Below are positions 1 through 64,000 of a stretch of 64,000 nucleotides of DNA, in pieces. The DNA comes from an uncultured virus (IMG/VR IMGVR_UViG_3300028025_000094) (taxonomy: Duplodnaviria > Heunggongvirae > Uroviricota > Caudoviricetes): IMG/VR virus record IMGVR_UViG_3300028025_000094. One strand, 5' to 3'. Numbering within the stretch: position 1 is the stretch's first letter; every line of letters begins with the position of its first letter. Both the position numbers and the translations under genes were made by a program. Under the pieces are notes generated by a model. That model did no database searches. It was not told where the DNA came from and worked only from the letters and a program-made list of their open reading frames with translations.

Positions 1-48
1 AAAGAGGATATTAATCTAGTATAATACATCTAAATTAATTGTTTATAG

Positions 49-75
49 AAGAAGACCATACGGTCTTCTTTTTTT
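49..75 (+). terminator. Intrinsic terminator upstream of the giant fibre gene
   Basis: Stem AAGAAGACC / loop ATAC / GGTCTTCTT followed by TTTTT. Confidence 0.85.
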
Positions 76-107
76 GTTGCTAAATATATCTTACCCAAAT
101 TGACTAT

Positions 108-115
108 GATATATA
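108..115 (+). promoter_or_regulatory. Putative late promoter GATATATA
   Basis: Octamer recurring ~15-40 nt upstream of most virion genes; resembles T4 late TATAAATA. Confidence 0.7.
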
Positions 116-137
116 GGGTTGAATAAAAGTACTAGAG

Positions 138-3100
138 TTGTCACAGAAAACCAGATCGGAACTTAGGATAAGATTCCAAACAGGAGATATACCAACCCAA
201 GAGGATTTTAAAGATGTATTTGATAGCTTCTATAATATCTTAGAGGATCCACTTAATACAGCGGTTGGCCCAACAGGTCCTCAGGGACCATTAGGTGCAA
301 CTGGACCAACAGGGGCTACTGGGGAAACAGGTGCTACAGGAGAAGCTGGTGCTACTGGTGCTACCGGTGCTACCGGAGAAATTGGCGATACTGGTGCTAC
401 TGGTGCAACTGGTCCAGCTGGTACACCCGGTGCTACTGGAGGGCAAGGAATAGCCGGTGCTACCGGTGCTACCGGTGCTACTGGACCTGCTGGTGCTACC
501 GGTGCTACAGGTAGTCCAGGGGTTGCTGGTAGTAATGGAAATGACGGAACCTCTGGTACTTCTGGGGAAACGGGAACCTCTGGTACTTCCGGAGCTGATG
601 GTACTTCTGGACAAGACGGAACATCTGGAGCTGATGGTACTTCTGGTACTTCTGGTCAGGATGGTACTTCTGGACAGGACGGTACTTCCGGTGAATCTGG
701 AACATCTGGAGAATCTGGTACCTCCGGTGAATCTGGTACTTCTGGCGAATCTGGTACTTCTGGTCAGGATGGTACTTCTGGTGTTGATGGTACTTCTGGT
801 CAGGATGGCACTTCAGGAATTGACGGAACAAGTGGTATTGATGGTACTTCTGGAATAGACGGAACAAGTGGCACCGACGGAACAAGTGGCACCGACGGAA
901 CAAGTGGTACTGATGGTACTTCTGGAATAGATGGAACAAGTGGTACTGATGGTACTTCTGGAATAGACGGAACAAGTGGTACAGATGGTACTTCAGGAAT
1001 AGATGGTACCTCGGGCATTGATGGTACTTCTGGAACAAGTGGTATTGATGGTACTTCTGGAACAAGTGGTATTGATGGTACTTCGGGAATAGACGGAACA
1101 AGTGGTATTGATGGTACTTCAGGAATAGACGGAACAAGTGGTACAGATGGTACTTCAGGAATAGATGGTACTTCTGGAATAGACGGAACAAGTGGTACTG
1201 ACGGAACAAGCGGTACGGATGGAACTTCGGGAATAGACGGAACAAGTGGTACGGATGGTACTTCAGGAATAGATGGAACAAGTGGCACCGACGGAACAAG
1301 TGGTACTGATGGTACTTCTGGTGTTGATGGTACTTCTGGTCAGGATGGCACTTCAGGAATTGACGGAACAAGTGGTATTGATGGTACTTCTGGAACAGAT
1401 GGAACAAGTGGTACTGACGGAACAAGTGGTATTGATGGTACTTCAGGAACAGATGGAACAAGTGGCACCGACGGAACAAGCGGTGAATCAGGTACTTCTG
1501 GAATAGATGGTACCTCGGGCATTGATGGTACTTCAGGCATTGACGGAACAAGTGGTACAGATGGAACCTCTGGTGAATCTGGAACTTCTGGAATAGATGG
1601 AACAAGTGGTACTGACGGTACTTCAGGAACAGATGGTACTTCTGGTGAATCTGGAACTTCGGGAATAGATGGAACAAGTGGTACAGACGGAACTTCAGGA
1701 ACAGACGGAACATCTGGTGAATCTGGTACTTCTGGTGAATCCGGTACTTCTGGTGAATCAGGAACATCTGGTGAATCTGGTACTTCTGGTGAATCAGGAA
1801 CTTCCGGTGAATCAGGAACTTCTGGTGAATCTGGAACTTCTGGAACAGATGGAACAAGCGGTACGGACGGAACTTCTGGAATAGATGGAACAAGTGGTAC
1901 AGATGGAACATCTGGGCAAGACGGTACATCAGGAATTTCTGGTGTAGATGGAATAGATGGAACAAGTGGAACTTCAGGAACAGACGGAACATCCGGCGAA
2001 TCTGGAACCTCGGGAACAGATGGAACAAGTGGAACTTCAGGAACAGACGGTACTTCAGGAATAGACGGAACAAGTGGTACGGATGGTACCTCTGGTGAAT
2101 CAGGCACTTCTGGTGAATCTGGAACTTCTGGAACAGATGGAACATCAGGTACTGATGGAACTTCTGGTGAATCTGGAACCTCAGGAACGGATGGAACAAG
2201 TGGTACAGATGGCACTTCGGGAATAGACGGAACATCTGGTACAGACGGAACATCTGGTGAATCAGGCACTTCTGGTGAATCCGGAACTTCTGGAACAGAT
2301 GGAACAAGTGGTACTGATGGAACTTCTGGAGAATCTGGAACCTCAGGAACGGACGGAACAAGTGGTACAGATGGAACATCTGGTGAATCAGGTACTTCAG
2401 GAACAGATGGTACTTCAGGTACTGATGGAACAAGTGGTGAATCGGGTACTTCAGGAACAGACGGAACTTCAGGAACAGACGGAACATCTGGTGAATCAGG
2501 CACTTCTGGTGAATCTGGAACTTCTGGAATAGACGGAACAAGTGGTACAGATGGTACTTCAGGTACTGATGGAACTTCTGGTGAATCTGGAACTTCAGGA
2601 ACAGATGGAACATCTGGTGAATCAGGTACTTCAGGAACAGATGGTACTTCTGGAACAGATGGAACAAGTGGTACAGATGGTACTTCTGGTGAATCTGGAA
2701 CTTCAGGAATAGACGGAACAAGTGGTACAGATGGTACTTCAGGAACAGACGGAACGTCTGGTGAATCGGGTACTTCTGGTGAATCTGGAACCTCGGGAAC
2801 AGACGGAACTTCGGGAACGGATGGTACTTCTGGTGAATCAGGTACTTCTGGAACAGACGGAACTTCGGGTACTGATGGTACTTCTGGTGAATCTGGAACT
2901 TCTGGAACAGACGGAACAAGTGGTACCGATGGAACTTCTGGTGAATCTGGAACTTCTGGAACAGACGGAACAAGTGGTACAGATGGTACTTCTGGTGAAT
3001 CTGGAACCTCAGGGACAGATGGATCAAGTGGAACTTCAGGAACAGACGGAACAAGTGGTACCGATGGTACTTCTGGTGAATCTGGAACTTCTGGAACAGA

Positions 3101-6100
3101 CGGAACAAGTGGTACTGATGGAACAAGCGGAACCTCAGGTACAGACGGTACTTCTGGTACTTCTGGTGAATCTGGAACTTCAGGAACAGATGGAACAAGT
3201 GGTACAGATGGTACTTCAGGAACGGACGGAACAAGTGGTACAGATGGCTCATCAGGAACCTCAGGAACTTCAGGAACAGACGGAACATCAGGTACCGATG
3301 GTACTTCTGGTGAATCTGGAACTTCAGGAACAGACGGAACATCAGGTACAGACGGAACCTCTGGTGAATCCGGAACCTCAGGTACAGACGGTACCTCTGG
3401 TACAGACGGAACAAGTGGTACAGATGGAACTTCTGGAGAATCCGGAACCTCAGGAACGGACGGAACAAGTGGTACTGATGGTACTTCTGGTGAATCTGGA
3501 ACCTCGGGTACAGACGGTACTTCAGGTGAATCTGGAACCTCCGGGCAGGACGGTACATCAGGAATTTCGGGAGTAGACGGAATAGACGGAACCTCAGGAA
3601 CGAGCGGAACATCTGGAACAGGTGGTACTTCTGGTACTGATGGAACTTCTGGTACCGATGGAACCTCCGGTGAATCCGGTACTTCGGGTACTGACGGAAC
3701 CTCAGGTACAGATGGAACATCAGGAACAGATGGAACAAGTGGTACTTCAGGAACAGATGGAACTTCCGGTACAGATGGAACATCAGGAACAGATGGAACA
3801 AGTGGTACTTCAGGAACAGATGGAACTTCCGGTACAGACGGAACAAGTGGAACAGACGGAACTTCTGGAACCTCAGGAACAGACGGAACATCAGGTACCG
3901 ATGGTACTTCTGGTGAATCTGGAACTTCAGGAACAGACGGAACATCAGGAACATCTGGTACAGATGGAACAAGTGGAACTTCTGGAACTTCAGGTACAGA
4001 CGGAACAAGTGGAACAGACGGAACTTCAGGAACCTCAGGAACAAGTGGTACAGATGGCTCATCAGGAACTTCAGGTACATCAGGAACAGACGGAACAAGC
4101 GGTACTTCAGGATCTAGCGGACAGGATGGTCAAGATGGCCAATCATCAAACATTTATGAGTATCAAGCTAAAACCGGAGTAACCTCAGGTAATCCTGGAT
4201 CCGGGCATATAATTTGGAACAATTCTACTCAGATAAATTCAACAAGTATTAATGTCAATATGACTACACAGTCTGGTATTGATATTGATTTATTTTTATC
4301 ACTAATAGTACAAGGTCAACAATTTGTTATACAGGATCAAAATATTTCTGAAAATTATCAAGTGTGGGAAGTTAATGGAACTCCTACACAAACATTAGTT
4401 AGCGGAAGCGAATATTATTGGACCCTTCCAGTTTCCTTAATAAGTTCATTAGGAACTGGGCAGTCAAATTTTTCTAATAACCAGGAGGTAATATTAGCTT
4501 TATTTGCTGCTTCTGGAACATCAGGAACGGCAGGAACATCGGGCACAGCAGGAACGAGTGGAACCTCGGGTACGGACGGAACAAGTGGTACGGATGGCTC
4601 ATCAGGAACTTCAGGTACATCAGGAACAGACGGAACTTCAGGAACAGACGGAACCTCGGGTACAGATGGTACTTCTGGTGAATCTGGAACTTCCGGAACA
4701 GATGGAACAGGTGGTACTTCAGGAACAGATGGTACATCGGGTGAATCTGGGACCTCAGGAACAGACGGTACTTCTGGTGAATCTGGAACCTCGGGAACAG
4801 ACGGAACAAGTGGAACATCAGGAACAGACGGTAGCTCTGGAACCTCGGGTGAATCTGGAACTTCTGGTGCTGCTGGAGGTAACGGAGCATTAACTTCAAC
4901 CTGGTCTAAGTCTGGTTCAAACCCACCAAGCACCGGTCAATTTTACTGGACTGGAGGTAGCGGAGATCTAGTAATAGATTCAGCTGATATTAATAATACC
5001 AGTTGGAGTGCTTTCTTAAGTAGTGCTGCATTACCAATTATTATACAAGTTATTGAAGTTGGTAATCCAACCAGTATCGGTGTAATAAAATACACATACA
5101 GAAACGCAGCTGGTACTTATTTCACGTTCAGTAGCGGAACTTTTTTAAATGGTGGAACAGCACCTTCAGGAAATTGCTTTATATCATTCCAATCGCAAGC
5201 AACTGACGGAACATCTGGAACATCTGGAACAGATGGTAGCTCAGGAACATCCGGTACAGACGGTACTTCAGGAACCTCTGGAACAGACGGAACAAGTGGA
5301 ACCTCTGGTACTGATGGTACTTCTGGTACAGACGGATCTTCAGGAACATCTGGTACTTCTGGCGAATCTGGAACCTCAGGTACAGATGGAACAAGCGGAA
5401 CCTCTGGAACAGACGGAACCTCTGGAACAGACGGTACTTCTGGTGAATCCGGAACCTCAGGTACAGACGGTACTTCTGGTGAATCCGGAACATCAGGAAC
5501 AGACGGAACAAGTGGTACAGACGGTACTTCTGGTACAGATGGAACTTCAGGTGAATCTGGAACATCAGGAACAGACGGAACAAGTGGTACTTCTGGTACA
5601 AGCGGAACCTCAGGAACTGACGGAACATCAGGTAGCTCTGGAACATCAGGAACAGACGGAACAAGCGGAACCTCAGGATCTTCAGGTAGCACTGGTACTT
5701 CTGGAACCTCAGGATCTTCAGGTAGCGCTGGTACTTCTGGATCTTCCGGATCTTCGGGATCTACTGGTACATCAGGATCTACTGGTACATCAGGAACTGC
5801 AGGAACATCCGGAAGTGCAGGTAGCTCTGGATCAAGTGGGGTTTCTGGATCAACAGGTACTTCAGGAAGTGCAGGAACGTCAGGGGTCAGCGGACTTAGT
5901 GGTCTTGATGGTACTTCAGGAACTGCTGGATCTTCAGGATCAACAGGTTCTTCTGGTACTTCAGGAAGTGCAGGATCTTCAGGAACAAGTGGAACTTCAG
6001 GTTCTTCCGGATCTACTGGTACATCAGGAACTGCAGGAACTTCTGGAAGTGCAGGTAGCTCTGGATCATCGGGATCTACGGGTACTTCAGGAACATCAGG

Positions 6101-7571
6101 AAGTGCGGGTACCTCGGGATCTACGGGAACTTCTGGATCCTCGGGTAGCACAGGAACTTCAGGATCTGCTGGAACATCAGGTTCTTCAGGATCATCAGGA
6201 TCTTCAGGATCTGCAGGAACAAGTGGAACTTCAGGATCCTCTGGACAAACTGGTGCTGCTGGTTCTTCTGGTAGCTCTGGATCAACAGGATCTTCTGGAT
6301 CAACAGGATCTTCAGGGACATCAGGAAGTGCAGGTACATCAGGAACAAGCGGAACTACAGGAACATCAGGTTCTGCTGGTAGTTCTGGATCCTCTGGATC
6401 TACAGGTTCTTCCGGAACAAGTGGAACTTCTGGATCAAGCGGAACTTCTGGATCTGCTGGTAGTTCAGGATCTTCAGGATCAGCAGGTTCTTCAGGAACA
6501 AGTGGAACTTCTGGATCTGCAGGAACAAGTGGAACATCAGGATCTTCCGGATCTTCTGGTAGTTCAGGATCTTCAGGATCAGCAGGTTCTTCTGGAACTG
6601 GGGGTTCTTCTGGAACAAGTGGAACTTCAGGTTCCTCTGGATCAACAGGTTCTTCCGGTAGTTCAGGACAAACAGGTGCTGCAGGTAGTTCGGGATCTTC
6701 AGGATCAGCAGGTTCTTCTGGAACAAGCGGAACCTCGGGATCTTCTGGATCTTCCGGATCTTCGGGATCAACAGGTTCTTCCGGAACATCAGGAACTTCT
6801 GGATCTGCAGGAACAAGTGGAACATCAGGATCTTCAGGTAGCTCTGGACAAACAGGTGCTGCAGGTAGTTCTGGATCTTCGGGATCAACAGGTTCTTCTG
6901 GAACAAGCGGAACATCAGGTTCTTCTGGATCTGCTGGTTCTTCTGGATCTGCTGGTTCTTCTGGATCTACAGGATCCTCGGGATCAACAGGAACCTCAGG
7001 AACATCAGTTTCGGTTTCCGGTACGAATAATACTTATGTTAAGTTTACCTCCGGAACCACAGTAGGTAACTCAGCATTCTCAATCAGAGATAACACAACA
7101 AACTCTGCATTGAATCTAGGTACGCAAGCAAACTCTTCTAGATATGGTGAGATTGCTCAAGCAGTAACTACTATTTCGTCATCCAATGACATGCAACATG
7201 GTAAGGTGATGGCTAAATTTGCGATTGCTTCTGCTTCCACTCAGACACTAAACCTAAACACGTCAACCGATAGAATTACAGTTCCAAACAACTCTGTTGT
7301 TGCATTCACTGTTAATCTGGTAATTCAAGACGATACCAACCAAAACGTAGACTATAGAAGATACGAAGGTGCGATTAGAAATATAGGAGGAACAACCTCA
7401 ATTGTTGGAGTGGTAACAGAGATCACAATCACACAAGACAGTTCATTATTCACATGTGCTGTTACTGCAGATAACACCAACGATGCACTTTCAATAGCAG
7501 TCACAAACTCTGGTTCTAACACAATCAAATGTTTAGGTACTGTTAACATCTATCAGATAACAAAGGGATAA
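138..7571 (+). CDS. Giant collagen-like (Gly-X-Y) Ser/Thr-rich fibre protein, 2477 aa
   Basis: TTG start. N-terminal [19 protein letters not shown] motif, then GPT/GAT and GTS-GTD/GES/GID repeats, two globular inserts (~4140-4510, ~4890-5200), GSS repeats and a beta-rich C-terminal domain. No S74 domain. Confidence 0.85.
267..7008 (+). repeat. Degenerate 9/18-bp coding tandem repeats (Gly-X-Y)
   Basis: Units such as ggaacttca/ggtacttct/ggaacagac with heavy synonymous variation; exact 88-bp duplicate at 768-855 and 1308-1395. Confidence 0.95.
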
Positions 7572-7581
7572 TTTAAATTGA

Positions 7582-7589
7582 GATAAATA
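7582..7589 (+). promoter_or_regulatory. Putative late promoter GATAAATA
   Basis: Variant of the recurring octamer, upstream of 7629. Confidence 0.55.
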
Positions 7590-7590
7590 G

Positions 7591-7620
7591 AGAGCGATGT
7601 AACCATCGCTCTTTATTATT
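7591..7620 (+). terminator. Hairpin / probable terminator after the giant fibre gene
   Basis: AGAGCGATG-TAAC-CATCGCTCT followed by TTATTATT. Confidence 0.65.
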
Positions 7621-7628
7621 ATAGATGG

Positions 7629-10600
7629 ATGAGTAATTATAAACTTAAAAATTTTGATGGGATTGTATTTGATACCAACGGTAAAGGTATCGGACTACCT
7701 CAGATAGACAACATTAGTAACGCAACCACCAGCGGCATACCTGCTGGTAGTTTAATGTATGCTATTGCTCAAAATTCAATCTACTATTTTAATGGCACTG
7801 CATGGGTAAGCGGACAAGGAACCTCTGGGACATCTGGTGTTAATGGATCATCAGGATCGTCCGGAAGTACTGGATCATCAGGTTCGAGTGGCACGTCGGG
7901 ATCTTCAGGAAGTACTGGATCATCAGGATCTTCGGGAAGCACTGGTACAAGCGGATCTTCTGGATCGTCAGGAAGTACAGGATCAAGCGGAAGTTCAGGA
8001 AGTACTGGATCAAGTGGATCATCCGGATCGTCAGGATCATCAGGATCTACTGGTATATCAGGTACCTCAGGAACTGGGGGAAGCTCTGGATCATCGGGAT
8101 CATCTGGTCTTTCAATGGTGTTTAAGGGCACATACTCAGCCGGTACGACATACGCAGCTAATGATGTAGTTTATCATAACGGAAGTTCATACGTGTCGCT
8201 ACTGGGTGGTAACGTGGGTAATACACCAAGTTCTTCTCCTAGTCAATGGAGTCTAGCTGCACTGGCAGGAACTAACGGAAGCTCAGGATCATCAGGATCT
8301 TCAGGAAGCTCTGGTTCTTCGGGACAAAGTGGTGCTGCTGGTTCTTCTGGATCATCAGGTTCTTCTGGTCAAAACGGAGCTGCTGGATCTTCAGGATCAT
8401 CGGGTCAAACAGGTGCTGCTGGATCTTCGGGTAGCTCAGGATCATCAGGACAAACTGGTGGTTCTGGATCGTCCGGATCTAGCGGAACTTCAGGAACTGG
8501 GGGATCTTCAGGAACCTCTGGTGCTAATGGAGTTGCTGGATCATCAGGATCCTCTGGTAGTTCTGGCCAAACCGGCGGAGCAGGATCCTCCGGAAGTTCT
8601 GGTTCTTCTGGTCAAACTGGAGGAGCAGGATCATCAGGAACATCAGGAGCTGGGGTTTCAATAGCCAACAATGTTGATAATTACGTTCTAACAGCAACTG
8701 GATCTGGAATTAATGGAGAGTCTAGATTAACATTTGATGGAGCAACACTTACAGTTAATCCTACTGGGAGTTCAACAGCAACTACTCTTGCTTTTGGTAG
8801 TGGAGACAATGCCACGATTGCTTCTTATTATTCTATGACTTTTCAAGTCAATAGTTCTAACACTCAAAGTGGCAGAACATACAATTGGAACAAAGCAGGA
8901 ACTGGGTACGGAAACGGATCAAATCTAATGTCTCTTGCTGCTGACACGAATGTTCTTGCATTGAACGGAAGTGTAAATTCTAGAGCATATTCTATACCAG
9001 GTCAATCTGGAGCAGGAACCTATCAATATGGATTAACGAATTCGCCCACATGGAACGTAAATCAGGGTAGTTATACTAATAATAACGCAACAGCACCAGA
9101 CGGATCAACAACAGCCGCTACCTATACACTGAGCACAGCATCTTGGGATTTATACCAGACTATTGCTGCTACATCAGGTGTTGTTTATAGAGTAGGCGTA
9201 TGGGTTAAACTTGGAACTGCCACAAATTTTTGTATTGTTCTAAATAACACCCAAGCATGGAATACAGTAAGTGGAAAGGCATTTAATTCTAGCGATGGAC
9301 TAAGCACGTCAAAATGGACCCACGTCTCTCTTACTTTCACCGGTCCAAGTACTGGAAATATAAATCTTCACATCGGGGGTCACTCTGAAAGCATCACACA
9401 ACAAACAGCAGGTACTGTTTTTGTTTGGAACTGGGAGGTTATAACAGGGGCTTCAACCTGGGTTAGTAACATCGATGATGAGATAAGATTACCAAGCAGC
9501 AGTATATTTACATCAAGGGGATTACTAGGAATCGGAACAACTTCTCCCTCAGTAAGACTTCAGGTGGTCGGTGACAATTCAACCGAAGGCCAATTATATG
9601 TTGGTAATACCGATGTAACATATTCAGCAGGAATAAATTTTACAACATCTGGTACAAACAGAGGATTTGTAGGATGGAGGCATACGAACTCTGGATCCCC
9701 ATATTCATTAACAGGTATCCATTTATTTAATACAGATAACTCTAATATTGTATTTGGTACTAATGGTGCTGTCAGAGCAGTAATTAATCTTAATGGTAAT
9801 CTTGGGGTAGGTACTACCACACCGAGCTACAGATTAGAAGTAGTAACCGGGGGAGCACTTGCACAAAGATTACAAAGTTCTAATTCTACCGTAGGAAATC
9901 CAATTATAGATATCTATGATGCAGGAAGGGTACAGGAGACTGTAATTTCTTCCACTGATGGAACAACAACAGGAACTTATATAGCTTCCTATTCTAATCA
10001 TCCCCTATTATTCGGTACAAACGCGGGGTCTTCCCCGACTGCTAAGGTGAGAATAGAGGCAGATCAAGTTAGCACCCCAATATCAACTATGAAAATAGGA
10101 CCAGGGGGAATCCTTTGGGGTGGTAATAATAGCGGTAAAGAAATTAATTCGTGCCAGATCTCTGCTGGATATCACCTGGCCAACTCAATGAACTTTGTCG
10201 GTATGTCTTCAGGAACTAGTTCCACTGATAGACGCATGGACTTCTGGGTTGAAGGAGGAGCATTCTTTAGAGGTACACTCACGGCAACTGGTGATATAGT
10301 GGCTTATGGTTCCACTTCAGATATCAGACTTAAGAAAAATATTATATTAATAAACGGAGCTCTAGACACCCTAATGAAAGTCAATGGCTATACTTTCCAA
10401 TGGAATGAAAAAGCACCAGTGGAAAAAAGAGACAAGACGGAATATGGTGTTATAGCTCAGGAAGTTGAAGCAGCAGGTCTAGATCTTCTTATCAGAGATT
10501 ATATTAGACCCGTAAATGAAACTGGTGGAGATGATACCCCTCCCGAAGTTTGGAAATCTGTTCAGTATGAAAAATTCGTTCCTATCTTAATTGAAGCAAT

Positions 10601-10673
10601 CAAAGAACTCTCCACAGAAAATCAGGAATTAAAAGCTCGTTTAGAACTAATTGAGGCAAAGATAAAAGACTAA
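7629..10673 (+). CDS. Tail fibre 1: shared N-anchor, GSS repeats, CBM-like modules, C-terminal peptidase S74 chaperone
   Basis: TSDIRLKKNI...EYGVIAQEVE...VPILIEAIKEL S74 signature; repeated GIGTTSP fibre motifs. Confidence 0.85.
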   Translation: MSNYKLKNFDGIVFDTNGKGIGLPQIDNISNATTSGIPAGSLMYAIAQNSIYYFNGTAWVSGQGTSGTSGVNGSSGSSGSTGSSGSSGTSGSSGSTGSSGSSGSTGTSGSSGSSGSTGSSGSSGSTGSSGSSGSSGSSGSTGISGTSGTGGSSGSSGSSGLSMVFKGTYSAGTTYAANDVVYHNGSSYVSLLGGNVGNTPSSSPSQWSLAALAGTNGSSGSSGSSGSSGSSGQSGAAGSSGSSGSSGQNGAAGSSGSSGQTGAAGSSGSSGSSGQTGGSGSSGSSGTSGTGGSSGTSGANGVAGSSGSSGSSGQTGGAGSSGSSGSSGQTGGAGSSGTSGAGVSIANNVDNYVLTATGSGINGESRLTFDGATLTVNPTGSSTATTLAFGSGDNATIASYYSMTFQVNSSNTQSGRTYNWNKAGTGYGNGSNLMSLAADTNVLALNGSVNSRAYSIPGQSGAGTYQYGLTNSPTWNVNQGSYTNNNATAPDGSTTAATYTLSTASWDLYQTIAATSGVVYRVGVWVKLGTATNFCIVLNNTQAWNTVSGKAFNSSDGLSTSKWTHVSLTFTGPSTGNINLHIGGHSESITQQTAGTVFVWNWEVITGASTWVSNIDDEIRLPSSSIFTSRGLLGIGTTSPSVRLQVVGDNSTEGQLYVGNTDVTYSAGINFTTSGTNRGFVGWRHTNSGSPYSLTGIHLFNTDNSNIVFGTNGAVRAVINLNGNLGVGTTTPSYRLEVVTGGALAQRLQSSNSTVGNPIIDIYDAGRVQETVISSTDGTTTGTYIASYSNHPLLFGTNAGSSPTAKVRIEADQVSTPISTMKIGPGGILWGGNNSGKEINSCQISAGYHLANSMNFVGMSSGTSSTDRRMDFWVEGGAFFRGTLTATGDIVAYGSTSDIRLKKNIILINGALDTLMKVNGYTFQWNEKAPVEKRDKTEYGVIAQEVEAAGLDLLIRDYIRPVNETGGDDTPPEVWKSVQYEKFVPILIEAIKELSTENQELKARLELIEAKIKD

Positions 10674-10693
10674 TTTCTCTTCTTTGAAATTAA

Positions 10694-10701
10694 GGTATAT
10701 A
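10694..10701 (+). promoter_or_regulatory. Putative late promoter GGTATATA
   Basis: Variant octamer 25 nt upstream of 10727. Confidence 0.6.
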
Positions 10702-10726
10702 GAGAGAATCTAGTAGATATCTTTTA

Positions 10727-13315
10727 ATGGCTAATTACAAATTTAAAAATTCGGAAGGCATAGTATTTGACACCAACAGTCGGGGTATCGGTATACCCAC
10801 TGTTGATGATATAGCAAATGCACCTACCTCGAGTATTGCTCAAGGTTCTATTCTTTATGCAGTAGCACAGAAAAAGATTTACTCCTTTGATGGATTAGTT
10901 TGGGTGGTCTCAGCTGGTACATCAGGCTCTGCTGGTTCATCAGGTGCATCGGGAACTGCTGGATCCTCTGGTACAGGGGGAACTTCAGGAACATCCGGAA
11001 GCTCGGGTGCAACGGGATCTTCTGGTACTTCTGGTACATCTGGGGATAATGGATCCTCAGGATCTAGTGGTTCTACCGGATCTTCCGGCTCATCAGGTTC
11101 ATCCGGATCAACAGGATCATCAGGCACAGCCGGATCTTCTGGATCAACTGGATCCTCCGGATCTTCGGGTAGTTCAGGATCAACCGGAACATCTGGATCC
11201 TCTGGAATTTCTTTGAATTGGCGCAGCACTTACTCTGCAGGTACCACATACAATGTCAATGATATAGTTTATTTGAACGGAACGTCCTATGTTTCGTTGA
11301 TCAATAGTAATATAGGTAACACTCCAAGTTCCTCTCCTGCTCAATGGGCAGTCATAGCACAGGCAGGAACATCAGGAACTGCTGGATCCAGTGGAACATC
11401 AGGTTCTTCCGGTGCAGCGGGATCTTCTGGTAGTTCAGGATCCTCTGGACAGTCTGGTGCTGCAGGATCTTCGGGTAGTTCAGGATCTTCGGGACAATCT
11501 GGTGCTGCAGGATCATCTGGATCTTCGGGTAGCACAGGATCTTCGGGAACATCGGGAACAAGGGGATCGTCAGGAACATCAGGAACTGCGGGCAGTTCGG
11601 GATCATCAGGCCAAACTGGGGGCGCAGGCTCATCGGGTAGTTCAGGATCTTCGGGCCAAACGGGGGGAGTAGGTAGTTCAGGATCCTCTGGCAGTTCTGG
11701 TCAAAACGGAGCAGCGGGTAGTTCGGGGTCTAGCGGACAAAACGGTGCTGCCGGTTCTTCTGGCACATCTGGATCTGGAACTGGGACGGTATCAGGAACA
11801 ACCAATTATGTAGCTAAATTTACTAACTCGACAACTGTAGGCAATTCGCAAATCTTCGATAATGGAACTACTATTGGAATCGGTACGACAACACCTACTT
11901 CCGGTTCCCGCTTTGAAATTTCAGGCTCTGGCGTCTGGGACGGCGCAGTGATCACTCTAACTAACACAGGAACTTCGGGACGTTCATGGTCTATCTTTTC
12001 TACTAATACCTCTTTCTCTCAAGGTGGCGGAAAATTTCTACTTTACAACGCAACAGCAGGAACTGATGCATTTATTGTTGATAGCTCTAATAATGTTGGA
12101 ATAGGTACTACATCACCTGGACAAAAGTTACATGTTGCTGGTTTTACTAGAACCCATGGTATATCATTAAATGATGGTGCAGTAGCAGGTTTTATAGGAT
12201 ATGAAAAATCATGGCTTGGGTCTGGTTCAAATGACGTAGCAATAGCATCTGAAGGCGGTAATAATATTAGGTTTTATACCAACGGTACTACCTCAGTAAG
12301 AATGATGATTAACACTAGCGGTAACGTCGGTATCAATACAACTTCTCCTCAATCTCTTTTAAATGTAAATTTAGGAGCTGGCAATTCAACTTATGGAACT
12401 CCTGCTATCTGGGTTGGAGGTACAAGTAATTATGACAGCTTAACCCTTGGTATAAAAGGAGGGTACGATGCTTTTATTGCAACATATGGGAATGATCTTC
12501 ATATTTATTCAGGCAACTGGAAAAGCACAGCAACTGCTACAGAGAATCATAACATTCATTTTTACACATCTCAAAATGGTTCTACCAACTGGAATACTGC
12601 TAAAATGTTTCTTCAATATGATGGAAACTTTGGTGTGGGCACAACCTCTCCATCAGCGAGAATTCAGGCATACAAAGACGGAGGTAACGGATCTGGGGGA
12701 CTTGGTGATTTTGGGGTGGTTGTAACATCAACATCATCTTCTGGTACTTATCAGGCAACCATAGGAGCAATGAATATTCAAGCTGGTGGATATGCAAATT
12801 TAAATCTTGGGGATTCCGATGGGATAAGTGGAACAAGATATTTTTGGCATATTAGTAAGAGATTACCCTCTGCTACTGAATTAGGATCAGGAGGTAGAAA
12901 TCTTTCCTATTACTGGTATGATGGAAGTGGCTTTACTGTTAAGTTTGCTTTTGGCACTGGAGGATCTTTTTATGCGGCATCAGATGTTGTTGCTTATGCA
13001 TCATCCGATATTAGATTAAAAGAGAATATGGTTAAAATAGATTCTGCCTTAAATAAAATATCTCAGCTTAATGGGTATTCTTTTACATGGAATGACAAAC
13101 AAAGTACATATACCCCTGGCAAAAAAGATTTGGGGGTGAGCGCGCAAGAAGTTGAAAATATATTTCCTGAAATAGTTAAAGATAGGGAAAATGGAACCAA
13201 AGGAGTTATGTACGATAAATTAGTTCCGGTTCTTATCGAAGCAATCAAAGAACAACAGACACAAATTGAAGATTTAAAGAAGGCTCTTTTTAATGTTATT
13301 GATAATCAATCATAA
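10727..13315 (+). CDS. Tail fibre 2 with S74 chaperone
   Basis: Shared N-anchor MANYKFKNSEG; GSS repeats; SSDIRLKEN...LGVSAQEVE. Confidence 0.85.
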   Translation: MANYKFKNSEGIVFDTNSRGIGIPTVDDIANAPTSSIAQGSILYAVAQKKIYSFDGLVWVVSAGTSGSAGSSGASGTAGSSGTGGTSGTSGSSGATGSSGTSGTSGDNGSSGSSGSTGSSGSSGSSGSTGSSGTAGSSGSTGSSGSSGSSGSTGTSGSSGISLNWRSTYSAGTTYNVNDIVYLNGTSYVSLINSNIGNTPSSSPAQWAVIAQAGTSGTAGSSGTSGSSGAAGSSGSSGSSGQSGAAGSSGSSGSSGQSGAAGSSGSSGSTGSSGTSGTRGSSGTSGTAGSSGSSGQTGGAGSSGSSGSSGQTGGVGSSGSSGSSGQNGAAGSSGSSGQNGAAGSSGTSGSGTGTVSGTTNYVAKFTNSTTVGNSQIFDNGTTIGIGTTTPTSGSRFEISGSGVWDGAVITLTNTGTSGRSWSIFSTNTSFSQGGGKFLLYNATAGTDAFIVDSSNNVGIGTTSPGQKLHVAGFTRTHGISLNDGAVAGFIGYEKSWLGSGSNDVAIASEGGNNIRFYTNGTTSVRMMINTSGNVGINTTSPQSLLNVNLGAGNSTYGTPAIWVGGTSNYDSLTLGIKGGYDAFIATYGNDLHIYSGNWKSTATATENHNIHFYTSQNGSTNWNTAKMFLQYDGNFGVGTTSPSARIQAYKDGGNGSGGLGDFGVVVTSTSSSGTYQATIGAMNIQAGGYANLNLGDSDGISGTRYFWHISKRLPSATELGSGGRNLSYYWYDGSGFTVKFAFGTGGSFYAASDVVAYASSDIRLKENMVKIDSALNKISQLNGYSFTWNDKQSTYTPGKKDLGVSAQEVENIFPEIVKDRENGTKGVMYDKLVPVLIEAIKEQQTQIEDLKKALFNVIDNQS

Positions 13316-13337
13316 CTTTCCCTTTCTTTTTTACTCT

Positions 13338-13345
13338 GATATATA
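13338..13345 (+). promoter_or_regulatory. Putative late promoter GATATATA
   Basis: 20 nt upstream of 13366. Confidence 0.7.
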
Positions 13346-13365
13346 ACTATAATAAACTAGTGTAA

Positions 13366-16300
13366 ATGTCGGGATATAAAATCACGAACTCAGATGGTGT
13401 TGTCATAGTAGCTAATGGAAAAGGTATCACCGTTCCTGTTGTTGATTCTATTAATAATGCTTCCAATTCAATGCCTGAGGGTACTATCCTCTATTCTTCT
13501 GCAACCAAGCAGATTTATAGATTTGACGGTACTGCCTGGCTGATAGCGGCAGGTTCTTCTGGTACAGCTGGTTCTTCTGGATCGTCAGGTTCTTCCGGAT
13601 CTACAGGTACATCGGGTTCATCCGGTACTGTTGGATCTTCTGGGTCATCAGGTTCTTCTGGAACTTCAGGAACTAGGGGATCTTCTGGATCTTCGGGGAC
13701 TGCGGGAACTGCAGGAACATCAGGTTCTTCCGGATCATCAGGTACAACTGGCTCTTCTGGATCGTCGGGTACAACTGGCTCTTCAGGTTCATCCGGATCT
13801 GGAGGAAGCAGTGGATCCTCAGGTTCTTCTGGTGCTAGTGGATCATCAGGATCTACTGGTACATCCGGCCAATCAGTACCTGGAGGTCTTTCAATTCAAT
13901 ACGGAGGAACCACATTAGATAATGCAAGTTGGGTTTCTCAACAAATATCTTATTCTGGTGCTAATTTAACTTCTAATTCAGGAACTCTTTATATTTCAGG
14001 AACAGACGGAAACGGTAATGCAATTCAAAATGGAAGCACCGCAACTCTCTTAGATCAATTAGTAGATGTTGCTACCAATGGTGCTTTAGGTCATGTACTC
14101 GTGATCTTTGAAAGAGCAGACCGCAGCAAAGCCAATTTTTATAGTTACACTGCATTCACAAAAAGAACACCGACTGGTAACACAGATGCTTCGATCAGTT
14201 CCCTAGTTTATCTAGGTGGATCTGCAACAAGCACGTTTACTGCTCCGTGTATCTCATTTGTTATTGTGGGTAGAACAGGTCAATTAGGTTCTTCAGGAAC
14301 CTCAGGAAGTTCGGGATCCTCGGGTCAATCAGGAGCTGTCGGGTCATCAGGTAGTTCAGGATCAACCGGTACATCAGGCACAAGCGGTTCCGCCGGATCT
14401 AGTGGTATTGAAGGCGGGGGATTATTTACAGTAAGCACCTCAGGTTTTGATTACTTAATTAGTGGTTACTCTGGTTCTTTCCCAGCTTTAACATTGGTCA
14501 GAGGTCAACTCTATTACTTTAATGTCGCAGGGGTATCAGCATCACATCCTATTGCTCTAAGATTATCAAGCGGTAACACCGCTTCTGTACCAGGAACTAC
14601 TAATAATGATCCGGTAAATGGAAAATTTAATACTAGCGTTCCTATAATTTATAGAGTGCCTTACGATGCTCCTAACAGCATAGTTTATCAGTGTATTGTT
14701 CATGGTAGCATGATTGCTACAATTAATATTGTAAATCAAAACGGCACATCGGGAACCTCAGGAACCTCAGGAACCTCAGGAACAAGCGGATCGAGTGGAT
14801 CTTCCGGAACAAGCGGAACTTCAGGATCTTCAGGAACAAGCGGAACTTCAGGTTCTGCTGGTAGCTCTGGTCAAACCGGTGCTGCTGGTTCTGCCGGTTC
14901 TTCTGGATCAACGGGATCTTCTGGAACTTCAGGAACAAGTGGTTCTTCAGGAACAAGCGGAACTTCAGGTTCTGCTGGTAGCTCTGGTCAAACCGGTGCT
15001 GCTGGATCTTCTGGTTCTTCCGGAACAAGTGGAACTTCAGGAACTTCAGGATCTACTGGAACTTCTGGATCTTCAGGATCTACTGGTTCTTCTGGATCCT
15101 CAGGATCAACGGGATCTTCTGGAACTTCAGGAACAAGAGGTTCTTCAGGAACAAGCGGAACTTCAGGTTCTGCTGGTAGCTCCGGTCAAACTGGTGCTGC
15201 TGGTTCTTCTGGTTCTTCGGGAACAAGTGGAAGTTCTGGGGTCAGTGCAGTATACGCAGGTAGTAGTACAACCAGCATTAACCTTGGTTCTTTAGCGGTC
15301 GGAACTAACACAACACTGACTACATCTACAGGCCTTTCATATACAGTTTCGCAGGGTATAATTGTAGCATATGATATTAATAATTCTTTTACCGGTGATG
15401 TTGTATCTTATAATGCAAATACAGGTTCATTAACTTTAAAGGTATCTGCAATATATGGTTCAGGTACGTATGCTTCATGGACAACAAACTTAGAAGGAGC
15501 CGCAGGAGGTTCCGGATCTAGTGGTAGTTCTGGATCCTCCGGACAAACAGGGGCAGCTGGTTCTTCTGGATCTTCTGGACAAACCGGAGGTGCAGGTTCT
15601 TCTGGAAGCTCGGGATCCTCTGGGCAAACGGGAGGCGCAGGTTCGTCTGGTAGTTCTGGGTCTTCTGGACAAACCGGGGGTACGGGTTCTTCTGGTAGTT
15701 CTGGGTCTTCTGGACAAACCGGGGGTACAGGTTCTTCTGGTAGTTCTGGCTCATCTGGACAAAATGGAGGAGCGGGATCATCAGGATCATCAGGATCTTC
15801 TGGACAAACGGGGGGTGCAGGTTCATCGGGTTCGTCTGGATCCTCCGGGGTATCTCCAACGTTAACAGACACGTTAGCAACAGTAACCGCTAGAGGTGCA
15901 TCAACTACAGCAGCAATAACTATTTCAAAAGAAGCTTTAGCTTATGGGGGTACTACTCAATCATTTTTAATAGACGGAGCAGGGGGTAATGCAGCTCTTA
16001 CTATTAACGCAGCATCTGCTTATGCTTATTTAAACTTTGCCCAAACCGGTGCAACAAAATGGGAAATAGGAGCTGAAGGTGCTACAACAAATAAAGGAAG
16101 TTTATATTTTAATCATAATATACAATCAGGCTCTGCGGGTGCTGCATTATATCTTAAAAAATCTAATGGCTATGTTGGTATATTAAATATAGATCCCCAA
16201 GTTCCTTTACATGTAACGGGTGCAGGTACGTTTACTGGTAATATAAATGCTGCAAACTTTAGTGGTACAAGTAGTGGTACAAATACAGGTGATCAAACTA

Positions 16301-17202
16301 ATATCAGTGGTAATGCAGGAACGGCAACAACATTCTCCACCACGAGAACCAATTATAAAGGAGTAACAGATGGAGCAGTAGCAGGCCAATTGATGTGGAA
16401 GAACTATGGAAATCTTCATACCCTATTTGATGCCTCTGCAGCCACATCTCCGAGCGGTGGAGCAATAAGTAGACATACCCCAGATTATCCAGTTAGTGTA
16501 GCGGATGGGGGTAACTCATGGGGTGTTAATATAAATTTAATGGGGTGGAATGGTTCTAATACCTATGGTGTAAAAGTAGATTGGTCCAGATATTCAGAAA
16601 GTGCTGGTTTAGCAACCCAAGTAGTTACTATACAAGATACTGCGCCTTCAGCTTCTAACGGTAAGTTGTGGTGGGAAAGTGATACTGGTAGGCTAAAAGT
16701 TTATTACGGCACAGCCTCTGCTTGGGTAGACGCCCAGCCGATTCCAGATACTTCCCTTTATTATCCTAAGGCAGGAGGTACAATTAATGGAGATGTGTCA
16801 ATTCAGCTAACCCTTAATGTGGTTGGAAATACCCTTGTCCAAGGGAATATTAGTTCATTTGGCGATATAATAGCTTATAGTAGTTCTGATATTAAATTAA
16901 AAGATAACATTAGAGTTATTGAATCCCCGCTTGAAAAAATATCTAAAATAAATGGAGTCTCATTTAACTGGAACGATAAGCAATCAGTGTATGAAGTAGG
17001 TAAAAAAGATTACGGGGTAATTGCTCAGGAGGTTGAAGAGGTGCTACCTGAACTTGTGACTACAAGGGAAAATGGATATAAAGCAGTACGCTATGAAAAA
17101 ATAGTATCATTGCTTATTGAATCAACCAAAGCACAGCAAGCTCAGATAGAAGATCTTAAGAATGAAGTAAATAAATTAACAGAAAAACTTAATAATTCGT
17201 AA
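13366..17202 (+). CDS. Tail fibre 3 with an internal cupredoxin-like domain and S74 chaperone
   Basis: Shared N-anchor; SHP...YQCIVHGSM; SSDIKLKDN...YGVIAQEVE. Confidence 0.85.
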   Translation: MSGYKITNSDGVVIVANGKGITVPVVDSINNASNSMPEGTILYSSATKQIYRFDGTAWLIAAGSSGTAGSSGSSGSSGSTGTSGSSGTVGSSGSSGSSGTSGTRGSSGSSGTAGTAGTSGSSGSSGTTGSSGSSGTTGSSGSSGSGGSSGSSGSSGASGSSGSTGTSGQSVPGGLSIQYGGTTLDNASWVSQQISYSGANLTSNSGTLYISGTDGNGNAIQNGSTATLLDQLVDVATNGALGHVLVIFERADRSKANFYSYTAFTKRTPTGNTDASISSLVYLGGSATSTFTAPCISFVIVGRTGQLGSSGTSGSSGSSGQSGAVGSSGSSGSTGTSGTSGSAGSSGIEGGGLFTVSTSGFDYLISGYSGSFPALTLVRGQLYYFNVAGVSASHPIALRLSSGNTASVPGTTNNDPVNGKFNTSVPIIYRVPYDAPNSIVYQCIVHGSMIATINIVNQNGTSGTSGTSGTSGTSGSSGSSGTSGTSGSSGTSGTSGSAGSSGQTGAAGSAGSSGSTGSSGTSGTSGSSGTSGTSGSAGSSGQTGAAGSSGSSGTSGTSGTSGSTGTSGSSGSTGSSGSSGSTGSSGTSGTRGSSGTSGTSGSAGSSGQTGAAGSSGSSGTSGSSGVSAVYAGSSTTSINLGSLAVGTNTTLTTSTGLSYTVSQGIIVAYDINNSFTGDVVSYNANTGSLTLKVSAIYGSGTYASWTTNLEGAAGGSGSSGSSGSSGQTGAAGSSGSSGQTGGAGSSGSSGSSGQTGGAGSSGSSGSSGQTGGTGSSGSSGSSGQTGGTGSSGSSGSSGQNGGAGSSGSSGSSGQTGGAGSSGSSGSSGVSPTLTDTLATVTARGASTTAAITISKEALAYGGTTQSFLIDGAGGNAALTINAASAYAYLNFAQTGATKWEIGAEGATTNKGSLYFNHNIQSGSAGAALYLKKSNGYVGILNIDPQVPLHVTGAGTFTGNINAANFSGTSSGTNTGDQTNISGNAGTATTFSTTRTNYKGVTDGAVAGQLMWKNYGNLHTLFDASAATSPSGGAISRHTPDYPVSVADGGNSWGVNINLMGWNGSNTYGVKVDWSRYSESAGLATQVVTIQDTAPSASNGKLWWESDTGRLKVYYGTASAWVDAQPIPDTSLYYPKAGGTINGDVSIQLTLNVVGNTLVQGNISSFGDIIAYSSSDIKLKDNIRVIESPLEKISKINGVSFNWNDKQSVYEVGKKDYGVIAQEVEEVLPELVTTRENGYKAVRYEKIVSLLIESTKAQQAQIEDLKNEVNKLTEKLNNS

Positions 17203-17235
17203 GATGGTATCATTAATATTAAAAGGACTTTAGCT

Positions 17236-18267
17236 ATGGCATTTTCATTTCCAGCATCACCAACTACGGGAACTCAGTTTATTGCTCCTACTGGAATCAT
17301 ATACGTTTGGGACGGAACCTGGACAACGTCAGGGGCTACTCAAACAACTAATCCATTTGGTAGTAGCTTTTTATATAGAACCATTTATACAAAAGGTTAT
17401 ATGAGTGGAGGGTATAAAAGCAGTGCTCCCTGGAGGAATGTTAATAAAACTATTCATTCCACAGACATGACAACCAACTTGGGTGATCTGTTAGTTTATC
17501 AGAGTAGTTACATTGGAGGAGGATTTAGTGATTATAGAACTTACGTTTATCCTAGTACTGGAGCTGTTCAGGGCTCGGGTACAATAGTAGAATCTATGAG
17601 TATGTCAACCGAAACAATGTCTTCATTAGATTCTGCTAGATATTTAAAAACTTCACGTACTGACTGTGAAGCATTATTGACTCCTTCTTTAACCGCTGCA
17701 TATATCGTCGGGGGAGGATCATCGGCGGTTGATAGACATAACTATACAACCGATATCATGCTCAATTCGGGAACAGCTCCAGCATCTCCTTTAAGTGGAG
17801 GTACAGCTGGGGGACTTGGCTCGCTATTTGGTCAATTTAAAGCTTGGATTTCTCAAGGTGCAGGTTCTTCATTTACATGGGCTACGGAAACTTGGGCTAC
17901 TGGGGGGATGAGTTGGTCATCCGATGGACAGCCAAAAGGTTTATCTAGCAAGCATGGCCACGGATATGGGGGTAGTGGTTCATATGCAGGATCAGTAAAC
18001 CTAAGTAAGTTTAGTGAATCAACTGGAACAAATCTTGCAACTGTTGCTAGAAATAAAACTAATGGAGAAGAAAACTTTGAGATTGGACAGAACTGGGGGT
18101 ATATGCTTGGTGCATATGATGGTGCTGCTCAAAATAATGATACTGCTAGACTTAACTATTTAACCGATGTCTGGACAGCTTTAGGTAGCGACGCTCAACC
18201 AAAGGGTCACGATGGTGCATCCTCTGGTTGTTGCGCATCAGGATCAGCAGCGTTTATTGGTTATTAA
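17236..18267 (+). CDS. Gly/Ser/Thr-rich putative virion protein (beta-repeat, propeller-like)
   Basis: N-terminal FPASPTTGTQF...YVWDG motif typical of phage tail proteins; repeated GY/AYxxGG units. Confidence 0.55.
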   Translation: MAFSFPASPTTGTQFIAPTGIIYVWDGTWTTSGATQTTNPFGSSFLYRTIYTKGYMSGGYKSSAPWRNVNKTIHSTDMTTNLGDLLVYQSSYIGGGFSDYRTYVYPSTGAVQGSGTIVESMSMSTETMSSLDSARYLKTSRTDCEALLTPSLTAAYIVGGGSSAVDRHNYTTDIMLNSGTAPASPLSGGTAGGLGSLFGQFKAWISQGAGSSFTWATETWATGGMSWSSDGQPKGLSSKHGHGYGGSGSYAGSVNLSKFSESTGTNLATVARNKTNGEENFEIGQNWGYMLGAYDGAAQNNDTARLNYLTDVWTALGSDAQPKGHDGASSGCCASGSAAFIGY

Positions 18268-18303
18268 ATTAGTATGATGTATTTATAATTAAGTTAAAAC
18301 AAA

Positions 18304-18846
18304 ATGAAATATTTTATTATAAGATTTTATAGAGAAATTCCTAATATTATAGGTATGACCTCTTTAATTTTTTTAGACTCCTATGGTGTATTCTCAGCTA
18401 CTCCGGAAGCAGAAGCTGAATTAGACGAACTTAATCTTAGCATGGAAGAAATTTCGGAAGATGAAGCTTGGATCGGAATCAGGTTTTATGCCATCTCTAG
18501 GGATTATCGTAAAGCATATTCTGCTGTGGAAGGATTAGAGCCCGATGAAGAAGGTGGTTCTAAAACTAAAGTATACCATACTGAGCATACTAAAGAGGTT
18601 ACTCTTAGCTTAATGAAAAAGATTACTAAGCGTAGGATCGTCGATGAGTTTAACAGAAGAGAGGATCAGACCAATAAAGATTCTGTTTTAGCTTCTGTTG
18701 ATGCTTGTACCTCTATTTGGGATATTAATATTCTAAGAGAAAATTTGCTTGGCGTAGAAATGCCGATATATCAAGCTGTTGATATGGGACTATTTAATGA
18801 AAACGGTTTACGCAAGGTACCCGTAGATTATAGCAAAGGATTTTAA
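18304..18846 (+). CDS. Hypothetical protein
   Basis: 180-aa ORF with AT-rich leader, co-oriented with neighbours. Confidence 0.7.
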   Translation: MKYFIIRFYREIPNIIGMTSLIFLDSYGVFSATPEAEAELDELNLSMEEISEDEAWIGIRFYAISRDYRKAYSAVEGLEPDEEGGSKTKVYHTEHTKEVTLSLMKKITKRRIVDEFNRREDQTNKDSVLASVDACTSIWDINILRENLLGVEMPIYQAVDMGLFNENGLRKVPVDYSKGF

Positions 18847-18868
18847 TTAAACACACAAAAAAAAACGT

Positions 18869-19747
18869 ATGAAAACAGTGAAAATGCTATCGCTAATGTT
18901 AGCAGCTTTGCTCGTTACTACATTGTCATTTGGTCAATACAGTAACAGCGCAATCAAACAGGGATCTGAGCAAACCCTTAAATCTCAGGACACAGCTAAG
19001 AATGAGTTACAAGAAATCATTGTAACCGCTAAAAAAGTTCCATTGATGACCAAAGTAGGACCTTATGGTCAACCTCTTTGGACAACAATGAGAATGTTTG
19101 CCTCCACAAGGGTTTATGTAATGAACCCTCCAGGTACAGCCATGTATGAGAAGTGGTTTGATATTAGACAAAGAAGAAACGGACCAGCACAAATCAGAAT
19201 GAGAGATGAATTCACATTTGGTTTAGGTAAGAGATTACAATTGGATTTATATTCTCACACAGTTTATGATGGTGAAAATGGTGACAAGGAATTTAAATGG
19301 AGAGGATTTTCTTGGGAGTTTAGATACGCTCTAGCTGATTGGGGTAAGCTATGGGGTAATCCAACTCTTTATTATGAAATGAAAATGCTTGATGGCCGTT
19401 GGGGGATTGAACCTAAACTACTATTAGGTGATAGAATCGGTAAAAGTGGCATCTGGGGTTTCAATGCAATCTATGAAGGTAACTTAGCTGGAGCCAAAGA
19501 AGAACAAGAAAGAGAATACGCATACACCGCTTCGTATGGTAATATTATCAACAATGATTTAACATTAGGGGTGTCACACATGTTTAGATATAACGATTAT
19601 GAGGGAGGTTTTCAAGAATGGTATCTTGGACCACTTGTACAATATCGTTTCAACAACAAAGCATATTTAAACATTGAGCATATGCCGGGTCTTAATCAAG
19701 ATGCTAAACAATCTAGAACCACAATTATATTCGCATGGAGATTTTAA
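18869..19747 (+). CDS. Outer-membrane beta-barrel protein with Sec signal peptide
   Basis: Signal peptide ending TLSFG|Q, LQEIIVTAKK linker, amphipathic strands, C-terminal IIFAWRF beta-signal. Confidence 0.75.
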   Translation: MKTVKMLSLMLAALLVTTLSFGQYSNSAIKQGSEQTLKSQDTAKNELQEIIVTAKKVPLMTKVGPYGQPLWTTMRMFASTRVYVMNPPGTAMYEKWFDIRQRRNGPAQIRMRDEFTFGLGKRLQLDLYSHTVYDGENGDKEFKWRGFSWEFRYALADWGKLWGNPTLYYEMKMLDGRWGIEPKLLLGDRIGKSGIWGFNAIYEGNLAGAKEEQEREYAYTASYGNIINNDLTLGVSHMFRYNDYEGGFQEWYLGPLVQYRFNNKAYLNIEHMPGLNQDAKQSRTTIIFAWRF

Positions 19748-20739
19748 TCAAAGGGCAAGAGTTCCTTGTCTATTTAATATTGATTATGTTCGTAACAGGT
19801 ATTCTTAAAGAAAGAGGATATCTTATGGATATTTTCAGTTTGCTGGAACAAAAAGTTAAGTCAAAAAAGATGGTGGTATTTCTAGTATCACTATTCGGTG
19901 GTATTCTACCCATTCCTGGGCGTGTTGCTTTATCAGCATCTATGTTAAATAGTATTGCCCCAGTTGATAATAAAAAGCGTAAGAAGTTTGGTATTATTGA
20001 TTACTTAGCGACCCATCATTATTATTTATGGTCACCGTTAGAAAAAACTGTAATTATTCCAATGGCAGTACTTGGCTTAACGTATGCTAAATTCATGGCT
20101 TATATCTGGCCACTTCTTTTAATCACCGGTTTGTACATTACCTATTACATTTTATCTCTAGACGATGATGAAATTGACATTGAGATTAAAGAGGGTCCAA
20201 TTAATTGGAAAAACATTTTTTATATCGTTCTACCTTTTTTAGGAACAATATTGATAAGTTGTTTTACCAATTATTATTTCATTGCATTTGCTTGTTTCAC
20301 TTCTTATTTGGTTGCATATTCGAAATCGTGGAATAAATTGTTTGACTATATTAATTGGGAATTAATCTGGATTGTGGCAGTTATAATTATCCTTGGTAAT
20401 TTGGCTGGTAGTTATTATCCGATAATGGAAAATTACATTAAACAATATAGCACACCTTCTGGTATATTATTTGTTTCAATGTTAGGATTCTTAGCATCGT
20501 TCCTTTTAGGATCATCAGCAAAGTACGCAGGTATTGTTAGTCTATTAACTAGTGTGTTCGGTATGCAGTATTTTGTTTTATTCTTCACATTAGAATATTC
20601 AGCATATCTAATATCGCCAGCACATAAATGCTTACCAATAGGTCAAAAATATTTTCATACTGGGTTCATGACTTATTTAAAAGCATTGATAATTTGGATA
20701 TCTATTATGATAACCTATGCTCTATTAACTATTTTGTAA
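19735..20739 (+). CDS. Polytopic inner-membrane transporter (ion-transporter superfamily / DUF401-like)
   Basis: About 9-10 hydrophobic segments; GGILPIPGRVALSA and ISPAHKCL motifs; 13-nt overlap with the OMP gene. Confidence 0.65.
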   Translation: MEILIKGQEFLVYLILIMFVTGILKERGYLMDIFSLLEQKVKSKKMVVFLVSLFGGILPIPGRVALSASMLNSIAPVDNKKRKKFGIIDYLATHHYYLWSPLEKTVIIPMAVLGLTYAKFMAYIWPLLLITGLYITYYILSLDDDEIDIEIKEGPINWKNIFYIVLPFLGTILISCFTNYYFIAFACFTSYLVAYSKSWNKLFDYINWELIWIVAVIIILGNLAGSYYPIMENYIKQYSTPSGILFVSMLGFLASFLLGSSAKYAGIVSLLTSVFGMQYFVLFFTLEYSAYLISPAHKCLPIGQKYFHTGFMTYLKALIIWISIMITYALLTIL

Positions 20740-20757
20740 AATATTAATCAAAAGAAT

Positions 20758-21471
20758 ATGGAAAAACAAGACATTTTAAAACTGGTAGAAAGTCACGGAG
20801 GATGGAGTATGAGCGATTTTCAGAGTCGGTATTTTGTAGTAAACTCACAAGTTACTGACTATCGTAGAGTTAGACAGGCTTTGCTAGAAATCGAAACTCG
20901 TATTTCTGCTAAGAAACAAATTGTTCGTGATTGTAAAAGATCAGAAATTAAACTAAAAATTAAAGAAAGAGATTTTACTATTGAGCTCGGTGATCTTGAA
21001 AAAGAACTTATTCTTTTAGATATTGATCAACTCCAATATGACATTTCTGTATACTCAAAAAAACTAAGAGTTGTAGAAGAGGAGCTTGACGGATTCGTAA
21101 AGCTTGTTCTGGAGATTGTTCCTACCCTTGCAGATCTTGAGACATATAAAGAACATAATGAAGAGCTTGAAAGGGAATACTGGATTTATCGTATGGCAAA
21201 ACAGGCTAGTGTAGATATGGTAACTACTGGAAGAATTGGTGCTGGTAACTTAGATTCGATTGCTATGATGGCACCACAGGATCAAGCTCTTACTATTGGT
21301 TCTGCTTTATTGAACTCAAAGAAGCTTACTTCAGGTATTAATAGAATTGAAGAAGCTCTTGATACTAACAGCAATCTCCTTGGTAGCAACTTTCCGGGAT
21401 TGTTTGACAAAGGCGATCTTATTGGACTGATGTCTAACAAAAAGGAAAAAACTGATGGCGAAGATATTTAG
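20758..21471 (+). CDS. Coiled-coil hypothetical protein
   Basis: MSDFQSRYFVVNSQVTDYRRVRQALLEIE followed by heptad-rich helices. Confidence 0.7.
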   Translation: MEKQDILKLVESHGGWSMSDFQSRYFVVNSQVTDYRRVRQALLEIETRISAKKQIVRDCKRSEIKLKIKERDFTIELGDLEKELILLDIDQLQYDISVYSKKLRVVEEELDGFVKLVLEIVPTLADLETYKEHNEELEREYWIYRMAKQASVDMVTTGRIGAGNLDSIAMMAPQDQALTIGSALLNSKKLTSGINRIEEALDTNSNLLGSNFPGLFDKGDLIGLMSNKKEKTDGEDI

Positions 21472-23065
21472 TCTACCAATCAATCCTAAGTTATCTGAAA
21501 CGCAGTTCTTAGAGTTTGTAGACTTTTGCATTACTTATAAAGACTACATTTCAGATTTGTATTTTACGTGCAGGGTTGCTCCGTTTACTCAGGATGCAAT
21601 GGGCGATGTTTTTGTTTCAGCAGACGATCCTCAGTACATGATTGATGTAGCACTACATATTCAGGAAAGAACAGGAATTACAGCTTCAGCAACTTTTAAT
21701 AACATTTCGATTAGACCAACCCAGGAGAATCTAGATCTTTGGATTGAGTCATTTAAACCTTTATATGCTAAAGGTATTCGCCTGTGTACTTTACCTTTTA
21801 ATCATTGGCTTTTAACTGGTCAGATCCAAAAGGAGTTTCCAGAATTAGAAGTTAGAGCTTCTATTCTAATGGACACAAAAACGCCAACAGATGCTTACAA
21901 TGTGGTAACAAGCGGTTTTCATTCTGTGTGTATCGATCGAGCTTTAATGAGAGATCAGGATGCAATAAGAAGTATAGTTAAGATAAAACGTAAAAATCCT
22001 TTTAAACTTGTTTTATTAGCTAATGAGGGATGCCTGGGTAAGTGTCCGGTAATGTCTGAGCATTACCATTATAACAATACCAGAACAACAGATAGTCAGT
22101 ATTTTAATAATCCAATCAGTAGGGTATCTTGTCCTAAATGGGATGTTACTAATAAAGCTGTTGTATTAAAGACTGCAGATATTCCTGCTTGGAAAGAAGA
22201 CTGGGATGAATTTCTTGATATGGGTGTAGATATCTTTAAAATGCATGGCAGAGAAAATGTCAAAAAGATATATGAGTCTATGGAGATTATCCGGAACTAT
22301 GCGGGCGGAAAGACTATGCTTTATGACATAGATCTTAAGATCGGTGAAGATGATGCTAGTAAGTGGAGAAGAATTATTAAGACCTGTAAGTTTGAATGTT
22401 GGAGTTGTAATTTTTGCGATAGAATAGCTGGAGGTGAGTTAAATAACAAAGCTGTCAGTGTTGCAAATGCTTTGGTTACTAGTGTTAATTCAAACTTTGA
22501 AACATCGGTGTCTGGACTATCCAGTCCCAGAATTGATAAGTTGTTAAACGAGCTTGGTAAAATCTCAACAACATACTTAGAAGTTGGATGTCTTAGTGGT
22601 AGGACTTTCTCTAGTACTATTGCGGGTAATAACCTCAATGCCTATGCTGTAGATAACTGGAAAGAGGGGGTAGCTGCAGAGAACGGATCCATCAATATAA
22701 CCGTCACCAGAGATGATTTTGTTCAGAACATTCTACCTTATAAGGGGGAGAATAAAATTAAGGTCTTTAATTGTGACTTTATTGATGTAGATAAGACTAA
22801 TATTAAAGATGTAGATCTATTTCTTTATGATGGGGATCATTCATTCGAAAGTACCAAACTAGCTGTGGAATACTTTGCTGACACCTTTGCAGAAGAGTGC
22901 ATTCTAATCTTTGATGATGCTAATTGGGATGGTGTGGTAAACGGGGCTATCGCAGGAATTCAGAAAGCTGGTCTAACTATTCAGTATGAGAAAAAAATGC
23001 TAAATGAGATAGAGGATGAGAGGATGTGGTGGAATGGATTATATATAGTGATAGTTAAAAAATAA
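21455..23065 (+). CDS. Peptidase-U32-like Fe-S protein fused to a class I SAM methyltransferase (Methyltransf_24-like)
   Basis: NEGCLGKCP, VSCPKW, FKMHGRE, CKFECWSCNFC; C-terminal YLEVGCLSG, LFLYDGDH, IFDDANW. Confidence 0.7.
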   Translation: MAKIFSLPINPKLSETQFLEFVDFCITYKDYISDLYFTCRVAPFTQDAMGDVFVSADDPQYMIDVALHIQERTGITASATFNNISIRPTQENLDLWIESFKPLYAKGIRLCTLPFNHWLLTGQIQKEFPELEVRASILMDTKTPTDAYNVVTSGFHSVCIDRALMRDQDAIRSIVKIKRKNPFKLVLLANEGCLGKCPVMSEHYHYNNTRTTDSQYFNNPISRVSCPKWDVTNKAVVLKTADIPAWKEDWDEFLDMGVDIFKMHGRENVKKIYESMEIIRNYAGGKTMLYDIDLKIGEDDASKWRRIIKTCKFECWSCNFCDRIAGGELNNKAVSVANALVTSVNSNFETSVSGLSSPRIDKLLNELGKISTTYLEVGCLSGRTFSSTIAGNNLNAYAVDNWKEGVAAENGSINITVTRDDFVQNILPYKGENKIKVFNCDFIDVDKTNIKDVDLFLYDGDHSFESTKLAVEYFADTFAEECILIFDDANWDGVVNGAIAGIQKAGLTIQYEKKMLNEIEDERMWWNGLYIVIVKK

Positions 23066-23088
23066 AATCTTTGTCCCCAGAATAATTT

Positions 23089-23115
23089 GAAACAATCCAC
23101 ACAAAAAATCTAAAA
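23089..23115 (+). promoter_or_regulatory. Putative ECF-sigma-like promoter GAAAC-N15-TCTAAAA
   Basis: Bipartite motif recurring upstream of non-structural genes. Confidence 0.6.
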
Positions 23116-23135
23116 TAAATAACATTAAAAAGAAT

Positions 23136-23588
23136 ATGGTAAAGACAAAATTAAAACTAATCGAAATTTCAGGTCTCTCTGAAGAAATTCATGGATTACA
23201 AGATCGTCAAACTGGTGAGAAGGTACAAAACGGTTTACTTGATGAGAAGTTAAGTTTAGTCCAAAAATACTGGTTGACCGATTTGGGAAAGAAAACCAAA
23301 GAGGTAGTTGACGAGGTTGAGCCTTTAAGAAACGAGGTAATCTCTAAATACGGAACAACTACACCAGACGGAGGAATTGGAATCTCTGCTATCATTGAAG
23401 AAAAGAACGAGGAAGGTGTGGTTGTCTCAAGAACACCAAATCCAAATTGGGATTTATTCAACAAAGAATATTCGGATCTAATGGCACAAGAAAGAGACAT
23501 TGAGCATCAGGAATTTGCGTTAAATGACTTTACTGACGTTAAATCTGAAAACAGATACGCAATTTTCCAGACCCTATTGAAGCCTTAA
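23136..23588 (+). CDS. Hypothetical protein
   Basis: 150-aa ORF with its own putative promoter and terminator. Confidence 0.75.
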   Translation: MVKTKLKLIEISGLSEEIHGLQDRQTGEKVQNGLLDEKLSLVQKYWLTDLGKKTKEVVDEVEPLRNEVISKYGTTTPDGGIGISAIIEEKNEEGVVVSRTPNPNWDLFNKEYSDLMAQERDIEHQEFALNDFTDVKSENRYAIFQTLLKP

Positions 23589-23607
23589 TCCGTCCTAAGA
23601 AATACCT

Positions 23608-23638
23608 AAAAGTCTTGCAGAAATGCAAGGCTTTTTTT
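23608..23638 (+). terminator. Intrinsic terminator
   Basis: AAAAGTCTTGCA-GAAA-TGCAAGGCTTTT followed by a T run. Confidence 0.85.
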
Positions 23639-23664
23639 GTGCGATATGGATCCTTTGACATAGG

Positions 23665-23672
23665 GATATATA
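23665..23672 (+). promoter_or_regulatory. Putative late promoter GATATATA
   Basis: 20 nt upstream of 23693. Confidence 0.7.
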
Positions 23673-23692
23673 AATCAAAAGAATAGCACTTA

Positions 23693-26638
23693 ATGTCAGG
23701 GTACAAAGTTTCCAACACCGATGGTATAATAATGGTTTCAGATGGCAAGGGTTTAAGTATTCCTGTTGTTAATGGAATAGAAAACGCTTCAGGTTCTGTC
23801 CCTGCAGGTTCTATCATTTACGATACATCAACACAACAGATCTATAGATATAATGGATCGGCCTGGTTAAGTGCTGCCGGATCATCAGGTACTTCGGGTT
23901 CTTCAGGAAACACAGGAACTGCGGGTACTTCAGGTACTGCTGGTTCTACGGGTACTTCGGGTACCGCTGGAACTGGGGGTTCTTCTGGAACTAGTGGAAC
24001 CTCGGGAAGTTCAGGATCTGGGGGGACATCAGGGAGCTCAGGTTCATCAGGAAATACGGGATCTTCTGGAACATCAGGGTCTACTGGATCCTCTGGTAGC
24101 ACAGGTACTTCTGGTACCTCTGGTTCATCAGGTAGTTCGGGATCATCTGGATCTAGCGGAGCAAATGGATCATCAGGATCATCAGGATCAACCGGTACCT
24201 CTGGATCATCAGGGGTTAGCGTTCCTGGGGGTTTTAGTATCCAATACGGTGCTACAAATCTTAATTCAACTACATATACAAGCGGGCAAATATCGTACAG
24301 CAGCGCGAGTCTAATAACAAATAACGGGGATCTGATAATATCAGGTACCGATGGAAATTCCAATGTCATTCAGAATGGTACAAGTGCAACTGTACTTGAT
24401 AGTTTGATTGCTGCAGTTACGGCAGGAGGAACTACAATTCTGAGAATTTTTGAAGCAGGGGATTCTTCCAAGAGCAACTATTACACATTTTCTTCTTTTG
24501 CTAAGAGAACCACTCCAACAAATACTGATGCTATTTTTAATACCCTAACCTATATTGGTGGGTCGGGAACAACCACATTCTCCAAGCCCTGCATATCGAT
24601 TGATGTTGCAGGATCCAGAGGAACGTCAGGAACATCAGGAAGTTCCGGGTCAACAGGAACCTCAGGAACCTCAGGTTCTTCTGGAAGTAGTGGATCTAGC
24701 GGGCAAAGTGGTGCAGCGGGTAGTTCAGGGTCCAGCGGATCTTCAGGAAGTTCTGGGTCAACAGGAACATCGGGTTCCTCTGGTAGCTCCGGATCTTCTG
24801 GACAAAGCGGTGCAGCAGGTAGTTCGGGGTCCAGTGGATCCTCTGGTCAGTCAGGAGCTGCTGGTTCCTCTGGTAGTTCGGGATCGTCTGGGCAATCGGG
24901 AGCAGTAGGATCTAGTGGAACATCAGGATCATCCGGGAGTTCTGGCACTAGAGGTTCCTCCGGTAGCTCTGGATCTTCTGGACAAACTGGGGGAGCTGGA
25001 TCTTCTGGATCTTCGGGATCAAGCGGACAAACAGGAGCTGTCGGGTCTAGTGGATCGTCAGGATCTTCTGGTCAGAGCGGTGCAGCAGGTTCTTCTGGAT
25101 CTTCTGGTCAGAGCGGTGCAGCGGGTTCTTCTGGATCTTCTGGTCAAACCGGCGGTGCAGGTTCTTCTGGGTCGAGTGGGTCTTCTGGACAAACAGGAGG
25201 TGCTGGATCTTCTGGTACATCCGGAACATCTCCGGCTGCAGCTTTATCAACGGATATTGATTCCGAACAAACTATTGGGGGTAAAGTTTATTATTTTAAT
25301 AATGGTGCTGGAAGAATAAATTTAGATCCAAGATGGAATGAAAGTGGATATGATGCTGGTTTAGGATGTCTGCACTTATGGTCCTGGACAGCTGCTGGAG
25401 TGGCTTATGGTAGAGCGGGTATAGCATTTTATAGTGATACTGCATATCAATATTTAACCACAAAAAGTAACACAACAGGACTTTATGTAAATAATAGCTT
25501 AATATTAACCGCTAGTAACTATAATTCCTACGCACCTACCTTAACAGGAACAGGAGCAAGCGGCAGTTGGGGAATTAATGTTACGGGTAGTGCAGGTAGT
25601 ACAAGTTATTTAAGTACATTAGGTAGCTATGTTCAGAATGCATCTACAGCCGCAACTTCTCTTTTTTTAGGAATAACATCTTCTTTTGTATCAAGTGCAG
25701 AAGGTTGGCCGGACTATGGTTCTTTAATGACAGTTATGACCTATTCGGGAGGGGGAGGTACACTTCAGCTATACACCCCTTATTCTACAATTTATGGTGG
25801 TTCAAGATTAAGATATAGGTCATCAGATTACAACACAGGAACTTGGACAGGTTTTAAGTCTTTATTAAACGATATTGCTGATCCGTACGCTTATAATATG
25901 AATCAGTATGTAAGAACCACCGATAGTCCATCATTTAGTGGTTTAAGGGTAAACAGTAATACAACAACAGGTACAACTGCAGGTGTCGTAAATTTAGGAA
26001 CAACAGCTGACCCATCAGATATAGCTAACACAAGTATAGTTGGCTTAACGTGGGGATTAAGAGGAGATAGTCAGCCATATTATATGGTACGTTCTAATAA
26101 AATGACCTATGGAGGATATACTTACAACAGATTAGATTTATCCTGGCATACTGGTATTGTAATAGGTGCAGCTACCACATATGGCGGAATTAGATTTTGG
26201 AATAACTCAACTAATATTGGTTCTTTAATAGCATCTATTGGTGATGGAGATAATAATATGAGAAGCACAGCTGATATAATAGCTTATGCTTCCGATAAAC
26301 GTTTAAAGGAAAACATTACTAATATTCCAAATGCTTTAGATAAAATCAAACAAATAAATGGGGTTTACTTTGATTGGAAAGATAAAACTAAAGAACTAGG
26401 ATTTAACCCATCGCAAAAGAATGATGTGGGAGTTATAGCTCAAGAAATTCAAGCTATATTACCTGAGGTAGTAACATTAGCACCATTTGACTATGAATTA
26501 GGAAAATCAAAATCCGGTGAAAACTATTTGACAGTTAAATACGATAAATTAGCACCTCTATTTATAGAAGCAATCAAAGAACTAAACCAAAAAGTAGAAG
26601 ACCAACAAAAGATCATCAACGATCTACTCAGAAGATAA
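23693..26638 (+). CDS. Tail fibre 4 with S74 chaperone
   Basis: Shared N-anchor; GSS repeats; ASDKRLKEN...VGVIAQEIQ. Confidence 0.85.
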   Translation: MSGYKVSNTDGIIMVSDGKGLSIPVVNGIENASGSVPAGSIIYDTSTQQIYRYNGSAWLSAAGSSGTSGSSGNTGTAGTSGTAGSTGTSGTAGTGGSSGTSGTSGSSGSGGTSGSSGSSGNTGSSGTSGSTGSSGSTGTSGTSGSSGSSGSSGSSGANGSSGSSGSTGTSGSSGVSVPGGFSIQYGATNLNSTTYTSGQISYSSASLITNNGDLIISGTDGNSNVIQNGTSATVLDSLIAAVTAGGTTILRIFEAGDSSKSNYYTFSSFAKRTTPTNTDAIFNTLTYIGGSGTTTFSKPCISIDVAGSRGTSGTSGSSGSTGTSGTSGSSGSSGSSGQSGAAGSSGSSGSSGSSGSTGTSGSSGSSGSSGQSGAAGSSGSSGSSGQSGAAGSSGSSGSSGQSGAVGSSGTSGSSGSSGTRGSSGSSGSSGQTGGAGSSGSSGSSGQTGAVGSSGSSGSSGQSGAAGSSGSSGQSGAAGSSGSSGQTGGAGSSGSSGSSGQTGGAGSSGTSGTSPAAALSTDIDSEQTIGGKVYYFNNGAGRINLDPRWNESGYDAGLGCLHLWSWTAAGVAYGRAGIAFYSDTAYQYLTTKSNTTGLYVNNSLILTASNYNSYAPTLTGTGASGSWGINVTGSAGSTSYLSTLGSYVQNASTAATSLFLGITSSFVSSAEGWPDYGSLMTVMTYSGGGGTLQLYTPYSTIYGGSRLRYRSSDYNTGTWTGFKSLLNDIADPYAYNMNQYVRTTDSPSFSGLRVNSNTTTGTTAGVVNLGTTADPSDIANTSIVGLTWGLRGDSQPYYMVRSNKMTYGGYTYNRLDLSWHTGIVIGAATTYGGIRFWNNSTNIGSLIASIGDGDNNMRSTADIIAYASDKRLKENITNIPNALDKIKQINGVYFDWKDKTKELGFNPSQKNDVGVIAQEIQAILPEVVTLAPFDYELGKSKSGENYLTVKYDKLAPLFIEAIKELNQKVEDQQKIINDLLRR

Positions 26639-26657
26639 ACCCCTTCCTTTATTTAGT

Positions 26658-26665
26658 GATATATA
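26658..26665 (+). promoter_or_regulatory. Putative late promoter GATATATA
   Basis: 21 nt upstream of 26687. Confidence 0.7.
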
Positions 26666-26686
26666 AAAAGAATATAAAACTAAATT

Positions 26687-27136
26687 ATGGCAGTAAAGAT
26701 CACAACCAATATCGGAACAGATCTCGGTATTACAAATGAGGCCTACGTAAGAATAGCAGATTACAATCTTTCTAAAAACGGAGGTGGAGCAAATTTCAGA
26801 CTTGAAATTTTTCAATCCCAAGAAGATGCATCTTCATCAGCAGGACCAATGACCACCGGAAGAGTAGCTAGAAATCAACAAATAGGTGAAACCCTTTATG
26901 TTTCTTTTTGGAAAACTATCGAGACCGAAGTTACTAAGACCCGACCAGTAATGGCAATGGGAACATCAGGTTCTTCTGGTTCTGAACCAACGATGGAGGA
27001 ATACCAAGAAACTGTTATCACATCTGAAGTAGATTTCTCAGCAGCGGAAGCAACCAATATTTTTGCATTTGGTTACTCTGAATTAAAGAAAAAATTAAAA
27101 ACTTTATTTGGAGATTCAAACGTGGTTGATTGCTAA
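26687..27136 (+). CDS. Small tail-associated hypothetical protein with a single GTSGSSGS patch
   Basis: 149 aa between fibre genes, preceded by the late-type octamer. Confidence 0.7.
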   Translation: MAVKITTNIGTDLGITNEAYVRIADYNLSKNGGGANFRLEIFQSQEDASSSAGPMTTGRVARNQQIGETLYVSFWKTIETEVTKTRPVMAMGTSGSSGSEPTMEEYQETVITSEVDFSAAEATNIFAFGYSELKKKLKTLFGDSNVVDC

Positions 27137-27162
27137 TTTTTAAATAACAATATTAAGAGGGA

Positions 27163-30100
27163 ATGTCAGGTTATAAAATAACGAACACCGATGGGATTAT
27201 ACTAAGCGCTGATAACAAAGGTGCAGTTATACCTAGTACAACCTCTATTAGTAATGCCTCTACAAACGTCCCAGAAGGCAGTATCATCTATGCAATTGAT
27301 ACCAAACAGATCTACAGATTTAATGGTACCAATTGGCTAATTGCAGCTGGAACGTCAGGAACAGCAGGAGCAAACGGAAACAGTGGATCTTCTGGGACAT
27401 CAGGTTCTTCTGGATCCTCTGGAACCTCGGGTTCTTCGGGAACTTCGGGTTCTTCAGGATCTTCCGGATCTACTGGTACTTCTGGTTCGTCTGGATCCAG
27501 CGGAGCTAGTGGTTCTTCGGGATCTTCCGGATCTACAGGAACCTCTGGATCCTCCGGATCTTCCGGATCTACAGGAACCTCTGGATCCTCCGGATCAACT
27601 GGATCTTCGGGAAGTTCGGGATCTTCCGGATCAACTGGAACTTCTGGTTCTTCGGGAAGTTCAGGAAGTTCAGGAGCAGCTATCCCTGGGGGATTTTCAA
27701 TTTTGTATTCAGGAACTAATCTAAGTTCAACTACGTATACAGCTGGACAAATATCTTATTCATCTGCAAGTTTAACTACTAATAGCGGGGATTTAAGAAT
27801 ATCGGGTACCGACGGAAACAGTGTAGTTATACAAAACGGATCTACCGCTACTGTTTTAGATAGACTTATCACCGTTGCTGGTACAGGTTCGGCTGGACAC
27901 ACTCTAAGAATTTTCGAAAGAGGTAATTCTGCTAAGGTAAATTTCTATTCATACACAACTTTTACTAAGAGAACAACCCCAACCAACACTGATGCTATTT
28001 TCAGTTCCTTAACTTATTTAGGTGGATCCGGTGAAAGCACGTTTACCAATCCAACCATTGCACTTGAAATAGCAGGTGCTGCAGGATCTAGTGGATCATC
28101 TGGATCTAGTGGACAATCAGGCGCTGCTGGTTCAAGTGGATCTTCAGGTTCTTCTGGTAGTACAGGATCGTCAGGTTCTTCTGGACAAACCGGAGGTGCG
28201 GGTTCGTCTGGTAGTTCTGGATCCTCTGGTCAAAGTGGAGCAGCAGGTAGCTCTGGATCATCTGGTCAAACAGGGGGTACAGGTTCATCAGGTAGTTCGG
28301 GATCTAGTGGTCAATCTGGTGCTGCGGGTAGTTCAGGTAGTTCAGGTTCTTCCGGACAAACTGGTGGTTCAGGATCCTCTGGTAGTTCAGGATCATCTGG
28401 ACAAACAGGAGGGGCAGGTTCATCAGGTAGTTCAGGATCTAGTGGTCAAACTGGAGGTGCAGGATCCAGCGGTACTTCTGGGACATCTCCAAGTGCAGCA
28501 GCGTACGTAGCTAAAGCTGGAGATACAATGACTGGTAATCTTACTATTAATTCGAGCGGAGCTTATCCATTAAGAATTTCATCAACACAAAGATATCAAC
28601 TGCAGGTATTAAACTCTAACAATACTGTAAATTCCGGATATGGATGGTGGTGGTTTACTGATACCAATTTTAATATGGGATTCCATGCAGATGGCGCAGC
28701 AGACAGATTCACATTAACAAGAGATGGAAATTTAACAATAACAGGGACTATAGGGGCTTCTAATTTTAGTGGAACTTCAAGTGGTACAAATACCGGTGAT
28801 CAATCAAGTGTTAGTGGTAATGCAGGGAGTGTGACCCATAATGCAAGTAGAACAGATAGCACCTCTTATAATGTTGGATGGTTCACAGGAGCAAGTTCAC
28901 CAGCTTATTCTTGTAATGCCGTACAAATCCAATCTAGCACAGGAACGTTAGCTGCAACTAATCTTACGGGAACATTAAAACAAAGATATAGTTCGACCGG
29001 TACACGCATGCATAATCCTCCCGGGGGCACCCTCACGACTATAGCATCTTCGCAAACCGGGGCATTAACTATCACAATGCCTAAAATGCCGGATGTGATG
29101 ATGAGCTTTTGGGTTGATGTTTATGACTATGCAGCTAATACTACTTTTTCTGTCTTTGTCTCTGGCTATCCATATTCATCTGCTGGTATATGGAGTAATA
29201 CCAGTGCTATGATACTTGGTGCAGTCAGCAGACAATTCACGGTTAGATTTGGGGGATCAGCAGATAATACAAAATCAATAGTTTATATAGGGGAGACTGG
29301 TACAGTATGGAATTATCCACAGGTTCAGGTTCGTGATGTTCTAATAGGTTATAATGCATTAACAGCAAACGTTGATGGAATAGATTGGGCTATAAGTTAT
29401 TCGACCTCTTTATTAAACGTGTCAGTTTCAAGAACTGATGTTTTACCCTATGCTTCTAATGCAAACACCCTTGGTGGTTATTCTGCATCGGGAACTGTTG
29501 GGGCAAATACTGTTGTAATAAGAGATGCTAATGGTTACATATACGCAAATTATATTAACTCGAATGTTTCTGAAACAGAGAACCCAACTATAAACTCATT
29601 CTATACAAGTAACGGAGATGGTTGGTTAAGAAAATCTTCAGTAGCTCATGTCAAGTCCCAATTGGGTCTAGGAACTATGGCTTACGCAGCAACATCATCG
29701 TACGTTGCTAAGTCTGGTGACACGATGACAAGTACCCTAACCATGAGTATAGGATCTGGATCGGGTAATTCAGGAACAAACGGGATTTACATATCACAAG
29801 CTGTTCTTGATAACACACATCAGTATGCACTTTATATGTACGAGAATGGGGGTCAGGCAACAGGATACCAGGACATCGCTTGGTATAACGGTAACCAGTC
29901 ATACTTTAAGGCGAGAATGTATACCCAGGTAGGAGGCGGTTATGCAAACACTAGATTTATTCTTGATGTTGCAGATAATGCAAGAACCCTTGCAACTAGA
30001 CTTTATTTTGATAATGGATCCGCTTATTTCAGTGGTGATGTTGTAGCATATTCATCCGATAAGAGATTAAAAGAAAATGTAATACCAATAGGAGATTCTT

Positions 30101-30444
30101 TGAATAAGATCAAACAAATATCAGGAGTATATTTTGACTGGAAGGACAAGGTAGAAGGAACTGATTTTGTACCTGCACAAAAGCATGACGTTGGGGTTAT
30201 TGCCCAGGACGTTCAAAAGATTCTTCCAGAGGTTGTTACTCTAGCCCCCTTTGATACAGATTCTTATGGAAAGTCTAAATCTGGTGAAAATTACCTCACA
30301 GTCAAATACGATAAATTAGTACCTCTACTTATCGAAGCTGTCAAAGAACAACAGACTCAAATCGAGTCCCAAAAATCACAAAACGAAGAATTAATCAAAC
30401 GTATCGAGACATTAGAATCTATCCTACAAAACAAAGGTATATAA
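27163..30444 (+). CDS. Tail fibre 5 with S74 chaperone
   Basis: Shared N-anchor; SSDKRLKEN...VGVIAQDVQ. Confidence 0.85.
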   Translation: MSGYKITNTDGIILSADNKGAVIPSTTSISNASTNVPEGSIIYAIDTKQIYRFNGTNWLIAAGTSGTAGANGNSGSSGTSGSSGSSGTSGSSGTSGSSGSSGSTGTSGSSGSSGASGSSGSSGSTGTSGSSGSSGSTGTSGSSGSTGSSGSSGSSGSTGTSGSSGSSGSSGAAIPGGFSILYSGTNLSSTTYTAGQISYSSASLTTNSGDLRISGTDGNSVVIQNGSTATVLDRLITVAGTGSAGHTLRIFERGNSAKVNFYSYTTFTKRTTPTNTDAIFSSLTYLGGSGESTFTNPTIALEIAGAAGSSGSSGSSGQSGAAGSSGSSGSSGSTGSSGSSGQTGGAGSSGSSGSSGQSGAAGSSGSSGQTGGTGSSGSSGSSGQSGAAGSSGSSGSSGQTGGSGSSGSSGSSGQTGGAGSSGSSGSSGQTGGAGSSGTSGTSPSAAAYVAKAGDTMTGNLTINSSGAYPLRISSTQRYQLQVLNSNNTVNSGYGWWWFTDTNFNMGFHADGAADRFTLTRDGNLTITGTIGASNFSGTSSGTNTGDQSSVSGNAGSVTHNASRTDSTSYNVGWFTGASSPAYSCNAVQIQSSTGTLAATNLTGTLKQRYSSTGTRMHNPPGGTLTTIASSQTGALTITMPKMPDVMMSFWVDVYDYAANTTFSVFVSGYPYSSAGIWSNTSAMILGAVSRQFTVRFGGSADNTKSIVYIGETGTVWNYPQVQVRDVLIGYNALTANVDGIDWAISYSTSLLNVSVSRTDVLPYASNANTLGGYSASGTVGANTVVIRDANGYIYANYINSNVSETENPTINSFYTSNGDGWLRKSSVAHVKSQLGLGTMAYAATSSYVAKSGDTMTSTLTMSIGSGSGNSGTNGIYISQAVLDNTHQYALYMYENGGQATGYQDIAWYNGNQSYFKARMYTQVGGGYANTRFILDVADNARTLATRLYFDNGSAYFSGDVVAYSSDKRLKENVIPIGDSLNKIKQISGVYFDWKDKVEGTDFVPAQKHDVGVIAQDVQKILPEVVTLAPFDTDSYGKSKSGENYLTVKYDKLVPLLIEAVKEQQTQIESQKSQNEELIKRIETLESILQNKGI
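30436..30443 (+). promoter_or_regulatory. Putative late promoter GGTATATA, overlapping the upstream stop codon
   Basis: 21 nt upstream of 30465. Confidence 0.55.
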
Positions 30445-30464
30445 GAGAATAGTTAAGTGTTTTA

Positions 30465-33400
30465 ATGTCGGGATATAAAATTACCAATTCAGATGGCGTC
30501 GTTCTAGTTACCACCGGTAAAGGTGTTAGCATACCCACGATTGATGCTATTCAGAATGCCTCCACTTCGGTTCCTACCGGAACAATCATTTACAGTCTAG
30601 CAGATGGTAACATCTATCGATATAATGGAACATCATGGTTAGTTTCCGCAGGCACTTCCGGATCTGCTGGATCCTCTGGACAATCGGGAACATCAGGTAC
30701 TGCTGGTTCTTCAGGAAGCGCAGGTACAAGTGGAACATCAGGTTCTGCAGGAGCAACCGGATCATCCGGTTCTGCAGGATCATCGGGTTCTACCGGATCC
30801 TCAGGATCATCAGGTTCTTCGGGAACGACAGGAACCGCCGGATCTTCTGGGGTTTCGGGAACATCAGGAACTGCCGGCAGTGCAGGATCTTCGGGTAGTT
30901 CAGGATCTGCAGGTTCAACCGGTACATCAGGAAGTTCGGGGACTGGAGGATCTTCTGGATCTTCGGGAGCAACAGTTCCTGGAGGATTTTCAATTCAATA
31001 TTCAGGAACAACCTTAAGCGGATCTGGATACGAAACAATGAAAATTGTTTACACTAGTGAAAGTTTAATTACATCAGGAGGAACACTTTTCATATCAGGA
31101 AATGATGGAAATAATAACGTTATTCAAAATGGTACAAGTGCTACTGTTCTAGATAAATTAATTGCTAGAGCAGGAACAGGAAGTACTGGACATATACTAA
31201 GAATTTTTGAAAGGGATGATTCAACCAAGGTTAACTTTTATACCTACACCTCTTTCAATCAAAGACTATCTCCGACTAACACAGATGCTAATTTTGTTGG
31301 TCTTACTTACATAGGTGGAACCGGAAATTCAACATTTAGTAAACCTTGTCTTGGTTTAGAAATAGTTGGTGCCAATGGAACATCAGGAGTAGCTGGTTCT
31401 TCGGGATCTTCAGGTTCGGCAGGACAATCTGGTTCTTCTGGATCTTCTGGACAATCAGGATCTGCGGGTACCTCAGGAAATGGCACATCGGGTACATCCG
31501 GAATTTCAACTATCAATGCAAGAGGAGTTAGTAGGTTTACCGCCACTGCAAGTCAGACAACATTCAGTGTTAATTATACGGTTGGTCAGGTCGATGTTTA
31601 TTATAACGGATCTAAGTTAGATGATGCAGAATTTACTGCATCCAACGGAACGAGTGTTGTTCTGAATACCGGACTTCCTGCAGGATCAATAGTTAATATT
31701 ATTGCTTGGAGTACTGGTGGTGGAATCGGACTTGGATCAATTAGTGCAACTGCACCCGTTACATATAGTGCTCAGACTGGTGTGATTGCTATGCCTCAAG
31801 CAGGTAACGGAACCTCTGGTTTTTTAAGTTCTACCGATTGGATTGCATTTAGTCAGAATGCAGTAGCTGGTACATCAGGAAGCTCTGGAACATCAGGAAG
31901 TAGCGGTAGCTCTGGATCAACAGGAACCTCTGGAACTAGTGGAAGCTCTGGTTCAAGTGGATCATCAGGAGTTAACGGCTCATCTGGTTCTAGTGGAAGT
32001 ACCGGATCTTCGGGATCTTCAGGATCGAGCGGATCAACCGGGTCCTCTGGTAGTACCGGGTCGTCAGGATCGAGCGGATCAACTGGAACATCAGGTAGCT
32101 CTGGTTCATCAGGAAGTTCAGGATCTACAGGATCATCTGGAACATCTGGTGCAGGAACTATAAGCGGAACAACAAATTATGTAGCAAAATTTACAAATTC
32201 TACAACTGTAGGAAATAGTCAGATATTTGACAACGGAACTAATGTCGGGGTCGGAAATACCAACACCTCATATAAATTCGACGTAAGCGGTACTGGAAGA
32301 TTTACTGATGCATTGGTTGTAAGAAATACATCATCAACACCAAGTATTTGGTCTGGGCAATTTGGTGGTGCTATTAGTATATTAGGAGATAATACAACCT
32401 CCACAAGATACATTGACCTAAGCATCGTAGATAGTACAGGTGCTTTAGCAACTCAGGGAATTAGAATATTAAACAGCGGAAGTGTTGGGATTGGGTATTC
32501 TTCCCCAGTATATCAATTACACGTTTTAGGTACAATAGGATTAAGAGCAAATAGTCAAAATTTTCAAGCAATAAAAGGTACTGGTTGGGGTTATAGTCCA
32601 GGCTCTTACAAGGTAGTTATGATTGGCGATAGTGATACCGCTAATTTCACCACAGTATCGATAGGATATGATCCCTCTGGGAACGCAAATGGTGCTTTCA
32701 ACGGTAATGGAATAGAAGTTTTATTTAGAAATGGTGCTTCTTTTGCAACCCCTAATGCTGCAAATACCTCTTTTAATTTAAATACCCTGGTTTTAAAAGA
32801 CGGTAGAGTTGGATTTGGTACAGATTCTCCTGGAACAAAAATAGACGTTAATGGAGATGGTAGATTTGTCGGAAATCTTACTATAGGTAGTGCAGTAGCT
32901 GCAACCAATGTTAAATTACTTTTAAACGGCGTTGCAAGTAAAGCAGCAGGTATTGAATTTCAACAAAGTGGAACAGCACAATGGTACATAGGTAATGGTA
33001 TAGCAAGTGAGGATAATAACTTCGAATTGTATAATAGTAACGGTACTATGGCAATGAAGATTATTAAATCAACTAATGCTATTAATTTCATAGGAGCTTC
33101 CACTTTTAATTCTTCTGTAACCGCAGGAACTTATCTAGGGGTATCTAGGGATGGCTCGGATACAATTGGTTCTGGTCCTTATTTAGTACTATCTCAAACA
33201 TCAAATTCAAGACAGTGGGTTCAGCAAATGAGTGCATCGTTGTCTTTAAATTTCTATCACTATACTGGATCAGCTTGGATACAACCATTAACCTTGGCTG
33301 CAACGGGTGCAGCTACACTTACGAGTTCTGCATCTTCTGTTATAAGCGTTATATCTACAAGTACGGATTCTAGAATCAATATAGGTCATTCTGGTAACGG

Positions 33401-33812
33401 AGGATACGTTGGATATGCTAATTTAGGATCGGGAGCATCTGCAAATACGTTTTATATAACAACAGGTTCAGGTAGTACAACCTCCGGTATACGAATGAAC
33501 AATGATGGTAATGTTACTGTTGCTGGTACAATCACAGAAAGTTCATCAATTCGATACAAAGAAAACGTCGAGACGCTAAAATATGGATTGGATAAAATAG
33601 TTCAATTAAGAGGGGTAACTTATAACAAGAAAGATACTGGAGCAAAAGAGATCGGATTAATAGCAGAAGAAGTTGAATCTATCCTACCAGATGTTATTCT
33701 AAGAAATCAAGAAGGAGAACCAGATTCAGTTTCCTATGGTAGAATCACAGCAGTTCTAATCGAAGCTATTAAAGAACTGAAAATGGAAATAGAAGAATTG
33801 AAAAGAAGATAA
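30465..33812 (+). CDS. Tail fibre 6 with S74 chaperone
   Basis: Shared N-anchor; FTATASQTTFSVNY...VYYNGSKL module; SSSIRYKEN...IGLIAEEVE. Confidence 0.85.
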   Translation: MSGYKITNSDGVVLVTTGKGVSIPTIDAIQNASTSVPTGTIIYSLADGNIYRYNGTSWLVSAGTSGSAGSSGQSGTSGTAGSSGSAGTSGTSGSAGATGSSGSAGSSGSTGSSGSSGSSGTTGTAGSSGVSGTSGTAGSAGSSGSSGSAGSTGTSGSSGTGGSSGSSGATVPGGFSIQYSGTTLSGSGYETMKIVYTSESLITSGGTLFISGNDGNNNVIQNGTSATVLDKLIARAGTGSTGHILRIFERDDSTKVNFYTYTSFNQRLSPTNTDANFVGLTYIGGTGNSTFSKPCLGLEIVGANGTSGVAGSSGSSGSAGQSGSSGSSGQSGSAGTSGNGTSGTSGISTINARGVSRFTATASQTTFSVNYTVGQVDVYYNGSKLDDAEFTASNGTSVVLNTGLPAGSIVNIIAWSTGGGIGLGSISATAPVTYSAQTGVIAMPQAGNGTSGFLSSTDWIAFSQNAVAGTSGSSGTSGSSGSSGSTGTSGTSGSSGSSGSSGVNGSSGSSGSTGSSGSSGSSGSTGSSGSTGSSGSSGSTGTSGSSGSSGSSGSTGSSGTSGAGTISGTTNYVAKFTNSTTVGNSQIFDNGTNVGVGNTNTSYKFDVSGTGRFTDALVVRNTSSTPSIWSGQFGGAISILGDNTTSTRYIDLSIVDSTGALATQGIRILNSGSVGIGYSSPVYQLHVLGTIGLRANSQNFQAIKGTGWGYSPGSYKVVMIGDSDTANFTTVSIGYDPSGNANGAFNGNGIEVLFRNGASFATPNAANTSFNLNTLVLKDGRVGFGTDSPGTKIDVNGDGRFVGNLTIGSAVAATNVKLLLNGVASKAAGIEFQQSGTAQWYIGNGIASEDNNFELYNSNGTMAMKIIKSTNAINFIGASTFNSSVTAGTYLGVSRDGSDTIGSGPYLVLSQTSNSRQWVQQMSASLSLNFYHYTGSAWIQPLTLAATGAATLTSSASSVISVISTSTDSRINIGHSGNGGYVGYANLGSGASANTFYITTGSGSTTSGIRMNNDGNVTVAGTITESSSIRYKENVETLKYGLDKIVQLRGVTYNKKDTGAKEIGLIAEEVESILPDVILRNQEGEPDSVSYGRITAVLIEAIKELKMEIEELKRR

Positions 33813-34288
33813 TGGCAAGTTTACAGGCAACAACGGTAACAACATACAGCGCAACAACATCTGCAACAGCAAGTACTATTTTAAATACTACAGCTGGTTC
33901 AGTTCAACAGTGGGCAGGATATGTTGGTGTACCCACACCTTATTATGAACCATCAAATAATTTCGTAAATCTTATAGGTAATAATAATGGGTATGCATGG
34001 ATTACCGGATACGTTTCAATTCCAGCAAACCAATCTTATAATAGTAGTCACGATTTTTGGTTCGCTCTATCAAGGTATGGAATAAAAACAACTACTGGTG
34101 CAACGTTTGATGGTCTAATGACTCTATCCCATTTTCAGGATCCGGGGAATGTGAATATAAATTATTTAAGAGTAACAAACACATATAATGCAAGTTGGGC
34201 ATATGGTAATTATCACGTATGTGCAACTATCTTTACTGGCAGTTCTAATAGTTCTGTTATATCATCTTATTTAACAAGAATAAATTAA
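33812..34288 (+). CDS. Small beta-rich tail-associated paralog 1
   Basis: MASLQATT...YLRVTN...SSYLTRIN; start overlaps the fibre 6 stop. Confidence 0.7.
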   Translation: MASLQATTVTTYSATTSATASTILNTTAGSVQQWAGYVGVPTPYYEPSNNFVNLIGNNNGYAWITGYVSIPANQSYNSSHDFWFALSRYGIKTTTGATFDGLMTLSHFQDPGNVNINYLRVTNTYNASWAYGNYHVCATIFTGSSNSSVISSYLTRIN

Positions 34289-34289
34289 A

Positions 34290-34760
34290 ATGGCAACACT
34301 ATTAGCATCAACAGTAAATGGGACATTAACAGCATCAACGAGTATAACTTCACCAAAGTTATTACAAACATATTCAACGCAATCGTTTAAAGAATATATT
34401 GGAAGTGCATCAATTCCTAGTTCTTATAATAATGCAACAAATTATGTTGATCTATTTGCTAATACAGGGGTTCATGAAAGAATGCTTGGGTATGTTTCTT
34501 GGACTGTATACCAATCTCAGATACACACAGGTTCTTTTATTTTTCAATTATCTGAATATGGATTAAGTACTTATACTTTACAGAATAGCGGGTATTGGTC
34601 AGTGTCCAGACATAACCCTTCTTACGGTACAAATTATTTAAGATTTACAAACACGGTTGGTACTGTATGGGGCGACGGAAATTTTCAGTTTGTTGTTAGA
34701 ACAACTGGTCTAGGTGGGCACACATTTGTTTCTTCATATTTAACAGAAAGAGTAAGATAG
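34290..34760 (+). CDS. Small beta-rich tail-associated paralog 2
   Basis: MATLLAST...YLRFTN...SSYLTERVR. Confidence 0.7.
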   Translation: MATLLASTVNGTLTASTSITSPKLLQTYSTQSFKEYIGSASIPSSYNNATNYVDLFANTGVHERMLGYVSWTVYQSQIHTGSFIFQLSEYGLSTYTLQNSGYWSVSRHNPSYGTNYLRFTNTVGTVWGDGNFQFVVRTTGLGGHTFVSSYLTERVR

Positions 34761-34761
34761 T

Positions 34762-35208
34762 ATGGCAACACTAATAGGGACAACGTCTACAACAATATCA
34801 GCAACACAAATAACTTCTCCTTTGACGTATATGGATACTGGAAATGGAATGATTGAATATACAGGTTCAGTTTTTCTGAATAATAACGCAACGGTAGATA
34901 TTTTAACAAATAATAGTGGATATGCTAGAATGGTAGGTCTTGGATATTTTACCGGAATAATGACCTCAACATCTTGGACATTTGGGCATTTTACTTTTCA
35001 GTGCTCCAGATACGAAACATCATATACGAATATATTACAATCTGACTGGGGAGGGTATTCAATATCTAATTATCAAAATCCAAGTAATGTTGATCAAAAT
35101 TCCGTGAGATTCACAAACACTGCAGGAGACAGCGGAACTTTTTATTTTAATTTTTTGGTGCAAAATCATGTCACGGAAACATCAAACAATCTAACAAGAA
35201 TTAAATAA
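34762..35208 (+). CDS. Small beta-rich tail-associated paralog 3
   Basis: MATLIGTT...SVRFTN...SNNLTRIK. Confidence 0.7.
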   Translation: MATLIGTTSTTISATQITSPLTYMDTGNGMIEYTGSVFLNNNATVDILTNNSGYARMVGLGYFTGIMTSTSWTFGHFTFQCSRYETSYTNILQSDWGGYSISNYQNPSNVDQNSVRFTNTAGDSGTFYFNFLVQNHVTETSNNLTRIK

Positions 35209-35216
35209 TTATAATT

Positions 35217-35474
35217 ATGACACATCCTTTAGACGACGGCTCTGAACTAATAAATCCAATGGACGGAACTCCTTATAGTGAAATTCAAAGATTTGGTTTT
35301 TATACAGGTTTACAACAGGTTTTTGATACACAATATCAAAGAGATCGTAAAAATGAATATCCTCCTATCGAAGAATACATCGATGGAGTTGTAAAAGGAG
35401 ACCAGTCTCAGATTGACGAATATATAAACAAATGCTTAGCTGTAAAAGCCAAGTATCCAAAACCAAATAGTTAA
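35217..35474 (+). CDS. Putative tail-fibre assembly/accessory protein
   Basis: YQRDRKNEYPPIEEY...CLAVKAKYPKP motif, common next to phage fibre genes. Confidence 0.55.
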   Translation: MTHPLDDGSELINPMDGTPYSEIQRFGFYTGLQQVFDTQYQRDRKNEYPPIEEYIDGVVKGDQSQIDEYINKCLAVKAKYPKPNS

Positions 35475-37486
35475 TGGGAAATACTAGAGATACCGGATAT
35501 TTAAGAGACCTTGTCACGTATGATGGTAGTGACAATGTTACATTTCCAGCAAATGTGAGCCTAGTTGCTCCAGCAGGAAGTGACAACAGTACTAAGGTAC
35601 CTAGTACAGCCTGGGTAAGAACCTATGTGTCAGGTGTTGCTAGTTTAAGTACCTCAGGAACTTCTGGAGCAAACGGATCTTCTGGTTCTTCTGGTCAAAC
35701 TGGAGCAGCAGGTTCTTCTGGTTCTTCTGGTCAAACAGGTGCTGCAGGTTCTTCTGGTTCTTCCGGTTCTTCTGGTCAAACAGGTGCTGCAGGTTCTTCT
35801 GGTTCTTCCGGTTCTTCTGGTCAAACTGGAGCAGCAGGTTCTTCTGGTTCATCTGGTCAAACCGGGGGTGCAGGTTCTTCTGGTTCTTCCGGTTCTTCTG
35901 GTCAAACCGGTGCTGCTGGTTCTTCTGGTTCTTCTGGTCAAACCGGGGGTGCAGGTTCTTCTGGTTCATCTGGTCAAACTGGGGGTGCAGGTTCTTCTGG
36001 ATCTTCCGGTTCTTCTGGTCAAACCGGCGGTGCAGGATCAAGCGGTACCTCAGGAACTTCTCCTAGCGCTGCAGCATACGTTGCTAAAGCTGGGGATACA
36101 ATGACTGGACTACTACAGCTGTCCGGTCAAGCTACAATCAACACAACTACCCCGGGTGTAGGAAACTACGGATTACATTTCACTGGCCAAACTACAGCAG
36201 ATTATGCTGCGGGTATAACATGGAACGGAGGTACAGGAACTACTGGTGCTCAAGCTGGAATCTATGTACAGGGATCAGGTAGCTATGGTACTAAAATGTA
36301 CATTGCTACCACCGATTCTTATGCGGCGGGATCTAAAACTGCTATATCAATAGATCATACGGGTCTTGTTAATTTTATTAGACAAGTACCAACATATGCG
36401 GGAACTTCCCTAGTTTATAATAGTGGTACTTGGGGTATAAGTATTTCTGGTAATGCTGCTACTGCAACTACAGCAACAAACTCATCTCAATTAAATGGCA
36501 TATCATCTACCCAGATATTCAATAACATGGGTAATATCCATGGTACTTATACTGATTTTAATAGTGTAGGTAATTTTGGGGTTAGATATTTACAAGGTAG
36601 TACAAATGGTCCTGGAACAGGTGCTAGTCAATATTATGGTTTTACATTAGGTTTAGGTAATGAGTATCCATTAGATGGAGCAGGATCATATGCCACTCAG
36701 TTTTATTGGAACAGAACATCTACAGGGGGTAACCCATATGTTTCAGTAAGATTTAAAGAAGGTAATTCGTGGGGGGCTTGGAGTAAGATATATGCTGGAT
36801 ATGCTGATAGTGCAGGAACTGCAACAGATAGTTCTAAACTTCCATTAGCTGGAGGTACTATGTCTGGACCAATAAGAAGAAGCGGACACTCTACTACTTT
36901 TTTCGAAGGTTCATATAATAATGTCGGCGGTAATTCAGCTTATTCAAATCCAATTTACACAATTGGTTCCTCATATAATCCCTCAGATAGTTCTTTAGGA
37001 GTCATGTATGGTATTGGCTATGCCCACCCAAACTTTTGGGGTGCAGGTAAAACTAGTAGTTGGGGTTTATATTGTGCTAATGGAGGTGTTATAAACGTAA
37101 CACTTGGGGAGGGGGCTACATCTATTTGGGCACAAAATGATATAGTAGCTTACTCCGATATTAGGGTAAAAGATAATATAGAGTTAGTAACAAATGCTAT
37201 TGAAAAAATCCAAGCTATTCGAGGTGTAACCTTTACCAGAAAGGATGCAGCATTAGAAGACAAAGATAAAAGGCACGCTGGTGTAATTGCTCAGGAGGTA
37301 TTAAAGGTAATGCCTGAAGTAGTTACAGGCACAGAGAAAGATATGTATTCAGTAGCTTATGGTAACATGGCAGCATTGTTTATAGAAGCAATTAAGGAAC
37401 AACAGGCACAGATCGAGGATCAAGGATCGGAAATCCGCAGATTAAAATCCTTAATAGGATCTCTTCTTGGAAAGAATTATAAATAA
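35474..37486 (+). CDS. Tail fibre 7 (different N-terminus) with S74 chaperone
   Basis: DNSTKVPSTAWV; GSS/GQT repeats; YSDIRVKDN...AGVIAQEVL. Confidence 0.85.
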   Translation: MGNTRDTGYLRDLVTYDGSDNVTFPANVSLVAPAGSDNSTKVPSTAWVRTYVSGVASLSTSGTSGANGSSGSSGQTGAAGSSGSSGQTGAAGSSGSSGSSGQTGAAGSSGSSGSSGQTGAAGSSGSSGQTGGAGSSGSSGSSGQTGAAGSSGSSGQTGGAGSSGSSGQTGGAGSSGSSGSSGQTGGAGSSGTSGTSPSAAAYVAKAGDTMTGLLQLSGQATINTTTPGVGNYGLHFTGQTTADYAAGITWNGGTGTTGAQAGIYVQGSGSYGTKMYIATTDSYAAGSKTAISIDHTGLVNFIRQVPTYAGTSLVYNSGTWGISISGNAATATTATNSSQLNGISSTQIFNNMGNIHGTYTDFNSVGNFGVRYLQGSTNGPGTGASQYYGFTLGLGNEYPLDGAGSYATQFYWNRTSTGGNPYVSVRFKEGNSWGAWSKIYAGYADSAGTATDSSKLPLAGGTMSGPIRRSGHSTTFFEGSYNNVGGNSAYSNPIYTIGSSYNPSDSSLGVMYGIGYAHPNFWGAGKTSSWGLYCANGGVINVTLGEGATSIWAQNDIVAYSDIRVKDNIELVTNAIEKIQAIRGVTFTRKDAALEDKDKRHAGVIAQEVLKVMPEVVTGTEKDMYSVAYGNMAALFIEAIKEQQAQIEDQGSEIRRLKSLIGSLLGKNYK

Positions 37487-37509
37487 TTTCTTAAAACCCA
37501 CTTTTTTTT

Positions 37510-37536
37510 GAAAATTCTTCATGTTCTACTCTATAA
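37510..37536 (+). promoter_or_regulatory. Putative ECF-like promoter GAAAA-N15-TCTATAA
   Basis: Same spacing as 23089 and 59489; implies the true start codon is near 37542. Confidence 0.5.
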
Positions 37537-37541
37537 TGAAC

Positions 37542-40500
37542 ATGGTAAAGAAAAAATTGCTCTTCGTCGCCCCACACCTCTCTACTGGGGGACTCCCACA
37601 ATATCTTTTTAAAAAGATCGAAACACTGATCAATGATTATGAGATTCATGTCATTGAGTGGGATAATCATACCGGGGGTAGATTGGTGGTTCAAAGAAAT
37701 AGAATAGTGAACATCATTCCTCCCGAAAGATTTTATACACTAGGAAAGAACAAGAAAGAAATAGTGGATTTGATCTCAAGGATCGAACCGGATTTCATTC
37801 ATATCGAGGAAATGCCTGAATATTTCATGCCTTATGATATAGCTAAAGAAATCTATGTCACAGACAGAAAATATAAGATTTTTGAAACATCTCACGATTC
37901 AAGTTTCAATCCTGACAATAAAAAGTTCTTTCCTGATAAATTATTGCTTGTAAGTAACTACCAAATGGAAATGTTAAAGTCATTGGACATTCCAATGGAA
38001 CTAGCAGAGTACCCGATTGAGTATAAAGAAAGACCTGCCAGAGAACAAGCCTTAGCAGAACTTGGAATGGACCCGGAATACAAACATGTTATCAATGTTG
38101 GGCTATTTACTGCTAGAAAGAATCAGGCAGAGATTTTTGAGTATGCCAGGCAGATGACTGATTATAAGATCAAGTTTCACTTCATTGGTAATCAAGCAGA
38201 CAATTTTAAATTCTACTGGGAACCTCTCATGAACAATAAACCAGAAAATTGTGTTTATTGGGGAGAGCGCAGTGACGTTCATAAATTCTACGAAGCAGCA
38301 GATCTTTTCTTGTTTACTTCAAGAGGATTTAATTCAGATAAAGAAACATCTCCTCTAGTAATTAGAGAAGCTATTGGACACCAAGTTCCTTCCCTAATTT
38401 ACAATCTGAGTGTTTATCAAAACATGTATGACAAGTATGATAACATTCAGTATTTAAATAACGATGGTGACAATATAGACAAGATCTTATCTGTCTTAGG
38501 TATTGTCAAAGAGGAGAAGTTAATCGAAGAAATAGAATTTGAAGAAGTAATAGATTCTGATGACAAAGATGAATTTAAAAAAATCTCTATCATCGATGTT
38601 TATGCCACAACAGAAGATAAGCTTCAGCTTCTTAGAGATTGTATTAAGAGCGTTAGAAAACTAGGACACCCTATAATGTGTGTTTCGCATTGCACATTGC
38701 CAGAGGATATAGTTAAGAGTCTAGATTATCATTTATTTGATGCAGATAATTCTTTTAATAATAATCACGTACATTCTTTTAAAACCCAGGATAATGTAAC
38801 TGTGAATGCTAATATTAGAAGATCTCACGAATTTCCTATTATCAGATCAATGAGGTTGGCAATGAATGCGGCTAAAAAATTAGGATTTGATTATTTCTAT
38901 TTAACCGAATTTGATCACGATTACTCAGATAATGGTATCAAACAAATAAAGGACCTTGAATCCCGTATGTTATCCGAGGGAAGAGATATAACATTCTTTT
39001 ATCCATCTAGTGCAGTCTTTGGTGATATTGTAGGACAGTATTATGATACATGCTTCTTCTTCGGTAAACTAGACTATTTTATTGAAAAATTTGAAAGCTA
39101 TTTTCCACAGACTCTTGAAGAATATAATTCAAGATTTGCAATCAGATTCCCTAATTGCTTGGAGCATTTCTTTTATGAACTTTTTAAAGGAGAGAATGTA
39201 TTATTAATCCCCGATTATGTTAAAGGTTATTTTAGTGATAGCCTAATAAACATTTCGTCTTATAGAGATACTGACTATAAAATTTTAATAGGTAGCGATG
39301 ATAATCCATATCTCGTTGTTACCAATAGTAACATAACGGATTATGAGTATGAAATCTATCAGGATAATAAAATGATAGATTCTTATATCATAAACGGTAG
39401 CTTTAAATTAACTAAGATCGAAAAAGAAGGAAAGATCACTATCAAGATATACAGAGATGGTCTTTTATCAGAAACACAGGAAATAGAACATAGAGAATCT
39501 AAAAGAGAAGAATATCTAGCAGATGGTTCAATCTCCCTGCCAACTAATAATATAGAAACAAAAAATATGGAATTAAAAGATCTTGGACTAAAGATGTCAT
39601 TACCAATTTCGGATACTTATATCCCCGAAGAAAATAAATTTGTATTCAAATACCTGGAAGCAACCACAGAGAGATACTCAGTTGCAGTTAAGGATATAGA
39701 TTCTAGAGCTTGTATTTACAAGTCAGAGCTAGATCCTTTACCTGCTGGACATTCATGGTGGGTAATACCTCTTCCTAAGATAGTTATAGATTTTGCTAAC
39801 GATCCAACGTTTGGCGGGTTCTTAATTGAATTTAGAAACACAAGGGGCGAATTGGTAGAAACAAGAGAAAGAAGATTAAAAGAAATTCCATTTAAAAAGC
39901 TTGTTATGGATATCTCAGATACCGAGCCTATCTTTATGAACTATGAGGAATTCTTTGTACAAAAGGTTTATGATTCTGTCGATCTTGATAATTGTAAAAC
40001 TGTTTTAGATATTGGAGCTAATGTTGGTCTTTGGAGTAAATATATTATTTCTCGTAATGCTAAAAATGTATATTCGTTCGAGCCTAATAAAAAAGCTATA
40101 GAACACCTAAAGAAAACACTATCAAACGATAGGGGAACAACAGTAATAGAAAAAGCGGTCTATAAAGAAAGAGATACCCTTAATTTTTATATCGACGATA
40201 CTAATAGTTTAACATCATCACTACTTTCTAATTCTGGACATAAGCCATCCTATGAAGTTGATGCTATCACACTTGAAGATGCAATCAATCTAACGGGAGA
40301 AAGTAAAATAGATCTTGTTAAGATTGATATAGAAGGAGCTGAATTTGATATTATAGAAACAACCACTCAGGAAGTTTTTGATCGCATTAATTGTTTCCTG
40401 ATCGAATATCACGATTTCTATTTCGATAACGGAATGGCAAAGGTTGATGCACTAGAAAATAAATTAAAAGAAGCAGGATACAGAGTACAAAGACTTTCTG

Positions 40501-41285
40501 ATTCTGCTGCAGCTACCGCACCTCTAAAAATAATCTACGCAACTAGAGTTAAGAAATCATATTATGTTCCCAAAGGAGGTATTATCTCTTCAAGAAATCT
40601 CTATGACTTTAGTGATAATTTCACATGGGATGAAATGAACGCAGGGAGACAAGATGGATACAACCAATTAATGAAAGAAATGCATTTTACTTTCGATAAT
40701 TACACAACCGGAAACATATACGAAAGACTTGGATGCACGGTAGAGAAAGGAGATATCTTGGTAGACGTTGGTGCTAATATAGGTGCATTTGCAAATTATG
40801 CATATCACAAAGGAGCAGAAAAAATCTATTGCTTTGAACCGGCTGATATAGCATTCGAATGCCTTGTTAGAAATAAACCAGAAGGTGCAGAGACTTTTAA
40901 ATCTGCAGTGGGAAATCGATACGGCATGGTTAAGATAACTTTACCAAGTGCAGACGACACTATGAGTGGATCTTCATTTATCGATAAAGGTGTTTCTAAC
41001 TACTGCCCAATAATTCCTATCGACTTCTTATTTAGCCAAGGTGTATTGGAAAAAATAGATTTTCTAAAGATTGATTGCGAAGGAGCAGAGCTTGATGTTA
41101 TTGATGGCATCTCCGAAGAAAATCTCGCAAAGATCTCTAAGATAGCATTAGAATTTCACGCAAATTATTTAACAGAGGAAGATTCGGAAAAAATCATACA
41201 AAGATTGACGAATGCCGGATTTAAATCATTTCAATTATTCTTAGGAAATGGGGAACTTAGAATTTATAACTTCTGGAGAGGTTAA
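37542..41285 (+). CDS. Multidomain GT4 glycosyltransferase + central domain + two FkbM-type methyltransferases
   Basis: PHLSTGG, NVGLFTARKNQ, ETSPLVIREA (GT-B); LDIGANVG/KIDIEGAE and VDVGANIG/KIDCEGAE. ORF track starts at 37521. Confidence 0.8.
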   Translation: MVKKKLLFVAPHLSTGGLPQYLFKKIETLINDYEIHVIEWDNHTGGRLVVQRNRIVNIIPPERFYTLGKNKKEIVDLISRIEPDFIHIEEMPEYFMPYDIAKEIYVTDRKYKIFETSHDSSFNPDNKKFFPDKLLLVSNYQMEMLKSLDIPMELAEYPIEYKERPAREQALAELGMDPEYKHVINVGLFTARKNQAEIFEYARQMTDYKIKFHFIGNQADNFKFYWEPLMNNKPENCVYWGERSDVHKFYEAADLFLFTSRGFNSDKETSPLVIREAIGHQVPSLIYNLSVYQNMYDKYDNIQYLNNDGDNIDKILSVLGIVKEEKLIEEIEFEEVIDSDDKDEFKKISIIDVYATTEDKLQLLRDCIKSVRKLGHPIMCVSHCTLPEDIVKSLDYHLFDADNSFNNNHVHSFKTQDNVTVNANIRRSHEFPIIRSMRLAMNAAKKLGFDYFYLTEFDHDYSDNGIKQIKDLESRMLSEGRDITFFYPSSAVFGDIVGQYYDTCFFFGKLDYFIEKFESYFPQTLEEYNSRFAIRFPNCLEHFFYELFKGENVLLIPDYVKGYFSDSLINISSYRDTDYKILIGSDDNPYLVVTNSNITDYEYEIYQDNKMIDSYIINGSFKLTKIEKEGKITIKIYRDGLLSETQEIEHRESKREEYLADGSISLPTNNIETKNMELKDLGLKMSLPISDTYIPEENKFVFKYLEATTERYSVAVKDIDSRACIYKSELDPLPAGHSWWVIPLPKIVIDFANDPTFGGFLIEFRNTRGELVETRERRLKEIPFKKLVMDISDTEPIFMNYEEFFVQKVYDSVDLDNCKTVLDIGANVGLWSKYIISRNAKNVYSFEPNKKAIEHLKKTLSNDRGTTVIEKAVYKERDTLNFYIDDTNSLTSSLLSNSGHKPSYEVDAITLEDAINLTGESKIDLVKIDIEGAEFDIIETTTQEVFDRINCFLIEYHDFYFDNGMAKVDALENKLKEAGYRVQRLSDSAAATAPLKIIYATRVKKSYYVPKGGIISSRNLYDFSDNFTWDEMNAGRQDGYNQLMKEMHFTFDNYTTGNIYERLGCTVEKGDILVDVGANIGAFANYAYHKGAEKIYCFEPADIAFECLVRNKPEGAETFKSAVGNRYGMVKITLPSADDTMSGSSFIDKGVSNYCPIIPIDFLFSQGVLEKIDFLKIDCEGAELDVIDGISEENLAKISKIALEFHANYLTEEDSEKIIQRLTNAGFKSFQLFLGNGELRIYNFWRG

Positions 41286-41286
41286 T

Positions 41287-42087
41287 ATGAATATAGTGAT
41301 ATATTCGGATAAGAACTATGAACATCAAGTAAAAAATTTCATTAGATCCCTCGCTTATGGAGGTATAGAAAACTATAGGGTTTTTTATTACGGCATAGGA
41401 TTTAATTCTTCAATTAAATCCGATAAGGTAGTAAACATATACTGGAGGAAAGATTCAAGAAATTTTGAATTTTATAAACCAGAGATTTGTCTGGATGCCC
41501 TTAATTATGTTAAAGAAAATATATTTTATTTTGATGCTGATATAATTCTTTCGAAGAGATTTTATAAAATGCCGGTTGAGCTTGGAAAATCATATCCAAC
41601 TTTCTCTAAAGGACCGATAGAATATCCATTTACCTTCTGGAGGGATTCTAAAGGAACAACAACTTTTGATGAGACAAAATTAATGAATTATCTAGGGGTG
41701 AAGGAAAGATTAATGCATTATGTGATGGCATGTTTCTTTACCTATGATGAAAACTCTAGGGATTTTTTAGAAGAGTATATGTCATTTTGTAAAAATGAAT
41801 ATCTACTTAAGCAGTCGCAATCTATGTATGCTTTTACCGATGAAACAATAGCTAATGTTCTTCTTTGGAAAAGAGGAATAAGCGATAGCTACGGAAGGTA
41901 CTTTGTTAACACACACAAATTTAGTACATTCAAATTGTGTGAGGAAAATGAGGATATAAAGGATTTATTTATTGACGGAAATCATTATGAGCAATGCGAG
42001 GATTCAAGTCAGGTTTACTTTTATCACGCAACTAAGATTAAAGAAGAGAATGAAAAAATTTTAAAATACATCAATGAGAATAGTTAA
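41287..42087 (+). CDS. Putative DxD (GT-A-like) nucleotide-sugar transferase
   Basis: FYKPEIC, YFDADIIL, FTDETIANVLLW; ATG 41287 directly follows the upstream stop. Confidence 0.55.
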   Translation: MNIVIYSDKNYEHQVKNFIRSLAYGGIENYRVFYYGIGFNSSIKSDKVVNIYWRKDSRNFEFYKPEICLDALNYVKENIFYFDADIILSKRFYKMPVELGKSYPTFSKGPIEYPFTFWRDSKGTTTFDETKLMNYLGVKERLMHYVMACFFTYDENSRDFLEEYMSFCKNEYLLKQSQSMYAFTDETIANVLLWKRGISDSYGRYFVNTHKFSTFKLCEENEDIKDLFIDGNHYEQCEDSSQVYFYHATKIKEENEKILKYINENS

Positions 42088-44215
42088 TATTACCCCTGGT
42101 CTATTACCCATTCCTCCTAACGGATGGGGAGCGGTAGAAAAAATTATATGGGAAAATCATCAGAATTTATTGGAGATTGGACACGATGCTAAGATACTTT
42201 ATACCGATGAGGTTAATAAAGGAGATTTTGATGTTGTTCATGTGCATGTCGCAAACCTTGCTAATATTTTAGCAGGGAGAGGTATACCTTATATCTTTAC
42301 GTTCCACGATCACCATGCGTTTTTGTATGGGAAAGATTCTGGTGTATTTAAGGAAAATATGAAGGCTATTGAAAGTTCTTTAGTAACCTTGGTTCCTGCT
42401 AAATTTTTAGTTGATTACTTTGATCATCCAAACGTCCAGTATTTTAGTCATGGTGTCAATCCTGACGTTTTCAAAAACAATATAGTAGATTACGACCCAC
42501 CGGTTTTTCATAAATTATTATGTGTTGCAAATAACGGATGGGCCAATGATCCATCAGCAGATAGGAAAGGATTTTCCCTAGCAATCCAAGCAGCTATGGA
42601 ATTAGATCTTCCTATAACCATAGCAGGCCCGGAGAATAATAAAAAGTACTTCGAACAAAATCCTTCAGAATATTATAATCTTTCCATTCTTTATAATCTG
42701 ACGGAAGAAGAACTAATTAAGACATATAGAGAACATACTATTTTTTTACACCCGTCCATTCTAGAAGCTGGACATCCTAATTTAACCTTACTTGAAGCAA
42801 TGTCGTGTGGACTTCCTGTAGTTGGAACATACGAGGAGGATAATGAACTACCTGGACTATATAAAATAGAAAGAGATGTTAAATTACTTAAGGATGGAAT
42901 AAAAGATGTTATAAGCAATTTTAAAACATATAGAGGGAATGCCATCGAGACATCTAAGAATCTTTCTTGGAAAAATCGAACCATAGAGCTTCTTAAGATC
43001 TATAAAAAATACACAGAAAGAAATATGAGAGATACTCTAATTAATGCATACGAGAATACCCCTATAAGATCAGTATCTCCCAAAAAACAAAAGAATGATG
43101 TTAGATATAATTTCATCGGAGGTCCTTTTGTTGAAATAGTAGGATCTATAGAAAATAAATACAAGGTAGAATTTATTGATAAAAAGCAGGGAGTAATAGT
43201 TCACACTTCCAATATTGGAAATAATATGTGGACCAGATGTTCAAGAAAATATTGCACTGATTGGGAAATAGTAATAACACCAGAAAACAAAATAGAAGAA
43301 CCCACAGTTATTAAATTTAATCCGGCTGGACAAAGAGTTTATGTCTCTTTAGATTCTAAATCCCTCGGAGACACCTTAGCTTGGTTTCCAATGGTAGATG
43401 AATTTAGAAAGAAGTGGGATTGCAAAGTTATCTGCTCTACATTCAGAAACGAATTTTTTAGAAACACTTATCCAGAAATAGAATTTGTAAACCCAGGAAC
43501 ATCCGTAGATAATATTTATGCGATGTTTAATATTGGATGGTATTATTTTGAGAATGGAACAATGGATCTATCTAAAGTACCTAGTGATTTCAGAATGATG
43601 CCTCTACAAAAAACTGCATCGGACGTTCTTGGATTAGATTACAAGGAGGTTTTACCTAAATTGGATAAATCAAAGGTTCAAAGGCAGATAGAAGGAAAAT
43701 ATGTTTGTATAGCACCACATGCTTCTGCTTTAGCAAAATATTGGAACAGACCTGGTGGATGGCAAAAAGTAATTGACTTTTTAAATGAGAAGGGTTACAA
43801 AGTAGTTTATATCAGTCAAGAACCTATGGATGGAGCATGGCACGATTCTAAACTAGGAGGAACTTTAAAAAATGTGATTAATAAATCAGGAGATCTTCCT
43901 TTAAGTGATAGGTTCGCAGATCTTTGTTATGCAGATTACTTTATTGGAGTAGGAAGTGGTTTAAGCTGGTTAGCTTGGGCCTCCGGAGTAAAAACAATGA
44001 TGATCTCAGGATTTAGCAAGCCCTTTACTGAATTCGAAACAAACTGTGATCGTTTATTTAACGAAAGTGTTTGTAATGGATGCTTTAATACACACAAATT
44101 AGATCCGGGTGATTGGAGATGGTGTCCAGTACATAAAGGCACAGAAAGAGAATTTGAGTGTACGAAAACCATCACAGAGCATCAAATAATGGACATTCTC
44201 GACCAGCGCCTTTAA
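42074..44215 (+). CDS. GT4 glycosyltransferase fused to a TibC/Aah-like protein O-heptosyltransferase
   Basis: IPPNGWGAVEK...EAGHPNLTLLEAMSCG (GT4); SLGDTLAWFP, FIGVGSGLSWLAW, CNGC...WCPVHKGTEREFEC iron-finger. Confidence 0.8.
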   Translation: MRIVNITPGLLPIPPNGWGAVEKIIWENHQNLLEIGHDAKILYTDEVNKGDFDVVHVHVANLANILAGRGIPYIFTFHDHHAFLYGKDSGVFKENMKAIESSLVTLVPAKFLVDYFDHPNVQYFSHGVNPDVFKNNIVDYDPPVFHKLLCVANNGWANDPSADRKGFSLAIQAAMELDLPITIAGPENNKKYFEQNPSEYYNLSILYNLTEEELIKTYREHTIFLHPSILEAGHPNLTLLEAMSCGLPVVGTYEEDNELPGLYKIERDVKLLKDGIKDVISNFKTYRGNAIETSKNLSWKNRTIELLKIYKKYTERNMRDTLINAYENTPIRSVSPKKQKNDVRYNFIGGPFVEIVGSIENKYKVEFIDKKQGVIVHTSNIGNNMWTRCSRKYCTDWEIVITPENKIEEPTVIKFNPAGQRVYVSLDSKSLGDTLAWFPMVDEFRKKWDCKVICSTFRNEFFRNTYPEIEFVNPGTSVDNIYAMFNIGWYYFENGTMDLSKVPSDFRMMPLQKTASDVLGLDYKEVLPKLDKSKVQRQIEGKYVCIAPHASALAKYWNRPGGWQKVIDFLNEKGYKVVYISQEPMDGAWHDSKLGGTLKNVINKSGDLPLSDRFADLCYADYFIGVGSGLSWLAWASGVKTMMISGFSKPFTEFETNCDRLFNESVCNGCFNTHKLDPGDWRWCPVHKGTEREFECTKTITEHQIMDILDQRL

Positions 44216-44278
44216 ATTTTTACGATTAGAAATCACTAAATATATAATTTCCCAACCCCCACAAAATAAAAATAATAA

Positions 44279-46546
44279 ATGGAAGTAATTAAGAGAAACG
44301 GAGAAAAGAGCAAACTTGACGCGGAAAAAATCAATAAGGTTTTAATGTGGGCTACAGAAAATATCTCAGGAGTAAGTGCATCAGATGTGGCTATGAACGC
44401 CCATATCCAGTTCTATCAGGGAATTAAAACAACAGAAATTCATAATGTTCTAGTGCAGTCTGCAGTAGATCTGATATCTGAAAAAACCCCAAACTATCAG
44501 TATGTTGCAGCTAATCTTCTGAATTATCTTTTAAGAAAGGAAGCTCTAGAAGTGAATGGCGAGAATCTCCCACCATTGTTTGATATTGTTAGCCGAAACG
44601 TAGAGCTTGGATTTTATGATCAAATAATTCTTGACAAGTATACTGAATCTGAATTTGGAGAATTAAATCTTTATATGAGACATAATAGAGATTATGAATT
44701 CACCTATGCTGGAATTCAACAACTAATTGATAAGTACCTAGTTAAAGATAGAACCACAGGAAAATCATACGAGACACCTCAATATGCTTTCATGTTAATT
44801 GCAATGACAGTTTTCATGGATCATGAGCCTAATGAAAAACTATTTCATATAAAAGAATTATATGATTTAATTTCTCTAAAAAAGATTTCTTTACCAACCC
44901 CGGTGATGGCAGGTATTAGAACTCCTAACCGTCAGTACAGTTCTTGTACCCTAATTGAAATAGGTGATTCTTTAAAATCAATTTTCCACGGCGATGTTGC
45001 TATTGGAGAGTATGTTGCGAGAAGAGCTGGTATTGGTATTAATGCAGGATCTATTAGAGCTCAAGGATCTAAAGTTAGAAGTGGTGAGGTTGTTCACACC
45101 GGAGTAATTCCTTTCTTTAGAAAATTCCAATCAACACTTCATTCATGCTCACAGGGTGGTATCAGAAAAGGATCTGCTACTCTATATTTCCCGTGGTGGC
45201 ATAAAGAGATTGAAGATGTCCTAGTTCTTAAGAACAATAAAGGAACTGATGATAACCGTGTACGTCATATTGACTATGCTATTCAGTTTGACAAGATGTT
45301 CTATAAAAGATTTATAGAGAACGGAGAGATTTCTTTATTTAGTCCTAATGACGTTCCTGGATTATACGAGGCGTTTGGATATAATGATCAATTTGAAGAG
45401 CTTTATACTAAATACGAAAAGAATAAGAAAATAGTTCGCAAAACTATTAAGGCTAGAGATCTAATGAACACATTTGCCCAGGAGAGAATCGGAACTGGTA
45501 GAATGTATGTTCATAACATCGACAATACAAATACGAATACACCATTCAAAGATAAAATCAGAATGAGCAATCTATGTGTAGAAATTGCTTTGCCAACTAA
45601 TCCGATCAATCATATTGATAATGGAGATGATACTCCAGACGAAATTGCACTTTGTGTTCTAGCAGCACACAATTTAGGAACAATTAAAAACAACGAAGAA
45701 CTTTATAAGTGTTCTGAGTATATTGTACGCATTTTAGATTTCGTTGTGGAATTCCAGGATTATCCAGTTGCTGCAGCTCTGAAGATGAAGAAGCGTAGAT
45801 CCCTTGGTGTTGGAGTTACTAACTTTGCATATTGGTTAGCTAAGAATGATTTAAAATATTCTGACAATTCATCACTAGTAAAGGTTGATGAGTTATTCGA
45901 ACATATTCAATACTCACTTCTGAAAGCATCTAATAAATTGGCAAAAGAAAAGGGTGCATGTGAATGGTTCGACAGAACAACATATTCTGATGGTGTTATG
46001 CCAATAGATCGTTACAATAAAAATGTAGACGAATTAGTTAAAAGAGAATACTCTTGCGATTGGGACACATTAAGAAAAGAGATTGTAACTCACGGTTTAA
46101 GAAACTCTGTACTTACGGCTATTATGCCTGCAGAAAGCTCAGCAGTGGTCCAAAACGCAACGAACGGGATTGAACCAATTAGATCATTGGTGACAATCAA
46201 GAAGTCAAAATCTGGCTTAATTAAGCAGGTTGTACCTGAGATCGCTAAGTTGAAAAACAAATACGAGTTAGCATACGATATGCAGGACAACAAGGGATAT
46301 AGTAATATTTGTGCAGTTATTCAAAAATGGATCGACCAATCAATCTCTGCCAACCATTATTACCAGTACAGCTTAGATGGTATTTCTCTATCCGGGGTAA
46401 TTAAGGATCTTTTGCATTCCTATAAATATGGCATGAAAACCCTCTATTATGCTAACACAGACGACAAAAAGTCAGATAACATCGAAACTATGGGTGAATC
46501 AAATGCTATGGATACAGGATGTGAAGGTGGAGCATGTGCTATATAA
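44279..46546 (+). CDS. nrdA: Ribonucleotide reductase class Ia alpha subunit
   Basis: ATP cone VIKRNG, SSCTL, SNLCVEI, TLYY, C-terminal CEGGACAI. Confidence 0.97.
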   Translation: MEVIKRNGEKSKLDAEKINKVLMWATENISGVSASDVAMNAHIQFYQGIKTTEIHNVLVQSAVDLISEKTPNYQYVAANLLNYLLRKEALEVNGENLPPLFDIVSRNVELGFYDQIILDKYTESEFGELNLYMRHNRDYEFTYAGIQQLIDKYLVKDRTTGKSYETPQYAFMLIAMTVFMDHEPNEKLFHIKELYDLISLKKISLPTPVMAGIRTPNRQYSSCTLIEIGDSLKSIFHGDVAIGEYVARRAGIGINAGSIRAQGSKVRSGEVVHTGVIPFFRKFQSTLHSCSQGGIRKGSATLYFPWWHKEIEDVLVLKNNKGTDDNRVRHIDYAIQFDKMFYKRFIENGEISLFSPNDVPGLYEAFGYNDQFEELYTKYEKNKKIVRKTIKARDLMNTFAQERIGTGRMYVHNIDNTNTNTPFKDKIRMSNLCVEIALPTNPINHIDNGDDTPDEIALCVLAAHNLGTIKNNEELYKCSEYIVRILDFVVEFQDYPVAAALKMKKRRSLGVGVTNFAYWLAKNDLKYSDNSSLVKVDELFEHIQYSLLKASNKLAKEKGACEWFDRTTYSDGVMPIDRYNKNVDELVKREYSCDWDTLRKEIVTHGLRNSVLTAIMPAESSAVVQNATNGIEPIRSLVTIKKSKSGLIKQVVPEIAKLKNKYELAYDMQDNKGYSNICAVIQKWIDQSISANHYYQYSLDGISLSGVIKDLLHSYKYGMKTLYYANTDDKKSDNIETMGESNAMDTGCEGGACAI

Positions 46547-46575
46547 ACAATTAAAAATTAAAAATTAAATAAAAA

Positions 46576-47646
46576 ATGAAGAACATTATCAATCTTAGGG
46601 AAGTAGACTACACGAAAGAACCCTTATTTTTTGGGGAGGAATTATCTATCCAGAGATACGATAAATTTAGGTATGAGAAAATCTTCAATATGTTCAAACA
46701 GCAAATCTCATATTTTTGGAGACCAGAAGAGGTAAATCTAAGCAGGGACAAGGGCGACTTTAATGCACTAACAGACCATGAGAGGTTTATTTTTACCAAA
46801 AATTTAGGTTATCAAATACTTCTAGATTCTGTACAGTCTAGAGGAATTTCACACCTGCTGGATGATTGCTCAAATCCAGAGTCTGAGCTTTTTGCTAAGA
46901 CGTGGGAGTTTTTTGAAACACTACATTCTTATTCTTATACCTATATCATTAAGAATGTTTATCCTAATGCTAGTGATGTTTTTGATACAATCTTAAAAGA
47001 CGATGAGATTTTAAAAAGAACAACATCAGTTACCAAATATTATGACGATCTTATTGATCGAATTCCAGATGATAGTATTGATGCTAAGAAAAAGAAATTA
47101 TATCTAACGATTGTTTCTATTAACATTCTTGAAGGAATTAGATTCTATGTTTCTTTTGCTTGCTCTTATTGCTTTGCGCAGAATAAGAAAATGGAGGGAA
47201 ATGCTAAGATCATCTCTTTAATTAATAGGGATGAAAATCTACATATGGGATTTAGCACACACCTTCTTAGATTATTATCCGATGAACCTTCTGAGGGATT
47301 CCAACACATTGTTAAAGAGTGTGAAGAAATAGTATATCAGATGTACAGGGATGCAGCTTCCGAGGAAATGGAATGGGCAAAATATCTTTTCAAGGACGGA
47401 ACAATGATCGGATTGAATTCAGAAATTCTAATTCAATACATGAAATGGCTAACCAATAATAGATTGAAGTCTATTAAACTTAACCCAATCTTTGATAAAG
47501 TTCCAAATCCAATTAGCTGGATAACAAACTGGACAGAGAGTAAATCAATTCAGGAAGCACCTCAGGAAACTGAGAAAGAAACATACGTTGTCGGTGCATT
47601 TCAACAACTTGATGAGAATGAAAATTTTGATGAATTCAGCATGTAA
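46576..47646 (+). CDS. nrdB: Ribonucleotide reductase class Ia beta subunit
   Basis: FWRPEEV, LDSVQ, ETLHSYSY, LEGIRFYVSF, RDENLH. Confidence 0.97.
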   Translation: MKNIINLREVDYTKEPLFFGEELSIQRYDKFRYEKIFNMFKQQISYFWRPEEVNLSRDKGDFNALTDHERFIFTKNLGYQILLDSVQSRGISHLLDDCSNPESELFAKTWEFFETLHSYSYTYIIKNVYPNASDVFDTILKDDEILKRTTSVTKYYDDLIDRIPDDSIDAKKKKLYLTIVSINILEGIRFYVSFACSYCFAQNKKMEGNAKIISLINRDENLHMGFSTHLLRLLSDEPSEGFQHIVKECEEIVYQMYRDAASEEMEWAKYLFKDGTMIGLNSEILIQYMKWLTNNRLKSIKLNPIFDKVPNPISWITNWTESKSIQEAPQETEKETYVVGAFQQLDENENFDEFSM

Positions 47647-47661
47647 AAATATTTGAAAATA

Positions 47662-48855
47662 ATGTCCAAAAAGAAAATAGAGAAAACAGAAAGAGCTAGC
47701 GTTTGTCTAGTGATGATAGTAAAGAATGAAAGCGAGGTTATCAGAAGATGTATAGAATCTGTTAAGGATTATATAGATTATTGGGTTATCTGTGATACGG
47801 GATCGACCGACGATACCAAAAAAATCATTCAGGAAACAATGGATGAGTTTGGGATCAAGGGTGAACTCCACGACAGCGAATGGGTAGATTACGGAGTAAA
47901 CAGAACGGAGAGCTTAAATCTTTCCAAAGGCAAGGGTGATTATAGATTAATCATAGATGCTGACGATTATTTAGATGTAGGGGATCCTGATAAATTATTT
48001 ACTGACTTGACCGAGGATTCTTATAAGATAAGAATGAAGCTGGGGGAAATAACTTATTTCAGAACCCAGATAATTAGATCTAACCAGGACTGGAAGTACA
48101 TTGGTGTTTTACACGAGTATCTAGAAGGACCAAAGGGTATTGAATTAACGGAGGGTTATATCGAGGAAGCCCAGATGATAGCTTCAGTTAGCGGAGACAC
48201 TAGAGATATTAAAGGACAATCCAAGTATTATAATGATGCATTAATTTTCGAAAGAGAGCTGGTAACAAAACCAGATCTTGATGAGGGATTAAAAGCTAGA
48301 TATCAGTTTTATCTAGCTCAAAGTTATAGAGATGCCCAGATGTACGACAGATCAATTAAGGAGTACGAGAAAAGGGTGGAGCTTGGTGGATGGCCAGAGG
48401 AGGTTTATATTTCTCTTTATATGATAGCTAAAATGAAAATGGCTCTAAATCAATCCGAAGAGTTGGTTAATGACGCATTCATGAAAGCTTGGGAATTTAG
48501 ACCGGTAAGACTGGAAGCGCCTTATGTCTTAATTAGACATCTTGTTTCTAAGAAAAGATACTTCTACGCTTTTACCATTGCATCTATGTGTCTTAGAATG
48601 AGACCTTGTGACGATATTCTTTTCGTTGAAAATGAGATCTGGAAATGGAAAATGACCGATGAGTATTCAGTTCTTGCTTATTACACAGGAAATATCAAGG
48701 AAGCTTATGTTGCGTGTAAATCCATAATAGAATTACCCGAATATGAGGATCTTACTTTGAGCGAGAAAGAAAGGATCAAAAAGAACTTCGAAACCTTTGA
48801 AAAGATCTATAATGAGCACGTCCTTAATAAAAAGGTTGAATCCCAGGAGTCATAG
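47662..48855 (+). CDS. GT2 glycosyltransferase with TPR-like C-terminus
   Basis: VMIVKNE, CDTGSTD, IDADD, GVLHEY, YQFYLAQSYRD. Confidence 0.85.
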   Translation: MSKKKIEKTERASVCLVMIVKNESEVIRRCIESVKDYIDYWVICDTGSTDDTKKIIQETMDEFGIKGELHDSEWVDYGVNRTESLNLSKGKGDYRLIIDADDYLDVGDPDKLFTDLTEDSYKIRMKLGEITYFRTQIIRSNQDWKYIGVLHEYLEGPKGIELTEGYIEEAQMIASVSGDTRDIKGQSKYYNDALIFERELVTKPDLDEGLKARYQFYLAQSYRDAQMYDRSIKEYEKRVELGGWPEEVYISLYMIAKMKMALNQSEELVNDAFMKAWEFRPVRLEAPYVLIRHLVSKKRYFYAFTIASMCLRMRPCDDILFVENEIWKWKMTDEYSVLAYYTGNIKEAYVACKSIIELPEYEDLTLSEKERIKKNFETFEKIYNEHVLNKKVESQES

Positions 48856-48866
48856 GAATGTATTTG

Positions 48867-48874
48867 GATATATA
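48867..48874 (+). promoter_or_regulatory. Putative late promoter GATATATA
   Basis: 19 nt upstream of 48894. Confidence 0.7.
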
Positions 48875-48893
48875 AATCGATTAAAAGATTTAT

Positions 48894-49436
48894 ATGAAAA
48901 AATACTCAGATTTTATAAAAGCCATCAACGAGGGCAGTGGAGAGGAATTCATTAAGATTATAGATGATGATAAGCCATTTGCAGGTCCTGTTGACAAGGT
49001 TCATAAAAAGAAGCTGATTGATGAAATCGAAGAATACCTTCTAGGTAAGGAAAACGGATTCATACAATATGTAGCAGTTTCTGCAGATATCCCTACTAGC
49101 GGAAGTAGAAAGCCTGCTTATTTAGCAGACATTCTTCCCGTTGTTAAGAGAACAAGAACCCCAGATCCATCTGAGAGAGCACCAGACGATAAACCAGACG
49201 ATGTGAATGTTTTCGTCGATGTTGAGTTTGAAGTTGTTGGGGTACAAAGACAAATAAAGGAGGTTGATATAATAGATCAAACAACCGGAGAAAAAATAGG
49301 TACTAAAACAGTGGATGATTCTAAAATTATAGGAATGCCATATTCTTTAAGAAGAAAAGGAATCACTACACCAATTTCCCCAAATGATGTTTGGGAAATG
49401 TCGTTCAAAAGAAAACCTAAAAAAGTTGGCCCTTAA
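48894..49436 (+). CDS. Hypothetical protein with capsid-targeting-like N-terminus
   Basis: MKKYSDFIKAINE. Confidence 0.7.
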   Translation: MKKYSDFIKAINEGSGEEFIKIIDDDKPFAGPVDKVHKKKLIDEIEEYLLGKENGFIQYVAVSADIPTSGSRKPAYLADILPVVKRTRTPDPSERAPDDKPDDVNVFVDVEFEVVGVQRQIKEVDIIDQTTGEKIGTKTVDDSKIIGMPYSLRRKGITTPISPNDVWEMSFKRKPKKVGP

Positions 49437-49812
49437 AAAATATACACAGTTCATCGATCCCCAATTAATAGAAATATCAATTGGGGATCATCTTTTTGAG
49501 GTGGAGCTATGTAAGGACTTTGAGAAAGGACTTTCTCAAAGGGCTAAAATCGGATGTGAAGGAATGATTTTTATCTTTCCTGAACCAAGAGATGCTCAAT
49601 TCCATATGAAGGATTGTAAATTTCCTCTTGACATTCTTTTCTGTAAAGACGGAGGAGTTAAACAAATTTCAGCAGATTGTCCCCCATGCACAGGAGAAGA
49701 TTGCGAAAAATATATTTGTGAAGACTGCGATGTTGTTATAGAACTTCCAGCAGGCACGTGTTTTAAACTCGGTATTACTACAGGTTTTTCCTGTCAAATT
49801 CTCAATCACTAA
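49426..49812 (+). CDS. DUF192-family protein
   Basis: KGLSQR, GMIFIF, FHMKDCKFPLDILF, VIELPAG; probable TTG start at 49426 (MALKKYTQFI). Confidence 0.75.
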   Translation: MALKKYTQFIDPQLIEISIGDHLFEVELCKDFEKGLSQRAKIGCEGMIFIFPEPRDAQFHMKDCKFPLDILFCKDGGVKQISADCPPCTGEDCEKYICEDCDVVIELPAGTCFKLGITTGFSCQILNH

Positions 49813-49814
49813 AC

Positions 49815-49842
49815 GGAACCATATTCCTAATTTTTAGTATAA
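49815..49842 (+). promoter_or_regulatory. Putative ECF-like promoter GGAAC-N16-AGTATAA
   Basis: Variant of the bipartite motif just upstream of 49848. Confidence 0.4.
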
Positions 49843-49847
49843 TATTC

Positions 49848-50837
49848 ATGAATATATTAATAACTGGTGTAGCTGGATTATTGGGATCTAGACTCGCCGA
49901 TTGGATAGTAGAAAATGTACCCGATGCATATATTGTCGGGATAGACGATCTCAGCGGCGGATATAAAGAGAATGTAAATAAGAAAGTTCATTTCTGGCAA
50001 ATGGATTTAATCAATCATCCTATAGAGAATTGCTTTGAGAATCATAGATTTGATTATGTGTTTCATTTTGCAGCCTATGCTGCGGAAGGACTCTCACCTT
50101 TTATCAGAAGTTATAACTATCAGAGCAATATTGTAGCAACCTCTAGAATTGTAAACAATTGTATTAAATATGGAGTTAAACGTCTTGTCTTTACCTCCTC
50201 AGCTGCGGTATACGGAGCTAAAAATACTGTCTTTGATGAAAATGATCAGCCAGATCCAATTGATCCGTACGGCATCGCTAAATACGCATGTGAGATGGAT
50301 ATTAGAGTTGCTGGAGAACAACATGGATTAGATTGGTGTATTATTAGACCCCATAATGTTTACGGGGCAAAACAAAATATTTGGGACAAGTATAGGAACG
50401 TTTTAGGTATCTGGATGGTCCAACACATGAATAAAGAACCCATGACGATTTACGGGGATGGCATGCAGACTAGGGCATTTAGTTATATCGATGATTCACT
50501 CGAGCCATTATGGAACTCTGCAGTTCTTCCAGAGGCATCCAAAGAGATAATAAATCTTGGAGGAATAGTTGGATATAATATGAGAGAGGCAAGTAAAGTT
50601 TTAAGGGATGTTATAGGTGCTGGTGAAATAGTTTTTCTTGAAGGAAGACACGAAGCAAAGAAATCCACTCCTACCTGGCAAAAATCAATTGATATCCTAG
50701 GCTTTGAGCATAAAACACATTTACGCACAGGATTAGAGAAAATGTGGAAATGGGCAAGCAAACAACCATTTAGGGAAAGATGGGTCTGGGATAATTACGA
50801 ATTGGATAAAGGAATATATTCATATTGGAAAAAGTAG
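49848..50837 (+). CDS. NAD-dependent nucleotide-sugar epimerase/dehydratase
   Basis: ITGVAGLLG, HFAA, TSSAAVYG, YGIAK, NVYG. Confidence 0.9.
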   Translation: MNILITGVAGLLGSRLADWIVENVPDAYIVGIDDLSGGYKENVNKKVHFWQMDLINHPIENCFENHRFDYVFHFAAYAAEGLSPFIRSYNYQSNIVATSRIVNNCIKYGVKRLVFTSSAAVYGAKNTVFDENDQPDPIDPYGIAKYACEMDIRVAGEQHGLDWCIIRPHNVYGAKQNIWDKYRNVLGIWMVQHMNKEPMTIYGDGMQTRAFSYIDDSLEPLWNSAVLPEASKEIINLGGIVGYNMREASKVLRDVIGAGEIVFLEGRHEAKKSTPTWQKSIDILGFEHKTHLRTGLEKMWKWASKQPFRERWVWDNYELDKGIYSYWKK

Positions 50838-50855
50838 GAATTTTTAAAGATCCCC

Positions 50856-50863
50856 GATATATA
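50856..50863 (+). promoter_or_regulatory. Putative late promoter GATATATA
   Basis: 14 nt upstream of 50878. Confidence 0.65.
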
Positions 50864-50877
50864 ATGGAAAAAACACT

Positions 50878-51408
50878 ATGGCACTATTAAACCTTACGGA
50901 AGAGTATAATTACAGACTGGATAATTACATTTACGATGTAACTGACCATATGGAAAAACTAAAATCATATGCTAGTCAATGCTCTCATGTTACTGAATTG
51001 GGAATTAAAAATGTAGGATCAACCCTTGCTTTTATTTCAGGACTACCTGCTAACGTTGTTAGTTATGATCAGTCTCCTATGGAAATTCAGGGTGTTGATA
51101 GAGTCGAATTGGCAGAACTTGCACTTGCTAATAATGTAACATTTACGTTTGTAGAAGAAGATCCTATCAATTCTACTATAGCTAATACGGATCTTCTATT
51201 CATTTATGATGCATTAGAATCATCTAGATTGTCACAGCATTTATCTTCACATGGTAATAAGGCATCTAAATTTATTATAGTTCCTCTTTTCTCAGTTGAT
51301 AATGAATCATTTATTAGTGCTATCAACAATTTTATAGAGGCAAATCCATCTTGGGAAATCCTAGAAAATATTGAAGGATGGTGCGGATTGGTTGTTTTAT
51401 CTAAGTAA
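50878..51408 (+). CDS. Degenerate class I methyltransferase-like protein
   Basis: CSHVTELGIKNVGSTLAF...TDLLFIYD...GLVVL. Confidence 0.5.
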   Translation: MALLNLTEEYNYRLDNYIYDVTDHMEKLKSYASQCSHVTELGIKNVGSTLAFISGLPANVVSYDQSPMEIQGVDRVELAELALANNVTFTFVEEDPINSTIANTDLLFIYDALESSRLSQHLSSHGNKASKFIIVPLFSVDNESFISAINNFIEANPSWEILENIEGWCGLVVLSK

Positions 51409-51427
51409 TCTGGTCCAGTCCTAAACG

Positions 51428-51470
51428 AAACCCTTACCCCTTTTGAGTCTAAAAGGTGTGAGGGTTTTTT
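51428..51470 (+). terminator. Terminator hairpin overlapping an ECF-like promoter (GAAAC 51427-51431, TCTAAAA 51448-51454)
   Basis: AAACCCTTAC-C-CCTTTT / AAAAGG-T-GTGAGGGTTT followed by a T run. Confidence 0.65.
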
Positions 51471-51490
51471 ATTTTACCCCTTATAAGATT

Positions 51491-53293
51491 ATGAGCAAAG
51501 CTATAAATAAAGAGATTGTAGTATTATCCGAGAAGGAACATATTAGGGCAAGGCCTACCGTTTATGTTGGATCAGTAAAACCCACTGACGAGAAAATACC
51601 CATTGTTAGAAATGGAAGAATCTATATTGATCCTAAATCCATTTCTGTTGGATTATACAAACTGTTTGATGAGGTTATAAGTAATTCTATCGACGAAGCT
51701 AAAAGAATGAAGGGTAAGATGAAATTAATTACCATCAAGGTGGACTCAAAAAAGAATTCGATTTCAATTAAGGATACGGGTAATGGATTTCATAAGGGTG
51801 CTGCTAAGCATAAAATATCAAAACTGTCCAACATTGAAACAGCGGTTTCCCAGTTAAGAGCCGGATCCAATTTTAATAATGATGATGTAGAGGAATCACT
51901 AGTCGGTACTAACGGTATGGGGGTAAGCCTTGTTAATGTGCTTTCTAAAATGTTTAAGATTGTTACAGTTAATGAGACACATTGCTATGAGCAGATCTGG
52001 AATGATTATGAAAGAACAGAGCCTAAAATTAAACCAAGCGACGGCTTGCAAAAAGGAACTGAGATATCTTTTGAACCACTATCTGAAATTTTTGGTAGAA
52101 CCAAATGGGACAAGGATATTCTTTCTACTGATATAGCATTCAAAAAAAGATTAATTAAAAAAGACCCGATCATTAAAAATTTAGATATTGAATTTTATTG
52201 GGACGAACAGAAGGTAAATCTTGATATAAATTTCTTTCCTAATGAGTGTTTTGCAATTGAAACACCCATCGGTGAGGTTATTGTTTGGGAGAAGTTCGAA
52301 GGCGGAGGTCCGGTTAGTTTTGTTAACTCTGCAATGTGTTCAGGCATTCATCAGAGAATAATTAACGAATGTATTAATACTAAATTGGACGATACCCTAG
52401 GTCATCATTTTTATGACACATTCATCTCTTTGAATCTCCCGCCAAAGTTGGTTAAGTTCGGCGATCAGAATAAAACTAGATTTGTTACCCCGAGAGAGGA
52501 TGTTGAGGGAACAATCTCTAGGAACGTTGTTAATAAAATGCAGGCATTTTTCAAAACCCAACTTTTTCAGAACATATTGAAAAAGGTGGAGGAAAGAAGA
52601 AATGATGGACACATTAAAAAACTAAGAGCAGAAAAAAAGAAGGTAAACGTCAAACAGTCTCACAAGTATTTTCCTGCATCTAAATCGAGTGCAGAGAATT
52701 TATTTATAGTGGAGGGACTTTCAGCAATGGGATCTATCCTACAAAAAAGAGATCCGCAGAACGACGGGGTCTATGCTTTGAAGGGTAAGATTAAAAACTG
52801 TAGAACCCTTAGTGATTTGTCCGAAAATAAAGAGATCCTGGAAATGATGCAGATCCTCAATTTAGACCCTACTGTAAAAAATGCACTTACCATATCAAGT
52901 TACAAAAGAGTTGTAATAGCTACTGATCCGGATCCTGACGGAGCACACATCACTTCCTTATTGATAAATTTATTCTATAAATGGTTTCCCTTTGTGATAG
53001 TCAACGGACAGCTAATGATCCTTAAAACCCCACTAGTAACCATAGGCGACGGAAAGAGAAGAAAATACTTCTTCGATATGGATGAGTTCAAGGCATCCAA
53101 ATCCAGCAATGTCGGGATCAGATATCTTAAGGGATTAGGGTCCTTATCCCTAGAAGATTGGGAATTTGTCATGAGTAACAAAAGACTTCTGGCCATATCT
53201 GCACCTAGTAAATCTAAGGAGTTTTTGGAGATGGCTTTTGGCGATTCTGCCGATTTGCGAAAAAAATGGCTAGCAGGAACTACTGTGCTTTAG
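51491..53293 (+). CDS. Type II DNA topoisomerase ATPase+TOPRIM subunit (GyrB-like; T4 gp39+gp60-like)
   Basis: EHIRARPTVYVGS, DEVISNSIDE, GTNGMG, IVEGLSA, TDPDPDGAHI, YLKGLGS; ATG at 51491. Confidence 0.92.
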   Translation: MSKAINKEIVVLSEKEHIRARPTVYVGSVKPTDEKIPIVRNGRIYIDPKSISVGLYKLFDEVISNSIDEAKRMKGKMKLITIKVDSKKNSISIKDTGNGFHKGAAKHKISKLSNIETAVSQLRAGSNFNNDDVEESLVGTNGMGVSLVNVLSKMFKIVTVNETHCYEQIWNDYERTEPKIKPSDGLQKGTEISFEPLSEIFGRTKWDKDILSTDIAFKKRLIKKDPIIKNLDIEFYWDEQKVNLDINFFPNECFAIETPIGEVIVWEKFEGGGPVSFVNSAMCSGIHQRIINECINTKLDDTLGHHFYDTFISLNLPPKLVKFGDQNKTRFVTPREDVEGTISRNVVNKMQAFFKTQLFQNILKKVEERRNDGHIKKLRAEKKKVNVKQSHKYFPASKSSAENLFIVEGLSAMGSILQKRDPQNDGVYALKGKIKNCRTLSDLSENKEILEMMQILNLDPTVKNALTISSYKRVVIATDPDPDGAHITSLLINLFYKWFPFVIVNGQLMILKTPLVTIGDGKRRKYFFDMDEFKASKSSNVGIRYLKGLGSLSLEDWEFVMSNKRLLAISAPSKSKEFLEMAFGDSADLRKKWLAGTTVL

Positions 53294-53299
53294 AAATTT

Positions 53300-53307
53300 G
53301 ATATATA
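53300..53307 (+). promoter_or_regulatory. Putative late promoter GATATATA (near-leaderless transcript)
   Basis: 4 nt upstream of ATG 53312. Confidence 0.55.
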
Positions 53308-53311
53308 CAGT

Positions 53312-54058
53312 ATGATTTTAAGAATTTCTGACTATTTATTAGAACAGGACGAGGTTAACGTTGAAACCCCGCAAAAAAAATCCCGTCTGGGCAAGTTAAA
53401 GATCAGTTGGGTAGAACCAGATCTTGCCGAGGAGATTCAGCACTACACGGATGCCGTAAGGACTGAATTCTACCAACATAATATCGACATTACAAACGCT
53501 GATATTAGTAAATCTAAAGCCCCATCTACCAAGTTCTATAAGTATATTTCCCAGCCTTTTAAAAGGGGTAAAATGGAAGATCTTCCTCTTTATTCGGAAG
53601 ATGAATTTCAAGTAACCAAAATACAAAATTTGGATTCGTACGAATACGAGAATATCGTAGCAGGTGCATATGGTAGAGGTTACGGCGATGTTATGAAAAA
53701 AGTTGCAGAAGATCTTAAAAGCAGTGGTAAGCTTACCCTGCCTGCTCCTATAGTTATTAGATTCATTAACTTTGGTGAAACCAGAAGAAAAGGAGAAGCT
53801 TCTTATTATCTTTTCTCGGGTAACAGAAGAATTAACCTCGCTCTTTATTACGGTTTACCTATTAAAGTTTGGGTGGTAGATCTTATCCCATCAAGAAGGG
53901 ACGTTAGAGATTTCGCAGAAAAAAGCGGAATTCTTAAAAAGGGTGATGAATTTTTTAAAGATTTCCTAACCAAGAGAACCGGTAAAGACAATCTTGATAG
54001 CCTGACTGCTAGAGAAAGATTTAATGTTATCCAGTCAATCAAAAATTTTGACGAGTAG
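53312..54058 (+). CDS. ParB/Srx-like domain protein with capsid-targeting-like N-terminus
   Basis: PAPIVI...YYLFSGNRRI...IKVWVV; MILRISDYLLEQ. Confidence 0.55.
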   Translation: MILRISDYLLEQDEVNVETPQKKSRLGKLKISWVEPDLAEEIQHYTDAVRTEFYQHNIDITNADISKSKAPSTKFYKYISQPFKRGKMEDLPLYSEDEFQVTKIQNLDSYEYENIVAGAYGRGYGDVMKKVAEDLKSSGKLTLPAPIVIRFINFGETRRKGEASYYLFSGNRRINLALYYGLPIKVWVVDLIPSRRDVRDFAEKSGILKKGDEFFKDFLTKRTGKDNLDSLTARERFNVIQSIKNFDE

Positions 54059-54112
54059 GCTTCGTTTTTAATCCCCGAATTTTTATTGTACATTGCACTA
54101 AAATAAGAGAGC

Positions 54113-55018
54113 ATGTCAAAGAACCGTTTAGGATATTGTTGTATTAATCTTACCCTAGGAGAGCGAGGAATCACCACCAATAGGGGAATGGTTAAAAGAA
54201 CTTTTTTAGAAAAGGGTCTTCCCTATGTCAGTGAGCTTTCCCTCAAAAATGTACAGGATCTTGTAAAGGTTATAGAATGGAATAATCTAAACGGAATCGA
54301 AATGTATCGAATGTCATCGGATCTTTTTCCATGGTGCTCAGAATACGAATTTTCGGATCTTCCTGATTTTGAAGAAATTAAAAGTACACTAGAAGAAGCC
54401 GGTAAAAAAGCAATGACCGGAAATCAAAGAATAACATTTCATCCTTCACCATATTCAGTTCTTGCCTCACAGAATCCTTCAGTAGTTCAAAATGCTATCA
54501 AGGAGTTAAGACAACATGCGGAGATAATGGATCTTATGAATTTTCCAATATCCCACTTCTATCCTATAAACGTTCACGTGAATACAGCTAAGCCTACTAA
54601 GCAAGATGCAGCAGATAGATTTTGTGAGGGTTTTAATCTTTTGCCTGATAACGTGAAAGGGAGATTGGTTCTTGAAAATGATGACAAAAAAGCAGCATTC
54701 ACACCGACTGATTTATACGATTTGATACATACTAGAATAAACATTCCGATTACTTTTGATTTTCATCATTTTAAATGTAACCCGGATTTATTAACCGAAC
54801 AACAAGCATTGGTTCTATGTTTAAGTACCTGGGGAGAAGTGGAAGGTTTAACACATTATTCAGATTCAAGAAGAATGTACGAGGACTCTTCTGCGAAAGA
54901 CGTTGCTCATTCTGATTGGATATACAATAGAATTAATACCTATGATCTTAATTTCTCTATTGAACTAGAAGTTAAGATGAAGGAGAAAGCATTAATAAAA
55001 TTTTTAGAACTTGTATGA
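54113..55018 (+). CDS. uvsE: UV-damage endonuclease
   Basis: RLGYCCIN, YRMSSDLFP, TFHP, LENDD, FDFHH, HYS, AHSD, EVKMKEKA. Confidence 0.92.
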   Translation: MSKNRLGYCCINLTLGERGITTNRGMVKRTFLEKGLPYVSELSLKNVQDLVKVIEWNNLNGIEMYRMSSDLFPWCSEYEFSDLPDFEEIKSTLEEAGKKAMTGNQRITFHPSPYSVLASQNPSVVQNAIKELRQHAEIMDLMNFPISHFYPINVHVNTAKPTKQDAADRFCEGFNLLPDNVKGRLVLENDDKKAAFTPTDLYDLIHTRINIPITFDFHHFKCNPDLLTEQQALVLCLSTWGEVEGLTHYSDSRRMYEDSSAKDVAHSDWIYNRINTYDLNFSIELEVKMKEKALIKFLELV

Positions 55019-55233
55019 GTGACGAAATCGAAATAGAACTTGGAGAATCATCCACAGATAATTGGTCAATAGATCAAATAATCACCTCCGAAATAATCTA
55101 CGGGGGATTAATAGAAAGCTACGGCCAACCAGCGGTAGATGCTGTTATTGAAAAACTAGAAATTCATAAAAATGATCTAGGCTTAGAGAATAACACAGGA
55201 ATAATATTACGGATCCTAAATGGGGAAGTATAA
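55015..55233 (+). CDS. Hypothetical protein
   Basis: 72 aa, ATGA-coupled to uvsE. Confidence 0.6.
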   Translation: MSDEIEIELGESSTDNWSIDQIITSEIIYGGLIESYGQPAVDAVIEKLEIHKNDLGLENNTGIILRILNGEV

Positions 55234-55402
55234 GAAAAACCCAATTATAATTTTTATTTATGCAATAGCGGAGATACTCTCCCTTTTTGCTGTGGGGATG
55301 GGAACCCTAATAGTTTTAATCTTAAGCGGTATATTTCTCGGTGCACTTCACGTCAGAAACCTATTTAGAAAGAAGTTTGGGAAATATAATAAGAGACCTT
55401 AA
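55220..55402 (+). CDS. Small membrane protein
   Basis: Long hydrophobic stretch flanked by basic residues; stop overlaps the dnaJ start. Confidence 0.55.
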
Positions 55403-56439
55403 TGAATAAGGATTACTACAAGATTTTAGGGGTAGAAAGAAATGCAACTAAAGAAGATATCAAGAAAGCATACAGAAAGCTTGCTGTCCAACACCACCCA
55501 GACAAAAATCCAGGGAACAAGGAATCTGAAGCTAAATTTAAAGAACTAGCAGAGGCGTACGGAACCCTTTCTGATGATCAGAAAAGATCCAAGTATGATA
55601 CTGGAGGATCTTTTTTCCAAAGCGCAGGATTTAATCCCTTTGGTAATTATCCTCAAAGTGATTTTTGGGATGATATCTTCGCCAAGAGAAGTCAGAATAA
55701 AAAAGGTCAAAATCTATTTGTCAACGTGCCTCTTACAATTCAAGAAATGTATCTTGGTGCGAAGAGAACCATTAATTCAAGAAAGTATAAGAAGTGTAAT
55801 TCGTGTGAGGGTAACGGATCTTTAGATGGAAAATCTTTTCAAACCTGTTACAACTGTAAAGGAACAGGAAGCACACAAAGTACTAGATTTCAACAATTTT
55901 CGCAGATAACAACAAGTTCTCAGTGCGAACAGTGCCACGGAGTAGGCAAAATGATTCTTGAGGTCTGCGAAGGATGTTATGGTAAAGGAGCGATAGTTTT
56001 CGAAGAAGAGATTGATATAGATATTCCGGTAGGGACTCTTCCGGGAATGCAAATTAGTATTAGTGGAAAGGGTAACGAAGAACCCGGTGCAACTTTTCCT
56101 GGGGATCTTCTAGTCAACATCAAAGAGGTTGGTGATAATTACTACGAAAGACAGGGAACCAATATTAAGGTTGTTAAGGAGATATCTTTCTTTGATGCGT
56201 GCATCGGTACTAATATTGACATTAAGCTTCCTCTGGGTGAGATTGTTTCCGTTCTCGTTGAACCCGGTACTTCCCACGGAACTATTCTTCAGTTACAGGG
56301 AAAGGGACTCTATGAATTTTCTATGGGATCTAAAGGAGATTTTCTGATAGAAATACATATAAAAGTACCTAAACCAAGAAACTCCCAAGATATAGAAGAT
56401 CTAAAAGAGATAAGTAAAAAAGAAATATTTAATTTATGA
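55402..56439 (+). CDS. dnaJ: DnaJ co-chaperone (J domain + CxxCxGxG zinc finger + C-terminal domain)
   Basis: [13 protein letters not shown], four CxxCxGxG repeats. Confidence 0.93.
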
Positions 56440-56729
56440 GTGTACTAATTTTTATACTAGCATGTTGGGGATTAACTCACATTCTAGTAGTAGGAACTAT
56501 CTTTGATTCCCCTAGGGATTGGATTACCATTAAAAGTGGATTTCTAGGTAAGATGCTAGCATGCCACCAATGCTGCTCCTTCTGGGTCGGTATGGCCATG
56601 TATTTTGTTATGAACGGACTTCCAGATCTTTTTATATGGGGATTTGATTTCTTCTTCTGGGGCCTTATTTCATCAGGAGCTATATGTTTACTGAAAGCCC
56701 TTAATTATTATTTATTTTCTTTCAAGTAA
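56436..56729 (+). CDS. DUF1360-like small membrane protein
   Basis: IFDSPR...[13 protein letters not shown] with transmembrane helices. Confidence 0.55.
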
Positions 56730-56732
56730 TAG

Positions 56733-56740
56733 GATAAATA
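56733..56740 (+). promoter_or_regulatory. Putative late promoter GATAAATA
   Basis: 18 nt upstream of 56759. Confidence 0.6.
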
Positions 56741-56758
56741 GATCATAAAGAAATTAAT

Positions 56759-57967
56759 ATGAAAAAAAGAATTTATAGCTTTTCTGAGTATATCACAGAA
56801 CAAGAGGGTGTAACTGCTGAAAATCCAGATCTTGCTAAATCAACATTTAATAAGCTAGATGCTGGAGGGATGGCTTCCGCAATGCTACAAAGTGCAATGG
56901 ATAAATTCGGGATAAAAGATAATGACTATTCCAAGATTGCAGAAACACCAGAAACTAAAGCATCAAAGCCTTATGTTGCATGCGGTACTGCTCCTTATAC
57001 TTTTGTTCCAGTAGAAGCGACAAACAGGCAAATACTAGAAGATCTATTTAAGGACCCAAAAGGAAGGCTTTCTAAAGACGTTAAATACGCTCAAATTAAT
57101 AAGCTTGCAAACGATCCTAATAATAATAAATTATTTCTGATTGGGGTAAGAGAAACGCTAGAGACCAAAAAAAGAGAAGGAGACAAATTTACAGATAAAA
57201 TGATCGTGGTGAATCCACTGAAACCCGACGAAAAAGTAGCTTCTTATCAGATCACGACAACACCTTCATTAGCATACTATTCAGATCCGGAAAGAATGGT
57301 AAATCCACAGGGAACTGCTATTATGGAACCTGGGGTAAGTAAGTATAAAATAGGAATCCATAAAAAAGGATCTCCAACTCAGCACGAAGCATTAGTTCAA
57401 TCCGGTAGTATGGACGTTCAAAGATATAAGCCAACCGTAAAAGAATTTGATAGCTATGAACCAGGCGAGAAAGAATCCGGGGATGATTTCGGGATTAATA
57501 TCCACAGATCTTCAACAGAAAGAGGAGTTTGTGTTGGACCATATTCTGCAGGATGTCAAGTATTTGCGGACGGAACTGATTTTGCTAATTTCATGTCTAT
57601 CTTAAAGGGGGCAACTGCTAATGGCGGAGAATTTTTATATGCTTTAGTTGAGAATGATAATCTAGCATCTAAAACAGAAAGCACATCTGATGAATCTGAT
57701 GACAAAGAAGGAAATGACGGTGGAGAGGGAAGCGGAGAAGTTAATACCGAGCAATTTGAAGACGTTGCAGGTCAAATCCGAGCAGAACTTGATAAAACAA
57801 ATTCTGACGAGGATAAATTAATTCAAATTTATAATGAGCTTGTTACCAGTGCTAGTATAGCATCCAAATTTGCTGCCTTTTACCAGGAGACATATAATGT
57901 TAATGTTATAGAAGATCTTGATAATGCTTTAAGTGGATCGGAGCTTAAACAGCTTAAGTACCAATAA
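56759..57967 (+). CDS. Putative virion-packaged protein: L,D-transpeptidase-like His/Cys domain + C-terminal annexin-like repeat
   Basis: MKKRIYSFSEYITEQ; GINIHR...YSAGCQV; NSDEDKLIQIY...YQETYNVNVIEDLDNALSG. Confidence 0.55.
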   Translation: MKKRIYSFSEYITEQEGVTAENPDLAKSTFNKLDAGGMASAMLQSAMDKFGIKDNDYSKIAETPETKASKPYVACGTAPYTFVPVEATNRQILEDLFKDPKGRLSKDVKYAQINKLANDPNNNKLFLIGVRETLETKKREGDKFTDKMIVVNPLKPDEKVASYQITTTPSLAYYSDPERMVNPQGTAIMEPGVSKYKIGIHKKGSPTQHEALVQSGSMDVQRYKPTVKEFDSYEPGEKESGDDFGINIHRSSTERGVCVGPYSAGCQVFADGTDFANFMSILKGATANGGEFLYALVENDNLASKTESTSDESDDKEGNDGGEGSGEVNTEQFEDVAGQIRAELDKTNSDEDKLIQIYNELVTSASIASKFAAFYQETYNVNVIEDLDNALSGSELKQLKYQ

Positions 57968-57985
57968 TAACCCATCACTAATATT

Positions 57986-58013
57986 AAAAAGAGGTCTAAA
58001 AACCTCTTTTTTT
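57986..58013 (+). terminator. Intrinsic terminator
   Basis: AAAAAGAGGT-CTAAAA-ACCTCTTTTT plus TT. Confidence 0.85.
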
Positions 58014-58015
58014 GT

Positions 58016-58042
58016 GGAATTTTATTTACTTTACGTCTAAGA
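58016..58042 (+). promoter_or_regulatory. Putative ECF-like promoter GGAAT-N15-TCTAAGA
   Basis: Bipartite motif upstream of 58064. Confidence 0.5.
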
Positions 58043-58063
58043 TTGTAACAAGAAAGCAATTAA

Positions 58064-59503
58064 ATGAGTCTAGACAAAAACACAGCGATTACCATACCGG
58101 AGCAAATAGATCAGGATTATAGGAAGTATGCACTATATGTCATACAGAGTAGGGGGATCCCAAATTTTTATGATTGTCTAACACCGGTTCAGAGATTGAT
58201 TCTTCAAAAAGCACCTACCTCTTTTAGTAAAACCATTGGAGTTGTAGGAGAAGTTTTCAGGACGCAATTATATCACCACGGCGATGCATCTTTATCTTCT
58301 GCTATTTCTAAACTAGCCAGGCCTTTCGGGTGTTCAGATTTGATTATGGAGGGAGATGGATTTTTTGGTACCCCCGTTAACCCATCACCATCTGCACCAA
58401 GATATACCTCAGTTAGAATTGCATCTAAGTATAAGTCTATTATAGACGTTCATAAGGATTTGAACGTGGAAAATGAGGAGGGCGGATTTGATTGGCTGCA
58501 CGTCACTCATCCGATTGGATTATCAACACATATAGTTGGTATTGCAGTTGGTTATAGATCAAACATATTACCAAGAAAGTATGAGGATATTGTTGCATAC
58601 CTGGGTGGGGACACAAACAGAAAGCTAAAGCCTTATTTTAGAGGATTCAAAGGAAAAGTATCTAAGGTTGATTCCCTAAGATCTGCATGGCTTATAGAGG
58701 GAGGATTTGAATCTGACGTTAAGACAAAGACCATGCAAATTTCTAATCTTTCTCCTCTAAGCAGATATGATTCCTTTGTCGATAAATTAAATAAGATCCT
58801 GGGTAATTCAGGAATTGATTATAAGCTGGATAACAAATCTAGGGAAGAGGTAGAGATAACACTAAGACTAAGGTGCTCTGATCAGGAATTTTCTGATCTG
58901 TCTGCCCGAATTAAAAGGGAAACCCAGCACATCGTGACTGAGAACATAGTACTCGTAAAAGACGGTGCTGTTTTAGATTATTCTTCTGTTGAGGAATATC
59001 TGGATCAATTCAAAGTTCATATGGAAGAAGTTCTTCTTCGCCGATTGCTAAAGGATTCTTTCTATAATGACAGAGAATTGGAATTCCTAGAAGCTAAACT
59101 TAAGTTTCTTATCTTCATGTCACAGAAGAAAAGAAACAATGAAGAAATTATAGAATTCTTAAAACAGTTCGTCCAGTGGATCAAAAATAGATTGGAATCA
59201 ATTCAATTGATAAAACTTTCTAGCAATGAAATAGAACTGACCAAGCAAAAGATTATAGAGGCAAAACAAAAGGCTAAGGATATTAGAAAAGCAATCAAGG
59301 ATCAGGAAATTATATGTAAGAAGGTTGCTAAGGATTGGGCAAGAAATACAAAGAAAACAACAAAGCAATCTTCGCTTCTTGTTGGAGGCAGTGAAGGATC
59401 ATACAATGGAATTCAAATTTGGAATCCAGAGGAGTATTTAGAAAAAGAGGAAATTACAGAAAATGGGGAAGCTGATGAGGATAATGAAGAAACTAAATCT
59501 TAA
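58064..59503 (+). CDS. Type II DNA topoisomerase breakage-reunion subunit (GyrA/ParC-like; T4 gp52-like)
   Basis: YALYVIQSRGIP..DCLTPVQR, YHHGDAS, GFFG, APRYT catalytic Tyr, GIAVG. Confidence 0.92.
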   Translation: MSLDKNTAITIPEQIDQDYRKYALYVIQSRGIPNFYDCLTPVQRLILQKAPTSFSKTIGVVGEVFRTQLYHHGDASLSSAISKLARPFGCSDLIMEGDGFFGTPVNPSPSAPRYTSVRIASKYKSIIDVHKDLNVENEEGGFDWLHVTHPIGLSTHIVGIAVGYRSNILPRKYEDIVAYLGGDTNRKLKPYFRGFKGKVSKVDSLRSAWLIEGGFESDVKTKTMQISNLSPLSRYDSFVDKLNKILGNSGIDYKLDNKSREEVEITLRLRCSDQEFSDLSARIKRETQHIVTENIVLVKDGAVLDYSSVEEYLDQFKVHMEEVLLRRLLKDSFYNDRELEFLEAKLKFLIFMSQKKRNNEEIIEFLKQFVQWIKNRLESIQLIKLSSNEIELTKQKIIEAKQKAKDIRKAIKDQEIICKKVAKDWARNTKKTTKQSSLLVGGSEGSYNGIQIWNPEEYLEKEEITENGEADEDNEETKS

Positions 59504-59515
59504 TAACATCTAAAA
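59489..59515 (+). promoter_or_regulatory. Putative ECF-like promoter GAAAC-N15-TCTAAAA
   Basis: Same boxes and spacing as 23089. Confidence 0.6.
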
Positions 59516-59533
59516 TATTAACAATTAACATAA

Positions 59534-60298
59534 ATGAAAAAGGAAGAAAAATTAAATTTCAGAATTACGAATCCGAATAATCTGATCGTTTTTTTAAAGA
59601 AACTGAAAATGGTAGACCGTTCAGTTATCTTAGAATTGGAGGGACATGATCTTTTTGCAAAGATCAGAACCCCGGATAAATCGGTTCTTAAATACGTTGG
59701 TAGTAAGATTGATGATTTCTTTGAAGGAGATTCCTCAAGTTCTAGAATTAAAATAGGTATCATGGAGATAGGTAAATTTATCGACGTGTTCAAATATTTC
59801 GGACCAGAAGAGGAAACATTTATAGAGATCTCTGCTCAATCATTAGACGGATCTCTAGTTGCTACTGCATTCAGAGTTTATTCTGCTAGTATCAACATCA
59901 AGTTCAAATGTGCAGATATCTCACTTCTTTCTTATATAGAAGATAAGACACAAAAAATGGTTTTTGCTACCGACGGTGCATTTATATCTTTTGATTTTAC
60001 TAAAGAAGCTTTTGGTAAACTATCATCTCTTACAACTATTGAAAACAACGCCGAAGAGCTTTTAAGTTTTGATGTGCATTCAAAAGGACTTTCGGTTAAG
60101 GGGAATTCTTTCCAATACAACGTACTTAAGGATGGAGCTCTACCTGGATACGAAAGCGATGCATCTTATGCTATCTATAAGAATCAATTCAATTTTGTCG
60201 ATCAGGAAAATTCTGTATTTCATGTACAAGAAAATAGAATTGTAATTAGTTCACAGGAGAGTGATTCTCTTATTGCTGTTGGCCTTGTAGAAATTTAA
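59534..60298 (+). CDS. Putative DNA sliding clamp (gp45/PCNA-like)
   Basis: 254 aa with a two-fold alpha/beta pattern, next to the polymerase gene; fold inferred only. Confidence 0.45.
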   Translation: MKKEEKLNFRITNPNNLIVFLKKLKMVDRSVILELEGHDLFAKIRTPDKSVLKYVGSKIDDFFEGDSSSSRIKIGIMEIGKFIDVFKYFGPEEETFIEISAQSLDGSLVATAFRVYSASINIKFKCADISLLSYIEDKTQKMVFATDGAFISFDFTKEAFGKLSSLTTIENNAEELLSFDVHSKGLSVKGNSFQYNVLKDGALPGYESDASYAIYKNQFNFVDQENSVFHVQENRIVISSQESDSLIAVGLVEI

Positions 60299-60300
60299 AC

Positions 60301-60546
60301 ATGAAGGCAAAATTAAAATTCGATCTTAATGATATTGACCAAAAGATGGAGCACCTTAGATGTGTTAAATCCGGGGATATGGCTCTTGCCCTTTGGCAAA
60401 TATCGAGCAATCTTAAGAAAGAATGTTACTGGGCTATTGAGAATAACCCAAAGGAAGATCCAACAGAATATGTCGATTTAATCTTTGAAAAAATTTACGG
60501 CATTCTTGAAGAGCATTCAATAAACATAGATGATTTAGTAATCTGA
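60301..60546 (+). CDS. Hypothetical protein
   Basis: 81 aa, co-oriented in the replication cluster. Confidence 0.7.
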   Translation: MKAKLKFDLNDIDQKMEHLRCVKSGDMALALWQISSNLKKECYWAIENNPKEDPTEYVDLIFEKIYGILEEHSINIDDLVI

Positions 60547-60561
60547 CAATTTCCATAGAAT

Positions 60562-61719
60562 ATGAATTATGAAGAATTAGGTGTAGATGAGATAAAGGCA
60601 GAAATAGCTAGACTCAGAAAAATGTCAGATGATTATAAGAATGAGGAGCAAGGCGTAAAATTAACACTAAACAGTATCTACGGAGCCCTTGGGAATCAAT
60701 ACTTTGCATGCTTCAATACAGAAGTTGCAGAGAGTGTTACTCTACAGGGTCAGGATCTAATTAAGTTCGCAGAGAAGATAATCAATAAGTATTTCCACGA
60801 TCATTGGCATCTTGACACGGAGCTGCACGAAAAAATAGGAGTTAGAAACGTTCGACCGGTAACTGCTGAAATGGTTATCTATGTTGATACAGATTCTAAC
60901 TATGTAAATTTTGGTAACGTAATGTCCTCCTGTGAATTTGACGGTAACCCTTTAGATCTAATACTTAATATTAACGATCAAAGGCTTTCTGGTTATATTA
61001 CAAAATGTCTGGACATATATGCTAAGAAGTGGAACACTACAAACTACCAGGATTTTGAATTGGAAGCCATTTCAAGAAATGCTATCTTTTTAGGTAAGAA
61101 AAAGTACATAGTTAATCTTACCTACGAAGCTCCAGGAAAGCACTATAAAGATCTTTCCAGAATTAAACCCACCGGTATAGAGATCGTGCAGGGGGGTACA
61201 CCTCCGTTTGCGAGAGAGAAGCTTATTTATCTTTTAAAGCATTTATTCGAAACAGGCCGTGAATTTGACATTCGGACATTTGTTAAAATGCTTAGGGAGA
61301 TAAAATCCGAATTCAAGATACAAAAGCCTGAGTCCATCTCAATAGGTGTGGGGGTTAATAATATTGAGAAGTTTATTCTGAATGATAGTACCGGATTCGA
61401 AGTTGCAAAGGGATGTCCTATGCACGTGCGTGCAGCTGGGTATCATAACTATATACTTAATAACTCCAAATACAAGGCAAAATACTCGCTGATTCGTTCC
61501 TCAGAGAAAATCAAGTATTACTTTGTAGCGGTCAATAGCGAGCAAGAAAACAACGTTTTCGGCTATTTAAATGGGGCTTATCCATATGAATATGCTCCTC
61601 CTATAGATTTTGACGCACAATTCAACAGGACCATACTTGATCCAATCAATAGATTCATCGAGGTAATGGGATATTCCCCGCTCTCGCCTAACTTGCTTCT
61701 AGTCAGCGCTTTGTTTTAA
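60562..61719 (+). CDS. Family B DNA polymerase, C-terminal subunit of a split enzyme (gp43B-like)
   Basis: KLTLNSIYGALG (region III), YVDTDS (region I), KKKY, TGIEIV; no exonuclease or DxxSLYP region. Confidence 0.88.
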   Translation: MNYEELGVDEIKAEIARLRKMSDDYKNEEQGVKLTLNSIYGALGNQYFACFNTEVAESVTLQGQDLIKFAEKIINKYFHDHWHLDTELHEKIGVRNVRPVTAEMVIYVDTDSNYVNFGNVMSSCEFDGNPLDLILNINDQRLSGYITKCLDIYAKKWNTTNYQDFELEAISRNAIFLGKKKYIVNLTYEAPGKHYKDLSRIKPTGIEIVQGGTPPFAREKLIYLLKHLFETGREFDIRTFVKMLREIKSEFKIQKPESISIGVGVNNIEKFILNDSTGFEVAKGCPMHVRAAGYHNYILNNSKYKAKYSLIRSSEKIKYYFVAVNSEQENNVFGYLNGAYPYEYAPPIDFDAQFNRTILDPINRFIEVMGYSPLSPNLLLVSALF

Positions 61720-61736
61720 AACTATCTTTTCGCATG

Positions 61737-61744
61737 GATATATA
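61737..61744 (+). promoter_or_regulatory. Putative late promoter GATATATA
   Basis: 17 nt upstream of 61762. Confidence 0.7.
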
Positions 61745-61761
61745 ATTGAAAATACATCCAA

Positions 61762-62271
61762 ATGAAGAAATTTCAAGATTTTTATAAAAAGATAAACGAG
61801 CAGGAAGACGTAGACCCTGAAAATTTTCAGGAAGAAACAGATCTTGAGATAGATCCGGTAGCTCCTAAAACAATCGAGCCTCTTTCAAAAATGACTGATC
61901 AAGAAACTGGAGGCAGTTTGGATGAATCTTTCAAAAAAATCCTAGAATTTCAGATGCAACTTAAAGGATTCCATTGGGGAACAGAGATATATTCGGAACA
62001 TCAGGCTGGTGGACTTACATATGAATCCGTAGATGCTATCATGGATACATTAGTTGAAGCATACCAAGGATACGCAGGAAGAATAAAATTCGGTGGTCAA
62101 TATACTATGATTAATTATGCTGACGTTGATGCATTTGCGTGGTTGGGTGGTATCGAAGAAATAATTAAACAGTTAAGGGAAACAATCGAATATTCTGATG
62201 TTCAAAACATCCTTGATGAATTATTAGCTGCAGTTTCCAAGTTCAAATATCTATTAACGCTTAAAAAATAA
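61762..62271 (+). CDS. Ferritin/Dps-like protein with capsid-targeting-like N-terminus
   Basis: FHWGT...EHQA...YE...DTLVEAYQG...NILDELL...KYLLTL; MKKFQDFYKKINEQ. Confidence 0.7.
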   Translation: MKKFQDFYKKINEQEDVDPENFQEETDLEIDPVAPKTIEPLSKMTDQETGGSLDESFKKILEFQMQLKGFHWGTEIYSEHQAGGLTYESVDAIMDTLVEAYQGYAGRIKFGGQYTMINYADVDAFAWLGGIEEIIKQLRETIEYSDVQNILDELLAAVSKFKYLLTLKK

Positions 62272-62918
62272 TGAGGCATCTTAAACCTTTTGATGAGTTG
62301 TTTGAAGGTCTAGGATCATCTACCGTTCTCAACTTTTCTAGGGAGGATGTTAAAAATCGTGAATCCTATAAAGATCTGATTGCATCTGGCTTCAAGGATA
62401 TAACACCTCCAAGATCTGAAGAGGGTACATTCAGATTCTCGCATCCATCATTCGATGGCATGGATTATTTAATTTACACAACGGGATACATCAGGAGACA
62501 GGATACAACTAACGATGGACCCTGGCGTAATACATCAATGGTAACACAATCAGTAATACCTCCGGATGCGGTAAGAAGTGATTATAGACGTGACGAAACC
62601 GGTAAGATGGATTGGGTCACGAGACGCCCATCAAATTCCAGTATTATATATGGAAGACCAATTAAAAGTCCAGAGGATTATGATATAAAATTTGAGTGGC
62701 TAAAAAACATCGCAGATAAAAAAATTGCAAAATTAACCGGTACGAAATATATCCCCAATCCCAATCCCAAAGTTGTTATGGACGGATTTATTAAATTTGC
62801 CCAATCCTCTCCTGCTGCAGCATTAAAGGTTAAACGAACGTTTCCCAAGATATGGGACGAAATTAAAACCCTTCCCGATATGGATACGTTAGCGGATCTT
62901 GCAGATCTTGGATTTTAA
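62271..62918 (+). CDS. Hypothetical protein with capsid-targeting-like N-terminus
   Basis: MRHLKPFDELFEG; start overlaps the upstream stop. Confidence 0.7.
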   Translation: MRHLKPFDELFEGLGSSTVLNFSREDVKNRESYKDLIASGFKDITPPRSEEGTFRFSHPSFDGMDYLIYTTGYIRRQDTTNDGPWRNTSMVTQSVIPPDAVRSDYRRDETGKMDWVTRRPSNSSIIYGRPIKSPEDYDIKFEWLKNIADKKIAKLTGTKYIPNPNPKVVMDGFIKFAQSSPAAALKVKRTFPKIWDEIKTLPDMDTLADLADLGF

Positions 62919-62954
62919 TCCGGAACAATTTCACACCTTATCGATAAAAAGAGA

Positions 62955-63332
62955 ATGAAACTAGAATCATTCGAATTTTTAATTAAATCCCTCGCTAGTA
63001 ATTTTAAGACCGATCATTCATTTTATGAGTTGGGTCTTGATATTAGCAATATTACCGATCCATACCATCAGATCATAACTCATCTTCTAAGGGTCTACTA
63101 CGGGGAAACAGGTGAAGATTGGATATCCTGGTATTTGTGGGAAAGGAAAGAAGGTGATGAGGATCAAGCATGGGATGAGAATAAAAATCCAATATGCTAT
63201 GATATACCTTCTCTATGGAAGCATGTTGAAGAACTGAGGGTGTCCTCAGATTTTCAGGAGTATGTTCCACCGAGAAAAATGAATGAAGAAGAAAGGGAAG
63301 AACTATTAAATAATCTTTTCAAACACAAATAA
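62955..63332 (+). CDS. Hypothetical protein
   Basis: 125 aa with DWISWYLWE; weak GGAAC...GATAAAA motif upstream. Confidence 0.7.
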   Translation: MKLESFEFLIKSLASNFKTDHSFYELGLDISNITDPYHQIITHLLRVYYGETGEDWISWYLWERKEGDEDQAWDENKNPICYDIPSLWKHVEELRVSSDFQEYVPPRKMNEEEREELLNNLFKHK

Positions 63333-63338
63333 TAAGAC

Positions 63339-63740
63339 ATGGGATTTCATAGTAGACATATAAGTGATGATTCTTTAATAGCATTTGCTAAAAATGAATT
63401 AGGTAGTTTTGATACCTACATGAGAAACGCAGACTCGTATAACCTAACCGGGGAATATACATCTTGCTTTTGGGATTTTTATCAGGAGGAGAAAGAAGCC
63501 AGGGAATCTCTTTGGAATATTTTAAGAAATGAATCTGAGAATAAAGACCATTTGATTAATACCGTTTGTAAATTATGGGAAACGGCAACGAATGAAAAAA
63601 ATAATTTTGACCAGCTAGAGGGGATACTTAATTATTTAGATCTTGCTGAAAAAATAGGAAACCCTGAAGAAAATATCCACATTAAAAAATTAATAGAAAT
63701 ATTAAAAGAAAGAGTTAAAAAAAATATAAACAATGAATAA
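63339..63740 (+). CDS. Hypothetical protein
   Basis: 133 aa, co-oriented. Confidence 0.65.
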   Translation: MGFHSRHISDDSLIAFAKNELGSFDTYMRNADSYNLTGEYTSCFWDFYQEEKEARESLWNILRNESENKDHLINTVCKLWETATNEKNNFDQLEGILNYLDLAEKIGNPEENIHIKKLIEILKERVKKNINNE

Positions 63741-63999
63741 CGAACAACCCCAAATACAAATTAACATAGCAGGTGCGCCTTGGATTACATGCGACTGCGG
63801 AAGTCATCTTTTTAGATCACTTATGATGATAAAAAAGATTTCTCAGTTTGAATCCCCAACCCTGAGGGAGGAACAGGTGCCAATCGATATTGTAGTCTGT
63901 GAGAGCTGTGGAAAAATACCTAATTTTTTAACCTCAAGAATTAAAGACATCCCAACTGAACTTCTAGCAAAACCCCTTGTTGTTACAGATGAAAAATAA
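63733..63999 (+). CDS. Small zinc-ribbon protein
   Basis: CDCG...CESCG. Confidence 0.65.
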   Translation: MNNEQPQIQINIAGAPWITCDCGSHLFRSLMMIKKISQFESPTLREEQVPIDIVVCESCGKIPNFLTSRIKDIPTELLAKPLVVTDEK

Positions 64000-64000
64000 T

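Follow-up and report, generated by a model that had tools for sequence, protein, structure and literature searches.

A putative protein O-glycosylation cassette beside a Ser/Thr-rich collagen-like fibre array in an uncultured caudovirus

Analysis of a 64,000-nt stretch of DNA from an uncultured virus of the Caudoviricetes (here called the window) indicated that three overlapping genes at 37521-44215 probably constitute a phage protein O-glycosylation cassette, for which the Gly-Ser/Thr-Ser/Thr repeats of the phage's own fibres would serve as the acceptor. An initial annotation of the same DNA had arrived at a glycosylation interpretation, which is partly supported here on comparative genomic grounds. 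We found no paper proposing that a TibC-like enzyme glycosylates collagen-like fibres of a phage.

The putative acceptors are encoded by eight Ser/Thr-rich Gly-X-Y fibre ORFs, all on the + strand, which together contain 1293 triplets when runs of at least six triplets are counted:

138..7571, + strand: giant collagen-like protein, 2477 aa; 673 Gly-X-Y triplets in 3 runs, mostly [12 protein letters not shown]
7629..10673, + strand: fibre paralogue, 1014 aa; 76 triplets in 2 GSS-rich runs, S74 chaperone at the C terminus
10727..13315, + strand: fibre paralogue, 862 aa; 79 triplets, S74 chaperone
13366..17202, + strand: fibre paralogue, 1278 aa; 149 triplets in 4 runs, S74 chaperone
23693..26638, + strand: fibre paralogue, 981 aa; 107 triplets, S74 chaperone
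27163..30444, + strand: fibre paralogue, 1093 aa; 83 triplets, S74 chaperone
30465..33812, + strand: fibre paralogue, 1115 aa; 81 triplets, S74 chaperone
35474..37486, + strand: fibre, 670 aa, differing in its N terminus; one 45-triplet run, S74 chaperone

All eight matched Pfam Collagen (PF01391), with E-values from 1.7e-270 to 4.6e-14, and the longest unbroken Gly-X-Y run in the array reached 431 triplets. A codon pattern for six consecutive G-[S/T]-[S/T] triplets was matched 32 times in the window versus 0 times in 100 shuffles. Peptidase_S74 (PF13884) was present at the C terminus of seven fibres (47-66 bits versus a cut-off of 22), and the Pfam search did not match it in the giant ORF, which carries two embedded globular inserts and ends in about 190 aa of non-collagen sequence. 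The fibre at 7629-10673 also has a shared N-terminal 60-aa domain, a variable distal part, and a CBM_5_12 match that fell below threshold. The 2586 X and Y positions were occupied by Ser in 1302 cases and by Thr in 674 (1976 together), bearing out the initial annotation's description of eight Ser/Thr-dominated genes nearly devoid of Pro. Stabilization by Pro/hydroxyproline or by charge pairs at X and Y was not apparent: Pro occurred at 8 of the 2586 positions, every one of them within the giant ORF, and charged residues were almost lacking from the runs of the seven smaller fibres, while those of the giant ORF contain Asp/Glu and hardly any Lys/Arg. Ser/Thr is abundant outside the collagen-like runs of the fibres as well. 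Searches of the window and of five fibre sequences (four whole, plus the C-terminal 590 aa of the giant protein) gave no match to an autotransporter family, nor did the fibres match a BAHT-target family.

The array had been described as running directly into the operon. The last fibre gene is indeed separated from it by a 35-base gap (37486 to 37521). The array itself is not contiguous: its fibre genes are interspersed with seven non-fibre genes (17236-23588) and five small ORFs. In the operon, successive genes overlap by 38 and 14 bases, and three candidate accessory genes are located elsewhere in the window:

37521..41285, + strand: multidomain enzyme with GT4 and two FkbM domains, 1254 aa (Pfam, TIGR01444)
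41248..42087, + strand: GT-A fold DxD glycosyltransferase, GT6/GT8-like, retaining type, 279 aa (AF2 model, Foldseek, DxD)
42074..43081, + strand: GT4 domain of a 713-aa fusion protein (Pfam)
43082..44215, + strand: TibC/AAH-like (BAHT, TIGR04414) domain of the 713-aa fusion (profile and alignment)
21455..23065, + strand: candidate accessory, Methyltransf_24 protein, 536 aa, inside the fibre array (Pfam)
47653..48855, + strand: candidate accessory, GT2 glycosyltransferase, 400 aa, downstream of the RNR genes (domain matches)
49848..50837, + strand: candidate accessory, SDR nucleotide-sugar epimerase/dehydratase (GalE as best NCBIfam match)

The domain calls made earlier on the three genes were confirmed. 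In the 1254-aa enzyme, GT4 (residues ~10-330, conserved in related phage cassettes) is followed by a middle part (330-800) and by FkbM domains at ~820-990 and ~1060-1210, the latter matched in two stretches by TIGR01444 (177.6 bits versus a cut-off of 37.7) and by PF05050 (119.1 bits). The 279-aa ORF has no Pfam match and is thus not a GT6/GT8 member by sequence; its AF2 model (pLDDT 91.6) found GT6 enzymes as best Foldseek matches (E 4e-8, TM 0.5-0.57), and D96 and D98 of its DxD motif are invariant in 27 sequences. GT4, fused to the TibC-like domain in the window, is a separate gene immediately upstream of the TibC-like gene in IMG/VR phages. In other proteins the TibC-like domain is fused to GT4, GT2, FkbM or TylF/Methyltransf_24, and fusions to the Methyltransf_24 family of the candidate accessory gene were found in metagenomic proteins. 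The initial annotation had the GT4/GT-A domains extend the glycan and the FkbM domains methylate it; these fusions tie transferases and methyltransferases to one pathway. The SDR protein scored 112 bits with GalE, under every cut-off, and is not identifiable as a heptose epimerase.

TIGR04414 scored 309.7 bits on the fusion protein, above its equivalog cut-off of 200, with residues 337-710 covering profile positions 6-372 of 374. The domain aligned with residues 21-384 of TibC (4RAP) at an E-value of 2.3e-56, including the BAHT-specific N-terminal region. Nine TibC residues have been shown to be important by mutation or structure (PMC4358343). In the alignment the catalytic base Asp110 is D433, the donor-binding Lys230, Arg286, and Trp305 are K555, R613, and W632, and Thr226 is replaced by S551; C667, C670, C684, and C696 are the predicted equivalents of the iron-finger Cys339, Cys342, Cys358, and Cys370. 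The catalytic, donor-binding, and iron-finger positions are invariant across 21 relatives. Gly627 occupies the position of TibC Pro300 and AAH Ser294, the residue that sets heptose stereoselectivity according to published passages on these enzymes.

The neighbourhood of such enzymes was then surveyed in 80 of the 368 IMG/VR stretches confirmed to carry a TibC-like gene. Among the 35 loci with at least 4.5 kb of upstream DNA, 30 contain same-strand Gly-X-Y runs ending 3.8-8.9 kb upstream of the gene, and in 25 of these 30 the runs are at least 50% Ser/Thr; none of the 45 loci with less than 4.5 kb upstream showed upstream runs, and downstream runs occurred at 1 of 44 loci. The arrangement varies: in one phage (L017) the cassette lies between a fibre and the tail sheath; in Mel-JY01, a phage whose recorded host is Microcystis, GTS/GSS ORFs flank a GT4-methyltransferase-TibC fusion on both sides; and in the 735-kb phage LR756501 a Gly-X-Y ORF is divergent from GT4-big and GT4-TibC genes. 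In all, G-S/T-S/T repeat proteins adjoin TibC-like genes of the phage/environmental clade in bacterial chromosomes and in phages of four different gene arrangements. At the related phage loci L039, L048, L050, and L061, the enzyme is paired with a Gln/Tyr/Pro-type collagen of only 5-40% Ser/Thr, and phage LR756504 carries a TibC-like gene (35% identity) with no collagen match in its 636 kb. In the reverse survey, which covered at most 10 kb on each side of the repeats and less at contig ends, a TibC-like gene was found near Ser/Thr-rich Gly-X-Y runs in 8 of 65 distinct viral contigs and other cassette parts in two more, indicating that most such fibres occur without this enzyme nearby. The expected co-occurrence of enzyme and repeats was thus seen as recurrent neighbourhoods in phages and bacteria, but it is weak in the reverse direction. 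Much of the phage synteny between cassette and fibres could reflect inherited gene order.

Bacterial genomes provided a second setting for the pair. Ser/Thr-rich Gly-X-Y runs were present at 13 of 78 bacterial-genome loci, and all 13 belong to the 23 loci closest to the phage enzyme. The neighbours of the TibC-like gene are lipoproteins of 124-226 aa in Arenicellales, Acidiferrobacterales, and other Gammaproteobacteria, and proteins of 201-323 aa with a non-lipobox signal peptide in Methylococcaceae; Methylomicrobium exemplifies the strain-named bacteria that carry both partners. Encoded 134-1200 bases from the TibC-like gene, these proteins consist of little beyond a signal peptide and (GSS/GTS)n, with an acidic tail in most. 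In a tree of 117 TibC-like domains, constructed by a quick method and rooted only at the midpoint, a branch with 99% SH-aLRT support parted 55 classical BAHTs from 62 phage and environmental domains, placing that of the window outside the clade of characterized enterobacterial enzymes. Ser/Thr-rich repeats lie near none of the 55 classical BAHTs versus 41 of the 62 others. Counting against the strength of this contrast, essentially a single change between the clades would suffice on the tree. An AIDA-repeat autotransporter ORF was found directly downstream in 4 of 6 classical BAHT loci checked, showing that the neighbourhood method works for the known case.

These bacterial loci bear on a rather improbable alternative, in which the enzymes would act during infection to modify the host surface (its LPS core, O-chain, or some other glycan), preventing superinfection for instance, and the cassette would lie among fibre genes only because both belong to one variable host-recognition region. 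Glycosyltransferases in the fibre region of pelagimyophages have been described as host O-chain modifiers in the passages considered (PMC7029224), GT9 is the LPS heptosyltransferase family, GT4, GT2, GT-A, and FkbM domains are common in polysaccharide synthesis, and most phage contigs with Ser/Thr-rich collagen have no TibC-like gene nearby. However, the RfaQ and heptosyltransferase I/III matches of the domain are weak and far under their cut-offs (33 bits versus 467 for the LPS heptosyltransferase), whereas TIGR04414 exceeds its own, and the domain retains both the BAHT-specific N-terminal region and the four-Cys iron finger. Moreover, bacterial members of the clade are flanked by tiny (GSS)n lipoproteins rather than LPS genes, and a shared variable phage island cannot account for a pairing that occurs in bacterial chromosomes.

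About equally improbable is protein glycosylation directed away from the Gly-X-Y repeats, with acceptors in Ser/Thr-rich fibre parts outside the collagen runs, elsewhere in the virion proteins, or among proteins of the host. The abundance of Ser/Thr in those parts is compatible with it, as are the related phages that combine the enzyme with Ser/Thr-poor collagen. The known TibC substrate is described as a beta-helix, a fold common in fibres, and in mycobacteriophages glycans are described on capsid and tail-tube C termini (PMC12619734). Yet the only feature that the bacterial lipoproteins share with the phage fibres is the G-S/T-S/T repeat. Very improbable is action on phage DNA or a small molecule with a functionally meaningless neighbourhood: DNA modification is frequent among phage glycosyltransferases in the literature passages considered, and nucleotide-metabolism genes (RNR) come after the cassette, but the domain searches gave no match to a known DNA glycosyltransferase family and the neighbourhood recurs in phages and bacteria in differing orientations.

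For glycosylation of the fibre repeats, the reading we prefer, the domains, their conserved catalytic residues, and the recurring proximity of this enzyme clade to such repeats are observed; what follows on acceptor, sugar, sequence of steps, and consequence for the fibre is inferred. New fibre chains would receive their first sugar in the host cytoplasm, where the TibC-like domain, predicted to be a GT-B enzyme of the GT9 type with catalytic Asp and iron finger, would transfer it from a nucleotide sugar onto Ser hydroxyls. TibC is a dodecameric ring held by a beta-hairpin thumb, and the phage domain may work as a similar ring oligomer. The two GT4 domains and the GT-A enzyme would then lengthen the glycan and the FkbM domains would methylate it, and the resulting coat may aid the folding and persistence of the proline-free repeats as rods, or shield them. 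In the published passages on TibC, the enzyme modifies Ser and not Thr, acts on Ser of short peptides in vitro, and has a folded beta-helix, not a collagen-like chain, as its substrate. The proposal that the domain primes both residues in the repeats is supported by co-occurrence in its link between enzyme and repeat, but Thr is a doubtful acceptor. No ADP-heptose pathway genes were found within the window, and neither gmhA nor rfaE domain II was found in five TibC-carrying phage records (one complete and one 93% complete). The host could supply ADP-heptose, which is only one candidate donor.

A wider reading is possible, though short of probable: the phage and bacterial enzymes would form an unrecognized large sister clade of the autotransporter heptosyltransferases, a dedicated Gly-Ser/Thr-Ser/Thr O-glycosyltransferase of phages and Gammaproteobacteria. 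Taken jointly, and just as tentatively, hundreds of aquatic phages may coat proline-free fibres by means of fused GT4, GT2, and methyltransferase modules, the glycan rather than hydroxyproline may make the rod fold and persist, and Gammaproteobacteria may apply the same enzyme to small (GSS)n lipoproteins. If so, many "LPS-modifying" glycosyltransferases of phage fibre regions would be virion-glycosylation genes, calling for re-annotation of host-recognition regions in marine and freshwater phages. BAHT enzymes would gain a new substrate class, and the virion glycosylation of mycobacteriophages would be joined by a second and widespread phage form. Such a system would offer a possible answer to how stable rods arise from the proline-free Gly-X-Y repeats common in phage fibres, and would have consequences for how stable the fibres are, how receptors are bound, and how phage particles are recognized.

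Among known systems, the closest are TibC-TibA and AAH-AIDA-I of E. coli (TIGR04414; 4RAP/4RB4; PMC4358343), with which the phage enzyme shares the catalytic Asp, the iron-finger Cys residues, three of four donor-binding residues, and a gene adjoining a long repetitive Ser-rich protein. Unlike TibC and AAH, it belongs to a separate tree clade, is GT4 fused and phage encoded, and has Gly at the Pro300/Ser294 position, with no ADP-heptose genes found in the window or the five related phage records; its clade neighbours Gly-X-Y fibres or bacterial (GSS)n lipoproteins, not AIDA-type beta-helix autotransporters. Bacillus anthracis BclA and vent-worm cuticle collagen likewise have hydroxyproline-free Gly-X-Y repeats, with O-glycans on Thr. 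Their repeats are Gly-Pro-Thr-like and Pro rich, whereas the window fibres are Ser dominated with Pro at so few positions, and to our knowledge the enzymes that glycosylate them are unrelated to BAHT. For Ac-(Gly-Pro-Thr)10, galactosylation is described in the passage considered as converting a random coil into a triple helix (PMC11923368). Mycobacteriophage-encoded glycosyltransferases are thought to O-glycosylate their own virion proteins (Freeman et al. 2023, as cited in PMC12619734); there the glycans are placed on capsid and tail-tube C termini, whereas here the putative acceptor is the long Gly-X-Y repeat of the fibres and the priming enzyme is BAHT-like. Finally, the combination of a collagen-like run with a C-terminal S74 chaperone, seen in seven of the eight window fibres, is that of other phage and prophage collagen-like tail fibres, from which the present ones differ in their extreme Ser/Thr content, their eight-gene array, and the adjacent putative glycosylation cassette.

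The array of plus-strand collagen-like fibre genes (138-37486) had been described in the initial annotation as eight members whose Gly-X-Y repeats are dominated by Ser and Thr and nearly devoid of Pro. Our analysis agreed on both points: eight ORFs contained Gly-X-Y runs six or more triplets long, giving a total of 1293 triplets, and the 2586 X and Y positions comprised 1302 Ser, 674 Thr, and 8 Pro residues, the last all confined to the giant ORF at 138-7571 (2477 aa). Pfam Collagen matches were obtained for all eight fibres, and a C-terminal Peptidase_S74 intramolecular chaperone was identified in seven, the giant ORF being the one without it. Six fibres have a 60-residue N-terminal domain in common, and four of those also share an inter-collagen domain; the distal parts of the six vary, which is what alternative receptor-binding fibres would be expected to show. 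When residues 40-250 of fibre 35474-37486 were folded in three copies, a score of 0.09 (mark, 0.32) was obtained, which leaves the fold uncertain and speaks neither for nor against a trimer or triple helix.

The array is broken by seven genes (17236-23588) and by small ORFs. Genes at 17236-23588 matched functionally uncharacterised PHROG families (phrog_1417, 1604, 14035, 1409, 1458, and 1401) and encode, among others, a DUF401 membrane protein and a Methyltransf_24-containing protein of 536 aa. Between two fibre genes, at 33812-35208, there are three small ORFs in tandem (158, 156, and 148 aa) that resemble one another weakly (36-38% identity), and two others (23136-23588 and 26687-27136) are located ahead of fibre genes. 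No family match was found for these small ORFs, which may encode fibre assembly factors. In fibres 7629-10673 and 10727-13315, CBM_5_12 matched below threshold (19.7 and 21.6 bits; cut-off, 26.2) at residues 168-207, between the two collagen runs of each protein.

By its gene content, the window belongs to a large tailed phage. It encodes ribonucleotide reductase, T4-type topoisomerase II subunits, a family B polymerase fragment, UvdE, and DnaJ, and the closest topoisomerase records among 50,697 phage genomes, including uncultured phages of 634-642 kb, are about 30% identical. The long ORFs are all plus-strand, the search for tRNA genes in the window gave none, and the G+C content is mostly 0.33-0.37, rising to 0.39-0.49 across most fibre-gene stretches. 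The 385-aa ORF at 60562-61719 covers only positions 150-238 of the 453-position family B DNA polymerase profile, and the polymerase may be split or strongly diverged. At 54113-56439, the UvdE UV-damage endonuclease is accompanied by a full-length DnaJ with its J, Cys-rich, and C-terminal domains, an unusual chaperone gene in a phage.

The last fibre gene stops at 37486 and the next gene starts at 37521, so that the array indeed ends right before three glycosyltransferase genes, hereafter the cassette:

37521-41285, + strand, GT4 domain, central region, and FkbM methyltransferase matches in two stretches (TIGR01444, 177.6 bits; cut-off, 37.7)
41248-42087, + strand, GT-A DxD transferase (structure model pLDDT, 91.6; structural matches)
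42074-44215, + strand, GT4 fused to a TibC-like domain (TIGR04414, 309.7 bits; cut-off, 200; profile positions 6-372 of 374)

Adjacent cassette genes share 38 and 14 bases, and these overlaps constitute the evidence for an operon. The scan of 33000-47000 adds none, since neither promoter-like sites (48 versus 59.3 expected from shuffles) nor terminator-like sites (7 versus 5.7) exceeded the shuffles.

The domain architectures originally proposed for the first and third enzymes, GT4 with two FkbM domains and GT4 fused to a TibC/Aah-type domain, were confirmed. For residues 330-800 of the 1254-aa first enzyme, an Atlas search returned weak leads only (0.83 to a viral cluster with GT25 in 17% of its members). 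The product of 41248-42087 matched no Pfam, NCBIfam, or PHROG family. Its model, which rests on 27 relatives, had GT6 GT-A transferases as top structural matches (E of ~4e-8; TM, 0.5-0.57), and D96 and D98 are invariant among these relatives; on the basis of these two features, the label of DxD transferase is right. The GT4 domains of the window are 44-53% identical to the separate GT4 genes of phage L017, a 147-kb contig with a TibC-like gene. The SDR epimerase encoded at 49848-50837 does not qualify for a call as the heptose epimerase (TIGR02197, 76 bits versus a cut-off of 274.6).

The TibC-like domain was then compared with TibC, an Escherichia coli autotransporter heptosyltransferase, using the key residues and roles described in the TibC structure paper (PMC4358343). 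The two align over TibC residues 21-384 (E of 2.3e-56), and the catalytic base Asp110 is kept as D433, as are Lys230, Arg286, and Trp305 (K555, R613, and W632) and the iron-finger residues Cys339, Cys342, Cys358, and Cys370 (C667, C670, C684, and C696). Thr226 is replaced by Ser (S551), and the position of Pro300, which governs heptose stereoselectivity in TibC and corresponds to Ser294 in AAH according to the same paper, is occupied by Gly (G627). Because of this Gly, we regard heptose as a candidate only for the transferred sugar. A search of the window and of five phage records with a TibC-like gene (Mel-JY01, LR756501, and three contigs from IMG/VR, of which one is 93% complete) found neither gmhA nor rfaE domain II.

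TibC-like relatives were detected in 4 of the 50,697 phage records, representing three distinct genomes. The Microcystis phage Mel-JY01 encodes a 1227-aa GT4-methyltransferase-TibC fusion with collagen-like GTS/GSS frames upstream and downstream. The 735-kb phage LR756501 has a gene for a 699-aa GXY protein oriented divergently from GT4-big and the GT4-TibC fusion that follows it, and its genome contains several giant collagen-like frames. LR756504 carries a 35%-identical TibC-like homologue, yet no collagen match was found across its 636 kb. In the Mel-JY01 record (PP395634.1; L001 here), the strand given for the upstream collagen-like frame is wrong: two CDS on the minus strand (1-651 and 739-2298) are annotated across a plus-strand 1016-aa GTS/GSS frame (1-3052) that has Pfam Collagen matches and runs past the start of the linear record. 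The second GXY gene, downstream of the fusion (9152-9986), falls into two frames that overlap, which points to a sequencing error or a frameshift.

In the viral_contigs scan, a single-protein TibC-like query gave nothing and an alignment-based query worked; of 440 candidate stretches in IMG/VR, 368 contained a TibC-like relative, and neighbourhoods were examined for the best 80 of the 368. Among these, 35 loci have at least 4.5 kb of upstream DNA, and 30 of them show same-strand GXY runs that end 3.8-8.9 kb upstream; the 45 with less show none. A downstream run was present in only 1 of the 44 loci that have 5 kb or more on that side. Ser and Thr account for at least 50% in 25 of the 30 loci with upstream runs and for 46-48% in locus L063; the other four have Gln/Tyr/Pro-type collagen. 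These four (L039, L048, L050, and L061) form a sub-lineage that has the same GT4-GT4-TibC cassette, with GYQGPQ-like collagen rich in Gln, Tyr, and Pro upstream (Ser/Thr, 5-40%). The gene order in L017 is fibre (collagen and S74), 209-aa ORF, GT4 (888 aa), GT4 (315 aa), and TibC-like (401 aa), followed by three small ORFs, tail sheath, and tail tube.

For the reverse test, viral contigs were retrieved by a G-[S/T]-[S/T] codon pattern, yielding at least 65 distinct contigs, all confirmed to have Ser/Thr-rich GXY runs. Among the matches listed, a TibC-like gene lies in the flanking DNA examined (up to 10 kb on each side) in only 8 of 65, well in excess of the background of at least 368 contigs in 2.9 million, and two further contigs carry other cassette parts; most such fibres in these matches have no TibC-like enzyme within that distance. 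The co-occurrence initially proposed as a test was found from the enzyme to Ser/Thr repeats upstream (25 of the 35 IMG/VR loci) and is weak in the opposite direction.

The most informative co-occurrence result is that from bacterial neighbourhoods. Among 78 TibC-like loci from bacterial genomes and MAGs, 13 have Ser/Thr-rich GXY runs (threshold, 8 triplets), and all 13 are within the 23 closest to the phage enzyme. In Arenicellales, Acidiferrobacterales, and other gammaproteobacterial chromosomes, lipoproteins of 124-226 aa flank the TibC-like gene at 134-1200 bases, and the corresponding neighbours in Methylococcaceae are proteins of 201-323 aa whose signal peptide is of the non-lipobox type. 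The two kinds alike combine a signal peptide with 10-29 GSS/GTS triplets, most also having an acidic (poly-Asp/Glu) tail, and only in the G-S/T-S/T repeat do they resemble the phage fibres. Methylococcaceae loci under the 8-triplet threshold still adjoin a Ser/Thr/Gly-rich signal-peptide protein. The repeat-protein loci include L122 (8528-12598), L114, L115, L118-L121, L146, L110, L111, and L109; no family or function was found for the (GSS/GTS)n proteins.

A tree was constructed for 117 TibC-like domains, leaving out the 45 IMG/VR loci with less than 4.5 kb upstream, where the trait is unreadable. A branch with 99% SH-aLRT support parts classical BAHTs (55 rows from Enterobacteriaceae, Burkholderiaceae, Oxalobacter, Acetobacter, Elusimicrobia, and Selenomonadaceae) from a phage and environmental group (62 rows, comprising the window, all phage loci, and environmental bacteria). 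Ser/Thr-rich GXY runs are nearby in 0 of the 55 and 41 of the 62 rows, which are not counts of independent events, since essentially a single change on the tree accounts for the difference between the clades. The phage synteny of enzyme and repeats may be partly inherited gene order. As a control, an AIDA-repeat autotransporter was found directly downstream in four of six classical loci; the fifth (L138 11185-14340, Acetobacter pasteurianus) has a 1051-aa Hint_2 protein there and no AIDA autotransporter, and the sixth gave nothing.

We propose that the TibC-like domain would glycosylate Ser of the repeats in the cytoplasm, that the GT4 and GT-A enzymes would lengthen the glycan, and that the FkbM domains would then methylate it. 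This order and coupling are supported by the fusion of TibC-like domains to GT4, GT2, FkbM, and TylF/Methyltransf_24 domains in other proteins, by the action of TibC on Ser, not Thr, and on peptides in vitro (PMC4358343), and by the conversion of a (Gly-Pro-Thr)10 peptide from random coil to triple helix upon galactosylation (PMC11923368). Judging from sequence and gene neighbourhood, we lean towards the Gly-X-Y repeats as the acceptor of the cassette, and place less confidence both in an effect of the glycan on fibre stability and in heptose as the sugar. The interpretation as fibre glycosylation is supported in part: the proximity of enzyme and repeats in phages and bacteria argues for it, whereas the low reverse count among the matches listed, the pairing of the enzyme with Ser/Thr-poor collagen in some relatives, and the lack of detected heptose genes in the window and the five phage records argue against it.

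No paper linking BAHT-like enzymes with phage collagen-like fibres was found in a search that lay mostly within non-subscription journals. Virion glycosylation is known for mycobacteriophages, on capsid and tail-tube C-termini (described in PMC12619734), and for glycosyltransferases in the fibre region of pelagimyophages the published reading is modification of the host O-chain (PMC7029224). The TibC-like domain qualifies as a BAHT in sequence and in catalytic residues, but it departs from the family in having no autotransporter partner and in falling outside the group of the characterised enzymes in the tree.
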